A DNA stretch of 32,000 nucleotides, from the NCBI GenBank assembly GCA_023136205.1, contig JAGLRQ010000063.1, positions 6,204 through 38,203 on the forward strand, written 5' to 3'. Shown here piece by piece: positions 1 through 32,000 of the stretch. Origin of the DNA: Candidatus Auribacterota bacterium. Lineage in GTDB: Bacteria > Auribacterota > UBA6266. How positions within the stretch are numbered: the first letter of the stretch is position 1; each line of letters starts with the position of its first letter. The notes under the pieces were generated by a model, which saw only the letters and a program-made list of their open reading frames with translations, was not told the DNA's origin and did no database searches. The position numbers were made by a program, and so were the translations under genes.

Positions 1-759
1 GAGGATAAGGTCAACCGTGTCCGCGAGTTCCTCCAGATTATCGTGCTAAAGGCTCTGTACGAAAAGGATTATTTTGAGAAAGTCGCTTTTACCGGTGGAA
101 CGGCGCTCAGGGTGCTTTACGGCCTCAGGAGGTTTTCTGAGGATCTTGACTTTTCGCTTGTCTCCAGGAGCGGTTATGACTTTAAGCTGTTGAATGAGGA
201 ATTGCTCCGCGAGTTTAAGTTAAACGGGCTCCACGCCAATTCAAAACCAAAAGCCGAAAAAACTGTCCACAGCATGATGATCAAATTTCCGGGGCTGTTA
301 AACGAATTAGGGCTTTCCGCTTTTAAAGAGCAGAACCTTTCCGTAAAATTTGAGGTAGACACAAATCCGCCAAAGGGAGGTAAGCTTGAGAATACGGTTG
401 TCAACAAGGCGTTTATCCTGAATATTAAGCATTTTGATCTGTCGTCGCTCCTGGCGACGAAACTGCATGCGTGCTTTTTCAGGAAATATACAAAGGGCAG
501 GGATTTTTATGACCTTCTCTGGTATGCGGGTAAGGGCATCAAACCGAATTTGCCGCTGTTTAATAATGCGATAGAACAAACGCAAGGCCGTTCGTCGGCC
601 ATCACAAAGGATAATTTGAAGGCATTTATCACGGATAGGATCGAAAAGGTTGATTTTGAGGCCGCGAAAAAAGACGTCGAGCGGTTTCTCGAGGACAAGA
701 GCGAACTCAAGCTTTTTAAAAAAGAGGTATTTGAGGCCGCTGTTTCTGGAGTTTGCTAA
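1..759 (+). CDS. AbiEii/AbiGii-family nucleotidyltransferase (type IV TA toxin-like), 5' end cut by window edge
   Basis: Frame 1 is open from base 1 (EDKVNRVREFLQII...), so the GTG at 43 in the ORF track is probably internal. Motif FTGGTALRVLYGLRRFSEDLDFS fits the AbiEii/DUF1814 NTase signature. Paralogous to ORF 2138-2926. Confidence 0.75.
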   Translation, partial: EDKVNRVREFLQIIVLKALYEKDYFEKVAFTGGTALRVLYGLRRFSEDLDFSLVSRSGYDFKLLNEELLREFKLNGLHANSKPKAEKTVHSMMIKFPGLLNELGLSAFKEQNLSVKFEVDTNPPKGGKLENTVVNKAFILNIKHFDLSSLLATKLHACFFRKYTKGRDFYDLLWYAGKGIKPNLPLFNNAIEQTQGRSSAITKDNLKAFITDRIEKVDFEAAKKDVERFLEDKSELKLFKKEVFEAAVSGVC

Positions 760-1937
760 TAAGGGTGTCTTCCTTGTTTAAAAAATTATTTTTAACGTAT
801 ATTATTTGTTTTTTATTTTCATCTTCTCCTCTTTTTGCCGATATTCTTTGCGGCAAAACATATCAGCAAACCCTTCATGAATATATAGCCCGGGCTAAAA
901 GCTCAATTGTAGTCGCGATGTACTTCATTATTTTGGAGCCGGGAGGCAAAGGCCCAATCAATGAATTGGTTGATGATCTTGTAGATGCTGAAAAGCGCGG
1001 TGTTGATGTCAGGGTGATTTTGGAAGATTCAAAGTTTAAAGAAAATCGTCTTGCTTATCAAAAATTAAAAGAAAACGGTGTTAATGTATATTTTGATACT
1101 CCCGAACATCTTTTACATGTAAAGGGTGTTGTTGTTGATGACAGGTATGTCTTTATAGGCAGTGCAAACTGGTCAAGGGCGGCAATAGAAGATAATTATG
1201 AAGTTACATATTTTGAGGATTCTTCTCGCGATGCTATTGCTTTTAAGCAGTATGTCGAGAAAATCCCGTTTCAGGATAAAGATATGTTTCTACCTTCATT
1301 TGAAGGTGTGGTTATTTCTTCGGATTTCCTTCTTTTGCCTGAAACAGGCCGCAGTCTTCTTAAGAGCCGGGCTGTAAAGCAGTTAGATCTTTATTTGTTG
1401 TTACGCAAGATACAGTATGAGAACGGAGAGGTTAGTTTTAGTGTTGATTATGATGTTTTGGCTAAAGCAATGGGTTATACCGTTCGCGGTAAGTTAGGTA
1501 AATACCGTAATCAGCATCATTACTTCTACGAAAGGATACATCGCTCATTAGCTCGTCTCAGGCGTTATGGCCTTATTGATTATAAAAAAGGGGTAGTTTC
1601 CTTAAATCTTAAAGATAATCTCTCTATAGTAATTCCCTTTGAATACTGGGATTATCCCGGGAAGCTCTCTATGCGGGCTAAGTATATGTATTTGATTTGT
1701 CTGTACGAAGCCGGCCGTTCCAGCCGGTATCCCTGCTGGTTTCGCAGCCAGAAGGATATGGCAAAACTTTATGGTATAAGTGATACTACCATTTCTTTAG
1801 GCCTTCTGGAGCTTGAGGAGAAGGGTATAATCGAGGTTTTGAGGGACAGGCCAACTCCCCCCGACTTTTCCAACAGGAAAGCCAATGTATATAAAATGCT
1901 CGGTTTGCCTCAAAAAACAACTGATGTCCCCATTTAA
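753..1937 (+). CDS. PLD-superfamily (single HKD motif, Nuc-like) protein with N-terminal hydrophobic segment and C-terminal tandem winged-helix-like region
   Basis: HKD motif HVKGVVVDDRYVFIGSANWS (aa 122-141, nt ~1116-1175). N-terminal KK plus hydrophobic stretch ending PLFA-D. C-terminal HTH-like segments (VLAKAMGYT...SLARLRRYGLIDYKKG and QKDMAKLYGISDTTISLGLLELEEKGIIEV). Start overlaps the stop of the upstream NTase; alternative in-frame starts are GTG 765 and TTG 774 (AAGGGTG 6 nt upstream). Confidence 0.7.
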   Translation: MLIRVSSLFKKLFLTYIICFLFSSSPLFADILCGKTYQQTLHEYIARAKSSIVVAMYFIILEPGGKGPINELVDDLVDAEKRGVDVRVILEDSKFKENRLAYQKLKENGVNVYFDTPEHLLHVKGVVVDDRYVFIGSANWSRAAIEDNYEVTYFEDSSRDAIAFKQYVEKIPFQDKDMFLPSFEGVVISSDFLLLPETGRSLLKSRAVKQLDLYLLLRKIQYENGEVSFSVDYDVLAKAMGYTVRGKLGKYRNQHHYFYERIHRSLARLRRYGLIDYKKGVVSLNLKDNLSIVIPFEYWDYPGKLSMRAKYMYLICLYEAGRSSRYPCWFRSQKDMAKLYGISDTTISLGLLELEEKGIIEVLRDRPTPPDFSNRKANVYKMLGLPQKTTDVPI

Positions 1938-1938
1938 C

Positions 1939-2073
1939 TCGTCCCCACGTCCCACGTCCAAGCGAGTGCAACGAGCGATCGTCCCACGTCCTTCGTCCCT
2001 CGCGTCCCACGTCCAAGCGAGTGAAACGAGCGCTCGTCCCTCGTCCCCACGTCCCACGTCTTTCCGTCCCTCG
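1939..2073. repeat. A-type tandem repeat array 1 (unit CGTCCCACGTCC-AAGCGAGTGAAACGAGCGNTCG-TCC-rich tail)
   Basis: Two copies of the conserved core AAGCGAGTG(C/A)AACGAGCG(A/C)TCG at ~1962 and ~2016 (54 nt apart), embedded in CGTCCC/ACGTCC words. Starts right after the stop of the PLD gene. Same family as 3839-3928 and 4835-5018. Confidence 0.85.
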
Positions 2074-2102
2074 TTTCTGTGGTCTAACTCATTTTTTATG
2101 TA

Positions 2103-2131
2103 TTGCAATTTAGTTATAACTAAGTTATACT
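2103..2131 (+). promoter_or_regulatory. Candidate sigma70-type promoter TTGCAA-N17-TATACT for a leaderless abiEii transcript
   Basis: TTGCAA 2103-2108, 17-nt spacer, TATACT 2126-2131. Exactly 6 nt to ATG 2138 and no Shine-Dalgarno in between. Confidence 0.4.
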
Positions 2132-2137
2132 TCATAT

Positions 2138-2926
2138 ATGAATAAAGAAATTTACAGCATATTGCAAGTAAGGGAGCTGTTCCATCTTGAGTTCTTACGC
2201 TGGCTAAGTCGTAAAATTAAGTCCGAATTCTATGCTCTCAAAGGGGGAACGAACCTGAGATTTTTCTTTAAAAGCTTCCGTTATTCAGAAGATATGGATC
2301 TGGATGTGAATACGATTCCCGTAGAAAAGCTAAAAGACATTGTCATGGAAATCTTAAACGCCAGGTCATTTATAGACAATCTGAGGACACTTAATATTGT
2401 CCAAATCATTCCGCCTAATATCGCAAAGGCCAAGCAGACGCAAACAACCCAGCGTTTCAAGATTCATCTTATTACATGTTCAGGGGAAGATCTTTTTACT
2501 AAGGTTGAGTTTTCACGGCGAGGGAGGAGAGGCTCAGTTGCCGTTCATCCCATATCTGATACAATCCTGCGGTTATATAAGCTGGCGCCGCTGGTGGTTC
2601 CGCATTATGACATTCATTCCGCGGTGTCACAAAAGATCGATGCCCTTGCCGCCCGCGCGGTGACCCAGCCCCGCGATATTTTTGACCTATTTATATTAAG
2701 TTCTCAATATGATGCTCCGGAAGGTAAGCAAACTAAGTATACAGCTCAAATAGCCAAGGCTCACGAAAACATATTCACAATCTCGTTTGAACAATTTCGA
2801 GACACGGTTGTTTCATATCTGTCAGCTGAAGATCAAGCGGCCTATGGCAATCCTCCTATGTGGGATGAAATAAAATTGAAAACAGCGCAATTTTTAGAAG
2901 AAATAAGGGACTGCAAACATGTCTAG
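2138..2926 (+). CDS. AbiEii/AbiGii-family nucleotidyltransferase toxin
   Basis: LKGGTNLRFFFKSFRYSEDMDLDV NTase motif. 262 aa, typical size. Overlaps the downstream AbiEi-like gene by 8 nt. Confidence 0.8.
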   Translation: MNKEIYSILQVRELFHLEFLRWLSRKIKSEFYALKGGTNLRFFFKSFRYSEDMDLDVNTIPVEKLKDIVMEILNARSFIDNLRTLNIVQIIPPNIAKAKQTQTTQRFKIHLITCSGEDLFTKVEFSRRGRRGSVAVHPISDTILRLYKLAPLVVPHYDIHSAVSQKIDALAARAVTQPRDIFDLFILSSQYDAPEGKQTKYTAQIAKAHENIFTISFEQFRDTVVSYLSAEDQAAYGNPPMWDEIKLKTAQFLEEIRDCKHV

Positions 2927-3527
2927 ACAGAATATATTGGTTTATATAAAACAGTTAAACCGCCCGGTTTTTACGACGAGTGAAGTTATGGCCTTGTCCG
3001 GGAAATCACCGTCCACCATCACGCAATCTCTGAATTATCTGCAAAAACAGGGATTGCTTATCAAAGTTCAGCGGGGAATATGGGCCGAGGCCGACAGCCG
3101 GATTAGCCCGTACAGCATCATCCCTTTTTTAACGCCTCGGCACCGGGCTTATGTTTCATTTGTCAGTGCTTTGCATCTGCATGGGATGATTGAACAGATT
3201 CCTCAGGTGATTACCCTGGCCTCAACGTCTCATACCAGGACCGTTTATACAAAAATGGGGACGTTTGCAATCCATCAGATAGCGCCGCAATTCTTTAAGG
3301 GGTTTGATTGGTATCACGGGGATGGGAATTTTCTGATTGCCCAACCGGAAAAGGCCCTGGTGGACAGCCTATATCTCTCAGCGCACAAAAAAAAGCAATT
3401 CGGCTTTTTCCCGGAAATGTCCTTTCCAAAGTCGTTTAGCTTCGCCAGAGCACGGAAGTGGGTGAAATGTATTTCCATTCCGAGTGTGAGGCTATATGTT
3501 GAGAAAAAGTTAATTGAGTTAAGTTAG
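2919..3527 (+). CDS. AbiEi-like antitoxin / transcriptional regulator (N-terminal wHTH)
   Basis: N-terminus FTTSEVMALSGKSPSTITQSLNYLQKQGLLIKVQRGIWA is a typical AbiEi wHTH. ~200 aa and paired with an AbiEii gene. Confidence 0.7.
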   Translation: MSRQNILVYIKQLNRPVFTTSEVMALSGKSPSTITQSLNYLQKQGLLIKVQRGIWAEADSRISPYSIIPFLTPRHRAYVSFVSALHLHGMIEQIPQVITLASTSHTRTVYTKMGTFAIHQIAPQFFKGFDWYHGDGNFLIAQPEKALVDSLYLSAHKKKQFGFFPEMSFPKSFSFARARKWVKCISIPSVRLYVEKKLIELS

Positions 3528-3670
3528 CCCGCGAACAAGGGTAAAGCCTGATTGTAGATACTGCCGCTCCATGGATAAATCTGCGGCTTACCCACAGAGC
3601 TTGGATAACCCTTTGGGTTAACCACACTATCCACAATTCTACTACCACTATTTTTTGCTTTCTTCTTCTT

Positions 3671-3818
3671 AACGAGATAGTTCGAAGCGAAGCGTAGCCT
3701 CCCCCGAGGGGACGAGATACTAACAACGAGATACGGCTTCTAAGCTTTTTGTTTTTTTTGCTTCTAACGAGATACGATTCACGAGCTACGAGATACGGCT
3801 CTTAAACGAGATACGGCT
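3671..3818. repeat. B-type word repeat (A/G)ACGAGATAC(GGCT), about 6-7 degenerate copies
   Basis: Copies at ~3672, 3712, 3726, 3767, 3789 and 3805. Isolated remnants at ~4695 (aacgagatactgc) and ~5061 (tacgagatagtg). Confidence 0.75.
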
Positions 3819-3838
3819 TTTAGGATACTGTTTTTAAT

Positions 3839-3928
3839 TCGTCCAAGCGAGTAAAACGAGCAATCGTCCCACGTCTTCCCGTCCCACGTCCCAGCGAGTG
3901 AAACGAGCGGCCGTCCTTCGTCCCTCGT
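3839..3928. repeat. A-type tandem repeat array 2
   Basis: Cores AAGCGAGTAAAACGAGCAATCG (~3845) and CAGCGAGTGAAACGAGCGGCCG (~3893), 48 nt apart, flanked by GTCCCACGTC words. Ends with CCGTCC..TCCCTCGTCTCT, as array 1 does. Confidence 0.85.
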
Positions 3929-4056
3929 CTCTTCCCAACACCTATCTTTCCTATAGACTATAAGCTCATAAATATGCTTTAATTTCTCTCAGTTTACTAT
4001 ATACTACAACGAAGGTATATCGTCTTATTCTATGTGTAAAATTGAGGAGGTGTCAA

Positions 4057-4350
4057 ATGAGAAATAAATCAATATATGTTCAATTGAAAGATGCTAAGTT
4101 TAAGAGTTTGCTTGGACTTTACAAAGTCGACAGAATAGCCATTTTTGGCTCGTATGCTAAAAGTAAACAGCGGCGAAAGAGTGATATTGACTTCTTAGTC
4201 GAATTTAAAAAAGGAGCAGATCTTTTAGACCAGGTAGGATTAAAGCTCGATTTAGAAAAGTTGTTGTCTAAAAAGGTTGATGTTGTAACACCTAAATCTT
4301 TGAGTAAATATATTAAAAAGAAAGTAATAAAAGAGGCGGTGTATTTATGA
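4057..4350 (+). CDS. mntA: MNT-type nucleotidyltransferase antitoxin (HEPN/MNT module)
   Basis: GSYAKSKQRRKSDIDFLV matches the GS-X10-DxD minimal NTase motif. GAGGAGG sits 6 nt upstream of ATG 4057, so the TTG 4042 start in the ORF track is probably too early. 4-nt overlap with the downstream HEPN gene. Confidence 0.8.
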   Translation: MRNKSIYVQLKDAKFKSLLGLYKVDRIAIFGSYAKSKQRRKSDIDFLVEFKKGADLLDQVGLKLDLEKLLSKKVDVVTPKSLSKYIKKKVIKEAVYL

Positions 4351-4688
4351 GTAAAGATTATAAGGTATATTTACATCATATTCTTGATGCAATTAAAACT
4401 ATAGAGAAATACATCAAAGGACTCAGTGAAAATGACTTTTATAAAAATAAGCTTATTCAAGATGGGGTGATCAGAAATCTTGAAATAATAGGAGAAGCTG
4501 CTAAAAATGTGCCTAAAGAGATACAGAATGAATATTCCCACATTGAGTGGAAGGCAATATCAGGCATGAGGGATGTTCTTATTCATGATTATTTTGGTGT
4601 TGATCTGGAACGAGTTTGGGGAGTTTTGGTAAATAGAATTTCACAATTAAAAAAAGATATATCAGGGATTATTAAAAATAAGAGTTAG
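4347..4688 (+). CDS. hepT: HepT/DUF86 HEPN-domain toxin
   Basis: RDVLIHDY matches the R-X4-H-x-Y HEPN motif. 113 aa. ATGA overlap with the MNT gene. Confidence 0.8.
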   Translation: MSKDYKVYLHHILDAIKTIEKYIKGLSENDFYKNKLIQDGVIRNLEIIGEAAKNVPKEIQNEYSHIEWKAISGMRDVLIHDYFGVDLERVWGVLVNRISQLKKDISGIIKNKS

Positions 4689-4720
4689 ATTTAAACGAGA
4701 TACTGCTTTTTACTCTTTTT

Positions 4721-4826
4721 CTATCTGGTGACGTGGTGACTTGCAACTGATGACTTTTTATCTTGGCAACTATTTCTATCTTTTAAACTGGTGACCTGGC
4801 AACTTTTCCACCTTGCAACTGTGGAC
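4721..4826. repeat. C-type word repeat (GGTGACGTGGTGAC / TTGCAACTG / TGGCAACT words), copy 1
   Basis: ctatctggtgacgtggtgacttgcaactgatgactt (4721-4757) is nearly identical to 5151-5188. Further degenerate words continue to ~4826. Confidence 0.8.
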
Positions 4827-4834
4827 TAATTTAT

Positions 4835-5018
4835 TCGTCCCACATCCGAGCGAGTGAAACGAGCGCTCGTCCTTCGTCCCCACGTCCCACGTCCAAGCGA
4901 GTGAAACGAGCGGTCGTCCTTCCATCCCTCACGTCCCACGTCCAAGCGAGTAAAACGAGCGATCGTCCTTACGTCCCACGTCCTTCCGTCCATCACGTCC
5001 CACGTCCTCCCGTCCCTT
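4835..5018. repeat. A-type tandem repeat array 3 (three full units plus partial units)
   Basis: Cores at ~4847, ~4895 and ~4943 (48-nt spacing), each preceded by CGTCCCAC(G/A)TCC. Two further core-less CGTCCCACGTCC words at 4972 and 4996. Confidence 0.9.
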
Positions 5019-5110
5019 GACTTTCGCCGATAAATATGGTCTAATTTCCCTTTGATTATTTACGAGATAGTGTCTTAAAGTGGTAAATAAATAGGCCGTG
5101 GCTCTATTTA

Positions 5111-5187
5111 TTCTATCTGGTGCCTTGGTGACTGGTGACGTGGTAACTGTTCTATCTTGTGACGTGGTGACTTGCAACTGGTGACTT
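5111..5187. repeat. C-type word repeat, copy 2
   Basis: ttctatctggtgccttggtgactggtgacgtggtaactgttctatcttgtgacgtggtgacttgcaactggtgacttga. It forms a direct repeat with 4721-4757 around A array 3. Confidence 0.8.
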
Positions 5188-5242
5188 GAATAAATCAGAC
5201 CTGTCCCCATTTATTCTGATTTATCAAAAAGAGGTTTTACCG

Positions 5243-6259
5243 ATGTTCTCAATACTACTACTACCCCTATTCGCGGCGATGTTCCTGGCCATTAACATGG
5301 GCGGGAGCGGGACAGCTCCGGCTTTTTCTTCCGCCTATGGAGCGAACCTAATCCGTAAAGATTTGATCCCCGGATTATTCGGAGCTTTTGTTCTATTAGG
5401 TGCAATCATGGCCGGTAAAGAAGTTACCTTAACAATTGGAAAGGGGATTTTGCCGGATAGTTCAATGACTTTAACTTTGACCACTATTATATTGCTGTCC
5501 ATTGCCTTATCAATGCTATTCGCGAACATACTAAGAGTTCCTCAGTCAACAAGCCAGTCAACGGTATTTGCTTTAGTCGCGGTTGCTGTATACCAAAACA
5601 ATTTACAAACTAAAAAATTGCTCTTTGAAATTATCCCTGCCTGGTTTATACTTCCAATTATTTCTTTTTTTCTGACTTTAATCCTGGGCAAATATATCTA
5701 TCGTCCGCTAAAGAAGAAAAAGCTGATAAATTTCAAACAACTAAAGGTACATCCGGCATTGCGCCTGGGCGTAATTTTTTCATCCTGTTACGTAGCGTTT
5801 TCTATCGGTGCCAATAACGTTGCTAATGCCTCCGGCCCGATTCACAGCCTGCTGGTTAACCAGTTAAATATTCAAGATAGCGAAACTAATTATTTGATAT
5901 GTATGATAGTCTCGACTTTAATCATCGCGCCCTGTTTTGCTCTGGGCAGTTCAATATTCGGCTCCCGCATCCTTAAAACAACCGGAAAAGAAATAATCGA
6001 ATTTGGGCCTATAGGCGCCTTAGCCATCTCTCTTGTAACCGGAAGCTTATTACTCCTGGCTTCAGTTACTCGAGGAATTCCAACTGCTCTTGCTCAGCTT
6101 AATGTAGGGGCAATAATTGGCCTGGGCGCGTATAAAGTCGGTATAAAAGAAATAATGACCCGAACATCGGTGAAGAAAATTTTTATGGTCTGGGTTATAT
6201 CGCCGGCTATCTCGTTTTGTATAGCATTGTTGTTGGCGTTTTTGATGGTCAAGAAATAA
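5243..6259 (+). CDS. PiT-family (PHO4) inorganic anion transporter (phosphate or sulfate)
   Basis: [17 protein letters not shown] and [11 protein letters not shown] are the duplicated PiT signature motifs, and the protein is polytopic. ATG 5243 has AAAGAGG upstream, whereas the TTG 5186 of the ORF track lies inside the C-type repeat. Confidence 0.8.
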
Positions 6260-6291
6260 CAGGGAAAATATTAAAAGATGGAGAAAATAGA

Positions 6292-7329
<1,038 letters not shown>

Positions 7330-7332
7330 TAC

Positions 7333-7450
7333 GGTAATCGTCAATCGGTGACGGCTAAAAAGACGTAACCGAAAAACGATAACCGATACGGGCATCGTAA
7401 CCGAAAAACGATAAACGATACGGGTTGCGTAACCGAAAGACGAATAAATA
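7333..7450. repeat. D-type direct repeat, left copy (includes 32-nt tandem unit CGTAACCGAAAAACGATAACCGATACGGGCAT x ~2.7)
   Basis: 7333-7418 aligns with 7836-7927: 22 identical nt, a 6-nt indel, then ~64 nt with 2 mismatches. Confidence 0.9.
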
Positions 7451-7840
7451 GTGGAAAAAAAGATCACAAGTTTCAGAGACTTAGATGTTTATCAAGGAAC
7501 TTATGCTTCAATGTTAAAAGTAATGAAGGAAATCGTTCCAAAGTTACCGGAACGTGAGAAATATGATTTAAAAGATCAGCTTAGTAGATCAAGTAAATCC
7601 ATTCCAAGGCTAATAGCTGAAGGATATGCAAAGAAACATCAAAAAGCAGGTTTTCAAAAATATATTGATGATGCAATGGCTGAATGTAATGAGACTGTAG
7701 TGAGTCTTTGTCAATCAAGAGATATTTATCCTGAAAATGTTGATATTAATTTGTGTGAAGAGTTAATAGATGATTACGATAAAGCTGGCCGTCAATTATA
7801 CAAGCTAGGTCAGGCATGGAATACATTTAAGAAAAGGTAA
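7451..7840 (+). CDS. Four-helix-bundle protein (23S rRNA intervening-sequence protein family, TIGR02436/PF05635-like)
   Basis: 129 aa. FRDLDVYQ N-terminus and the ...RSSKSIPRLIAEGYAKK... pattern are typical of the family. GTG start. The stop codon lies inside the right D repeat. Confidence 0.75.
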   Translation: MEKKITSFRDLDVYQGTYASMLKVMKEIVPKLPEREKYDLKDQLSRSSKSIPRLIAEGYAKKHQKAGFQKYIDDAMAECNETVVSLCQSRDIYPENVDINLCEELIDDYDKAGRQLYKLGQAWNTFKKR

Positions 7841-7927
7841 TCGTCAATCGGTGACGGTGACGGCCAAATAGACGTAACCGAAAAACGATAACCGATACGG
7901 GCATCGTAACCGAAAAACGATAAACGA
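7836..7927. repeat. D-type direct repeat, right copy
   Basis: See the left copy. Begins GGTAATCGTCAATCGGTGACGG, whose TAA is the stop of the four-helix-bundle ORF. Confidence 0.9.
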
Positions 7928-7944
7928 AAAACCTAGGAGCTTAT

Positions 7945-9003
7945 ATGGAAAAAAATTCTAAAATATACATAGCCGGCCACGATGGCCTGGTCGGTTCCGC
8001 CCTTACAAGAAAATTAAAAGCATCTGGTTATCAGAATATAACTACAAGAACCCTTAAAGAGCTTGATCTTACACGACAGAAAGACGCCGAAGATTTTTTT
8101 GAGAAAGAAAAACCCGAATATGTATTCTTAGCCGCGGCTAAAGTAGGCGGCATACTCGCCAACAGCACCTATAAAGCGGAATTCATATACCAGAATATAA
8201 TGATTGCCGCGAATGTAATACATTCAAGCTATAAATTTGGTGTTAAAAAACTGCTTAATATGGGTTCATCCTGTATATATCCAAAATTAGCGCCGCAACC
8301 GTTAAAAGAAGAATATCTTTTGACCGGAGAGTTAGAACCTACAAACGAACCTTATGCGATTGCCAAGATTTCAGCAATAAAACTGTGCGGATATTATAAT
8401 GAGCAATATGGAACAAATTTTATCTCCGTTATGCCCACTAACCAATATGGCCCAAATGATAATTTTAACCTGAAAACATCACATGTTTTACCCTCTATGT
8501 TAAGGAAGTTTCACTTAGCAAAATTATTATCAGAAGGCAAGTATGATGATATACTCAGCGATTTAAATCTTCCCCCTGAATCTCAAATCTCAAATCTCAA
8601 ATCCGTTGACAGTTTGCTTGCTGATGTTGGCATAGCTGCTCAATCTATTACTCTATGGGGAAGCGGGAGCCCCTACAGAGAATTTCTCTACGTTGATGAT
8701 ACTGCAGAAGCATGTGTTTTTTTAATGCAAAAATATGACGCCAAAGAAATTGGCGAATTTGTGAACATTGGGTCAGGTAAGGATATTCAACTTAAAGAAC
8801 TTGCTAATTTAATAAAACAAATTGTGGGATTTAAAGGTGAAATACAATGGGATACTGCAAAGCCCGATGGTACGCCGAAGAAGCTTTTGGATGTTGAGAG
8901 AATGAATAAATTGGGGTGGAAGGCAAAGGTTAGGTTGGAGGATGGGATTCGGATGGTGTATGAGGGTTACGTGACAAAAAGTACTGAACTCCGACGAAAT
9001 TAA
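7945..9003 (+). CDS. fcl: GDP-L-fucose synthase (GDP-4-keto-6-deoxymannose 3,5-epimerase/4-reductase)
   Basis: KIYIAGHDGLVGSAL, YAIAKISAIKLC (YxxxK) and WGSGSPYREFLYVDD are collinear with E. coli Fcl. Carries an extra ~30-aa insertion relative to it. Confidence 0.9.
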   Translation: MEKNSKIYIAGHDGLVGSALTRKLKASGYQNITTRTLKELDLTRQKDAEDFFEKEKPEYVFLAAAKVGGILANSTYKAEFIYQNIMIAANVIHSSYKFGVKKLLNMGSSCIYPKLAPQPLKEEYLLTGELEPTNEPYAIAKISAIKLCGYYNEQYGTNFISVMPTNQYGPNDNFNLKTSHVLPSMLRKFHLAKLLSEGKYDDILSDLNLPPESQISNLKSVDSLLADVGIAAQSITLWGSGSPYREFLYVDDTAEACVFLMQKYDAKEIGEFVNIGSGKDIQLKELANLIKQIVGFKGEIQWDTAKPDGTPKKLLDVERMNKLGWKAKVRLEDGIRMVYEGYVTKSTELRRN

Positions 9004-9093
9004 AAAAATTAGGGAAATGACAGAAAATTTAGAAAAACAGTGTTATTCAAATGAAGATTGGTAACCATAACCTAAAATTAGCGAATATTTCTT

Positions 9094-10434
9094 ATGTCTA
9101 TAATTAACTTTGTCAAAAAGAAACTTAACAATCTGATTAGTGACAAGAAATTTGAAGAGATTTTACACGGTGGAGCTTTGAGTCTAAGCGCAAAAGTTCT
9201 CGGAGTAACAATTGGAATATTTTCTAATATAATTGTTGCCAGATACTACGGCCCTGAAATAATGGGAATAGTCGCTATTTTAAATTCTTTTTTTGCAATT
9301 GCCGTACTTTTTAGCTTGATGGGAATGAATGTATCGCTATTGAGATTGATACCCGAGTACATAGCTAAATTTTCATATTTTTCAGCGTATAATGTTTATA
9401 AAAAAATCCTAAAAACTGCTGTTTTTTTATCGTTAATAGTTGCGGCATTGCTGTTTTTTTCTTCTGATTTTATAGCGTCTAATATCTTTAATAAAAGTCA
9501 TTTATCTATTTTGTTTGCAGTTGCTGCTATTTTTTTAATCGGGAAAACTCTTGTGCAGATAAATACTAATACGATTAGAGCTTTAAAAAACATAAAACTT
9601 TATGCTTTTGCTCAAATTTTACCAAACTTGGTGAATTTCTTTTTTTTGGCCCTGTTAACTTCCTTGTTTTACCAAAAATATAACCCGATATATATACAAT
9701 TCTTAATAATTATTGTTGGTACTTTGGCGACTGCGTATATGGTAAAAAAACTTTTCTGTTCGAAAATTGAAAACGGAAAACCGGCAGAAAAAATTTCTTA
9801 CCATAAAATTTTCAGCATATCTTCCCCTATGTTTTTAACCGCAACAATGCATTTAGTGATTTCGCAAACCGATATAGTTATGCTGGGAATCATGAAAAGT
9901 GAAGCTGATGTGGGAGTTTATAGCGTTGCGGTTAAGCTTGCTTTATTAACAAGTGCTATTTTAATTGCCTTTAATACTATCATCGCGCCCAAGTTTTCTG
10001 AATTATATCATTCCGAAAAAATAGATGAATTAGCGCATGTTGCCAAAAAATCCGCGAAATTAATATTCTGGATAACTGCTCCAATTTTAATTGTTCTTAT
10101 GGCCTTTGGCAAGGGGATATTAAGCGTATTTGGAGATAAGTTCGTAGTCGCATATTGGGCGTTATTTTTTTTAATAATAGGGCAATTTGTAAATTCAGCG
10201 GCTGGTTCTGTAGGATACTTGCTTAATATGACCGGCCATCAAATAGCATTTAGAAATATAGTTTTTGCCGCGGGAATTTTAAATATTATGTTAAATTACT
10301 TTTTAATTCCTGTTTATGGAATATACGGAGCGGCTATTGCCAGTATGATTTGTATAAGTTTATGGAATATAGCTGCCTCGATTTATGTAAAAATAAAGTT
10401 TGGATTTAGGATAGCGTATGTGCCATTTTGTTGA
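9094..10434 (+). CDS. wzx: Wzx-like oligosaccharide flippase (MOP superfamily)
   Basis: 446 aa polytopic membrane protein with the typical size and pattern of polysaccharide biosynthesis flippases, inside a glycan operon. Confidence 0.7.
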   Translation: MSIINFVKKKLNNLISDKKFEEILHGGALSLSAKVLGVTIGIFSNIIVARYYGPEIMGIVAILNSFFAIAVLFSLMGMNVSLLRLIPEYIAKFSYFSAYNVYKKILKTAVFLSLIVAALLFFSSDFIASNIFNKSHLSILFAVAAIFLIGKTLVQINTNTIRALKNIKLYAFAQILPNLVNFFFLALLTSLFYQKYNPIYIQFLIIIVGTLATAYMVKKLFCSKIENGKPAEKISYHKIFSISSPMFLTATMHLVISQTDIVMLGIMKSEADVGVYSVAVKLALLTSAILIAFNTIIAPKFSELYHSEKIDELAHVAKKSAKLIFWITAPILIVLMAFGKGILSVFGDKFVVAYWALFFLIIGQFVNSAAGSVGYLLNMTGHQIAFRNIVFAAGILNIMLNYFLIPVYGIYGAAIASMICISLWNIAASIYVKIKFGFRIAYVPFC

Positions 10435-10466
10435 AATAAGGCAGACAAAACCAGGAAATAGCTTAG

Positions 10467-11291
10467 ATGAATAAAGCATTTAATCTCTTGAAAACAGAAA
10501 TTAAAAAAGTGACAGGACTTGGCACAGTTCCGGGCAGATATCTTACAATTTTTCCTGACGACGTCTTTCTTGTTTCCTATCCAAGATCGGGAAATACATG
10601 GACAATATTTTTGTTGGGAAATTACTTGTTTAATACGCAAATAAATTTTTATAACTATAACAAAGTTTTTCCCAGCATATACAAATTTAATGCTGCTCAG
10701 TTATCGCAAATGAAAAGGCCGCGTATAATAAAAAGTCATGAAGGATTAAATAAAAAATATCCGAAAGTGATTTATTTATTAAGAGACCCTAGAGATGTTT
10801 GTATTTCATATTATTTTTATCAGAAAAAAAATAAAGAAATAACTATTCCTCTTGAAACCTATGTCGAAAAATTTATCCATGGCACTAATTCTCCATATGG
10901 AGAATGGAAAAAACATGTATATGGTTGGATAAATAATAGAAATAAGATTAAAAAAGGTTTTATGTTTTTTAGATATGAAGATTTAAAAAAGAATACATCT
11001 AATGAATTGAAGAAAATGATTAAGTTTTTAGGGTATGAAATTGATGAAAAAAAAATAAATGATGCAGTAGTAAACTCAAGTTTTGACAGTATGAGAAGGT
11101 TGGAAACAAAGCAAGAAGAAGAGGTTAGTTTTCTAAAAAAATCAGATAAGGAGATAAAGTTTATAAGAAGTGGCAAGAGTGATTTTATGGAATATTTTAA
11201 GAATTTTGATACAAGAATAGTAGAAAAGTTTAAAACCGCTTTTGATGAGTCTTTATTAAAGTTGGGGTATGAAAATGATGCAACTTGGTAA
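10467..11291 (+). CDS. PAPS-dependent sulfotransferase
   Basis: YPRSGNTWTIFLL resembles the 5'-PSB loop (PKSGTTW-like) and RDPRDVCISYYF the 3'-PB motif (RxPxDxxxS). Confidence 0.8.
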   Translation: MNKAFNLLKTEIKKVTGLGTVPGRYLTIFPDDVFLVSYPRSGNTWTIFLLGNYLFNTQINFYNYNKVFPSIYKFNAAQLSQMKRPRIIKSHEGLNKKYPKVIYLLRDPRDVCISYYFYQKKNKEITIPLETYVEKFIHGTNSPYGEWKKHVYGWINNRNKIKKGFMFFRYEDLKKNTSNELKKMIKFLGYEIDEKKINDAVVNSSFDSMRRLETKQEEEVSFLKKSDKEIKFIRSGKSDFMEYFKNFDTRIVEKFKTAFDESLLKLGYENDATW

Positions 11292-12078
11292 ATTTTTTTT
11301 ACGGAACACATCTTGGTATTATTTATACAGATATTTAAAGTATTTACAAGAATTTGGAGTTTCCAATAGGTGTATAAATTGCCCAGAAAAAGACATTGTT
11401 GTATGCGGCATGCCTCGATCCGGATCCACTCTTTTGTACAATATATTAAAAATAATCTTAACAAAAACATTAGAAATGGAAGACGGGTTTTGTTTTGTCG
11501 AAAAAGAATATACAAACAAAATGAATAATCAAAATATTTACCACCTAAGGAAGATACATATATTCTCGTTTTTGTTGGCTAAAAGAATAAAAACAGATAA
11601 AACAATAGGCTTTTTTACGCATCGAGACATACGAGATGTTATTGTTTCTTTAATACAGAAAAAGTGGATTACCGATTTTGACGAGTTTATAGAAAGTGGA
11701 AGATTGCATAGAATTGTTTACACTTCCTTGCTATATGCAAAGACTAAAAATATGCATGTTTTTAGCTATGATGAATTGTTGCATAATAAAGAGGAAGCTA
11801 TGAGACGCGTCTTAAGAATATTAAATCTCGAACTGGATACTACATTAATTGAGCATCTAATAAAAGAAACCTCAATAGGAAATACTCAACGTAAGATAGC
11901 TCAAAATAAATATATTATAAAATCGGATAAAGTTATTTACAATCCGGCAACAGGCTTACATAAAAATCATATCCAAGATCCTCGTACAGGAAAATGGAAA
12001 GAATTTCTTTCACGAGAACAAATAAAAATAGTAAATAAAATTGCAAAAGAATATATATATTTTTTTAATTATGAGTAA
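11269..12078 (+). CDS. Sulfotransferase family protein (second, divergent)
   Basis: CGMPRSGSTLLYNIL (P-loop-like PSB) and THRDIRDVIVSL (3'-PB-like). Start uncertain (ATG 11269, 11275 or 11278). Confidence 0.65.
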   Translation: MKMMQLGKFFLRNTSWYYLYRYLKYLQEFGVSNRCINCPEKDIVVCGMPRSGSTLLYNILKIILTKTLEMEDGFCFVEKEYTNKMNNQNIYHLRKIHIFSFLLAKRIKTDKTIGFFTHRDIRDVIVSLIQKKWITDFDEFIESGRLHRIVYTSLLYAKTKNMHVFSYDELLHNKEEAMRRVLRILNLELDTTLIEHLIKETSIGNTQRKIAQNKYIIKSDKVIYNPATGLHKNHIQDPRTGKWKEFLSREQIKIVNKIAKEYIYFFNYE

Positions 12079-12100
12079 TTAACTTATCTGTGGAGATAAA

Positions 12101-13567
12101 TTGTTAAAATTATTTTTGTCAACTGCAATGGCATTCTTTTTTGGGTTTTTATTTACGGCAAATTACTATTACGCAATAGTAATACTGGCGTTAGGTGCTT
12201 TAGCTTTATTATCTTTTTCCAAAAAGAATTATTTTTTAGTGCTGCTACCGTTTATAATTAGTTCAAGTTTTTTTGGATTTTTGCCTCGCCCTTTTGCCAT
12301 ACGAGGTCTATTTCAACAAGATGACATTGCTTTGCTTTGTCTATTATTGGGGGCAATATTTCTTTATGTTTTTTCCCAACAACAAGACGATAGAAGTGGT
12401 ATTGTTTTTCCCGCGACACCATTTATTCAAAAAAATAAGTTTTTAGTTATGTTTTTTTTGGCATTTTTAATTTTTGTTTTATTTTTTTCATGGATTAAAT
12501 ATGGTCAAATTATTCAATCTTTTAAGGTTTTTCGAGGAATTTTTAGGTATCTCTCCATTCTGCCGTTTATGTATATACTTTTTCGAATAAGGCATAAAAA
12601 TATAGAAAAATTAATCAATTGTATTGAAGTTATAACAATAATTTTATCCGTATGTTATATTTTGGATTTTGGTTTTGGAATAAAAATATTTAACATACAG
12701 TCCCATATAGAAACTTCATTTTATGGGGTGGATATTACTCGAAACTTCTTGGCAAGACCTTATTTTTTATATTTTGTGCTATTGAGATTAATATTAAGGG
12801 GAAAATACAAAAAGTATCATATTATAGGAATATTTTCTATAGTGCTTGTTTTTTTTCTTTCTTATACTAGAAATAGAATTTTTTCATTAATATTATTTTC
12901 TACGGTAGCAATGATTATTTGCAATAGGAAGTATACAAAAAATATCTTAAGTCTTGTGAAAACCAGTGTAATGACTTCTGTCTCCATTTTAATATTAGGA
13001 GGTGTCATTTACACTGTTTTTAATACACAGTTAGGCTATTTAAGCCGCCGCTTTGATAAGGGTTTTTCTGCCTCTTCAATCAGCGAAGACTCAAACCTTC
13101 TATTACGGAAAAATATTATTTTAAGCAGGGCGAAAAAGGTTTTAGCAGTAAACCCTATCACTGGCTTAGGATATTTACACCCTGAGACAGGGGGGGGTTT
13201 TTATCCAGGCTTGTTTGTTAGAAAATCGGATGACTATGGTAGTGCTTTAGTAGGGGACCAATCTTGGGGTAATCTTATTGTAATGATTGGGTTTGGAGGA
13301 AGTTTTTTGTTCTTATTGATGTTGTTTTTCCCGATTATAATGCTAATCCGGAAAAAGTGTTTTTTAAAACAAAATATTACGTTAATTGCTGTATTTTTGG
13401 CATTGCTTGATATGGTTTTGCTAAATGCTTTCTTTAGTAACGTTTTTCTTAAGGAAGTTCTAAAAATTAGCTTTTATTATGCATTAATTATTTATTATGC
13501 CAATTCTTATCTTTTGGGAAGCAACAATCGTAGTAATACTTATTTGTTAATAAGGAATGAAGAATGA
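12101..13567 (+). CDS. Wzy-like O-antigen/EPS polymerase or ligase-family membrane protein
   Basis: 488 aa with more than 10 hydrophobic segments. SYTRNRIFSLILF region resembles the Wzy_C/O-antigen ligase core, followed by a large loop. TTG start with GGAG upstream. Confidence 0.55.
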   Translation: MLKLFLSTAMAFFFGFLFTANYYYAIVILALGALALLSFSKKNYFLVLLPFIISSSFFGFLPRPFAIRGLFQQDDIALLCLLLGAIFLYVFSQQQDDRSGIVFPATPFIQKNKFLVMFFLAFLIFVLFFSWIKYGQIIQSFKVFRGIFRYLSILPFMYILFRIRHKNIEKLINCIEVITIILSVCYILDFGFGIKIFNIQSHIETSFYGVDITRNFLARPYFLYFVLLRLILRGKYKKYHIIGIFSIVLVFFLSYTRNRIFSLILFSTVAMIICNRKYTKNILSLVKTSVMTSVSILILGGVIYTVFNTQLGYLSRRFDKGFSASSISEDSNLLLRKNIILSRAKKVLAVNPITGLGYLHPETGGGFYPGLFVRKSDDYGSALVGDQSWGNLIVMIGFGGSFLFLLMLFFPIIMLIRKKCFLKQNITLIAVFLALLDMVLLNAFFSNVFLKEVLKISFYYALIIYYANSYLLGSNNRSNTYLLIRNEE

Positions 13568-14412
13568 AAAACATATTAATATCAATAATAACCCCTTCAT
13601 ATAACCAGGCGAAGTTTATTAGAAGAACTCTTGATAGTGTTTTACTTCATCAAAATCATGTAAACATAGAGCATATTGTTGTTGATGGTTATTCTTCTGA
13701 CGGGACATTAGAAATTTTAAAAGAGTATAAAAACAGATATCCTGACAAATTTTCTTATATATACGAAAAAGATTCAGGGCAGTCAAATGCTATAAATAAA
13801 GGGTTTAAAAGGGCTACGGGCGATATTATTGGATGGATAAATTCTGATGATTACTACGAAAAACATATTTTTATAGACGTAGTAAAAGAATTTAATGATC
13901 CTTCTGTTGCGTGGATTATTGGAAATGTTATCTCAACGTATGAAGGCATTAACAAAATGGAAAAAATAGTATCCCGTAAGATAACGTATCAGAATTTATT
14001 AAAAAATCCTGATATTGTAGCACAGCAAGGGGTATTTTTTAGGAGGGGTATTTTAGAGGCCGTTGGCGGATGGGATGATAGTTTCTATATGGTTATGGAT
14101 TATGATTTGTGGATTCGTTTATCAAAGGTTGCAGATCCTAAAATGATAAATAAATATTGGGGATATTTTACGCATCATTCCAATTCCAAAACATTAGGAA
14201 AAACGAAACGTATACAAATGGAAGAGATTATGCACATCCTTAAACGAGAAAATGTTAAATATTTGCAGCGGCAAATGGCTTTGTCTAAAAAGAGATTTTA
14301 TTATTATAAACAAAAACTGAAACATTTGCTTATCAAGTTGCGAATAATAGATAAAAAGTATTATTCTTATCCATGTTCTTCGAAGCGATGGGAAATATGG
14401 AAAAACAAATGA
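13564..14412 (+). CDS. Family 2 glycosyltransferase
   Basis: ISIITPSYNQAKFIRRTLDSV...VVDGYSSDGT...INSDD is the classic GT2 N-terminal pattern with DxD. ATGA overlap with the upstream gene. Confidence 0.85.
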   Translation: MKNILISIITPSYNQAKFIRRTLDSVLLHQNHVNIEHIVVDGYSSDGTLEILKEYKNRYPDKFSYIYEKDSGQSNAINKGFKRATGDIIGWINSDDYYEKHIFIDVVKEFNDPSVAWIIGNVISTYEGINKMEKIVSRKITYQNLLKNPDIVAQQGVFFRRGILEAVGGWDDSFYMVMDYDLWIRLSKVADPKMINKYWGYFTHHSNSKTLGKTKRIQMEEIMHILKRENVKYLQRQMALSKKRFYYYKQKLKHLLIKLRIIDKKYYSYPCSSKRWEIWKNK

Positions 14413-14437
14413 TTGGTTTGAAAGAAATGTATTGTAT

Positions 14438-15574
14438 ATGAAAGAAAATAAAAAAAATATTTTGTTTATTATTCATGACATATCGAATGCAGGCATAGAA
14501 CGAGTATGTTTGAATATATCAAGAGGAGTTAATAAAGAAAAATACGGTTTGTTTGTATTTCTTTATCAGCCGAAAGGACAAAACACTTTTGATATTAATC
14601 TGCCGGAGAATGTTATATATTTCAAGAGAGATATTCAAAAAGTAAGGAATAAAATATGGCGGGCAATGTGTTTGTTTTTTCAAATTGTGATGAGTATAAA
14701 AAAATCGAATGCTGATCTTGTTGTTTCGTTTATTCCTTTTGTTAATTCGATTGTTTTTATTATATGTGCTTTTATGCGTTGTAAACATATTGCTACTCAA
14801 CATAATTTACTATCTCGTGATATTACGTTGTTAAAAGGAAAAGCTATTCTATATAACTCGTTATTGTGGAAGTTTGTTTATAAGAGGTTACAGTATTTGG
14901 TTGTGGTCTCGAATTCAATAAAAGAAGATTTGGTCTCGAATTTTGGAGTTAAGGAGAATAAGGTTAAGGTTATATACAATGGAATTGATTTAGGACAAAT
15001 AAAGCAATCTACTAAAAATAAACCGAACATTACTATTGCTAAATATATAATTTATGTAGGACGGATAGAGTATCAGAAGTCAGTTGGTACGCTTATTCAG
15101 GCTTTTTCAATAGTAAGAAAACAAGCGAATGATTTGAATCTAATTATTATGGGGGAAGGGTCGCTTTTAGGGGAAATAAAAAAAATGGCAAAAAATATAG
15201 GATGTATGCAAACTATACATTTTATAGGTTTTCAATCAAATCCATATATTTACATGAAGAACGCCCTATGTTTAGTATTACCGTCATTGTTTGAGGGTTT
15301 TGGATGTGTAATAACGGAAGCTATGGCTTGCGGTACTCCTGTCATTGCAACAAATATTGAAGGGCCAAAAGAAATTATTACACATGGTCACAATGGGTTA
15401 CTTTTTACGCCTAAAAATTATGAAGAATTAGCAACCGAGATAGAGGAAGTTATTAACAATAAAGATTTAAGAAAAACTTTAATATCTAATGGGCTAATGA
15501 CAGTGAAGAAATATACAAATATGCACGAACAATACGATGAGTTATTTGATTCAATAATAAAAAATAAAATTTAG
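14438..15574 (+). CDS. GT4-type (GT-B) glycosyltransferase
   Basis: EGFGCVITEAMACGTPVIATNIEGPKEIITHGHNGLL is the E-X7-E GT4 C-terminal motif. ATG 14438 preferred to TTG 14432. Confidence 0.85.
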   Translation: MKENKKNILFIIHDISNAGIERVCLNISRGVNKEKYGLFVFLYQPKGQNTFDINLPENVIYFKRDIQKVRNKIWRAMCLFFQIVMSIKKSNADLVVSFIPFVNSIVFIICAFMRCKHIATQHNLLSRDITLLKGKAILYNSLLWKFVYKRLQYLVVVSNSIKEDLVSNFGVKENKVKVIYNGIDLGQIKQSTKNKPNITIAKYIIYVGRIEYQKSVGTLIQAFSIVRKQANDLNLIIMGEGSLLGEIKKMAKNIGCMQTIHFIGFQSNPYIYMKNALCLVLPSLFEGFGCVITEAMACGTPVIATNIEGPKEIITHGHNGLLFTPKNYEELATEIEEVINNKDLRKTLISNGLMTVKKYTNMHEQYDELFDSIIKNKI

Positions 15575-15584
15575 GAGTAATGAT

Positions 15585-16460
15585 ATGAATATAAAAATAA
15601 TTGCAGAAACTGGATGCAATCATAAAGGAAGCATGGAAATAGCGAAAGAGATGATTAATGTGGCAAGTATTTTTTGTAAAGCGGATTGCGTGAAATTTCA
15701 AAAACGTAATTTGCGGGAATTATTGTCTGAAGAGGAATATAATTCACCACATCCAAATGTGAACAATTCATATGGAAAGACATATGGCGAGCATCGGGAG
15801 GTATTAGAGCTAGATTTGGATCAGCATCGCCAATTGAAGAAGTGGTGTGATGAAATGAACATTATGTATTCGTGTTCAGTCTGGGATTTGACATCAACAA
15901 AGGAAATTGTTTCATTGCAACCAAAATTAATTAAGATTCCCTCAGCATGTAATTTAAATAAAGATATTCTGGAATATTTGTGTGAATACTATGAGGGGGA
16001 AATTCATGTTTCTTTTGGAATGACATCACAAGAGGAAGAAAAGAAGATCATTGATTTTTTCAAAGAGCGAAAAAGAAATACTGATTTGGTTATTTATAGT
16101 TGTACATCCGGATACCCAGTACCTTTTGAGGATGTTTGCCTTTTAGAAATTAGGAGATTGTTACGTGATTATTCTCAGGATGTGAAGTCGATAGGTTTCT
16201 CGGGGCATCATTTAGGGATTGCTGTTGATGTAGCAGCTATTACATTAGGCGCTTGCTGGGTGGAGCGGCATTTTACACTAGATCGGACATGGAAAGGAAC
16301 AGACCATGCGGCTTCTCTTGAGCCCGAGGGAATAAGACGCCTTGTTAGAAATGCAAAAGCTGTTAGTTTAGCTTTGACAAATAAGAGATCAGAAATCTTA
16401 GATATTGAAAATGTACAACGTAAAAAGCTAAAAGAGGGACAAATAAAATGGGAAAAATAG
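15585..16460 (+). CDS. NeuB-family nonulosonic acid (9-phosphate?) synthase, short form without C-terminal SAF domain
   Basis: IIAETGCNHKGSMEIAKEMI...CVKFQKR and GFSGHHLGIAVDVAAITLGACWVERHFTLDR match NeuB TIM-barrel motifs. Only 291 aa. Confidence 0.8.
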   Translation: MNIKIIAETGCNHKGSMEIAKEMINVASIFCKADCVKFQKRNLRELLSEEEYNSPHPNVNNSYGKTYGEHREVLELDLDQHRQLKKWCDEMNIMYSCSVWDLTSTKEIVSLQPKLIKIPSACNLNKDILEYLCEYYEGEIHVSFGMTSQEEEKKIIDFFKERKRNTDLVIYSCTSGYPVPFEDVCLLEIRRLLRDYSQDVKSIGFSGHHLGIAVDVAAITLGACWVERHFTLDRTWKGTDHAASLEPEGIRRLVRNAKAVSLALTNKRSEILDIENVQRKKLKEGQIKWEK

Positions 16461-17605
16461 TGGCATTTATACCTGCTCGTGCTGGTAGTAAAGGTATACC
16501 TAATAAGAATATAAGGTTGTTGAATAAGAAACCTCTTATTTATTGGGTAATTGAGGCTGCGTTAGGTTGTAATGGAATTGATGAGGTTTATGTTTCAACA
16601 GATAGTAGTGAAATAGCCGATAAAATTAATTTTTTCCAAGACAATAGACTGCATGTGATTAGTCGTAGTCGGGAAACAGCAACAGACCAAGCGACGACAG
16701 AGAGCGCTATGCTTGAATTTGCCGAACAGTATGAATTTGATAAAATTATATTAATCCAGGCAACGTCGCCACTTTTAGAGTCAAAAGATTTAGAGGGCGC
16801 CTTAATTTCATTGATGAAATCAAAGGCTGATAGTCTGTTGTCCGGGGTTAGACAAAAGCGATTTCTTTGGGAATCGAAAAATGTTTATGCAAATCCTGTT
16901 AATTATGATTATTTATTACGTCCCAGGCGACAAGGTTTTGAAGGTTATTGTGTTGAAAATGGGGCATTGTATATAACTTCAAGAGATCTTTTGCTTAAAA
17001 GTAAATGTAGAATATCGGGTAATATTTTTATGTATGAAATGCCTGAAAATACGTATTATGAGCTTGATGAGTCAGATGACTGGATTGTTGTAGAGCAATT
17101 TTTAAAAAACCGGATTACAAAAGAAAAAGCAAAAAAAAGGAGGGAAATTAAATTGTTGGCAACAGATGTTGATGGTGTATTAACGGATGCAGGTATGTAC
17201 TATGCCAATGATGGTGAAGAGGTGAAGAAGTTTAACACAAAAGATGGAAAAGGAATTGAGCTTTTGCGAAAGAAAGGGGTAATAACTGCTATTATAACAT
17301 CGGAAAATACTAATATTGTTGAGCGACGTGCAAAAAAATTAAAAATAGATGATCTTTATCAAGGTATTAACGATAAGTTGTGTATAATAAAAAAATTAAT
17401 GGAAAAGTACAATATTGAACTTGATGAAATATGTTATATCGGAGATGATCTCAATGATCTTGAAGTGCTTCAAGCTGTGGGGTTTTCATCTTGCCCAAAT
17501 GATGCCGCTGAAGAAGTGAAAAATGTTGTCGATTATATTTGTGCAAAGAAAGGCGGAGATGGTTGTGTAAGAGAGGTATGTGATTATCTTCTCCGGAAAA
17601 ACTAA
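16448..17605 (+). CDS. Fusion of CMP-nonulosonic acid synthetase (NeuA/KdsB-like cytidylyltransferase) and a KdsC-like HAD phosphatase
   Basis: N-terminal IPARAGSKGIPNKNI. C-terminal LLATDVDGVLTD (HAD motif I DxD), ITSENT (motif II) and GDDLNDLEV (motif IV). Confidence 0.8.
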   Translation: MGKIVAFIPARAGSKGIPNKNIRLLNKKPLIYWVIEAALGCNGIDEVYVSTDSSEIADKINFFQDNRLHVISRSRETATDQATTESAMLEFAEQYEFDKIILIQATSPLLESKDLEGALISLMKSKADSLLSGVRQKRFLWESKNVYANPVNYDYLLRPRRQGFEGYCVENGALYITSRDLLLKSKCRISGNIFMYEMPENTYYELDESDDWIVVEQFLKNRITKEKAKKRREIKLLATDVDGVLTDAGMYYANDGEEVKKFNTKDGKGIELLRKKGVITAIITSENTNIVERRAKKLKIDDLYQGINDKLCIIKKLMEKYNIELDEICYIGDDLNDLEVLQAVGFSSCPNDAAEEVKNVVDYICAKKGGDGCVREVCDYLLRKN

Positions 17606-17608
17606 GAA

Positions 17609-18817
17609 ATGAGAACGATTTTTTTCTATGTTAAACACATTTCAATGTTGAAGAGTTGGGTTAATCCGATAGCCTTTTTTTTGAAGAAAAAAGGGTACAA
17701 TCTTGTTGTGCTTCATGTTACGAATCTTAATCGTGAAATTGCATCTGTTGGTACAAATATTACAAAAGACTATGAGTTGATAGATATTAGTTATAAGAGT
17801 TCAAAAGCTATCCTGAGAATATTTCAAGAGCATAAACCTATTGGAATGATTGTGCTTACCTTTAGGTCTTTATTTGATCTATTAATAAACAGAATAGCAC
17901 AGCAGTGTAATGTGAAAACATTATATTTAGAGCATGGGTTTTTCGCTGATATTACTGCTTTACGCTTTGGGATGGCCAATAAAAAAGCAAGTATTAGGAG
18001 ATATTTGCACTTTATCGGAAAATATGTATATTTCATTTTTTTTATTGCTCGAAATATTTTTTTTGAATTGCATATTATATATAGAGCAATGAAGAGAAAC
18101 GACTACTCTAAGACACAATACGATTATGCGCTTTTTTATGCCAACTATGGGTTTCAAAAGACAAATAAATTGTTTAAATATGACTCAAAGAAGGTGTTTT
18201 TTTCAGGTTATCCAACAACGAAAAATAAAAGTGATATTAATTGTTTTAAAAAGAATTTGTGTGTGAGTCAACCAAATATAAAGAAAAAAATATTATTTAT
18301 TCAGCAACCTTTGCTATTGGATAAGTTATCAAATATTAGTTATGCGGAAGAAGCTCAGTACTTGAGGAAAATTGCTAATATTTCTGCAGAAGCAGGATAT
18401 GAGTTTGTTTTTCAGGTACATCCTAGAGAAAATTCAGATAGGTATGCAGCTGTTTTTAAAGAGTGTGATGGGATTGTTGTAAAAAGCAGTTCTGTTGAAA
18501 AATCAGTTGCTGAAAGTGAAATTGTTTTAGGGCATTTTAGTACCGCTTTATTTTTTGGCGTTGTATTATCTAAGCCAATAATACTTTTATATTATCCAGG
18601 ATTAGATGGGCAGTATTTAGACTACTTTAAAATGGTTGGAGTTAAAGCAAGTAATATTAAAGAATTAAGTCAAATTTTGTCTAATCCGAGTATTTATTTT
18701 AATAAGTCTCAAGAATATGAAGAATTTATCAAAGAATATATAGGGCAAAATAATAGCTTTGAAAATCAGGCACAAATTATTGATGAGATAGTCTGTTGTT
18801 CAACGATTCGCAAATAA
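17609..18817 (+). CDS. Hypothetical GT-B-like protein, possible nonulosonic acid (sialyl/Kdn) transferase
   Basis: No confident family match. FVFQVHPREN (HP motif) followed by GHFSTALF resembles motifs described for bacterial sialyltransferases and TagF-like enzymes. Lies immediately downstream of the CMP-sugar synthetase. Confidence 0.35.
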   Translation: MRTIFFYVKHISMLKSWVNPIAFFLKKKGYNLVVLHVTNLNREIASVGTNITKDYELIDISYKSSKAILRIFQEHKPIGMIVLTFRSLFDLLINRIAQQCNVKTLYLEHGFFADITALRFGMANKKASIRRYLHFIGKYVYFIFFIARNIFFELHIIYRAMKRNDYSKTQYDYALFYANYGFQKTNKLFKYDSKKVFFSGYPTTKNKSDINCFKKNLCVSQPNIKKKILFIQQPLLLDKLSNISYAEEAQYLRKIANISAEAGYEFVFQVHPRENSDRYAAVFKECDGIVVKSSSVEKSVAESEIVLGHFSTALFFGVVLSKPIILLYYPGLDGQYLDYFKMVGVKASNIKELSQILSNPSIYFNKSQEYEEFIKEYIGQNNSFENQAQIIDEIVCCSTIRK

Positions 18818-18895
18818 ACGAATCTTTTTTTCCATCAATTGGCAAGTATTAATATTTGTGCTTGTTTTGTTTTTCTATGTAGGGGGGAATGTGAA

Positions 18896-19873
18896 ATGAA
18901 TGTTCTTGTTACCGGTGGAGCCGGAATGATAGGCTCAAATTTAGTTAAAAGGCTTGTTAGCCTTGGATATAACGTTAGGGTTGTTGATAATTTATGGAGA
19001 GGGAAATTAGAGTATCTAAATGGCGAAGATGGAAATCCTATTATAGATTTAGATAAAGATTTTTATAATAGGGATTTATCTATTCCTAATTGTTGCGATA
19101 ATTTATTTGAAAATGTTGATTATGTTTTTCATCTTGCCGATATTGTTGCCGGTATTGGATATGTTTTTAATAACCAGGGGAGCATATTTCGTCAAAATAT
19201 GCTTATAAACTCAAATGTAATTAATGCTGTTCGCAACTATCCTATCAAAGGGCTTATTTATGTTGGCACAGCGTGTAGTTTCCCTGCTAAGCTGCAATCA
19301 GGTGTTGAAGCGCGTCCGCTTAAAGAAGAAGATCAATATCCTGCTGCGCCTGAATCTGCCTACGGGTGGAGCAAGTTAATGGGAGAGTATGAGGCGCTTT
19401 TAATGGAACAGGAAACACATATCCCTGTTTCAATTCTTGTGCTCCATAATGTTTATGGTACCCCTTGCGATTATGGGAAAGAGAAAAGTCAGGTTATTCC
19501 TTCGCTTGTACGGAAAGCAATCCGCTGTCCGGAAGAACCCTTTATTGTGTGGGGAAGCGGAGAACAGGGCAGAGCGTTTGTTCATGTGGATGACGTGGTT
19601 GATGCCCTAATTTTAACGATGCAAAAAGGGTTAGGGCGTGGAGTTATTCAAATCGGGCCGGATGTTTGCACTTCTATCAAAACGATAGCTGAAACCATTG
19701 TTGAAATTTCTGGAAAAAACATTGATATTATATATGATACGAGTAAGCCTGAAGGAGATAAAGGGCGTTGCGCGGATTACGGCAAAGCCAGGGATATTTT
19801 AGGATGGAGCCCAAAAGTTGAATTTCGAGTTGGGCTGGAAAGGTTATACAATTGGATTGAAAAGCGAATGTAA
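18896..19873 (+). CDS. NAD-dependent sugar-nucleotide epimerase/dehydratase (extended SDR)
   Basis: VLVTGGAGMIGSNL Rossmann motif and YGWSKLMGE (YxxxK). ATG 18896 preceded by AGGGGGG. Confidence 0.8.
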   Translation: MNVLVTGGAGMIGSNLVKRLVSLGYNVRVVDNLWRGKLEYLNGEDGNPIIDLDKDFYNRDLSIPNCCDNLFENVDYVFHLADIVAGIGYVFNNQGSIFRQNMLINSNVINAVRNYPIKGLIYVGTACSFPAKLQSGVEARPLKEEDQYPAAPESAYGWSKLMGEYEALLMEQETHIPVSILVLHNVYGTPCDYGKEKSQVIPSLVRKAIRCPEEPFIVWGSGEQGRAFVHVDDVVDALILTMQKGLGRGVIQIGPDVCTSIKTIAETIVEISGKNIDIIYDTSKPEGDKGRCADYGKARDILGWSPKVEFRVGLERLYNWIEKRM

Positions 19874-19878
19874 AAATT

Positions 19879-20694
19879 ATGGCTCAAAATAGAAAGTTCA
19901 AAAGTTTTAATTTTTTAGGAGTAGATGTTTGCGCTCTTACTTATGGTGATCTATTTAAGTCAGTTGATACATGGCTAAAAGATAAAGAATCAAGGTCTCA
20001 CCATATATCTATAATTAATGCCTACTGCTCGACGTTGGCTTTTAAAAATCTTAGACTTGCGGAAATATATAACAAAGCGGATTTAATTGGTCCGGACGGT
20101 ATGCCGTTTGTTTATTGGTTAAAGTTGTTCCTGGGAAAGCCATGTGATCAGTTTGATGCTTCCAGTATACTTATTAAACTCGCTGAAAAAGCGAAAAAAA
20201 CGAATTATACATTTTATCTTTATGGCGGATATCCTGTAGTTTTGGAGAATATGAAGAAAAATATAGAAACCCAATATCCCTATATTAAAATTGTAGGATG
20301 TATGTCGCCCCCTTTTCGGGTATTGACGGAGGGCGAAGACAGAAAAATATGTGAAGAAATCAACAGATTAAAACCGGATATTATTTGCGTAGGGCTGGGA
20401 ACCCCGAAACAAGATTATTGGATCAATGAGCATATTACGAAGATAAAAGGATCTGTAATGGTTCCCTGTGGTGCGATATTTGATTTTTTTGGCGGTAGGA
20501 TAAAGCGCGCGCCTGGTTTTATAAGTAAAATGGGGATAGAATGGCTGTATCGGTTATTTAGCAAAGATTTTAAAAGATTATGGTATCGATATACAGTGCT
20601 GAATATCGTTTTTTTGTGGAATTTTTTTCTTCAATTGAGCGGGATTAAAAGAATTAAGGAAAAAACTAAAAAGGTAGATAAGGGTGGCCTGTAG
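19879..20694 (+). CDS. WecB/TagA/CpsF-family (GT26) glycosyltransferase
   Basis: INAY...PDGMPFVYW...YLYGG...GLGTPKQDYWI...CGAIFDFFGG...RAP...GIEWLYRL is the typical GT26 pattern. Confidence 0.8.
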   Translation: MAQNRKFKSFNFLGVDVCALTYGDLFKSVDTWLKDKESRSHHISIINAYCSTLAFKNLRLAEIYNKADLIGPDGMPFVYWLKLFLGKPCDQFDASSILIKLAEKAKKTNYTFYLYGGYPVVLENMKKNIETQYPYIKIVGCMSPPFRVLTEGEDRKICEEINRLKPDIICVGLGTPKQDYWINEHITKIKGSVMVPCGAIFDFFGGRIKRAPGFISKMGIEWLYRLFSKDFKRLWYRYTVLNIVFLWNFFLQLSGIKRIKEKTKKVDKGGL

Positions 20695-20704
20695 TTCATT
20701 GCGA

Positions 20705-23116
20705 TTATTGAAAGTTGATTTCAAACCAGGGTGTGTTTGAGTTTTTTGTAGAGAATGTAAGTGTGTTACCCTCTATGTGAGTTTCTATTTGTCTGCTTTT
20801 ATTTCCTTGTTGATCAATTTCATAAATTTTGCAGTTTTTATTTACAAGCAAAGAGATCGTTATGTCCATCTTTTTTAGCAGTATTGGATTTTTCCCCCAA
20901 TTAAACCTTTCGTTTTTCCAGCCACTGTCTTTGTTTTTTATTTCACTTATGGTAATAACAATTAGTTGTTTTGATTTCTGGATGAGTTTGTTTTCGGGAG
21001 AATATAAAAAGACAGCACCGTCTTGTTTGGAAGTTATGGTAATAGGTCCCAACCGGTAGGTTTTATTTTTAATGAAGCCGCTTACCCCTTTTATTTGAGG
21101 AGAAGTAAGTTTAAAAACACTGTTTTTAACAGATGTTTCTGATTGTGCGTTATGAAAAATAAGGCTGCCAACTGAATAAAGGATTAATTGTTGTGGGTTG
21201 GCGATAATGTCAAAATATCTTTGAATATCATCAAATTTAGGATTAAATTTCCAACCATGGCTGTAAGAATATTGGAATAGGCCATCCCAGTTGTTTTCTG
21301 CGGCATAGGTAGCAACAAGAGCAGGAGTTTCGTAGGCATATTGGTTGGGGTAGCAATGGTTCCATTCGGTGATTGTATAGGGCTGTGAGTTGTGACCTAT
21401 GAGTTGTGGGCTTCTTCGCAAAATGTTTCCAATTATTCCTAAGTTCTTGTCTTTAATTATTGATTTATTGTGGATTCTAAAGTCATTTCTATCCCAGCGT
21501 TTGTTAGGAAATCGAGGATGATCCCAGTAAGCGTGGGTATCAATAAAATCACAAGCTTCTTGTGTTGATATGTCTGCTGGCCTTGTATATCCACCAATAC
21601 CGGTAATGGGAATTTTTACGTTAAGAGTGCTCTTTAAATAATTTGTCATATCATCAATGTAGTGTTTTTGAAGGCTAATATAAAATAATTCAATATCTTT
21701 GGTTCTTTTTTTTGAATATATGAATTTTTGTGTATAAGATGGGCGGATAAAGTTAAATTTAGTAAGTTTTTTTTCCTCTTTGGTAATGCCGATTGCTGAT
21801 TTTTTTCTAAGTTGTATCTTTTCTAAAAAGATATTTCCTTTTGTTTTTCCCAGAGCAAAGGTAAAGCGGCTCTTTTGAAAATTTTGGTTAGATCTAAAAA
21901 AGAATTGAAACTTTTTCCATTCATCAGTCAATATAATTTCTTCGGCAAATCCTAAATTTTTATAAGGTAAGACATTTTGAATAATCCAAAGCGCGGCTTC
22001 AGCTTTTTGATTAGTTTTTGCTTTAAAACTGATTTCATATAGTGCATCTTTTTCTAAGGGGAAATTTATTTGTTTAAATTGAAGATGCCAGCGAAGATCA
22101 GAGTTTGTTGGTATCTGAAGATGAAAGACATTTTCAGACTTCACAGCAGAAAACTCTGTATCCTGGTGTTTTTCTAAGATCCACGAATTTAAATCATCGG
22201 AATTCTTAAGAAGGTTTTCGCGGGAGATAATTTCTTTGATTTGTATTTTCCATTCTTCTTTTATTTGCTCAATAGTTTTATACTTTTCTTTTAACCATTG
22301 ATTCCATTTTTTATCCAACATTTTTAAATAATATACAGGTAAGGACTTTTCATTCCCATAATCCAAAATCCCCTTTTTCCATGATTGAATTATAGAATTT
22401 TCATTGGTAACTTCTATCAAAGCAATTGCAGGATCATCGCAATATCTTAATTTTGTATAAGGATTGTAATGGGTTAGCAAGTCCTTGGCGTATTTTTTTT
22501 GAAGCTCTATTAATTTGGGATCAAACATTGACACAGGTTTTGTGGACATTCCAAAGCTTTTAGCATCTATCAGTCCGTCAGCTTCGGTAAAATGCCTTGA
22601 AACAAGCAGGTTCATGTCTATATAAATACCTTGTTGTTTTAATTGATAGATTAGATAATCGAGCCTGTCTAATTGGTTTTCGCTTAAATGTCCGGTTTCT
22701 TTCAGTTGGGGGTTTTTGTAAGCAGGGCAGATATCTTCAAATATGCCCCGTGGTTCAAAAGCGGAATCCATATGATGAAAACGGACAGCGTTAAAGCCGA
22801 AAAAGGCAAGGCGTTCAGCCATCAGTTCTGCCTGTTTTTTAGATGGGAAGCAGGCGTTGAAAGTGAGATTTGTTCCCCAGAATCTGGCTCGTGTACCGTC
22901 CTCAAAATAAAAATGGCTGTCTTTAACCGTAACAAAGCCATGTTTGCCGGCAGGTCGATCCAGAACGAGTTTACCTATATTAGCTGGAGAGTTAGGGCCT
23001 AATTTTTCTGAAAGGACAAAAGGAAACCACTCAGCGTTATCATTTTGTTCGCATTTAGATACTGATGGAATGAAAAAGAGGAGTAATAGGATAAAAAGTA
23101 AGCGGTTGATTTTCAT
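20705..23116 (-). CDS. Secreted clan GH-A (GH5-like) glycoside hydrolase with an inserted CBM4/9-like module
   Basis: Signal peptide MKINRLLFILLLLFFIPSVSKC. RFWGTNL...FNAVRFHH. Candidate acid/base in EVTNEN (E239) and nucleophile in TITEWNH (E584). CBM-like segment at aa ~300-436 (WHLQF...YEISFKAK...DEWKKFQFFF...IFLEKIQL). Confidence 0.65.
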   Translation of the reverse strand: MKINRLLFILLLLFFIPSVSKCEQNDNAEWFPFVLSEKLGPNSPANIGKLVLDRPAGKHGFVTVKDSHFYFEDGTRARFWGTNLTFNACFPSKKQAELMAERLAFFGFNAVRFHHMDSAFEPRGIFEDICPAYKNPQLKETGHLSENQLDRLDYLIYQLKQQGIYIDMNLLVSRHFTEADGLIDAKSFGMSTKPVSMFDPKLIELQKKYAKDLLTHYNPYTKLRYCDDPAIALIEVTNENSIIQSWKKGILDYGNEKSLPVYYLKMLDKKWNQWLKEKYKTIEQIKEEWKIQIKEIISRENLLKNSDDLNSWILEKHQDTEFSAVKSENVFHLQIPTNSDLRWHLQFKQINFPLEKDALYEISFKAKTNQKAEAALWIIQNVLPYKNLGFAEEIILTDEWKKFQFFFRSNQNFQKSRFTFALGKTKGNIFLEKIQLRKKSAIGITKEEKKLTKFNFIRPSYTQKFIYSKKRTKDIELFYISLQKHYIDDMTNYLKSTLNVKIPITGIGGYTRPADISTQEACDFIDTHAYWDHPRFPNKRWDRNDFRIHNKSIIKDKNLGIIGNILRRSPQLIGHNSQPYTITEWNHCYPNQYAYETPALVATYAAENNWDGLFQYSYSHGWKFNPKFDDIQRYFDIIANPQQLILYSVGSLIFHNAQSETSVKNSVFKLTSPQIKGVSGFIKNKTYRLGPITITSKQDGAVFLYSPENKLIQKSKQLIVITISEIKNKDSGWKNERFNWGKNPILLKKMDITISLLVNKNCKIYEIDQQGNKSRQIETHIEGNTLTFSTKNSNTPWFEINFQ

Positions 23117-23190
23117 TATATTTTACTATAACATACACAATATTATTATGCCATGAATTGATATCAACATTAATTTTCAGAGAAGTGGAT

Positions 23191-24081
23191 ATGAATTTCA
23201 AAGAGACAATTAAAAATATGAGGAAGGTTAATCGATTTGACTGGGTGCTTTTTTTAGCTATGGTAATAATGTTTTCTCGTGTGTTTTACCGTTTAGCTGC
23301 TATAGGATGGAAAACCGCTGATTATACCCACGCTTATTTTATTTTACCGATTTCACTCTGGTTTATCTTTAAGAAGAGAAATGCATTAGTTAAAGCTGAA
23401 GGGGTTAGTAAAAGTGGCGCAACCCTTTTTATTTTAGGAGTTGCATCATATCTTTTTGCCGCGCTTAATGAATTTATGTTTTTAGAAGGGTTTTCTTTTG
23501 TTCTTATGATGTGGGCAGTATTTAGATTAAGATTCACAAAAGAGTCTTTCCAGAAAATATTATTTCCTCTTGCTTATCTCTTGTTTCTTGTTCCGCCGCC
23601 CTCACTTGCCATTGATACAGTAACACTTCCTTTAAAGAAAATAAGCACTTACGGAAGTTATTTTTTATTTAAACTGTTCCGGTTTTCGGTTGAAGTTCAT
23701 GGAGCTATATTAAAAGTAGGAGAACATGAGCTTTTTATAGCTGATGCCTGCAGTGGTTTCCGTTCAATGGTAACTTTGCTTGCCCTAGGTGCAGTATATG
23801 CCTATGTTCAGAATACGTCTTTGTTGAAAAAATGGATAATCTTTCTTTCCGTTATCCCCTTGGGAATTATGGGCAATATTTTAAGAATTACTATTACAGG
23901 CTGTCTTTCTTATTTTTGCGATCCTAAATACGCGGAAGGATTTTTCCACAATTTTTCAGGAATGGTGCTTTTTGTTTTCACGACAATAGGGCTTATGATA
24001 CTAACTGAATTAATTTGCAAAAAACAGCCGCCGAATACACCGAAAGATATCGAGAAAAGAGTAAAAACTACAAATAAATAG
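23191..24081 (+). CDS. Exosortase (EpsH/Xrt family), short form
   Basis: Polytopic. ADACSGFRSM (catalytic Cys), GNILRI (Arg) and FFHNFSG (His) conserved. Next to PEP-CTERM genes and EpsI. ATG 23191 preferred to TTG 23158. Confidence 0.85.
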   Translation: MNFKETIKNMRKVNRFDWVLFLAMVIMFSRVFYRLAAIGWKTADYTHAYFILPISLWFIFKKRNALVKAEGVSKSGATLFILGVASYLFAALNEFMFLEGFSFVLMMWAVFRLRFTKESFQKILFPLAYLLFLVPPPSLAIDTVTLPLKKISTYGSYFLFKLFRFSVEVHGAILKVGEHELFIADACSGFRSMVTLLALGAVYAYVQNTSLLKKWIIFLSVIPLGIMGNILRITITGCLSYFCDPKYAEGFFHNFSGMVLFVFTTIGLMILTELICKKQPPNTPKDIEKRVKTTNK

Positions 24082-24129
24082 TGATAATAGGGACAGATCA
24101 GATTTATTGGCGCGCAAAGATAATTTATG

Positions 24130-24187
24130 ACCTGTAATTAATAAACAGGTCTTTCCTGTTGACAAAGTTGTATCTAATAAATAAAAT
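24130..24187 (+). promoter_or_regulatory. Candidate promoter TTGACA-N17-TAAAAT with upstream hairpin/palindrome ACCTGT-N9-ACAGGT
   Basis: TTGACA 24159-24164, TAAAAT 24182-24187, palindrome 24130-24150, 40-nt leader with AGAGGA RBS before ATG 24228. Duplicated at 27104-27161, where the -10 reads TCAAAT. Confidence 0.45.
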
Positions 24188-24227
24188 TAATTTTTTAAAA
24201 CTAACTTTTAAAAGAGGATGGGGTATT

Positions 24228-24788
24228 ATGAAAAGCATTAAATGGGCTATGGTTTTACTTACAGTATTAGTTTTGAGTACTCCTAATGCTAATGCGGGTA
24301 CATACAGTGATAGAGTAAATTTTACCCCTGGTACATATCTTGGCTGGCCTGCTCCTTGGGAACATACTATATCAGAAATTCCGTCGGGTGAAGTTGTGGT
24401 TTCAGCAAATATTGAATTGGAAGCAAAAGTTTGGGATTGGGGCTCCGCGTACGGAGGGTTTCCTTTGCTTGCCAGTGACTCGAATGTTTTTGTTTTGAAT
24501 AATGAGCATGGCGTTTCAGCGTTAACTACATGGACACATCCAAGCTCGAGCTCTTTTTACACCATTACTGCCGCTTTAAAGCCTAATCAAGTCGATTGGC
24601 TGGCCAATGATAACAATATACATTTTGAAGTGTATCCGTGGAATGGTGCTTATTATTTAGATCACGCAACTTTAAACGTAATAACAACCCCCGAACCCAT
24701 ATCGATGGTACTATTTCCTGTCGGCGCCGCTGTTTTGGGATTTTTCAAAAGAAGAAAAATCAAAGAGAAATTTTTTAGGAAGAAATAA
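24228..24788 (+). CDS. PEP-CTERM sorting-signal protein (copy 1 of duplicated gene)
   Basis: Signal peptide ...STPNANA-G. C-terminal TTPEPISMVLFPVGAAVLGFFKRRK is PEP, TM helix and basic tail. ~96% aa identity to 27204-27767. Confidence 0.85.
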   Translation: MKSIKWAMVLLTVLVLSTPNANAGTYSDRVNFTPGTYLGWPAPWEHTISEIPSGEVVVSANIELEAKVWDWGSAYGGFPLLASDSNVFVLNNEHGVSALTTWTHPSSSSFYTITAALKPNQVDWLANDNNIHFEVYPWNGAYYLDHATLNVITTPEPISMVLFPVGAAVLGFFKRRKIKEKFFRKK

Positions 24789-24906
24789 CCTGATTTACAT
24801 CTTGCCGCGGCCGGTTTACTTCTGGAAATGGTTTGATCAAAACTGTCTTCTTATGGTGTTGGGCGAATACAGGCCCTTTTAAAATAACGGGGCAATAGAG
24901 ATTGTG

Positions 24907-24966
24907 AGCCGCCAAATACACCGAAAGACACCGAGAAAAGAGTAAAAACTACAAATAAATAGTATT
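24907..24966. repeat. Duplicate of the exosortase gene 3' end (direct repeat of 24027-24086)
   Basis: agccgccaaatacaccgaaagacaccgagaaaagagtaaaaactacaaataaatagt versus agccgccgaatacaccgaaagatatcgagaaaagagtaaaaactacaaataaatagt, about 4 mismatches in ~57-60 nt. An in-frame stop lies just upstream of the duplicate. Confidence 0.9.
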
Positions 24967-24990
24967 AAATATTTTCAAAAAATATAATAA

Positions 24991-25078
24991 TTTTTCGGTG
25001 CAATTCGGTGTATTCGGTGGCTAAAAGAAGGTTTGTATCTGTATCAGTGCAATTTAGCATATTCGGCGGCTAAAAAAA
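24991..25078. repeat. E-type direct repeat, left copy (TTCGGTG(T/C)A(A)TTCGG(T/C)G words + GGCTAAAA + TTGTATCTGTATC)
   Basis: Aligns with 25461-25533 (tttttcggtg[c/t]aattcgg[t/c]gtattcgg[t/a]ggctaaaa..gtttgtatctgtatc[a/g]gt..). Confidence 0.9.
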
Positions 25079-25080
25079 CA

Positions 25081-25473
25081 ATGAGAATTGCCCAAAAGAA
25101 TATTTTGAATAAAGATCTAAGCGATAAAATTATTGGGGCCGCTCTTAATGTATATAACATATTGGGGCGTGGCTTCTTAGAGAAAGTGTATGAAAACGCG
25201 TTATGTCTTGAGTTAAAAAGATCCAATATTCCCTATGAATGTCAGAAGCAAATAAAAGTGTTGTACCGGGAACAAATGGTAGGAGATTATATTTCTGATA
25301 TTGTTGTCGATAATAAAATTATTTTAGAAGTTAAAGCAACGCTTGAAACCCCGGGTTACCATGAAGCTCAGATACTCAATTATCTAAAAGCAACAGGGTT
25401 TAATTTGGGATATTTGTTAAACTTTGGGAGTAAAGACAAACTGTATTTTAAACGATTTGTTTTTTCGGTGTAA
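25081..25473 (+). CDS. GxxExxY protein (TIGR04256 / PD-(D/E)XK_3-like)
   Basis: GRGFLEKVYENAL carries the GxxExxY signature. DIVVDNKIILEVKA is a D...E-x-K nuclease-like core. ATG 25081 chosen because the TTG 25033 extension (MYLYQ...) is encoded by the repeat and recurs upstream of epsI. Confidence 0.8.
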   Translation: MRIAQKNILNKDLSDKIIGAALNVYNILGRGFLEKVYENALCLELKRSNIPYECQKQIKVLYREQMVGDYISDIVVDNKIILEVKATLETPGYHEAQILNYLKATGFNLGYLLNFGSKDKLYFKRFVFSV

Positions 25474-25533
25474 TTCGGCGTATTCGGAGGCTAAAAAAGT
25501 TTGTATCTGTATCGGTACTTTCAGCATCTAAAA
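25461..25533. repeat. E-type direct repeat, right copy
   Basis: Starts inside the last codons of the GxxExxY ORF (..ttt tcg gtg taa). Confidence 0.9.
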
Positions 25534-25545
25534 AGGTATCTATCA

Positions 25546-26259
25546 ATGGATAAAAAATCTTTAATTCGAGATATAATAATGGTTCTACTAATGCTTGGCG
25601 CGGCATTGTATGTATTTACTCACCCGGCGGAGAAACAATCACCGGAAGAAAAAATAAACCTGTCTTCCCTTATCCCTGCTGCATTCAATGATTGGATAAG
25701 CAAAACCTATGACACCTCTGATTACAAAGATAAATGGCAGTCCATAAACGAGCTTCTTGTAAGAGATTATTATGAAAAAGGCAAAGGAAGAAGATTGGGG
25801 TTTATCCTGGAATACAGCAGTGACTTAAGAAAAAACTTCAGCTTGCATTTCCCTGAAATTTGTCATCGGTCAGGGGGGAACGAAGTAATCTTTTTAGAGC
25901 CTTTAGAAATAGATTTGGGTAATGGCAAGACTATAAAGGCAAAATGTTTGTATATAAAAGGAATCGAAGAAGGAATAGATAAAATAGTTGTATACTGGTT
26001 AACAATAGATAATAAGCAATATTACAGGACTTTTTTTATTAAGTTAGACCAAATGTTAAGCGGCCTTCTTAAAAAGTCAAAAAGGGGTTTTTTGGTAAGA
26101 GTTGATTACTCTGAAGATGTTGAATATACAGAAAAATGTATCGAAAACGCGAGAAAAGTCATAGCTAATTTTATTAAAGACCTCTACAATACACTTCTAA
26201 CCACCCATTCCACTCCGGGGGTGGAATTGGAGATGTTATTTGGGAGAAACACGGAATAA
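25546..26259 (+). CDS. epsI: EpsI-family exosortase-associated protein
   Basis: N-terminal TM helix followed by a periplasmic domain. HFPEICHRSGG fits the EpsI H-x-PE-x-C motif. ATG 25546 chosen. Confidence 0.7.
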   Translation: MDKKSLIRDIIMVLLMLGAALYVFTHPAEKQSPEEKINLSSLIPAAFNDWISKTYDTSDYKDKWQSINELLVRDYYEKGKGRRLGFILEYSSDLRKNFSLHFPEICHRSGGNEVIFLEPLEIDLGNGKTIKAKCLYIKGIEEGIDKIVVYWLTIDNKQYYRTFFIKLDQMLSGLLKKSKRGFLVRVDYSEDVEYTEKCIENARKVIANFIKDLYNTLLTTHSTPGVELEMLFGRNTE

Positions 26260-26272
26260 AGGAGGCTTTTAA

Positions 26273-27061
26273 ATGTTTTTAAAGAAATCACGTTTTATAT
26301 TTATGATTGTCTTAACCACTGCAAGCTTCTTGATGATTACTGTTCCGGCTGCGTTAAGTTCCTCTTATTACATATATGATGATTTTGGCGGAACCTGGCA
26401 TGATGTTAATAAAAACTGGGTTGGTGACAGTAATATGTGCTGGGCAGCAGCAGCCTCAAATATTTTAGATTGGGGAAGTTGGCATACACCTTTTTATCCT
26501 GCGCATCAGGAAATTTTTGATAATTTTAAATACCACTGGACCAACGAAGGCGGAATGATGGATTATGGCTGGGATTGGTGGCTTAACGGGACAAATCCCC
26601 CTGATTGGACAGGATGGTCACAAGTTGATGGTGGGGGAAATCATTGGCCGGAATATGAGTTTTCCGACTATTATAATGAGGAATGGGAGAGAGATCTGGC
26701 TATGTCGACAATAGATGAATATCTTCATTCCGGTTATGGCACGACCCTTGCGATTTATAGTGGTCTTAGTGGCCATGCCTTAACTTGCTGGGGGTATGAA
26801 TACGATGATAAGAAGGGCTATACGGACATCTGGGTTACTGATTCAGATGATGATGTAATTGAACTGGTAAAATGTTCGGTTTCCTGGAACAAAGGGAAAA
26901 ACTGGTGGACTCTTGGCGATGCATACAATGGATATCATATCGGAGGAGTAGAAGGCCTCGCCGCTACTCCCGAGCCGGTAAGCAGTATTCTTTTTGTAAT
27001 AGGAGGTGCCTCTTTAGTGTTTTTTAGGTATAGAAGAAGGAAGAGAATCTGTAAAAAATAA
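26273..27061 (+). CDS. PEP-CTERM protein with clan CA (papain/calpain-like) cysteine peptidase-like domain
   Basis: Signal peptide. VGDSNMCWAAAASNIL (Cys, calpain-like GDCWLLAA context), SGHALTCWGY (His), IWVTDSDDD (Asp/Asn). C-terminal ATPEPVSSILFVIGGASLVFFRYRRRKR. GGAGG RBS. Confidence 0.6.
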   Translation: MFLKKSRFIFMIVLTTASFLMITVPAALSSSYYIYDDFGGTWHDVNKNWVGDSNMCWAAAASNILDWGSWHTPFYPAHQEIFDNFKYHWTNEGGMMDYGWDWWLNGTNPPDWTGWSQVDGGGNHWPEYEFSDYYNEEWERDLAMSTIDEYLHSGYGTTLAIYSGLSGHALTCWGYEYDDKKGYTDIWVTDSDDDVIELVKCSVSWNKGKNWWTLGDAYNGYHIGGVEGLAATPEPVSSILFVIGGASLVFFRYRRRKRICKK

Positions 27062-27203
27062 AGAAAAATAAAGGGACCAGATAATAGGAGAAGATAATTT
27101 ATAAGCTGTAATTAATAAACAGGTCTTTCCTGTTGACAAAGTTGTATCTAATAAATCAAATTAATTTTTTTTAAAACTAACTTTTAAAAGAGGATGGGTT
27201 ATT

Positions 27204-27767
27204 ATGAAAAGCATTAAATGGCCGATGGTTTTACTTACAGTATTAGTTTTGAGTACTCCTAATGCTAATGCGGGGACATACAGTGATAGAGTAAATTTTA
27301 CTCCTGGTACATATCTTGGCTGGGCTGCCCCTTGGGAACATACTATATCAGAAATTCCGTCGGGTGAAGTTGTGGTTTCAGCAAATATTGAATTGGAAGC
27401 AAAAGTTTGGAGTTGGGGCTCCGCGTACGGAGGGTTTCCTTTGCTTGCCAGTGACTCGAATGTTTTTGTTTTGAATAATGAGCATGGCGTTTCAGCGTTA
27501 ACTACATGGACACATCCAAGCTCGAGTTCTTTTTACACCATTACTGCCACTTTAAAGCCTAATCAAGTCGGTTGGCTGGCCAATGATAACAATATACATT
27601 TTGAAGTGTATCCGTGGGATGGAGCTTATTATTTAGATCACGCAACTTTAAACGTAATAACAACCCCCGAACCCATATCGATGGTACTATTTCCTGTCGG
27701 CGCCGGTGTTTTGGGATTTTTCAAAAGAAAAAAAATCAAAGAGAAATTTTTTAGGAAGAAATTATAA
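27204..27767 (+). CDS. PEP-CTERM sorting-signal protein (copy 2 of duplicated gene)
   Basis: Differs from 24228-24788 by 8 aa replacements and one extra C-terminal residue. Same upstream region duplicated from ~27092. Confidence 0.85.
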   Translation: MKSIKWPMVLLTVLVLSTPNANAGTYSDRVNFTPGTYLGWAAPWEHTISEIPSGEVVVSANIELEAKVWSWGSAYGGFPLLASDSNVFVLNNEHGVSALTTWTHPSSSSFYTITATLKPNQVGWLANDNNIHFEVYPWDGAYYLDHATLNVITTPEPISMVLFPVGAGVLGFFKRKKIKEKFFRKKL

Positions 27768-27839
27768 AGGGGTCAACTCCCTTTTATTTTGACATATGAC
27801 TACCTGCCTTATCAAAAAAAGGGAGTTGACCCCTTATAA
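27764..27839. repeat. F-type hairpin repeat, left copy (15-bp perfect inverted repeat, 37-nt loop)
   Basis: AGGGGTCAACTCCCT 27768-27782 pairs with AGGGAGTTGACCCCT 27820-27834. The loop contains TTGACA (27789-27794). The whole element recurs at 29236-29311. Confidence 0.9.
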
Positions 27840-27852
27840 AATAGGAGAAGAG

Positions 27853-28395
27853 ATGAAAAATATTGTTATAGGATTGCTTATCTGCGTTTTGTTAAGTATT
27901 CCGGCTGGGGCCGAAGCTCAAGAAGAGTTTGAGTTGGGAATGGTTTACGAACAAGATAGTTCTTTTAATGTGCCGGGGTGGACATATGAATATGATGAAA
28001 CACCATGGGTGCATCTCTATAATCTTCCGATGGATACAAATCCGGATTTTTTCTTGATACGCTACGGTTGGCAGCATTATGCCAGTAATACTTGGGAGGA
28101 GGAAGAAGAGTTCGTTGAGTTTTGCGAGATGCCATATTATGGTGAATGGTGGAAGAGCCCTGAGAGATGGGATGATCCTATTAATCCTATAAGACAGTCA
28201 GGCGCGTGGTGGGTCGATGTTTCGGTTTCAGGGTTTTCTTATTCGGGTGAAATGGAGCTTTTATTTAGTGTCGAGAACTCGACTGAGTTTGATGTTAATG
28301 TGGCTCCTGAACCTGTAAGCAGTGTTCTTTTTGTAATAGGTGGTGCCTCTTTAGTGTTTTTTAGGTATAGAAAAAAGAAGAGTCGTAAAGGATAA
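27853..28395 (+). CDS. PEP-CTERM sorting-signal protein (small secreted domain)
   Basis: ATG 27853 with AGGAGAAG RBS. Signal peptide ...IPAGAEA. C-terminal VAPEPVSSVLFVIGGASLVFFRYRKKK. Confidence 0.8.
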   Translation: MKNIVIGLLICVLLSIPAGAEAQEEFELGMVYEQDSSFNVPGWTYEYDETPWVHLYNLPMDTNPDFFLIRYGWQHYASNTWEEEEEFVEFCEMPYYGEWWKSPERWDDPINPIRQSGAWWVDVSVSGFSYSGEMELLFSVENSTEFDVNVAPEPVSSVLFVIGGASLVFFRYRKKKSRKG

Positions 28396-28444
28396 TCCCA
28401 CTGTGGTGGGAAATAATAGAATTCCCACTTGACATATTTCCCAC
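28396..28444 (+). promoter_or_regulatory. Candidate TA operator/promoter: four TCCCAC half-sites
   Basis: Palindrome TCCCAC-TGTG-GTGGGA at 28396-28411, then TTCCCAC at 28422-28428 and 28438-28444, overlapping a weak TTCCCA-N17-TATATG promoter upstream of the AbrB-like gene. Confidence 0.4.
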
Positions 28445-28476
28445 TATATGGCATGCTTCAAGTGGAGGTGAGCGAA

Positions 28477-28797
28477 ATGGAAAGACATAAGGAAGAACTT
28501 ATTCATGAAAGATTTATACCCGCGGAAATAAAAACTCTGGACTCTAAAAATCGAATAAATCTGGGTGAGAAGATTTTAAAATTAATTTCAGGGGAAAAGA
28601 AAGCCGATGTCTATCAAGTTTTTGTTGGGGAGAAAGGAGATATCCTTTTGAGGCCCGCGGTTACTGTTCCAAGCTGTGAAGCATGGATTTATCGCAATCC
28701 AATCGTATTAAAAAAGATTCGGCAGGGATTAAGTGAGGCAAAACGGGGTAAGGTTGAAAAAGCGGAAGATATAAATACTTTTTTAGGGAAGATATGA
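28477..28797 (+). CDS. AbrB/MazE/SpoVT-fold antitoxin-like protein
   Basis: KTLDSKNRINLGEKILKLI...DILLRPAV fits a swapped-hairpin AbrB-type DNA-binding domain. GGAGGTG RBS before ATG 28477. 4-nt overlap with the downstream toxin gene. Confidence 0.6.
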   Translation: MERHKEELIHERFIPAEIKTLDSKNRINLGEKILKLISGEKKADVYQVFVGEKGDILLRPAVTVPSCEAWIYRNPIVLKKIRQGLSEAKRGKVEKAEDINTFLGKI

Positions 28798-29090
28798 AAT
28801 TTGTTTTATATTTTACCCCCATGGCTAAAAAAACCTTAAAGGAATTAAAAGAAGATACTGGGCAAAAAAAGAGGTACCAATCAGTTACAAAAGCTTTAAA
28901 GTTCTTGAACGAAAATCCAAAACATCCTGGTTTACAAACCCACCGGTATTATTCATTGCAAGGCCCGCATGATGAGAAAATTTTTGAGGCATATGCCGAA
29001 CAAAAAACACCCGCGGCTTATAGAATTTTCTTTTTTTACGGCCCTTGTAAAGATGGTATAACTATTTTTGCGATCACACCGCATCCGTAA
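28794..29090 (+). CDS. RelE/ParE-superfamily toxin-like protein
   Basis: 98 aa. The pattern ...AKKTLKEL...LKFLNENPKHPGLQTHRY..L.G......EAY....YRIFFFY....ITIFAITPHP is typical of RelE/ParE-fold toxins. Coupled to the upstream antitoxin. Confidence 0.55.
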   Translation: MKFVLYFTPMAKKTLKELKEDTGQKKRYQSVTKALKFLNENPKHPGLQTHRYYSLQGPHDEKIFEAYAEQKTPAAYRIFFFYGPCKDGITIFAITPHP

Positions 29091-29235
29091 TAATCCATTC
29101 CACCCCGGGGGTGGAACGTGATTTCCCCAAAAGAGTAGTTATCATTGATTTTTGTGCAATAATGCGTCAATCTATGGTTGCTTTCTATGCAGTAAAACCT
29201 ATATCTATCATTGCTTTTCTTGTATTTCATGTTCA

Positions 29236-29311
29236 ATAAAGGGGTTAACTCCCCTTCATTTTGACATATAACTACCTACCTTATCAAAAAAAGGGAGTTG
29301 ACCCCTTATAA
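29236..29311. repeat. F-type hairpin repeat, right copy (left arm degenerated)
   Basis: ~67/73 identity with 27764-27839. Arms are AGGGGTTAACTCCCCT 29240-29255 and AGGGAGTTGACCCCT 29292-29306. Confidence 0.9.
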
Positions 29312-29313
29312 TT

Positions 29314-29356
29314 AAAAAATTGCCGATAGAATCGCTAAATTCTATCGGCAATTTTT
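29314..29356. terminator. Bidirectional rho-independent terminator
   Basis: 18-bp perfect stem AAAAATTGCCGATAGAAT / ATTCTATCGGCAATTTTT with loop CGCTAA and A/T runs on both sides. Sits between convergent genes. Confidence 0.8.
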
Positions 29357-29384
29357 GAAAGATGATAAGCAGTAAGTTTCCGGT

Positions 29385-29867
29385 TTAAACCTTTTTCTTA
29401 CGTTTTGCTTTCCAGCGGTATCCAAATGCTAAAAAAGTTCCTCCGAGTAAGAAGAGAGCTGAGTTTACCGGTTCGGGGGTTACGGTAAAGTTGGCAGTAT
29501 CAGTTCCGGTGCCGTCAGCAGAAGAAAAATCGGCTCTTAAATTCCAGTAGCCTAACTGTCTGGGCCCGCCAACATCAGACCAATTATCCAATGAGTGCCA
29601 TGCCTTGTCGCCGCTGGTAACTAGTTCAAAATCATCGTAGTATGAACTGGTTCCGTCTGGATTCCACCAGGAAACCGTAAAGGTCATGGTAGGAGAGGGG
29701 AGATTTAAATAAAGCCATGGCTGTTCATTCCAGCCGAATGTGTTTTTTAATGTAGTGCTTCCATCAGTTGCAACAGTGTACAAATCATCAAATTCCAAAG
29801 AAAACGCGCTATTTGTGAATACCAGCGTAAGAAATAAAAACACCCCTAAAATTAGTTTTGTGCGCAT
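29385..29867 (-). CDS. PEP-CTERM sorting-signal protein (FGWNE-motif family)
   Basis: Signal peptide. NTFGWNEQPWLYLNL motif. C-terminal VTPEPVNSALFLLGGTFLAFGYRWKAKRKKK. Confidence 0.8.
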   Translation of the reverse strand: MRTKLILGVFLFLTLVFTNSAFSLEFDDLYTVATDGSTTLKNTFGWNEQPWLYLNLPSPTMTFTVSWWNPDGTSSYYDDFELVTSGDKAWHSLDNWSDVGGPRQLGYWNLRADFSSADGTGTDTANFTVTPEPVNSALFLLGGTFLAFGYRWKAKRKKKV

Positions 29868-29992
29868 CTTCTAATACCCCTTTTAATTTTTTGCATTTTT
29901 GTTTAACGGACACACTTCTTGTCTTACAATCCATAGGCGGATGATACTAAGTACCGTAATGGTTTGTCAAGAAAAATTTGAGGATAGCGGAT

Positions 29993-30496
29993 TTAAGCCT
30001 TTTGTCTCCGCTTTGTTTTCCAGCGGCAGCCGAATGCTAAAACTGCTCCGCCAAGTAGAAAGAGAGCTGAGTTTACCGGTTCAGGGGTTACGGTAAAATC
30101 AATATTTGTTATAGGCCCGAGCCCGGGAGAGCCCCATTGTGCTTGTATGCTCCAGCTGCCAGCCTTTTTAACGGTGTCCCAGTCATTAAGATGATTCCAA
30201 AAGTTAAAATAGCTGCTGCCGACAGAGGCCGTTAGCGCTTGATTAGAGGCCTGCGAGTTGGAAATTAGTTCATTTCCGTACCACCATTTCCACTTCAAAT
30301 TGGGATCGTCAATATCGAATTGTAAAAATGCAAAAGGTTTTTCATTCCAGCCAAATGTGCTTTGTCCGGTAGTGCTTCCCTCAGTTGTCATATAAGTGCC
30401 AGCAGAAGCTTCGAGTTGTTTAGCATCAGCATTACCTGCCGGCACTAAGAGAGATATAATAAGACTGCCTATTGAGAGAATAATTGTTTTTCGCAC
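29993..30496 (-). CDS. PEP-CTERM sorting-signal protein (FGWNE-motif family, paralog)
   Basis: GTG start with GGAGG 5 nt upstream. STFGWNEKPFAFLQF motif. C-terminal VTPEPVNSALFLLGGAVLAFGCRWKTKRR. Confidence 0.8.
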   Translation of the reverse strand: MRKTIILSIGSLIISLLVPAGNADAKQLEASAGTYMTTEGSTTGQSTFGWNEKPFAFLQFDIDDPNLKWKWWYGNELISNSQASNQALTASVGSSYFNFWNHLNDWDTVKKAGSWSIQAQWGSPGLGPITNIDFTVTPEPVNSALFLLGGAVLAFGCRWKTKRRQKA

Positions 30497-30589
30497 TTTC
30501 GCCTCCGTGATGGTGATGGGGAATTGTACTATCCCTAATTAATATCTGTCAAGAGTAAATTTAGATAGAGACACGTCCCATTTTCCCGC

Positions 30590-30618
30590 TTGACATACTC
30601 CGAACATTTGCATACACT
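30590..30618 (+). promoter_or_regulatory. Candidate promoter TTGACA-N17-TACACT for a leaderless methyltransferase transcript
   Basis: TTGACA 30590-30595 and TACACT 30613-30618, with exactly 6 nt and no SD before ATG 30625. Confidence 0.35.
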
Positions 30619-30624
30619 TCCCAA

Positions 30625-31485
30625 ATGCCAGGGCGATCAAGAATAGAGGAATGCCTTGCAAATCGGAGAATAAATGAGATGTGTCTCTCTTTTATGCGAA
30701 AGATGGTTATGTGGCCTCTCCGGAGAATAAAAAGAAATCCGGTAATTGGCGCTGTTAACAAGTTTCTCAATCGTCTTTTTAGAAAACATAGGATTAAACT
30801 TTCGAATATATTAGTCAACAAATTTCGTATTTCCAGGATGCTTGTGCCGGTTGAAGAACTCCAGAAAAAATATAGGGAAGCCTTGTTGTATTTAACAGCT
30901 AAGAAAAATACTGAGAAGCTGGGTGATTATTTAGAGTTTGGGGTTTATCAGGGGACTTCTCTGTTATGTATGGATCGCGCCTTAAAAAATCTTGGATTGT
31001 GTCATACACGTCTTTTTGGATTTGATTCTTTTGAGGGCCTGCCTTTCTCAGCGGACGCTGACGCGTCTAAATTGTGGTGTCAGGGCCAGTTCAAGGCGGA
31101 TTACGAATTTACCGAAGAAGTGCTGACAAAGGCCGGTGTAGATTGGGACAGGGTGTTTTTGGTAAAGGGTTTTTTTGAGTCTATCCTTAACAAAAAAATT
31201 ATAAAAAAACATAATATTGCCAGGGCAAGTGTAATAATGATTGATTGCGATATGTATTTATCGGCCAAAGAAGCATTGAATTTTTGCGCTTCTCTTATTC
31301 ACGATGAAGCTGTGATTTTTTTCGACGATTGGAATTGTACAGGCCATAATGGCGGAGAAAAAAAAGCATTTGCTGAATTTCTAAGAGAGAATTCTCACTT
31401 TGCCGCGGAGGAATTTGGTACTTATTGTTCCAATGCTCAGGTTTTTCGTGTTTTTCGTAAGGAAAAAGTAAACGGAAAAGAGTAG
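30625..31485 (+). CDS. TylF/MycF-like class I SAM-dependent (sugar O-)methyltransferase
   Basis: GDYLEFGVYQGTSL (SAM-binding G-x-G-like), FGFDSFEGLP and VIMIDCDMYLSAKEAL...IFFDDW are typical of the macrocin-O-methyltransferase family. Start uncertain (30625, or internal ATGs at 30679, 30694, 30703 or 30709). Confidence 0.7.
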   Translation: MPGRSRIEECLANRRINEMCLSFMRKMVMWPLRRIKRNPVIGAVNKFLNRLFRKHRIKLSNILVNKFRISRMLVPVEELQKKYREALLYLTAKKNTEKLGDYLEFGVYQGTSLLCMDRALKNLGLCHTRLFGFDSFEGLPFSADADASKLWCQGQFKADYEFTEEVLTKAGVDWDRVFLVKGFFESILNKKIIKKHNIARASVIMIDCDMYLSAKEALNFCASLIHDEAVIFFDDWNCTGHNGGEKKAFAEFLRENSHFAAEEFGTYCSNAQVFRVFRKEKVNGKE

Positions 31486-31563
31486 TTTTTGTAGCGCCAA
31501 TCTGGTAAATTAAACACGCGCGAAAATATATTGCATAATTGAAACGGAGAGGAGCAATAGGCA

Positions 31564-32000
31564 GTGAACCATTTAGATAAACTGGAAAATAAGAGCATCC
31601 ATATTCTGCGCGAAGCCTACAGCGAATTCAAAAACCTCTGTATGCTATGGTCAATCGGAAAAGATAGTACGGTTTTGCTGTGGCTGACGCGGAAAGCGTT
31701 TTTCGGACATGTTCCCATACCTCTGGTTCACATTGACACAAAATACAAAATACCGGAGATGATCGAATACAGGGACAGGCTCGCTTTAGAGTGGAAACTG
31801 GACATGATTTATGGGCAGAATGTCAAGGCTCTGGATGGCAAAACCACTTTCCCTGACGGTAAAGCGACAAGATTAGAATGCTGCAGATTATTGAAAACAG
31901 AGGCGTTAAAAAACACACTGGACGGAAGCTGGCCGCGCTACAGGATGAATCACGCGTTAAAAAAATATGAGATAGACAAGAGCACTGAGCCGTACACCGG
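31564..32000 (+). CDS. cysD: Sulfate adenylyltransferase subunit 2 (CysD), 3' end beyond window
   Basis: My own translation of frame 1 from GTG 31564: LDKLENKSIHILREAYSEFKNLCMLWSIGKDSTVLLWLTRKAFFGHVPIPLVHIDTKYKIPEMIEYRDRLA. It is collinear with E. coli CysD (LEAESIHIIREV...[20 protein letters not shown]...[20 protein letters not shown]). Absent from the ORF track because it has no stop in the window. Confidence 0.85.
   Translation, partial: MNHLDKLENKSIHILREAYSEFKNLCMLWSIGKDSTVLLWLTRKAFFGHVPIPLVHIDTKYKIPEMIEYRDRLALEWKLDMIYGQNVKALDGKTTFPDGKATRLECCRLLKTEALKNTLDGSWPRYRMNHALKKYEIDKSTEPYT

Follow-up and report, generated by a model that had tools for sequence, protein, structure and literature searches.

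The gmd and fcl genes lie 1–2 nt apart in more distant relatives (L010, L094–L097), in agreement with the original prediction that the two are normally adjacent. In the 32-kb stretch of Candidatus Auribacterota DNA that was analyzed here, hereafter termed the window, the pair is separated by a small gene that is bordered on both sides by repeated sequence. The locus raises the question of what kind of element occupies the spacer, and how it is gained or lost. The interpretation that is favored here, and that is considered probable rather than assured, is that the segment is an intervening-sequence-like hairpin cassette in an operon spacer that is gained or lost by recombination between copies of the hairpin.

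The gene and repeats in the gmd-fcl spacer

The features of the locus are as follows.

6292–7329, + strand: upstream host gene gmd, for GDP-mannose 4,6-dehydratase; Pfam PF16363 (GDP_Man_Dehyd), E 1.8e-158
7327–7329: TAA stop codon of gmd
7333–7450, + strand: left D-repeat copy (DR-L), a hairpin element; homology to DR-R spans 7333–7418 and decays to 7450
7451–7840, + strand: four-helix-bundle gene, 129 aa, GTG start; PF05635, TIGR02436
7836–7927, + strand: right D-repeat copy (DR-R), a hairpin with one extra GGTGAC
7945–9003, + strand: downstream host gene fcl, for an epimerase of the GDP-L-fucose synthase type; Pfam Epimerase, E 1.6e-61; homologues are named GDP-L-fucose synthase

The two repeats begin with 22 of 22 identical nucleotides (7333–7354 and 7836–7857) followed by a 6-nt indel that corresponds to the extra GGTGAC in DR-R. 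Past the indel, 71 of 73 positions match (7346–7418 and 7855–7927), and the distance between the copies changes from 503 nt before the indel to 509 nt after it. A 32-nt unit is tandemly repeated internally in 2.6 copies at 7364–7448. The TAA stop codon of the four-helix-bundle gene (7838–7840) falls within the first bases of DR-R. The location of the gene between gmd and fcl, its flanks of DR-L and DR-R, the 22-nt identity, the indel, the internal unit and the placement of the stop codon had all been described in the original prediction and were borne out. Chance similarity is excluded as none of 100 shuffled sequences contained a match to either repeat probe, and neither probe has a further occurrence in the 32-kb window. 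An apparent extension of the repeat homology to the start codons (TGGAAAAAA) was judged to be coincidental because it is weaker in the related locus L013.

A collapsed or duplicated repeat in a metagenome-assembled genome might mimic this arrangement, and several contigs indeed break at the repeat (L007, L008, L009), with those of L007 and L008, which derive from other samples, ending 3 nt short of the end of DR-R. These contig ends were rejected as evidence of polymorphism, as assembly graphs break at any repeat. The arrangement and the spacing of the gene are identical in four other metagenome samples (L001, L006, L007 and L008) that were assembled independently, giving five independent assemblies with the same structure, and diverged relatives share the layout. 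The structure is therefore not regarded as an assembly artefact, an explanation whose probability is close to nil.

The product of the intervening gene matches PF05635 (E 1.5e-17, 64.1 bits against a cut-off of 33.8) and TIGR02436 (E 1.4e-14, 54.2 bits against a cut-off of 24), and more weakly PDB entry 2GSC (E 1e-3). The GTG start was preferred over the ATG at 7511 (gene callers' choice) because homologues cover 98–100% of the 129-aa form. The protein has more than 2700 homologues, and those with a named source are mostly labeled Omnitrophica. PF05635 was the only domain found in the protein, which has no transposase or nuclease domain. Searches with PADLOC and PHROGs produced nothing meaningful for this protein or for the GxxExxY protein discussed below.

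The repeats had been viewed originally as plain direct repeats. The direct layout is real, but the hairpin nature of each copy had been missed: what was termed "direct repeats" is a hairpin element of roughly 90–120 nt that is present twice. The heptads GGTAATC GTCAATC GGTGACG of DR-L pair with GACGTAACCGAAAAACGATAACC to produce a stem at about 7332–7385. DR-L folds with −34.9 kcal/mol (z −3.9), a stability reached by none of 200 shuffled sequences. DR-R folds with −26.7 kcal/mol (z −2.7), the single repeat of the related locus L011 with −39.2 kcal/mol (z −4.4), and the left copy of L013 with −77.4 kcal/mol. The 5′ arm of the element is made of GGTRAYC-type heptads and the 3′ arm of CGTAACC-type heptads, the number of heptads differing between copies of the D repeat. 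The arms surround two conserved and mutually complementary cores, m1 (GGTAACGAAGCCCGTATCGGT) and m2 (ACGAWACGGGCATCGTAACC), which in L011 and L013 appear as GGTGACGAAGCCCGTATCG and CCGATACGGGCNNCGTAACC, respectively, and are nearly reverse complements of each other.

In the window, m2 is retained at 7388–7402 in DR-L, with a degenerate second m2 at 7420–7434, and at 7897–7911 in DR-R. Both copies share a deletion of m1 that was found in no relative and the canonical stem consequently is gone. The upstream and downstream flanks with m2 on both sides nevertheless preserve residual complementarity (−42.9 kcal/mol, z −6.3). The window copies are 97% identical to each other whereas the two copies in L013 differ at about 12% of aligned positions, as counted from the alignment. 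Therefore, the window pair appears to have been recently homogenized or re-duplicated.

The consensus core stem comprises 16 pairs with three conserved positions at which A lies opposite A. Only one compensatory pair was detected in this stem because both arms are conserved in sequence. Mismatches in the arms show no G-U bias (49 versus 53) and thus give no sign of selection for RNA pairing, and A opposite A is in excess (100 versus 32 for T opposite T). The m1 and m2 cores are each a small palindrome of the form ACGA-N8-TCGT. Judged from sequence, the conservation of the arms and the palindrome favor sequence-specific recognition over mere pairing, without settling the matter.

Empty and filled states of the gmd-fcl site

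The same site was surveyed in relatives by inspection of the surroundings of the nearest fcl homologues. In L011, gmd and fcl are separated by a 126-nt spacer which consists of exactly one D-type repeat with no gene between. An empty gmd-fcl site with a single D repeat had been predicted, as a check that was set beforehand. Filled sites were observed in L013, in which gmd is followed by a 181-nt D-type repeat, the gene, ~340 nt of tandem-expanded D-type repeat and fcl, and in L009, a 939-nt contig on which a diverged 223-nt D-type region lies between the gene and fcl. The first 323 nt of L009 are identical to the window after which the two diverge; this switch was set aside as evidence, recombination and a chimeric contig both being possible.

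The nucleotide identity of gmd is 86.4% between the window and L011, 85.5% between the window and L013, and 87.8% between L011 and L013, and fcl gives the same order. Thus, L011 is the closest relative of the filled locus L013 and is about as near to the window as L013 is, and the empty site is nested between filled ones. With the gene tree (window, (L011, L013)), either one loss or two gains fit. The L011 repeat matches the left copy of L013 in its first heptads; beginning with the first core motif, and again in its last 14 nt, it matches the right copy. Left resembling left and right resembling right is the pattern of a reciprocal exchange inside the repeat, in either direction.

In its empty state, as in L011, the spacer of this lineage contains a single solo hairpin, and in its filled state, as in the window, L013 and L009, the gene between two hairpin copies; the gene and one hairpin would have been gained or lost via reciprocal recombination between the copies. 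About 100 nt of homology suffices for ordinary homologous recombination. Neither an excision junction nor a circle nor a dedicated recombinase was seen, the open reading frames of the window having been scanned against Pfam without detection of an integrase domain. The near-identity of the window copies would reflect a recent round of re-homogenization or re-duplication. The original prediction had proposed that a circular cassette composed of the reading frame plus one repeat inserted into a pre-existing copy of the repeat. The one-repeat empty site and the exchange pattern speak in part for this proposal, and the tree accommodates loss of the cassette as readily as its gain. The junction, which had been anticipated to be clean, is not fully so: in the window and L013, the gmd stop codon and the first heptad are separated by an additional 8 nt (TRATACGG) that are absent from L011 and are not accounted for by a simple exchange within the repeat.

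No promoter-like site or terminator-like site on the + strand was found in 7330–7945. The cassette would be read through from gmd, and the hairpins may be processed in the transcript by RNase III, by analogy with rRNA intervening sequences, so that gmd and fcl both continue to be expressed. Across loci with genes of this subfamily, all 36 of the upstream neighbors are encoded on the strand of the gene, as are 27 of 32 downstream neighbors.

The main rival explanation is that the hairpins are host spacer elements with regulatory or RNA-stability functions, akin to REP or ERIC sequences, and that the gene is a static old passenger that inserted once in an ancestor. In L011 the gene would have been lost by ordinary deletion between hairpins, the likeness of the window copies would be due to gene conversion, and nothing would be mobile at present. 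The sharing of the insertion by three diverged lineages, the divergence between the two copies in L013 and the constant location of the gene on the host strand agree with this explanation. So does L098, in which the gmd-fcl spacer is filled by a solo hairpin of a different arm family, that of the GxxExxY type described below.

The divergence of the gene bears on this explanation. Comparison of the window with L013 yielded a dN of 0.031 and a dS of 0.326 for the gene (dN/dS about 0.1), and the gene therefore is under purifying selection. In the same comparison, dS reaches 0.82 in gmd and 1.20 in fcl so that the value for the gene is 2.5–3.7 times lower than those of its flanks, which counts against a passenger that entered once and remained static. 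The low divergence is concentrated in the 5′ 235 nt of the gene and does not extend into the flank as the end of gmd that adjoins the gene is only 79–83% identical. Moreover, the subfamily as a whole shows an even level of synonymous identity along the gene, and general nucleotide constraint thus does not explain the low dS. It is plausible, albeit not proven, that part of the gene was exchanged recently. The stronger proposition that the gene is younger than its flanks was rejected: the lower dS is real, but it originates mostly from the 5′ 235 nt and is suggestive only.

Hairpin arms accompany gene families

A protein-based scan of metagenome contigs retrieved 80 loci from many samples, with homologues that are 65–79% identical and neighboring genes that are varied. 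The m1 and m2 cores were present in 55 of 85 loci examined compared to 0.2 hits expected in shuffled sequences. The most frequent layout (27 loci) is that of inverted arms in the order m1, gene, m2, with m1 ~35 nt upstream of the start codon and m2 ~15 nt downstream of the stop codon. The arms in these loci enclose the gene right up to its start and stop codons, and the gene thus occupies the loop of an extended stem. Direct m2/m2 flanks were observed in seven loci, including the window and L013, and the swapped layout with m2 upstream and m1 downstream in two; a further 23 loci have other arm sequences, several of which also are complementary. The direct-repeat layout of the window is therefore a minority form, seen in 7–9 loci, and inverted arms are commoner. 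Complementarity between upstream and downstream flanks produced z below −3 in 35 of 69 loci. Other four-helix-bundle genes had been expected to have flanking direct repeats, and such repeats border 19 of 70 genes of the subfamily as against 10 of 148 neighboring genes; some of these 10 are longer-start versions of the subfamily gene itself or lie directly beside it.

The hairpin also occurs without the gene. At least 18 solo hairpins, in which m1 is followed by m2 within about 50–120 nt, were counted by hand from the table of motif hits in 11 loci. They are arranged singly or in tandem arrays and occupy several spacers in L073, L043 and L024. The last of these contains a 119-nt tandem array of solo units around a single unit with the gene in its loop, and the solo unit looks like the full unit minus the gene.

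The hairpin family belongs to the gene and not only to the site. That the same arm cores accompany the subfamily in dozens of contigs with different neighbors, and that the gene family is strongly enriched for flanking repeats, are difficult to reconcile with host spacer elements that harbor a static passenger, although the solo hairpins in L073 and L043 do adjoin ordinary genes at several spacers, as host elements would.

A second gene in the window that is associated with hairpins provides further evidence. The relevant features are as follows.

24907–25022, + strand: hairpin of a second family with arms AGCCGCCAAATACACCGAAAGACACCGA / TCGGTGCAATTCGGTGTATTCGGTGGCT, an inverted repeat of 32 nt that is 81% complementary
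25081–25473, + strand: GxxExxY / PDDEXK_3 gene, 130 aa; PF13366, E 5e-39; TIGR04256

The hairpin folds with −42.8 kcal/mol (z −7.8). The GxxExxY gene is wedged between exosortase genes (EpsH, 23158–24081) and a DUF3485 gene (25501–26259), and the 3′ arm of the upstream hairpin recurs in direct orientation on either side of it, at 24991–25048 and 25461–25516, with the TAA stop codon of the gene inside the right copy. The units of these arms (CACCGA / TCGGTG) are unrelated to the D repeat. GxxExxY homologues in L100 and L102 that are 58–68% identical have the same arm vocabulary: inverted arms abut the start and stop codons in L100, and the order in L102 is hairpin, gene, hairpin. As different gene families in the same genome have different arms, the arms follow the gene family and not the host genome. 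The explanation based on static host elements is further weakened by this result and overall is considered rather unlikely.

Alternatively, the gene product itself might mobilize the element, with the solo hairpins as non-autonomous derivatives, comparable to miniature elements with their transposase or to REPINs with RAYT, and the direct-repeat form as a by-product of insertion beside an existing hairpin. The conservation of the arms in sequence and not merely in pairing, together with the ACGA-N8-TCGT mini-palindrome, suggests recognition by a protein, each of the two gene families has its own arm family, the four-helix-bundle gene is under purifying selection, and the L024 solo units resemble the full element without the gene. 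Mobilization of this type was suggested long ago by Ralph and McClelland, according to PMC4990558. Against these points, no catalytic activity is known for four-helix bundles, neither a transposase nor a nuclease domain was detected in the protein, no target-site duplication was seen in the flanks examined, specifically at the arm ends in related loci, and genomes contain multiple copies of the gene, many in number, instead of a single master copy. Self-mobilization by the gene product is accordingly regarded as improbable.

A scan for the D-repeat 19-mer in 185,579 species-representative genomes, a set that evidently does not include the genome of the window, returned three matches in unrelated bacteria, which is approximately the number expected by chance. 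A scan of viral contigs with the m1 19-mer yielded nothing, and neither an Rfam family nor rRNA was identified in the window and seven related loci.

Relation to intervening sequences and other repeat-bounded elements

Gene-bearing intervening sequences in 23S rRNA are present in Leptospira, Coxiella, Xanthomonas and Brucella, where helix 25 or helix 45 is the site of insertion. In the Coxiella example, the loop of a hairpin contains an S23p (PF05635) gene with tandem heptamers next to it, and the element is excised by RNase III (PMC4990558). The element in the window and its relatives are similar in several respects: the protein family is the same, the distribution is sporadic, gene-less versions exist, complementary arms enclose the gene in most relatives, and tandem heptamers, the GGTAATC GTCAATC GGTGACG series in the window, adjoin the gene. 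In contrast to the rRNA elements, the window element is positioned between the protein-coding genes gmd and fcl and its arms are duplicated as direct hairpin copies; furthermore, the Coxiella gene is decaying whereas purifying selection acts on that in the window. Thus, the window element resembles an intervening sequence, but is not a strict member of the group as it is not located in rRNA.

Other elements that are bounded by short repeats offer partial parallels. As in REPIN/RAYT systems, the associated gene is flanked by the same arms; the dispersal of hairpin doublets over intergenic spacers may also be shared, with solo hairpins at several spacers in L073, L043 and L024 and no copy beyond the gmd-fcl locus in the 32-kb window. 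However, RAYT is a Y1 HUH transposase that is present in one copy, whereas the window gene encodes a four-helix bundle and belongs to a family with many copies per genome. Identity with REPIN/RAYT was rejected because no Y1 transposase was found, PF05635 being the only domain. Correia and ERIC elements likewise are short inverted-repeat elements in operons, and pdif modules are small modules bounded by inverted sites, but the window element differs in having arms composed of heptads and a conserved gene family, and in having no Xer-type site and no TA target duplication. A diversity-generating retroelement, to which the Avd protein might point, was discounted as no reverse transcriptase domain occurs in the window. 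Transposons and miniature inverted-repeat elements were dismissed as there is no target-site duplication in the flanks examined and no transposase domain.

The likeness to an integron cassette is closer in layout. If the segment were such a gene cassette, the repeat would be an attC-like site acted on by an integron integrase and the cassette would be circular. Integron cassettes similarly are promoterless single-gene units on one strand with one folded site per gene that overlaps the stop codon at the 3′ end, an empty site keeps one copy, and toxin-antitoxin modules that are separated by repeats lie nearby in the present case. Nevertheless, no GTTRRRY / RYYYAAC core was identified in 7333–7450 or 7836–7927, the Pfam scan revealed no integrase among the open reading frames of the window, and the gene is inside the hairpin in most relatives, an arrangement that is not known from integron cassettes. 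Integron identity was rejected on the grounds of the missing attC cores and the lack of an integrase domain in the window, and this origin is viewed as highly improbable.

A broader proposal, which is advanced only tentatively and is more doubtful than the interpretation of the gmd-fcl locus itself, is that there is an unrecognized class of hairpin-borne cassettes whose gene-bearing members are represented by the PF05635 and GxxExxY genes. Each family would recognize its own heptad-built arms, and the units might move between transcribed spacers by hairpin recombination and leave solo hairpins behind; the 23S rRNA intervening sequences would be the special case of cassettes that landed in rRNA.

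The origin and spread of gene-bearing rRNA intervening sequences and the role of the four-helix-bundle protein have been in question since the early 1990s (PMC4990558). The present loci reveal an intervening-sequence-like unit outside rRNA in ordinary operons, and our literature search found no description of hairpin-flanked copies of such elements outside rRNA. The conserved arm motifs, the gene-less derivatives, the empty and filled states at one position and the second, unrelated gene family provide handles on the question, and concrete sequences are available for tests of binding, cleavage and recombination. PF05635 genes also have been noted inside cas operons, for example between cmr3 and cmr2, and were read as functionally associated with them (Zhang and Ye, 2013; PMC3936711). 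These genes too are wedged between normally adjacent operon genes, but flanking repeats were not examined in that study (PMC3936711). PF05635 genes in cas, O-antigen and exosortase loci may alternatively reflect insertion instead of functional association.

Separately from the gmd-fcl site, L011 contains another, distant four-helix-bundle gene that is flanked by inverted TTGAAAT / ATTTCAA blocks.

Occupants of the gmd-fcl junction

The octamer TRATACGG separates the gmd stop codon from the first heptad, the 7-nt unit from which the hairpin arms are built, in both filled sites: that of the window (7330-7337) and that of L013 (5088-5095), a relative with a gene between hairpin repeats. TRATACGG is absent from the empty site of L011, a relative with one hairpin between gmd and fcl, and the gmd stop codon there belongs to the first heptad. 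The gmd-fcl spacer of a further related locus, L098, is occupied by a solo hairpin, which is a hairpin element without a gene, of the second (CACCGA/TCGGTG) family (448-568). Therefore, the same operon junction accommodates different hairpin families in different lineages. Within the fcl coding sequence of the window, the heptamer AATCTCA is repeated in perfect tandem (3.6 copies, 8579-8603).

Positions 1-323 of L009, another relative with the gene between hairpin repeats, are identical to window 7364-7686, past which divergence is ~10% over the remaining gene and ~20% in fcl. Either this identity tract arose by recombination and ends within the gene, or the assembly is chimeric. The first of the 32-nt units in DR-L, the left hairpin-repeat copy, marks the start of the L009 contig, and the contigs L007 and L008, which share the arrangement of the window, end 3 nt short of the end of DR-R, the right copy; all three derive from other samples. 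Contig termini of this kind at the repeat are typical assembly-graph breaks.

Other genes associated with hairpins

Inverted TTGAAAT/ATTTCAA heptamer blocks, including ATATGCTTTGCGAAAT paired with its own complement, flank a distant four-helix-bundle gene (27% identical) in L011 (2900-3680 and 4690-4780), with one more direct copy beyond it after the next gene (PHO4). In the related locus L024 (3254-4284), 119-nt solo hairpin units form a tandem array on both sides of the four-helix-bundle gene (289 nt at 93% identity), which is located in the loop of one such unit. The exosortase locus of the window contains the following insertion:

24907-25516, GxxExxY/PDDEXK_3 gene and repeats

A hairpin lies upstream of this gene and direct copies of one arm are present on both flanks. 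The architecture is identical to that of the four-helix-bundle cassette, with an unrelated sequence in the repeats.

Repeat-bearing spacers of the window

Modules and CpG-rich, repeat-bearing intergenic spacers
1938-2137, spacer
2138-3527, AbiEii/AbiEi module
3528-4041, spacer
4042-4688, MNT/HepT module
4689-5185, spacer
7330-7450, spacer
7841-7944, spacer

The region 1938-5186 looks like a cassette array. Seven copies of a 47-58-nt unit, CGTCCCACGTCCAAGCGAGTGAAACGAGCGNTCGTCC, are distributed over three long spacers, and both modules are bracketed by spacers bearing this unit. The region includes the additional short-unit repeats ACGAGATACGGCT and CTGGTGACGTGGTGACTTGCAACTG; no inverted repeats were found within it. 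The CpG-rich spacers contain 6.6-14 CpG per 100 nt compared to 3.3 in the whole window and 0-3.9 in ordinary spacers.

Follow-up and report, generated by a model that had tools for sequence, protein, structure and literature searches.

How do small genes come to stand between long direct repeats at the junctions of a bacterial operon, in line with the genes around them? The question is posed by the window, as we call the whole 32,000-nucleotide stretch of Candidatus Auribacterota DNA analysed here, in which a preliminary description had recognised four independent repeat-cargo-repeat units. Self-BLAST and a repeat search recover all four pairs of repeats (55-92 bp, 89-97% identity; all features given here lie on the + strand of the window). 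By self-BLAST, the D pair lies at 7346-7418 and 7855-7927 (97% over 73 bp), and it reaches back to 7333 and 7836 with a 6-bp GGTGAC indel, giving periods of 503 and 509; the xrt-3′ pair lies at 24026-24082 and 24907-24963 (94.7%, period 881), the E pair at 24991-25045 and 25461-25513 (89%, period 470), and the F pair at 27764-27839 and 29236-29311 (93.4%, period 1472). Stop codons are also where they had been placed, those of the D and E cargo in the first bases of the downstream repeat and those of the host genes preceding the xrt-3′ and F cargo at or within the upstream repeat. The reported lack of a recombinase extends to a wider region: no integrase or transposase domain was found among the called genes of the window plus 8 kb on each side (47.7 kb), a span within which the D, E and F repeats occur as local pairs only. 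The most trivial answer would be a metagenome assembly artefact, with strain haplotypes concatenated at the repeats. Several sibling contigs do end inside the D repeat (L003-L005 break within D unit 2), and one short contig (L026) looks chimeric. Against this, at least 6 independent sample assemblies carry the identical architecture, which is therefore not an assembly artefact; the full arrangement is found at 99.9-100% identity in contigs from these samples and from two assemblers, and the repeat copies differ from one another by 3-11%. We give this account practically no credence.

What the window shows is not a single cassette system, uniform throughout, whose repeats are arbitrary and private. 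Two of the four sets of repeats are conserved ends, able to form hairpins, that belong to two widespread families of very small selfish genes, which on their sequences would be an rRNA "intervening sequence"-type gene and a small predicted nuclease gene. Taken jointly in all its parts, our best explanation is that the window holds several layers of short hairpin-forming intergenic repeat units together with small selfish genes that travel with them, and we think this probably correct, though by no means assured.

The D element lies between gmd and fcl; Rfam detects no rRNA in the window. Its gene (7451-7840, 129 aa), for a four-helix-bundle (4HB) protein, matches the profiles PF05635 (E=1.5e-17) and TIGR02436 (E=1.4e-14) and has its stop codon inside D unit 2. 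In D unit 1 (7333-7450) a piece resembling a left end, GGTAATCGTCAATCGGTGACGG, is followed by AAAAAGACG and this by 2.7 copies of a 32-nt right-end unit, CGTAACCGAAAAACGATAACCGATACGGGCAT; D unit 2 (7836-7927) is composed in the same way with 1.8 right-end units and ends 17 nt before the fcl start codon. Against homologues in Omnitrophota and Elusimicrobia MAGs the protein shows 72-79% identity, whereas the best xrt relative stands at 73%. The repeats had been thought private to their cargo and unrelated between pairs, a view that fails for D: the core of its unit, ACGATACGGGCATCGT, is common to the ends of foreign 4HB elements, its 16-20 nt also flank 71-77%-identical 4HB genes in three unrelated host contexts, and it is invariant in ten element ends from the window and these three contexts. 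In the foreign members L110, L114 and L124 the core is inverted on the two sides of the ORF, and one intergenic region away from the element in L110 stands an ORF-less solo unit that keeps the last nucleotides of the ORF. The D flanks in the window are direct copies of the composite unit, each of which pairs internally only (z -2.8 to -3.4). A Nostoc plasmid 4HB gene from another subfamily has no flanking repeats.

The nearest described relatives of this element are the 23S rRNA intervening sequences (IVS), which in Leptospira and Coxiella carry an S23p/PF05635 ORF (PMC4990558). A classical IVS of Azospirillum, taken as a positive control, carries a gene of this family flanked by inverted arms of 19 nt. 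The likeness to the D element begins with the shared protein family of the cargo. An IVS, too, is selfish, about 0.43-0.5 kb long and sporadically distributed in a way consistent with horizontal transfer; its ORF occupies the loop between terminal inverted repeats, and foreign members of the window subfamily have inverted conserved ends. The window elements differ in lying between protein-coding cistrons, not in rRNA helices, and in having direct copies of whole units as flanks, not a single stem.

At the xrt|epsI junction, two of the supposedly independent units turn out to be parts of one structure. Homology of the exosortase gene xrt (23158-24081) to its relatives stops at ...ELICKKQ, and its last 17 codons and stop are supplied by the repeat, the first copy of a left arm (24026-24087; AGCCGCCGAATACACCGAAAGATATCGAG...) with a forward array of CACCGA motifs. 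After an inserted segment with a PEP-CTERM gene (24088-24906; ORF 24228-24788) there is a hairpin unit (24907-25027), made up of left-arm copy 2 (24907-24968), an AT-rich loop and a right arm (24991-25027) with three copies of TTCGGTG (...GTGGCTAA), the stem being about 28 bp. The xrt-3′ and E repeats are the reverse-complementary arms of this one hairpin, as seen both in the fold (-42.8 kcal/mol, z -9.6) and by BLAST. Next comes the GxxExxY gene (25081-25473, 130 aa; PF13366 PD-(D/E)XK nuclease), the predicted model of which (pLDDT 93.7) has a Cas4/lambda-exonuclease-like core and in which residues D73, E83 and K85 are invariant; its stop codon falls inside the second right-arm copy (25461-25513, the E downstream repeat), which is followed by the epsI leader and by epsI itself (25546-26259), 1464 nt downstream of xrt. 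Nor is the PEP-CTERM gene an independent cargo. The stretch 24117-24786 is a 672-bp, 96.9%-identical copy, by self-BLAST, of 27091-27762, the paralogous PEP-CTERM gene (ORF 27204-27767) and its promoter 3 kb downstream, and the inserted gene has a TTGACA-17-TAAAAT promoter-like site of its own.

In the closest relatives, with xrt 72-73% identical and in one case syntenic upstream, epsI overlaps xrt by 11-14 nt and this empty junction has no repeat copy; the insertion is therefore real here. The proposed insertion into operon junctions, with no recombinase gene nearby, thus stands; no empty/occupied polymorphism was seen for any of the four units in the sampled population. Two strain variants (L022 and L024) have one additional E-type unit, and the arm duplication is seen again around another gene in L076. 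Both the D and the E ORFs of the window are flanked by a right arm and then a left arm, a circular permutation of the canonical order left-ORF-right.

The duplication around the PEP-CTERM copy recalls the "insertion with long target duplication" reported for restriction-modification units by Furuta et al. 2010 (PMC2853133), who cite an earlier H. pylori comparison (their reference 37). The mechanism had been called possibly undescribed, and this precedent removes part of that claim, in that integrase-less, long-repeat-bounded insertion is already published for restriction-modification genes. Could one such process, duplicating a long locus-specific host target, have made all four units? The published insertions are likewise free of integrase and transposase, often have nuclease-encoding cargo, and are bounded by variable, locus-unique direct repeats of 30-420 bp that overlap the gene upstream at its 3′ end. 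The xrt unit, a local gene copy bounded by a 57-62-bp duplication of the insertion-point sequence, fits well, and the F unit fits formally. However, in those cases the empty genome has the repeat once, as host sequence, and here the nearest empty xrt|epsI junction has none; the D core and the GxxExxY motif arrays are conserved beside homologous genes in unrelated hosts and hence are not host target; the xrt-3′ and E repeats belong to one structure; and the A arrays described below are dispersed. The definition fits only the unit with the PEP-CTERM copy and possibly F, and as an account of all four units we consider it unlikely. Nor are the repeats arbitrary or derived from the target: the D and E repeats are gene-family-specific ends kept across hosts, in which short periodic motifs are set out as inverted arms after the manner of 23S rRNA intervening sequences.

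The association of small gene and flanking repeat is general for GxxExxY loci, as supported by a sample of 59 unrelated loci compared with 70 neighbouring ORFs as controls. Flanking repeats, direct or inverted, occur at 41/59 GxxExxY loci (69%) and at 4/70 controls (5.7%), a 12-fold enrichment (p=5e-15); direct repeats are found at 22 of the 59 and inverted repeats at 24. The flanks are built from CACNGA motifs with a period of about 10 bp, with the peak of the forward motif immediately before the start and that of the reverse motif directly behind the stop. The elements measure 456-690 bp, and 29 of 36 loci are co-oriented with both neighbours. The same flanking pattern is present in finished isolate sequences of Bacteroides, Bernardetia and Fusobacteria. 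Solo ORF-less units lie near elements in L040, L068 and L097 and in the 4HB locus L110. Target-site duplication is absent from GxxExxY elements, even a 2-nt flanking match being found in only 2/26; a DDE-type transposon or MITE was considered for this family and rejected, the inverted repeats in 24/59 notwithstanding. In the literature searched, no link between the GxxExxY family and IVSs was found.

These loci bear also on a more conservative reading, that the repeats are host regulatory or RNA-processing elements (REP-like stabilisers, terminators, RNase III or protein-binding sites) spread or duplicated locally, with the cargo as ordinary residents and the layout incidental. It would account for the units folding better than shuffles, for the terminator-like arms of F, for A arrays flanking core genes (wza, wzz) as well as accessory ones, and for array copy numbers that vary in the manner of a variable-number tandem repeat (VNTR) locus. 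It would not lead one to expect the 12-fold excess of flanking repeats at GxxExxY genes over their neighbours, motif classes that track the gene family across phyla, an uninterrupted xrt|epsI in relatives, or a solo unit that retains a remnant of the ORF 3′ end. We regard the regulatory reading as doubtful, somewhat more so than long target duplication.

The remaining repeats of the window are of other kinds. F unit 1 (27764-27839) is a 76-bp element with terminal inverted repeats of about 24 bp, TTATAAAGGGGTCAACTCCCTTTT, that includes the stop codon of the preceding gene; the fold is at -35.1 kcal/mol (z -7.4), and each arm is a small terminator-like hairpin. F unit 2 (29236-29311), 93% identical to it, is followed by a bidirectional terminator-like palindrome (29315-29356). 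The cargo between them (27853-29090) consists of a PEP-CTERM gene (27853-28395) and two overlapping small ORFs (28477-28797 and 28794-29090). Most of the cargo families first named were confirmed (TIGR02436/PF05635, TIGR04256/PF13366, AbiEii/AbiEi and MNT/HepT), but the AbrB/RelE labels of these two ORFs have no support in Pfam, NCBIfam or PDB sequence search. In the toxin-antitoxin (TA) island, an A-type array (1939-2060) of GCGAG/ACGAG and then CTCGTCC/ACGTCC units lies between a PLD-HTH gene and AbiEii. Composite repeats occupy the AbiEi-MNT interval (3701-3937), with ACGAGATAC(GGC) units at 3701-3840 and then an A-type array at 3839-3937, and the HepT-PHO4 interval (4691-5187), with a TGGTGAC heptamer block at 4719-4756, an A-type array at 4836-5018 and a second heptamer block at 5111-5187. 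The A array family recurs across the contig, in 7 or more of its intergenic regions, and is therefore not private.

Correia elements are bacterial MITEs, and the F unit resembles them in its intergenic position, its size (76-80 bp), its terminal inverted repeats of about 24 bp, an internal promoter-like TTGACA and terminator-like arms. It differs in being known from two copies on this contig, with no TA or other target duplication demonstrable; we know of no parent IS for it. Of the units, only F has near-matches to an integron attC site: it contains GGTCAAC ... GTTGACC, read by eye as one mismatch each from the attC R'' (RYYYAAC) and R' (GTTRRRY) consensus. An integron-like cassette array that lacks its integrase (CALIN), with the hairpin units as attC sites, would match the small co-oriented genes without promoters, each with an imperfect palindrome behind it at the start of which the ORF stops, and the toxin-antitoxin cargo. 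Yet IntI is absent within the 47.7 kb, pairing in F continues beyond the putative R boxes, and the D, E and A units consist of periodically repeated motifs and have no R''-L''/L'-R' box organisation. Canonical members of the two families, furthermore, hold the ORF inside inverted arms, as integron cassettes never do. This origin strikes us as very improbable.

REP and REPIN sequences are short palindromic units and doublets, associated with RAYT proteins of the HUH transposase type, the genes of which are flanked by inverted REPs. The window units are likewise short, palindromic and intergenic; at foreign 4HB and GxxExxY loci the protein gene lies between inverted copies of its own repeat, and there are hairpin-forming ORF-less doublets and no target duplication. 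Neither protein, however, has an HUH transposase fold, one being a PD-(D/E)XK nuclease and the other a four-helix bundle, and their genes are multi-copy and transferred across phyla. One may still suppose that the units are the ends of hairpin-recognising single-strand elements (of IS200/IS605-PATE or REP/RAYT type) in which the small genes ride as passengers, and that a Y1 HUH transposase whose gene lies elsewhere in the genome moves these elements in trans. The parallel with RAYT genes counts for this, as do the lack of a target-site duplication, the strict co-orientation, the existence of ORF-less units, and direct-repeat-type loci with hairpin units in direct orientation at both ends. But no HUH gene was noticed in an unsystematic look at about 140 loci, the left boundary has no conserved tetranucleotide, and the motif classes follow the gene family, which is not expected of a passenger; we think a transposase acting in trans improbable. 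A homing endonuclease gene inserted in a palindromic recognition site should have inverted half-sites on either side. The small predicted nuclease gene, precisely between conserved genes, resembles such a gene, and the ORF-less units could be intact targets; but homing does not yield a direct-repeat layout, and the 4HB family has the same architecture with no nuclease fold.

We favor instead an explanation in which D, and E with the xrt-3′ repeat, would each be a copy from a widespread family of elements that measure about 0.5 kb and have a single ORF; this encodes, in one family, a 4HB protein of the same family as the 23S rRNA intervening sequence ORF and, in the other, a minimal GxxExxY PD-(D/E)XK nuclease. 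Family-specific arrays of short motifs (ACGATACGGGCATCGT/GTAACCG for 4HB; CACNGA, recurring about every 10 bp, for GxxExxY) would bracket the ORF as a left arm and an inverted right arm, and left-plus-right units would also exist with no ORF. The repeat-cargo-repeat appearance would then come from ORFs that have a full or partial unit on each side here, the cargo stop codon falling within the downstream one. The insertions lie at the intercistronic junctions gmd|fcl, xrt|epsI and wza|wzz, in the orientation of the operon. Movement most likely takes the form of recombination, or of template switching during replication, at the hairpin units, with no short target duplication, and may be catalysed by host functions or a trans-acting factor, not by a linked integrase. 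The architecture is common to two unrelated protein families, which argues against either protein as a dedicated recombinase. Mismatches between the arms show no bias to G-U wobble, and both arms have A-rich spacers on the same strand, so that a simple RNA-stem function is not supported. Once in place, the arms may serve as local substrates for duplication and recombination; a copy of the PEP-CTERM gene from 3 kb downstream would have been inserted beside the GxxExxY left arm with duplication of 57-62 bp of that arm, and the differences in array copy number between strains may belong beside this role. F and the TA island would follow the same repeat-gene-repeat logic. Two of the mechanisms first suggested, recombination of an ORF-plus-repeat circle into a resident repeat and template-switch duplication, are compatible with the unit-ORF-unit layout and with the arm duplication around the PEP-CTERM copy.

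More broadly, and only tentatively, the GxxExxY (PF13366) and non-rRNA 4HB genes may together constitute a class of minimal mobile elements, so far undescribed and spanning several phyla, about 0.5 kb in length. Each would have one small ORF between inverted arrays in which a 7-8-bp motif specific to the family recurs every ~10 bp. Such elements would insert precisely between co-oriented cistrons with no target duplication, leave ORF-less hairpin units behind and promote the long-repeat-bounded capture of neighbouring genes. If this is true, the nuclease or nucleic-acid binder encoded by each ORF would have the arrays around that ORF as its target, and operons would be remodelled by a route that needs no integrase and connects rRNA intervening sequences with REP-like repeats and with insertions of the "long target duplication" kind.

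All four pairs of direct repeats claimed for the window in the preliminary description were recovered by self-BLAST and a direct-repeat search. Pair D, which brackets a four-helix-bundle (4HB) gene between gmd and fcl, lies at 7346-7418 and 7855-7927 (97% identical, reaching 7333 and 7836 with a 6-bp indel; period 503/509). The xrt-3' pair, bracketing a PEP-CTERM gene copy, lies at 24026-24082 and 24907-24963 (94.7%, period 881); pair E, bracketing a GxxExxY gene between xrt and epsI, at 24991-25045 and 25461-25513 (89%, period 470); and pair F, bracketing a PEP-CTERM gene and two small ORFs, at 27764-27839 and 29236-29311 (93.4%, period 1472). The stop codons sit relative to the repeats as had been stated, and an integrase or transposase domain was found in none of the genes called in the window, the 8 kb upstream or the 8 kb downstream. 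The window sequence was recovered independently at 99.9-100% identity from at least 6 samples of one study, and also with a second assembler, so an assembly artefact is ruled out; contig DAOWCX010000001.1 (91.8 kb) of MAG GCA_030639325.1 contains it as well. The D repeat is the endpoint of several short sibling contigs, the behavior expected of a repeat. The repeat-bracketed arrangement is real and beyond chance. An Rfam search of the window at the gathering threshold gave no match.

The cargo families held for 4HB (PF05635/TIGR02436), GxxExxY (PF13366/TIGR04256), AbiEii/AbiEi, MNT/HepT, exosortase and EpsI, but not for the two small F ORFs, whose AbrB/RelE identity found no match in Pfam, NCBIfam or PDB sequence searches and was dropped. 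These ORFs (28477-29090; 106 and 98 aa, with an ATGA overlap) belong to no Pfam, NCBIfam or PDB family and are toxin-antitoxin-like by layout; just 5' of them, an operator-like TCCCAC repeat surrounds a TTGACA (28395-28450). The F unit, known here from the window's contig alone, is 76 bp with inverted termini of ~24 bp, each arm being terminator-like. Convergent on it are two tandem, diverged PEP-CTERM paralogues on the minus strand (29385-30496), which share 83% repeats (29384-29489 with 29992-30097, and 29719-29770 with 30336-30387) and both possess a strong promoter-like site (TTGACA-18-TA..AT). At 29315-29356 lies a bidirectional terminator-like palindrome.

The units at the junction of xrt and epsI are true insertions. 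In the two closest exosortase relatives (72-73% identity), one of which shares the upstream WecG and 810-aa CBM genes with the window, the xrt and epsI reading frames share 11-14 nt, whereas in the window 1464 nt, with GxxExxY and a PEP-CTERM gene, separate the two. Homology within xrt ends at ...ELICKKQ, the exact start of the xrt-3' repeat, and thus the repeat provides the final 17 codons and the stop of xrt. The four units had been taken as independent, but the E repeat core (TTCGGTGCAATTCGGTGTATTCGGTGGCT) and the xrt-3' repeat (AGCCGCCAAATACACCGAAAGACACCGAG) are reverse complements, and the two make up one stem of ~28 bp (fold of 24905-25030, -42.8 kcal/mol, z -9.6). The order across the junction is left arm, PEP-CTERM, left arm, loop, right arm, partial right arm, GxxExxY, right arm, epsI. 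By self-BLAST, the xrt cargo (24117-24786) is a 672-bp copy, 96.9% identical, of the PEP-CTERM gene at 27091-27762, and carries along its TTGACA-17-TAAAAT promoter-like site. A duplicated stretch of left arm, 57-62 bp long, bounds this copy directly 5' of the strong hairpin; the most plausible reading is a duplicative insertion from nearby, either by template switching at the hairpin or by an insertion of the long-target-duplication type. Sample assemblies differ in which positions match between the two PEP-CTERM copies, which hints at ongoing gene conversion.

Array copy number at the junction is variable within the population, since strain variants from two samples (L022 and L024, compared with 24900-25090) carry one extra E-type unit of ~47 nt 5' of GxxExxY, which matches the downstream repeat copy at 96% identity, against 89% for the resident upstream copy. 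Presence/absence polymorphism was sought by exact-protein look-ups across the sample assemblies, where the contigs were all occupied or repeat-truncated, and a scan of genome contigs with xrt gave relatives only at 28-34% identity, so that no close empty site was available at the DNA level. A 749-bp contig of the same study (L026, aligned to 24769-25393) is identical through 25393 and continues with the 3' end and downstream flank of another GxxExxY paralogue; either paralogues were joined in the assembly or the contig is a true recombinant.

The link between small gene and repeat is general, as had been proposed. From 80 unrelated metagenome loci of the GxxExxY family, 59 had enough flank to be scored by comparing the upstream with the downstream 200-300 nt of each ORF. 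Significant direct flanking repeats (27-211 nt, 82-97% identical) were present in 22 of the 59 and inverted ones in 24; either type occurred in 41/59, versus 4/70 neighboring ORFs (Fisher p=5e-15), and in 40/58 without a single redundant pair. A single motif class, (A/G)ACAC(A/G)GA(T/G) every ~10 nt, and its complement make up all of these repeats, the forward motif being 10-33-fold enriched in the 150 nt 5' of the start and the reverse motif 10-20-fold in the 150 nt 3' of the stop; the window's variant is CACCGA/TTCGGTG. The canonical layout is a left array, the ORF and an inverted right array, 456-690 bp in total, and many elements end in TTAGCCAC...GTGGCTAA. A target-site duplication was looked for at the element ends, found at none and rejected. 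Loci of the direct-repeat type have a complete left-plus-right unit on each side of the ORF, whose stop typically falls within the opening bases of the downstream one, just as had been observed for D and E. ORF-less units also occur near GxxExxY elements. The genes are co-oriented with both neighbors in 29/36 cases, with median intergenic gaps of ~70 nt. The pattern extends to finished isolate sequences: Bacteroides finegoldii (between radA and an FAD gene), Bernardetia (between ade and manC) and Fusobacteria ZRK30 (direct type). Plasmid matches by tblastn (6 for GxxExxY, 2 for 4HB) served as isolate controls only. A JGI metagenome contig (L076) has two GxxExxY elements within 3.5 kb (587-961 and 1545-2421), one, whose inverted ends are 36 nt long (TTAACCGCAGATT...AATCTGTGGTTAA), exactly between a leuC-like stop and a leuD-like ribosome-binding site, the other arranged as arm, GxxExxY, arm, another ORF and inverted arm. 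The same arm-gene-arm logic surrounds the window's PEP-CTERM copy.

A model of the window's GxxExxY protein (pLDDT 93.7) has a minimal PD-(D/E)XK core whose nearest folds, by comparison of the model only, are Cas4 SSO0001 and lambda exonuclease; residues D73, E83 and K85 are invariant, and a PDB sequence search with the family profile gave no match. Earlier work on PF13366 noted unknown function and multiple transfers (PMC3424549). The literature we searched gave no description of flanking repeats for GxxExxY or non-rRNA 4HB genes, and the cross-phylum association of GxxExxY with inverted CACNGA arrays appears to be previously undescribed.

Operon-embedded 4HB genes likewise carry conserved ends, like those of the intervening sequences (IVS) of 23S rRNA, and have ORF-less derivatives. 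Many homologues of the D cargo are 72-79% identical to it, some labelled Omnitrophota or Elusimicrobia; this equals the identity of the best exosortase relative and suggests horizontal spread. In the three foreign contexts compared (L110, between mlaF and mlaD; L114, between an unannotated pair; L124, beside an acyl-CoA dehydrogenase gene), the ORF has a 5' flank of ...GGTTACGAAGCCCGTATCGGTAACG... and, 3', its reverse complement ACGTAACCG-N-ACGATACGGGCATCGTAACCG. BLAST matched the window's D repeat (core ACGATACGGGCATCGT) to these loci in both orientations, and 16 invariant columns are common to ten 4HB ends, both D units included. A further, ORF-less unit of L110 lies between mlaE and mlaF (1517-1630), one gene 5' of the occupied site; its parts are the left end, AAAAGACG (the ORF's final nucleotides) and the right end, as in the D units of the window. 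In L124 (2001-2447), the 4HB stop is lost, and the called 148-aa ORF continues across the right-end repeat until it overlaps a convergent gene for an ABC transporter. As a positive control, an Azospirillum plasmid 4HB gene found by tblastn lies within a 23S rRNA gene (Rfam LSU), with 19-nt inverted arms around the ORF. A Nostoc plasmid 4HB gene of another subfamily had no flanking repeats, and a 4HB profile search of viral contigs found no relatives.

We interpret D and E as members of two small selfish-element families whose repeats are element-borne and gene-family-specific. The known prototype of this kind of element is the IVS, a selfish element of ~430 nt, cut by RNase III, in which a 28-bp stem carries an S23p ORF in its loop (PMC4990558); 4HB genes have also been noticed between cas genes (PMC3936711). 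A precedent for the insertions, first put forward as possibly undescribed, exists in restriction-modification units, whose integrase-less insertions have long, locus-unique direct repeats overlapping the 3' end of the upstream gene (PMC2853133); hence the general idea is not new. The preliminary interpretation was right as to true insertions, the lack of a linked recombinase and a general pattern, but not as to independence and private repeats.

In the window, the D and E ORFs lie between whole units, with a right arm 5' and a left arm 3', a circular permutation of the canonical form. A Campbell-type crossover between a circle carrying the ORF plus one unit and a resident unit would give this unit-ORF-unit layout, as would duplication of a resident unit at insertion; both fit, and both were among the explanations first put forward. 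Two unrelated proteins share the architecture, and thus neither is an obvious dedicated recombinase. Mismatches between arms have no G-U wobble asymmetry (47 versus 54) and are dominated by A:A oppositions, which rules out a simple conserved RNA stem as the sole constraint. In both arms it is the same strand that is A-rich in the spacers, and what is conserved are the inverted motif cores, spaced by a helical turn. Judged from these patterns, arrays of protein-binding sites would fit the arms better than a perfect RNA stem.

A further repeat family, the short-motif A arrays that punctuate the toxin-antitoxin island, recurs in at least 7 intergenic regions of the contig, including the flanks of wza, wzz and a second 4HB gene, and the intergenic regions within the island are homologous to one another as composites. 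The A arrays, known here from the window's contig alone, share the grammar of the other units. The repeats had been described as private and unrelated; this dispersal, the complementarity of xrt-3' and E, and the recurrence of the D core at foreign 4HB loci all contradict it. The second 4HB gene (L014 4678-5064, ~2.8 kb 5' of the window; PF05635 E=9e-37) is of another subfamily; it overlaps the stop of wza with its start, and its stop codon marks the beginning of an A-type array. Since a matching array lies 5' of wza, the two genes are also repeat-bracketed. TGGTGAC-type heptamer blocks, which recall cyanobacterial STRR sequences, stand beside A arrays in three intergenic regions (4719-4756, 5111-5187 and L014 7089-7121). 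Between two AbiE modules, a 394-aa fusion of a PLD-family nuclease domain with a C-terminal HTH (753-1937) is possibly a further defense or addiction gene of the island. The host operon (9094-20694, and L027 1-9200) encodes a sulfated, sialic-acid-type polysaccharide pathway, with several sulfotransferases, NeuB, a CMP-sugar synthetase-HAD phosphatase fusion and, just 3', a PAPS synthesis cluster; its GC content of 26-33% is unusually low versus ~40% in the flanks.

The GxxExxY and "four helix bundle/S23 ribosomal" families are abundant and multi-copy, without known function or mode of spread, and occur in capsule, cas, mla and leu operons of many phyla. Their family-specific arrays and ORF-less derivatives are defined candidate DNA sites for binding or cleavage, provide a rule for locating elements and empty sites, and tie these genes to the old puzzle of how rRNA intervening sequences move. 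For more practical purposes, the arms account for assembly breaks at these genes, and annotators should take such repeats for neither CRISPR-like arrays nor target duplications. If the arms really drive duplication-bounded gene capture, surface-polysaccharide loci would have in them a source of variation that needs no recombinase.

What the first reader, a model, noticed from the sequence alone, without database searches (positions are those of the whole stretch)
24991..25533. GxxExxY (PD-(D/E)XK-like) gene cassette splits the exosortase-epsI pair between ~75-bp direct repeats
Exosortase and EpsI genes are normally adjacent or fused. Here a 130-aa GxxExxY ORF lies between E-L (24991-25078) and E-R (25461-25533). 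The ORF's last codons and stop (ttt tcg gtg taa) are encoded by the first bases of E-R. In E-L the same position reads gtg caa. The repeat also creates identical spurious TTG-initiated N-terminal extensions (MYLYQ / MYLYR) on the two downstream genes in the ORF track. The repeat period is 470 bp. The geometry matches the four-helix-bundle cassette at 7333-7927, although the repeat sequences are unrelated.
Basis: partly seen in the sequence, partly recalled or inferred. Interest (0 to 1): 0.62.

Follow-up and report, generated by a model that had tools for sequence, protein, structure and literature searches.

The report
Hairpin-armed GxxExxY nuclease cassette splitting xrt-epsI
A small nuclease gene, carried with its own repeat-built hairpin arms, has been inserted exactly where the exosortase and EpsI genes overlap in related bacteria.

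Summary
A 130-aa GxxExxY (TIGR04256/PDDEXK_3) gene at 25081-25473 lies between direct repeats 470 nt apart. Its stop codon is inside the right copy.

The repeats are not a target duplication or att-like sites. Each is built from a ~36-nt arm: three TTCGGTG heptads 9-10 nt apart, then GGCTAAAA. The same arm occurs reverse-complemented at 24907-24938, where it forms a strong hairpin with 24991-25022, and inside the xrt 3' end at 24026-24057.

- **Empty sites:** in the three nearest xrt loci (69-73% identity, one five-gene syntenic), xrt and epsI overlap by 11-14 nt and have no such sequence.
- **Arms travel with the gene:** the closest homologue (about 66-68% identity, different operon) sits between inverted copies of the same arm.
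- **Census:** of 77 homologous loci from many phyla, 78% have inverted flanks and 23% direct ones. Heptads are spaced 10 nt and their type tracks the protein tree.
- **Gene-less hairpins** of the TCGGTG type occur in other metagenomes.

Best reading: an IVS-like or REPIN-like selfish hairpin cassette with nuclease cargo. Its mechanism of movement is inferred, not shown. This scan has noted the same class on other DNA (84 notes).

The parts
23191..24081 (+). Exosortase (xrt) gene. Its last 18 codons and stop (24026-24081, QPPNTPKDIEKRVKTTNK*) are encoded by cassette sequence: left arm L1 plus the start of the AT-rich loop.
   Evidence: PF09721 at 5e-54. Homologues at 69-73% identity end 3-20 aa after the conserved ...LTELICKK. 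Codon view.
24026..24057 (.). Left-type arm L1, the reverse complement of the E unit: AGCC-GCCGAAT-A-CACCGAA-AGA-TATCGAG-AAA. It is the outermost left boundary of the whole 1.5-kb insert.
   Evidence: Inverted repeat I2. It makes 25 Watson-Crick pairs of 32 with both R1 and R3.
24117..24786 (+). Duplicated PEP-CTERM substrate gene with its leader. It lies between two copies of [left arm + 30 nt] (24026-24087 and 24907-24968).
   Evidence: 96.9% identity over 672 nt with 27091-27762. The 57-nt flanking repeat is 94.7% identical.
24907..24938 (.). Left-type arm L2
   Evidence: Inverted repeat I1, 81% complementary to 24991-25022. 26 Watson-Crick and 2 G-T pairs of 32.
24907..25022 (.). Gene-less hairpin L2, 52-nt AT-rich loop, R1
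   Evidence: ssDNA MFE -30.8 kcal/mol against -13.2 +/- 2.8 for shuffles, z -6.2. Hairpins of the same design occur in other metagenomes.
24991..25078 (+). E-L: two tandem 49-nt modules. R1 is 24991-25026 (three TTCGGTG heptads plus GGCTAAAA). The spacer follows, then the degenerate R2 at 25040-25075.
   Evidence: Strain variants L006 and L008 carry three modules.
25081..25473 (+). GxxExxY / PDDEXK_3 nuclease gene (130 aa), the only copy in the genome
   Evidence: TIGR04256 133 bits, PF13366 134 bits. G31, E34, Y37, D73, E83 and K85 are invariant in 30 homologues. AF2 model pLDDT 93.8; best PDB folds are Cas4 SSO0001 and lambda exonuclease.
25461..25533 (+). E-R: right arm R3 (25461-25496, contains the stop codon of the gene), then a spacer and a decayed, truncated fourth module. 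It is the right boundary of the insert.
   Evidence: It does not fold on its own (z -0.17). It makes 26 of 32 Watson-Crick pairs with L2 and 25 of 32 with L1.
25546..26259 (+). epsI gene. Its ATG at 25546 aligns with the start of the orthologues.
   Evidence: PF11984 at 1e-21, TIGR02914. Alignment A4.
7333..7927 (+). Comparison object: four-helix-bundle (TIGR02436) gene between two ~90-nt direct repeat copies. Each copy folds into its own hairpin.
   Evidence: z -3.8 and -3.1.

Best explanation
The 1.5-kb block 24026-25545 is foreign to the xrt/epsI junction. Its core is a hairpin-armed cassette of the kind known from ORF-bearing 23S rRNA intervening sequences, here with a GxxExxY PD-(D/E)XK nuclease as cargo.

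**Anatomy (shown)**
- An arm is three heptads (TTCGGTG, or CACCGAA on the other strand) phased 9-10 nt apart.
- Each arm is capped by GGCT-A(n), or T(n)-AGCC on the other strand.
- The canonical unit is left arm, gene, right arm, with the two arms inverted.
- In this window the unit has been rearranged into L1, a duplicated PEP-CTERM gene, L2, a 52-nt loop, R1, R2, GxxExxY, R3 and a decayed R4.
- L1 and R3 still bracket the whole insert as terminal inverted repeats.
- The insertion replaced the xrt C-terminus with 18 arm-encoded residues and uncoupled xrt from epsI.

**Behaviour (inferred)**
- Gene and arms move together between genomes as a selfish unit.
- The cassette is transcribed by read-through from the host operon.
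- The 10-nt phasing puts three identical sites on one face of duplex or stem DNA. This suggests a protein multimer binds them, most plausibly the cassette's own nuclease, which nicks or cuts there to start copying by host repair.
- Gene-less hairpins would be the non-autonomous or decayed form.
- Recombination between the direct right-arm copies explains the copy-number variation seen between strains. It would also delete the gene and leave such a hairpin.
For: **Insertion**
- The three nearest xrt loci have xrt and epsI overlapping by 11-14 nt with no TCGGTG or CACCGA arrays.
- One of them, L091, shares the epimerase-WecG-CBM_4_9-xrt-epsI synteny.

**Arms belong to the gene**
- L010 is the closest homologue (about 66-68% identity, downstream of a GT2 gene, from another metagenome). 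It has AGCCACCGAtatCACCGAggaaCACCG|ATG ... TAA|tTCGGTGaaaaTCGGTGttaTCGGAGGCTAAAA.
- All four CACCGA-type loci form one clade on the protein tree. WIN+L010 has SH-aLRT 97.
- Heptad type needs 30 changes on the tree, against a mean of 41 and a minimum of 36 in 300 label shuffles.

**Generality**
- 78% of 77 loci from many phyla have inverted flanks above the 95th percentile of controls.
- 64 of 82 loci have at least three copies of one C[AG]CN[AG]A hexamer in their flanks, against 10 of 111 control pseudo-flanks.
- Spacing between successive hexamers peaks at 10 nt (82 cases) and 9 nt (26 cases).

**Hairpin**
- z = -6.2 for 24907-25022.
- At least 17 gene-less hairpins of the same TCGGTG design occur in other metagenome contigs.

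**Nuclease**
- The catalytic D, E and K residues and the GxxExxY motif are invariant.
- The model is confident and has a RecB/Cas4/lambda-exonuclease-like fold.

**Read-through transcription**
- The gene is co-oriented with the upstream neighbour in 65 of 71 loci and with the downstream neighbour in 63 of 73.

**Arm instability**
- Strains of the same population carry two or three upstream modules.
Against: - Movement has not been observed.
- The arm occurs nowhere else in this genome, so there is no sign of proliferation here.
- The match between heptad type and protein clade can be explained by simple linkage, without any recognition by the nuclease.
- Four-helix-bundle genes, which are not nucleases, sit in similar frames. 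That argues the cargo may not be the mobilising enzyme.
- The canonical inverted geometry is not what flanks the gene directly here. The nearest upstream arms (R1, R2) are direct copies.
- The tree has few columns and many unresolved forks.
Confidence: 0.6

Rival explanations
1. Direct-repeat-bounded cassette made by site-specific recombination (integron-like attC or att-type), or by an insertion that duplicates about 60-75 bp of target. In this reading E-L and E-R are the recombination sites, and the gene plus one E can excise as a circle.
For: - Direct repeats at 88% identity flank the gene, and the stop codon lies inside the right copy.
- 23% of homologous loci also have significant direct flanks.
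- The genome encodes a true integron integrase: TIGR02249 at 441 bits against a cut-off of 265, on contig C158.
- The variant with three modules has an extra unit 96% identical to E-R, which implies exchange between the two sides.
Against: - There is no E-type sequence at the empty junction in relatives, so the repeats are not a target duplication.
- E-R does not fold on its own (z -0.17).
- I saw no GTTRRRY or RYYYAAC box in E-L or E-R on reading the sequence, so E-R lacks what defines an attC.
- The same unit flanks the nearest homologue as inverted arms, and inverted flanks are the rule.
- No recombinase gene lies in the ORFs checked near the cassette.
- The E unit matches nothing on C158 or elsewhere in the genome.
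Confidence: 0.12
2. A host-serving regulatory or RNA-processing module rather than a selfish element. The arms would be stems or protein-binding sites that process, stabilise or insulate segments of the EPS operon transcript. The small nuclease would be a domesticated processing or regulatory factor.
For: - The hairpin is strong.
- The gene is nearly always co-oriented with the flanking genes.
- ORF-bearing IVS stems are RNase III substrates (PMC4990558).
- The cassette is fixed in all assembled contigs of this population that reach the site.
- The R3 arm carries GGAGG 11 nt before an in-frame TTG that runs into epsI.
Against: - Mismatches between arms show no bias towards G-U on the sense strand: 61 G-U against 70 A-C, p = 0.48.
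- The cassette is absent from the nearest orthologous loci, where xrt and epsI are translationally coupled instead.
- The same gene-plus-arm unit sits in unrelated operons in different phyla.
- PDDEXK_3 phylogeny shows multiple transfers (PMC3424549).
- An A-run, not a T-run, follows the hairpin on both strands, so it is not an intrinsic terminator.
Confidence: 0.15
3. A metagenome assembly artefact: a chimeric join at repeats.
For: - The genome is a MAG of 166 contigs.
- Several sister contigs break at or near the repeats.
- One 749-nt contig, L215, looks chimeric.
Against: The full arrangement xrt, PEP-CTERM, GxxExxY, epsI is reproduced at 99.6-100% identity in independent assemblies from different samples, including Logan assemblies.
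Confidence: 0.02

Closest known systems
ORF-bearing intervening sequences (IVS) of 23S rRNA (Coxiella burnetii, Leptospira; S23p / PF05635 cargo; Warrier et al. 2016, PMC4990558)
   Same: - A small element of about 0.4-0.5 kb whose terminal inverted repeats form a stem around a single small ORF that nearly fills the loop.
- Sporadic, horizontally spread distribution.
- Regarded as selfish.
- A gene of the IVS cargo family (four-helix bundle) sits in a similar frame 17 kb upstream in the same operon.
   Different: - Located between protein-coding genes of an EPS operon, not in an rRNA helix.
- The cargo is a PD-(D/E)XK nuclease (GxxExxY), not S23p.
- The arms are built of three heptads phased 10 nt apart.
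- Here the arms are multiplied, with direct copies on both sides of the gene.
- RNase III excision is untested, and there is no G-U bias in the arms.
REP/REPIN-RAYT systems (REPtrons; Bertels & Rainey 2011, PMC3116915)
   Same: A nuclease-type gene is flanked by inverted copies of a short structured repeat. Gene-less hairpin doublets of the same repeat exist as a non-autonomous form. Repeat type goes with protein clade.
   Different: - The cargo is PD-(D/E)XK, not a Y1 (HUH) transposase.
- The arm occurs only at this locus in this genome, against hundreds of REPs per genome.
- Y1_Tnp genes in this genome lie on other contigs.
- The arms are triple heptads rather than a single GC-rich palindrome.
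Integron gene cassettes and attC sites, including homogeneous attC arrays of chromosomal integrons
   Same: Small, promoter-less, co-oriented genes are separated by similar ~60-120-nt repeats that may overlap the 3' end of the ORF. An integron integrase exists in this genome.
   Different: - E-R lacks the attC hairpin, and I saw no R'/R'' boxes in it (and the sequence itself).
- The cassette lies inside a conserved operon junction, not in an array next to attI.
- The usual configuration in relatives is inverted arms.
Free-standing homing endonuclease genes (intron-less homing; PD-(D/E)XK examples such as I-Ssp6803I, from my own knowledge)
   Same: A small nuclease gene is present or absent at a precise intergenic junction between otherwise syntenic genes. 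The fold class is one known to include homing enzymes.
   Different: Homing genes are not framed by structured heptad arms and do not leave gene-less hairpins. No cleavage of the empty allele has been shown.

Membership tests
GxxExxY protein (TIGR04256) / PDDEXK_3 (PF13366) | Score above the curated cut-off of the family models | tested here: met
   TIGR04256 133.1 bits against a cut-off of 35. PF13366 134 bits against a cut-off of 22.
GxxExxY protein (TIGR04256) / PDDEXK_3 (PF13366) | GxxExxY motif and PD-(D/E)XK catalytic residues (D ... E-x-K) | tested here: met
   G31-F-L-E34-K-V-Y37, D73, E83 and K85 are invariant in 30 homologues of about 50-88% identity.
GxxExxY protein (TIGR04256) / PDDEXK_3 (PF13366) | PD-(D/E)XK (restriction-endonuclease-like) fold | tested here: met
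   AF2 model pLDDT 93.8 and pTM 0.85. Foldseek best hits are Cas4 SSO0001 (E 2.4e-4, TM 0.54) and lambda exonuclease. No relative with a solved structure was found by sequence.
ORF-bearing 23S rRNA intervening sequence | Inserted in a helix of the 23S (or 16S) rRNA gene | tested here: not met
   It lies between the xrt and epsI protein-coding genes.
ORF-bearing 23S rRNA intervening sequence | Terminal inverted repeats forming a stem that encloses one small ORF | tested here: inconclusive
   L2/R3 and L1/R3 can pair (26 and 25 Watson-Crick pairs of 32) and enclose the gene, but two direct right-arm copies intervene. The canonical form is seen in homologue L010 and in 78% of 77 loci.
ORF-bearing 23S rRNA intervening sequence | Cargo of the S23p / four-helix-bundle family (PF05635) | tested here: not met
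   The cargo is PF13366. The PF05635 gene of this window is a separate cassette at 7451-7840.
ORF-bearing 23S rRNA intervening sequence | Excision from the transcript by RNase III at the stem | not testable with these tools
Indirectly, the arm mismatches show no G-U bias on the sense strand.
Integron gene cassette (attC) | A 3' attC site: an imperfect palindrome with R''(RYYYAAC)/R'(GTTRRRY) boxes that folds as a hairpin | tested here: not met
   E-R 25455-25546 folds at -3.8 kcal/mol, z -0.17. I saw no GTTRRRY or RYYYAAC box in E-L or E-R on reading the sequence. No dedicated attC covariance model was available.
Integron gene cassette (attC) | Integron integrase and attI adjacent to the array | tested here: not met
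   An IntI (TIGR02249, 441 bits) exists but lies on another contig, C158, at its very start. No recombinase was found among the ORFs checked next to the cassette. Physical linkage of C158 to this contig cannot be excluded.
REP/RAYT (REPtron, REPIN) | Y1/HUH transposase (PF01797) flanked by the repeats | tested here: not met
   The flanked gene is PD-(D/E)XK. The PF01797 genes of the genome lie on contigs C110, C93, C91 and C150.
REP/RAYT (REPtron, REPIN) | Repeat dispersed in many copies through the genome | tested here: not met
   The unit occurs only at 24026-25533 of this window. The best hits elsewhere are no more than 16 nt.
IS/MITE-type transposon | Terminal inverted repeats plus a short target-site duplication and a transposase (DDE or similar) | tested here: not met
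   Inverted arms are present, but there is no transposase domain and no short duplication is evident at the L1 and R3 outer ends.

The most novel reading that the evidence does not exclude
GxxExxY nucleases and their 10-nt-phased triple-heptad hairpins form an undescribed class of prokaryotic mobile element. The nuclease-bearing hairpins would be the autonomous members and the gene-less hairpins the non-autonomous ones, by analogy with RAYT and REPIN. The element lodges at gene junctions inside operons across many phyla. The classical ORF-bearing rRNA intervening sequences would be one special case. The nuclease would recognise its own heptad array, which would give two very large 'function unknown' families (TIGR04256 and, by extension, TIGR02436) a biological role.
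Probability: 0.35. Interest if true: 0.85.

Novelty: new variant of a known kind. Interest (0 to 1): 0.62.

Why it matters
TIGR04256/PF13366 is a very large family; about 8,000 candidates scored at E <= 1e-10 in one search. Its function is listed as unknown, with 'multiple transfers' (PMC3424549).

If the gene travels with a defined, structured DNA frame, sits at empty or occupied junctions of otherwise syntenic operons, and has gene-less hairpin counterparts, then a mobility or selfish function becomes directly testable.
- Testing needs only a 130-aa protein and a 30-nt substrate.
- The rRNA intervening sequences, a puzzle for decades, would be linked to a wider element class.

For annotation, the finding explains spurious N- and C-terminal extensions of host genes. 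Examples here are the 18-residue arm-encoded tail on xrt and the alternative 252- and 237-aa EpsI calls. It also explains repeat-induced contig breaks in MAGs.

For this organism, the cassette breaks the translational coupling of xrt and epsI that relatives have.

Tried and rejected
- **Census of GxxExxY paralogues in the own genome.** Only one copy exists, so I censused 80 homologous loci from other genomes instead.
- **E unit as a dispersed genomic repeat.** Rejected. There are no other copies in the 1.76-Mb assembly.
- **Empty site in GTDB relatives.** No EpsI orthologue at E <= 1e-10 in 60 relatives, including the same genus. I found empty sites through xrt homologues in metagenome contigs instead.
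- **Excised, empty or circular forms.** Look-ups of the exact EpsI and xrt proteins returned only cassette-bearing contigs.
- **RNA-level stem test by G-U against A-C mismatches.** No bias was found, so this gives no support for an RNA-specific constraint.
- **Other cargo inside TCGGTG-type arms.** ORFs ending at the arm in 88 metagenome matches were spurious high-GC frames, except one GxxExxY in L165.
- **Intrinsic terminator or promoter reading.** The scans gave nothing at the repeats.
- **Sequence search of PDB.** No real relative was found.
- **Literature.** Searches for GxxExxY, PF13366, TIGR04256, PF05635, S23p and related terms found no description of the arms or of such cassettes in operons. 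Zhang & Ye 2014 (PMC3936711) noted 23S_rRNA_IVP genes wedged inside cas operons but read that as a functional association.
- **Target-site duplication.** Rejected by the empty sites.
Full report
**1. What is in the sequence**

The ORF map of 22-28 kb, with NCBIfam and Pfam, gives this gene order:
- an exosortase at 23191-24081 (PF09721, 5e-54);
- a PEP-CTERM-type protein gene at 24159-24788;
- a 130-aa GxxExxY / PDDEXK_3 gene at 25081-25473 (TIGR04256 133 bits, PF13366 134 bits);
- EpsI at 25546-26259 (PF11984, TIGR02914).

- 24991-25048 and 25461-25516 align at 88% over 58 columns, and the first 36 nt are 92% identical.
- The period is 470 nt.
- A degenerate 29-nt core pattern hits exactly these two places, against 0.00 expected.
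- The GxxExxY ORF ends ttt tcg gtg taa inside the right copy, where the left copy reads gtg caa.
- The TTG-initiated MYLYQ and MYLYR frames exist.

**2. The repeat is a structured unit present five times, in both orientations**

- The unit is TTT-TTCGGTG-caa-TTCGGTG-ta-TTCGGTG-GCTAAAA: three heptads starting 10 and 9 nt apart.
- It stands in direct orientation at 24991 (R1), 25040 (R2, 78% identical to R1) and 25461 (R3).
- It stands reverse-complemented at 24907-24938 (L2) and at 24026-24057 (L1).
- L1 lies inside the xrt reading frame. The last 18 codons and the stop of xrt (QPPNTPKDIEKRVKTTNK*) are L1 plus the first 25 nt that follow it.
- L2 and R1 form a hairpin with a 52-nt AT-rich loop. 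As ssDNA it folds at -30.8 kcal/mol, against -13.2 +/- 2.8 for shuffles (z -6.2).
- R3 alone does not fold (z -0.17). It can pair with L2 (26 of 32 Watson-Crick pairs) or with L1 (25 of 32).
- [L + 30 nt] is itself duplicated (24026-24087 and 24907-24968, 95% identical). These two copies enclose a 97% copy of the PEP-CTERM gene found at 27091-27762.
- The unit occurs nowhere else in the 1.76-Mb assembly, and this is the only GxxExxY gene of the genome.

**3. Not an artefact, and variable between strains**

- Contigs from seven sister samples plus Logan assemblies reproduce the arrangement at 99.6-100% identity.
- Two of them (L006, L008) carry three rather than two 49-nt modules upstream of the gene. 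The extra module is 96% identical to R3.
- E-L is therefore a short tandem array with copy-number variation that exchanges sequence with E-R.
- No contig lacking the gene was found.

**4. Empty sites**

- The closest xrt homologues (69-73% identity) lie on contigs L091, L092/L093 and L094. In all of them epsI starts 11-14 nt before the xrt stop.
- L091 also shares the epimerase, WecG and CBM_4_9 (minus-strand) genes upstream. It is a five-gene syntenic empty site.
- The homologous exosortases end 3-20 residues after the conserved ...LTELICKK, where the window switches to the arm-encoded tail.
- EpsI aligns from the ATG at 25546.
- None of these junctions contains TCGGTG or CACCGA arrays.
- The block 24026-25545 is therefore an insertion at a junction that is translationally coupled in relatives. 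The E sequence came with it, so it is not a duplicated target.

**5. The arms travel with the gene**

- The closest GxxExxY homologue outside this population is P0004 (66-68% identity). It lies after a GT2 gene in an unrelated metagenome contig, L010.
- There the gene is enclosed by inverted copies of the same unit...AGCCACCGAtatCACCGAggaaCACCG|ATG ... TAA|tTCGGTGaaaaTCGGTGttaTCGGAGGCTAAAA.
- I then fetched 80 homologous loci from genomes of many phyla and measured their flanks.

| Measure | Result |
|---|---|
| Inverted repeat between +/-120-nt flanks above the 95th percentile of shifted controls | 78% of 77 loci |
| Direct repeat above the same threshold (the window's class) | 23% of 77 loci |
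| At least three copies of one C[AG]CN[AG]A hexamer in the flanks | 64 of 82 loci, against 10 of 111 control pseudo-flanks |
| Spacing of successive hexamers | 10 nt (82 cases) or 9 nt (26 cases) |
| Hexamer overlaps or abuts the start codon | 16 of 64 loci |
| Hexamer overlaps or abuts the stop codon | 18 of 64 loci |
| Gene co-oriented with upstream neighbour | 65 of 71 loci |
| Gene co-oriented with downstream neighbour | 63 of 73 loci |

- On a protein tree the heptad type is clustered. It needs 30 changes, against a mean of 41 and a minimum of 36 in 300 label shuffles.
- The four CACCGA-type loci (the window, L010, L019 and Caldithrix L023) form one clade, and the window plus L010 has SH-aLRT 97.
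- Linkage alone can produce this pattern. It shows co-transfer, not recognition.

**6. Gene-less hairpins**

- A scan of metagenome contigs for the triple-TCGGTG arm returned 88 matches in 80 fetched loci.
- Only one locus, L165, held a GxxExxY gene between the arms.
- At least 17 others are compact hairpins of the form TTAGC-CACCGAtgaa x3, a loop of about 20-130 nt, ttcaTCGGTG x3-GCTAA.
- That is the design of the window's own L2-loop-R1 hairpin.
- ORFs abutting other matches were spurious high-GC frames.

**7. The protein**

- G31, E34, Y37, D73, E83 and K85 are invariant in 30 homologues.
- The AlphaFold model is confident (pLDDT 93.8).
- Its best PDB matches are Cas4 SSO0001 and lambda exonuclease, which are RecB-type PD-(D/E)XK nucleases.
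- No solved relative is detectable by sequence.

**8. How it probably works**

Shown:
- the insertion;
- the unit of gene plus arms;
- the 10-nt phasing;
- the hairpin potential;
- the gene-less counterparts;
- the arm copy-number variation.

Inferred:
- The cassette is a selfish element expressed by operon read-through.
- Three identical sites on one helical face suggest multimeric protein binding, most simply by the encoded nuclease, whose cut would trigger copying by repair.
- Recombination between direct arm copies would delete the gene and leave a hairpin.

Two results temper this.
- Mismatches between arms show no G-U preference on the sense strand (61 against 70, p = 0.48). Nothing therefore points specifically to an RNA stem.
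- Four-helix-bundle genes, which are not nucleases, sit in comparable frames. The 4HB repeat copies at 7330-7450 and 7836-7945 each fold as hairpins, with z -3.8 and -3.1. The mobilising activity may therefore not be the cargo.

**9. Rivals**

- **Integron-like reading.** It gains some prior from a genuine integron integrase on contig C158. E-R, however, lacks the fold, and I saw no attC boxes in it. Inverted flanks are the norm among homologues, and the cassette sits in an operon junction.
- **Host regulatory module.** This fits the co-orientation and the fixation in the population. It does not fit the patchy cross-phylum distribution or the empty sites.
- **Assembly artefact.** Excluded by the independent assemblies described in section 3.

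**10. Known or new**

- The library holds the Coxiella IVS work: terminal inverted repeats forming a 28-bp stem, RNase III excision, an S23p ORF, and the label 'selfish' (PMC4990558).
- It holds the PD-(D/E)XK survey that lists PDDEXK_3 as 'unknown, multiple transfers' (PMC3424549).
- It holds a note that 23S_rRNA_IVP genes lie inside cas operons (PMC3936711).
- It holds the REPIN work (PMC3116915).
- I found no description of heptad-armed cassettes with GxxExxY cargo in operons.
- This scan has reported the same class repeatedly on other DNA: 84 notes hold the search words. One of them covers the 4HB cassette of this window.
- I re-derived the main claims independently here.
- I rate the finding a new variant of a known kind (IVS or REPIN-like hairpin elements).
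- This locus adds five things: a syntenic empty site, an arm-encoded tail on a host protein, strain-level arm variation, clustering of heptad type on the protein tree, and gene-less hairpins of the same heptad type.

Noticed in passing
G000 contig C158:108-1181 (not in the window): The genome encodes a true integron integrase (TIGR02249, 441 bits against a cut-off of 265) only 107 nt from a contig start, so any attI or cassette array would lie off that contig. Earlier notes describe toxin-antitoxin and Abi modules separated by repeated junction arrays at window 1-5200, which could be such an array.
   Followed up: partly
L215:1-749 (sister sample SAMN18200491): This contig is identical to window ~24770-25390 (arms and the 5' four-fifths of GxxExxY). 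After the conserved NYLKA motif it switches to a different GxxExxY 3' end and different downstream sequence (protein P0003, 87% identity). It is either a recombinant cassette or an assembly chimera.
   Followed up: partly
window 25033-25080 and 25501-25545: The TTG frames that start in both E copies run without a stop, and in frame, into the GxxExxY ATG (16 codons) and the epsI ATG (15 codons). R3 carries GGAGG 11 nt before the second TTG. Gene callers of sister assemblies use either start for EpsI, giving 252 or 237 aa. The extension is absent from orthologues.
   Followed up: partly
window 24026-24968 and 27091-27762: A 97% copy of the PEP-CTERM gene with its leader and a near-consensus promoter (24159-24187, 11 of 12 matches) lies between two copies of [left arm + 30 nt]. 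The arm sequence appears to have taken part in capturing a host gene.
   Followed up: partly
window 7330-7450 and 7836-7945: Each direct-repeat copy flanking the four-helix-bundle gene folds into its own hairpin (z -3.8 and -3.1) and contains one TCGGTG. The genome has three TIGR02436 genes, two of them on this contig.
   Followed up: partly
L091:5940-7625: In the syntenic relative, epsI is followed by an HTH gene plus a SMODS and SLATT_4 pair (a CBASS-like defence module) rather than the PEP-CTERM genes of this window.
   Followed up: no
L019, L023 (CACCGA-type homologous loci): Extra right-arm copies recur in these loci. L023 has a second two-heptad arm 85 nt downstream, just before the next gene's start. 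L019 has TCGGTGAATCTT on both sides of the gene plus a full arm further on. Right-arm duplication is therefore not peculiar to this window.
   Followed up: partly
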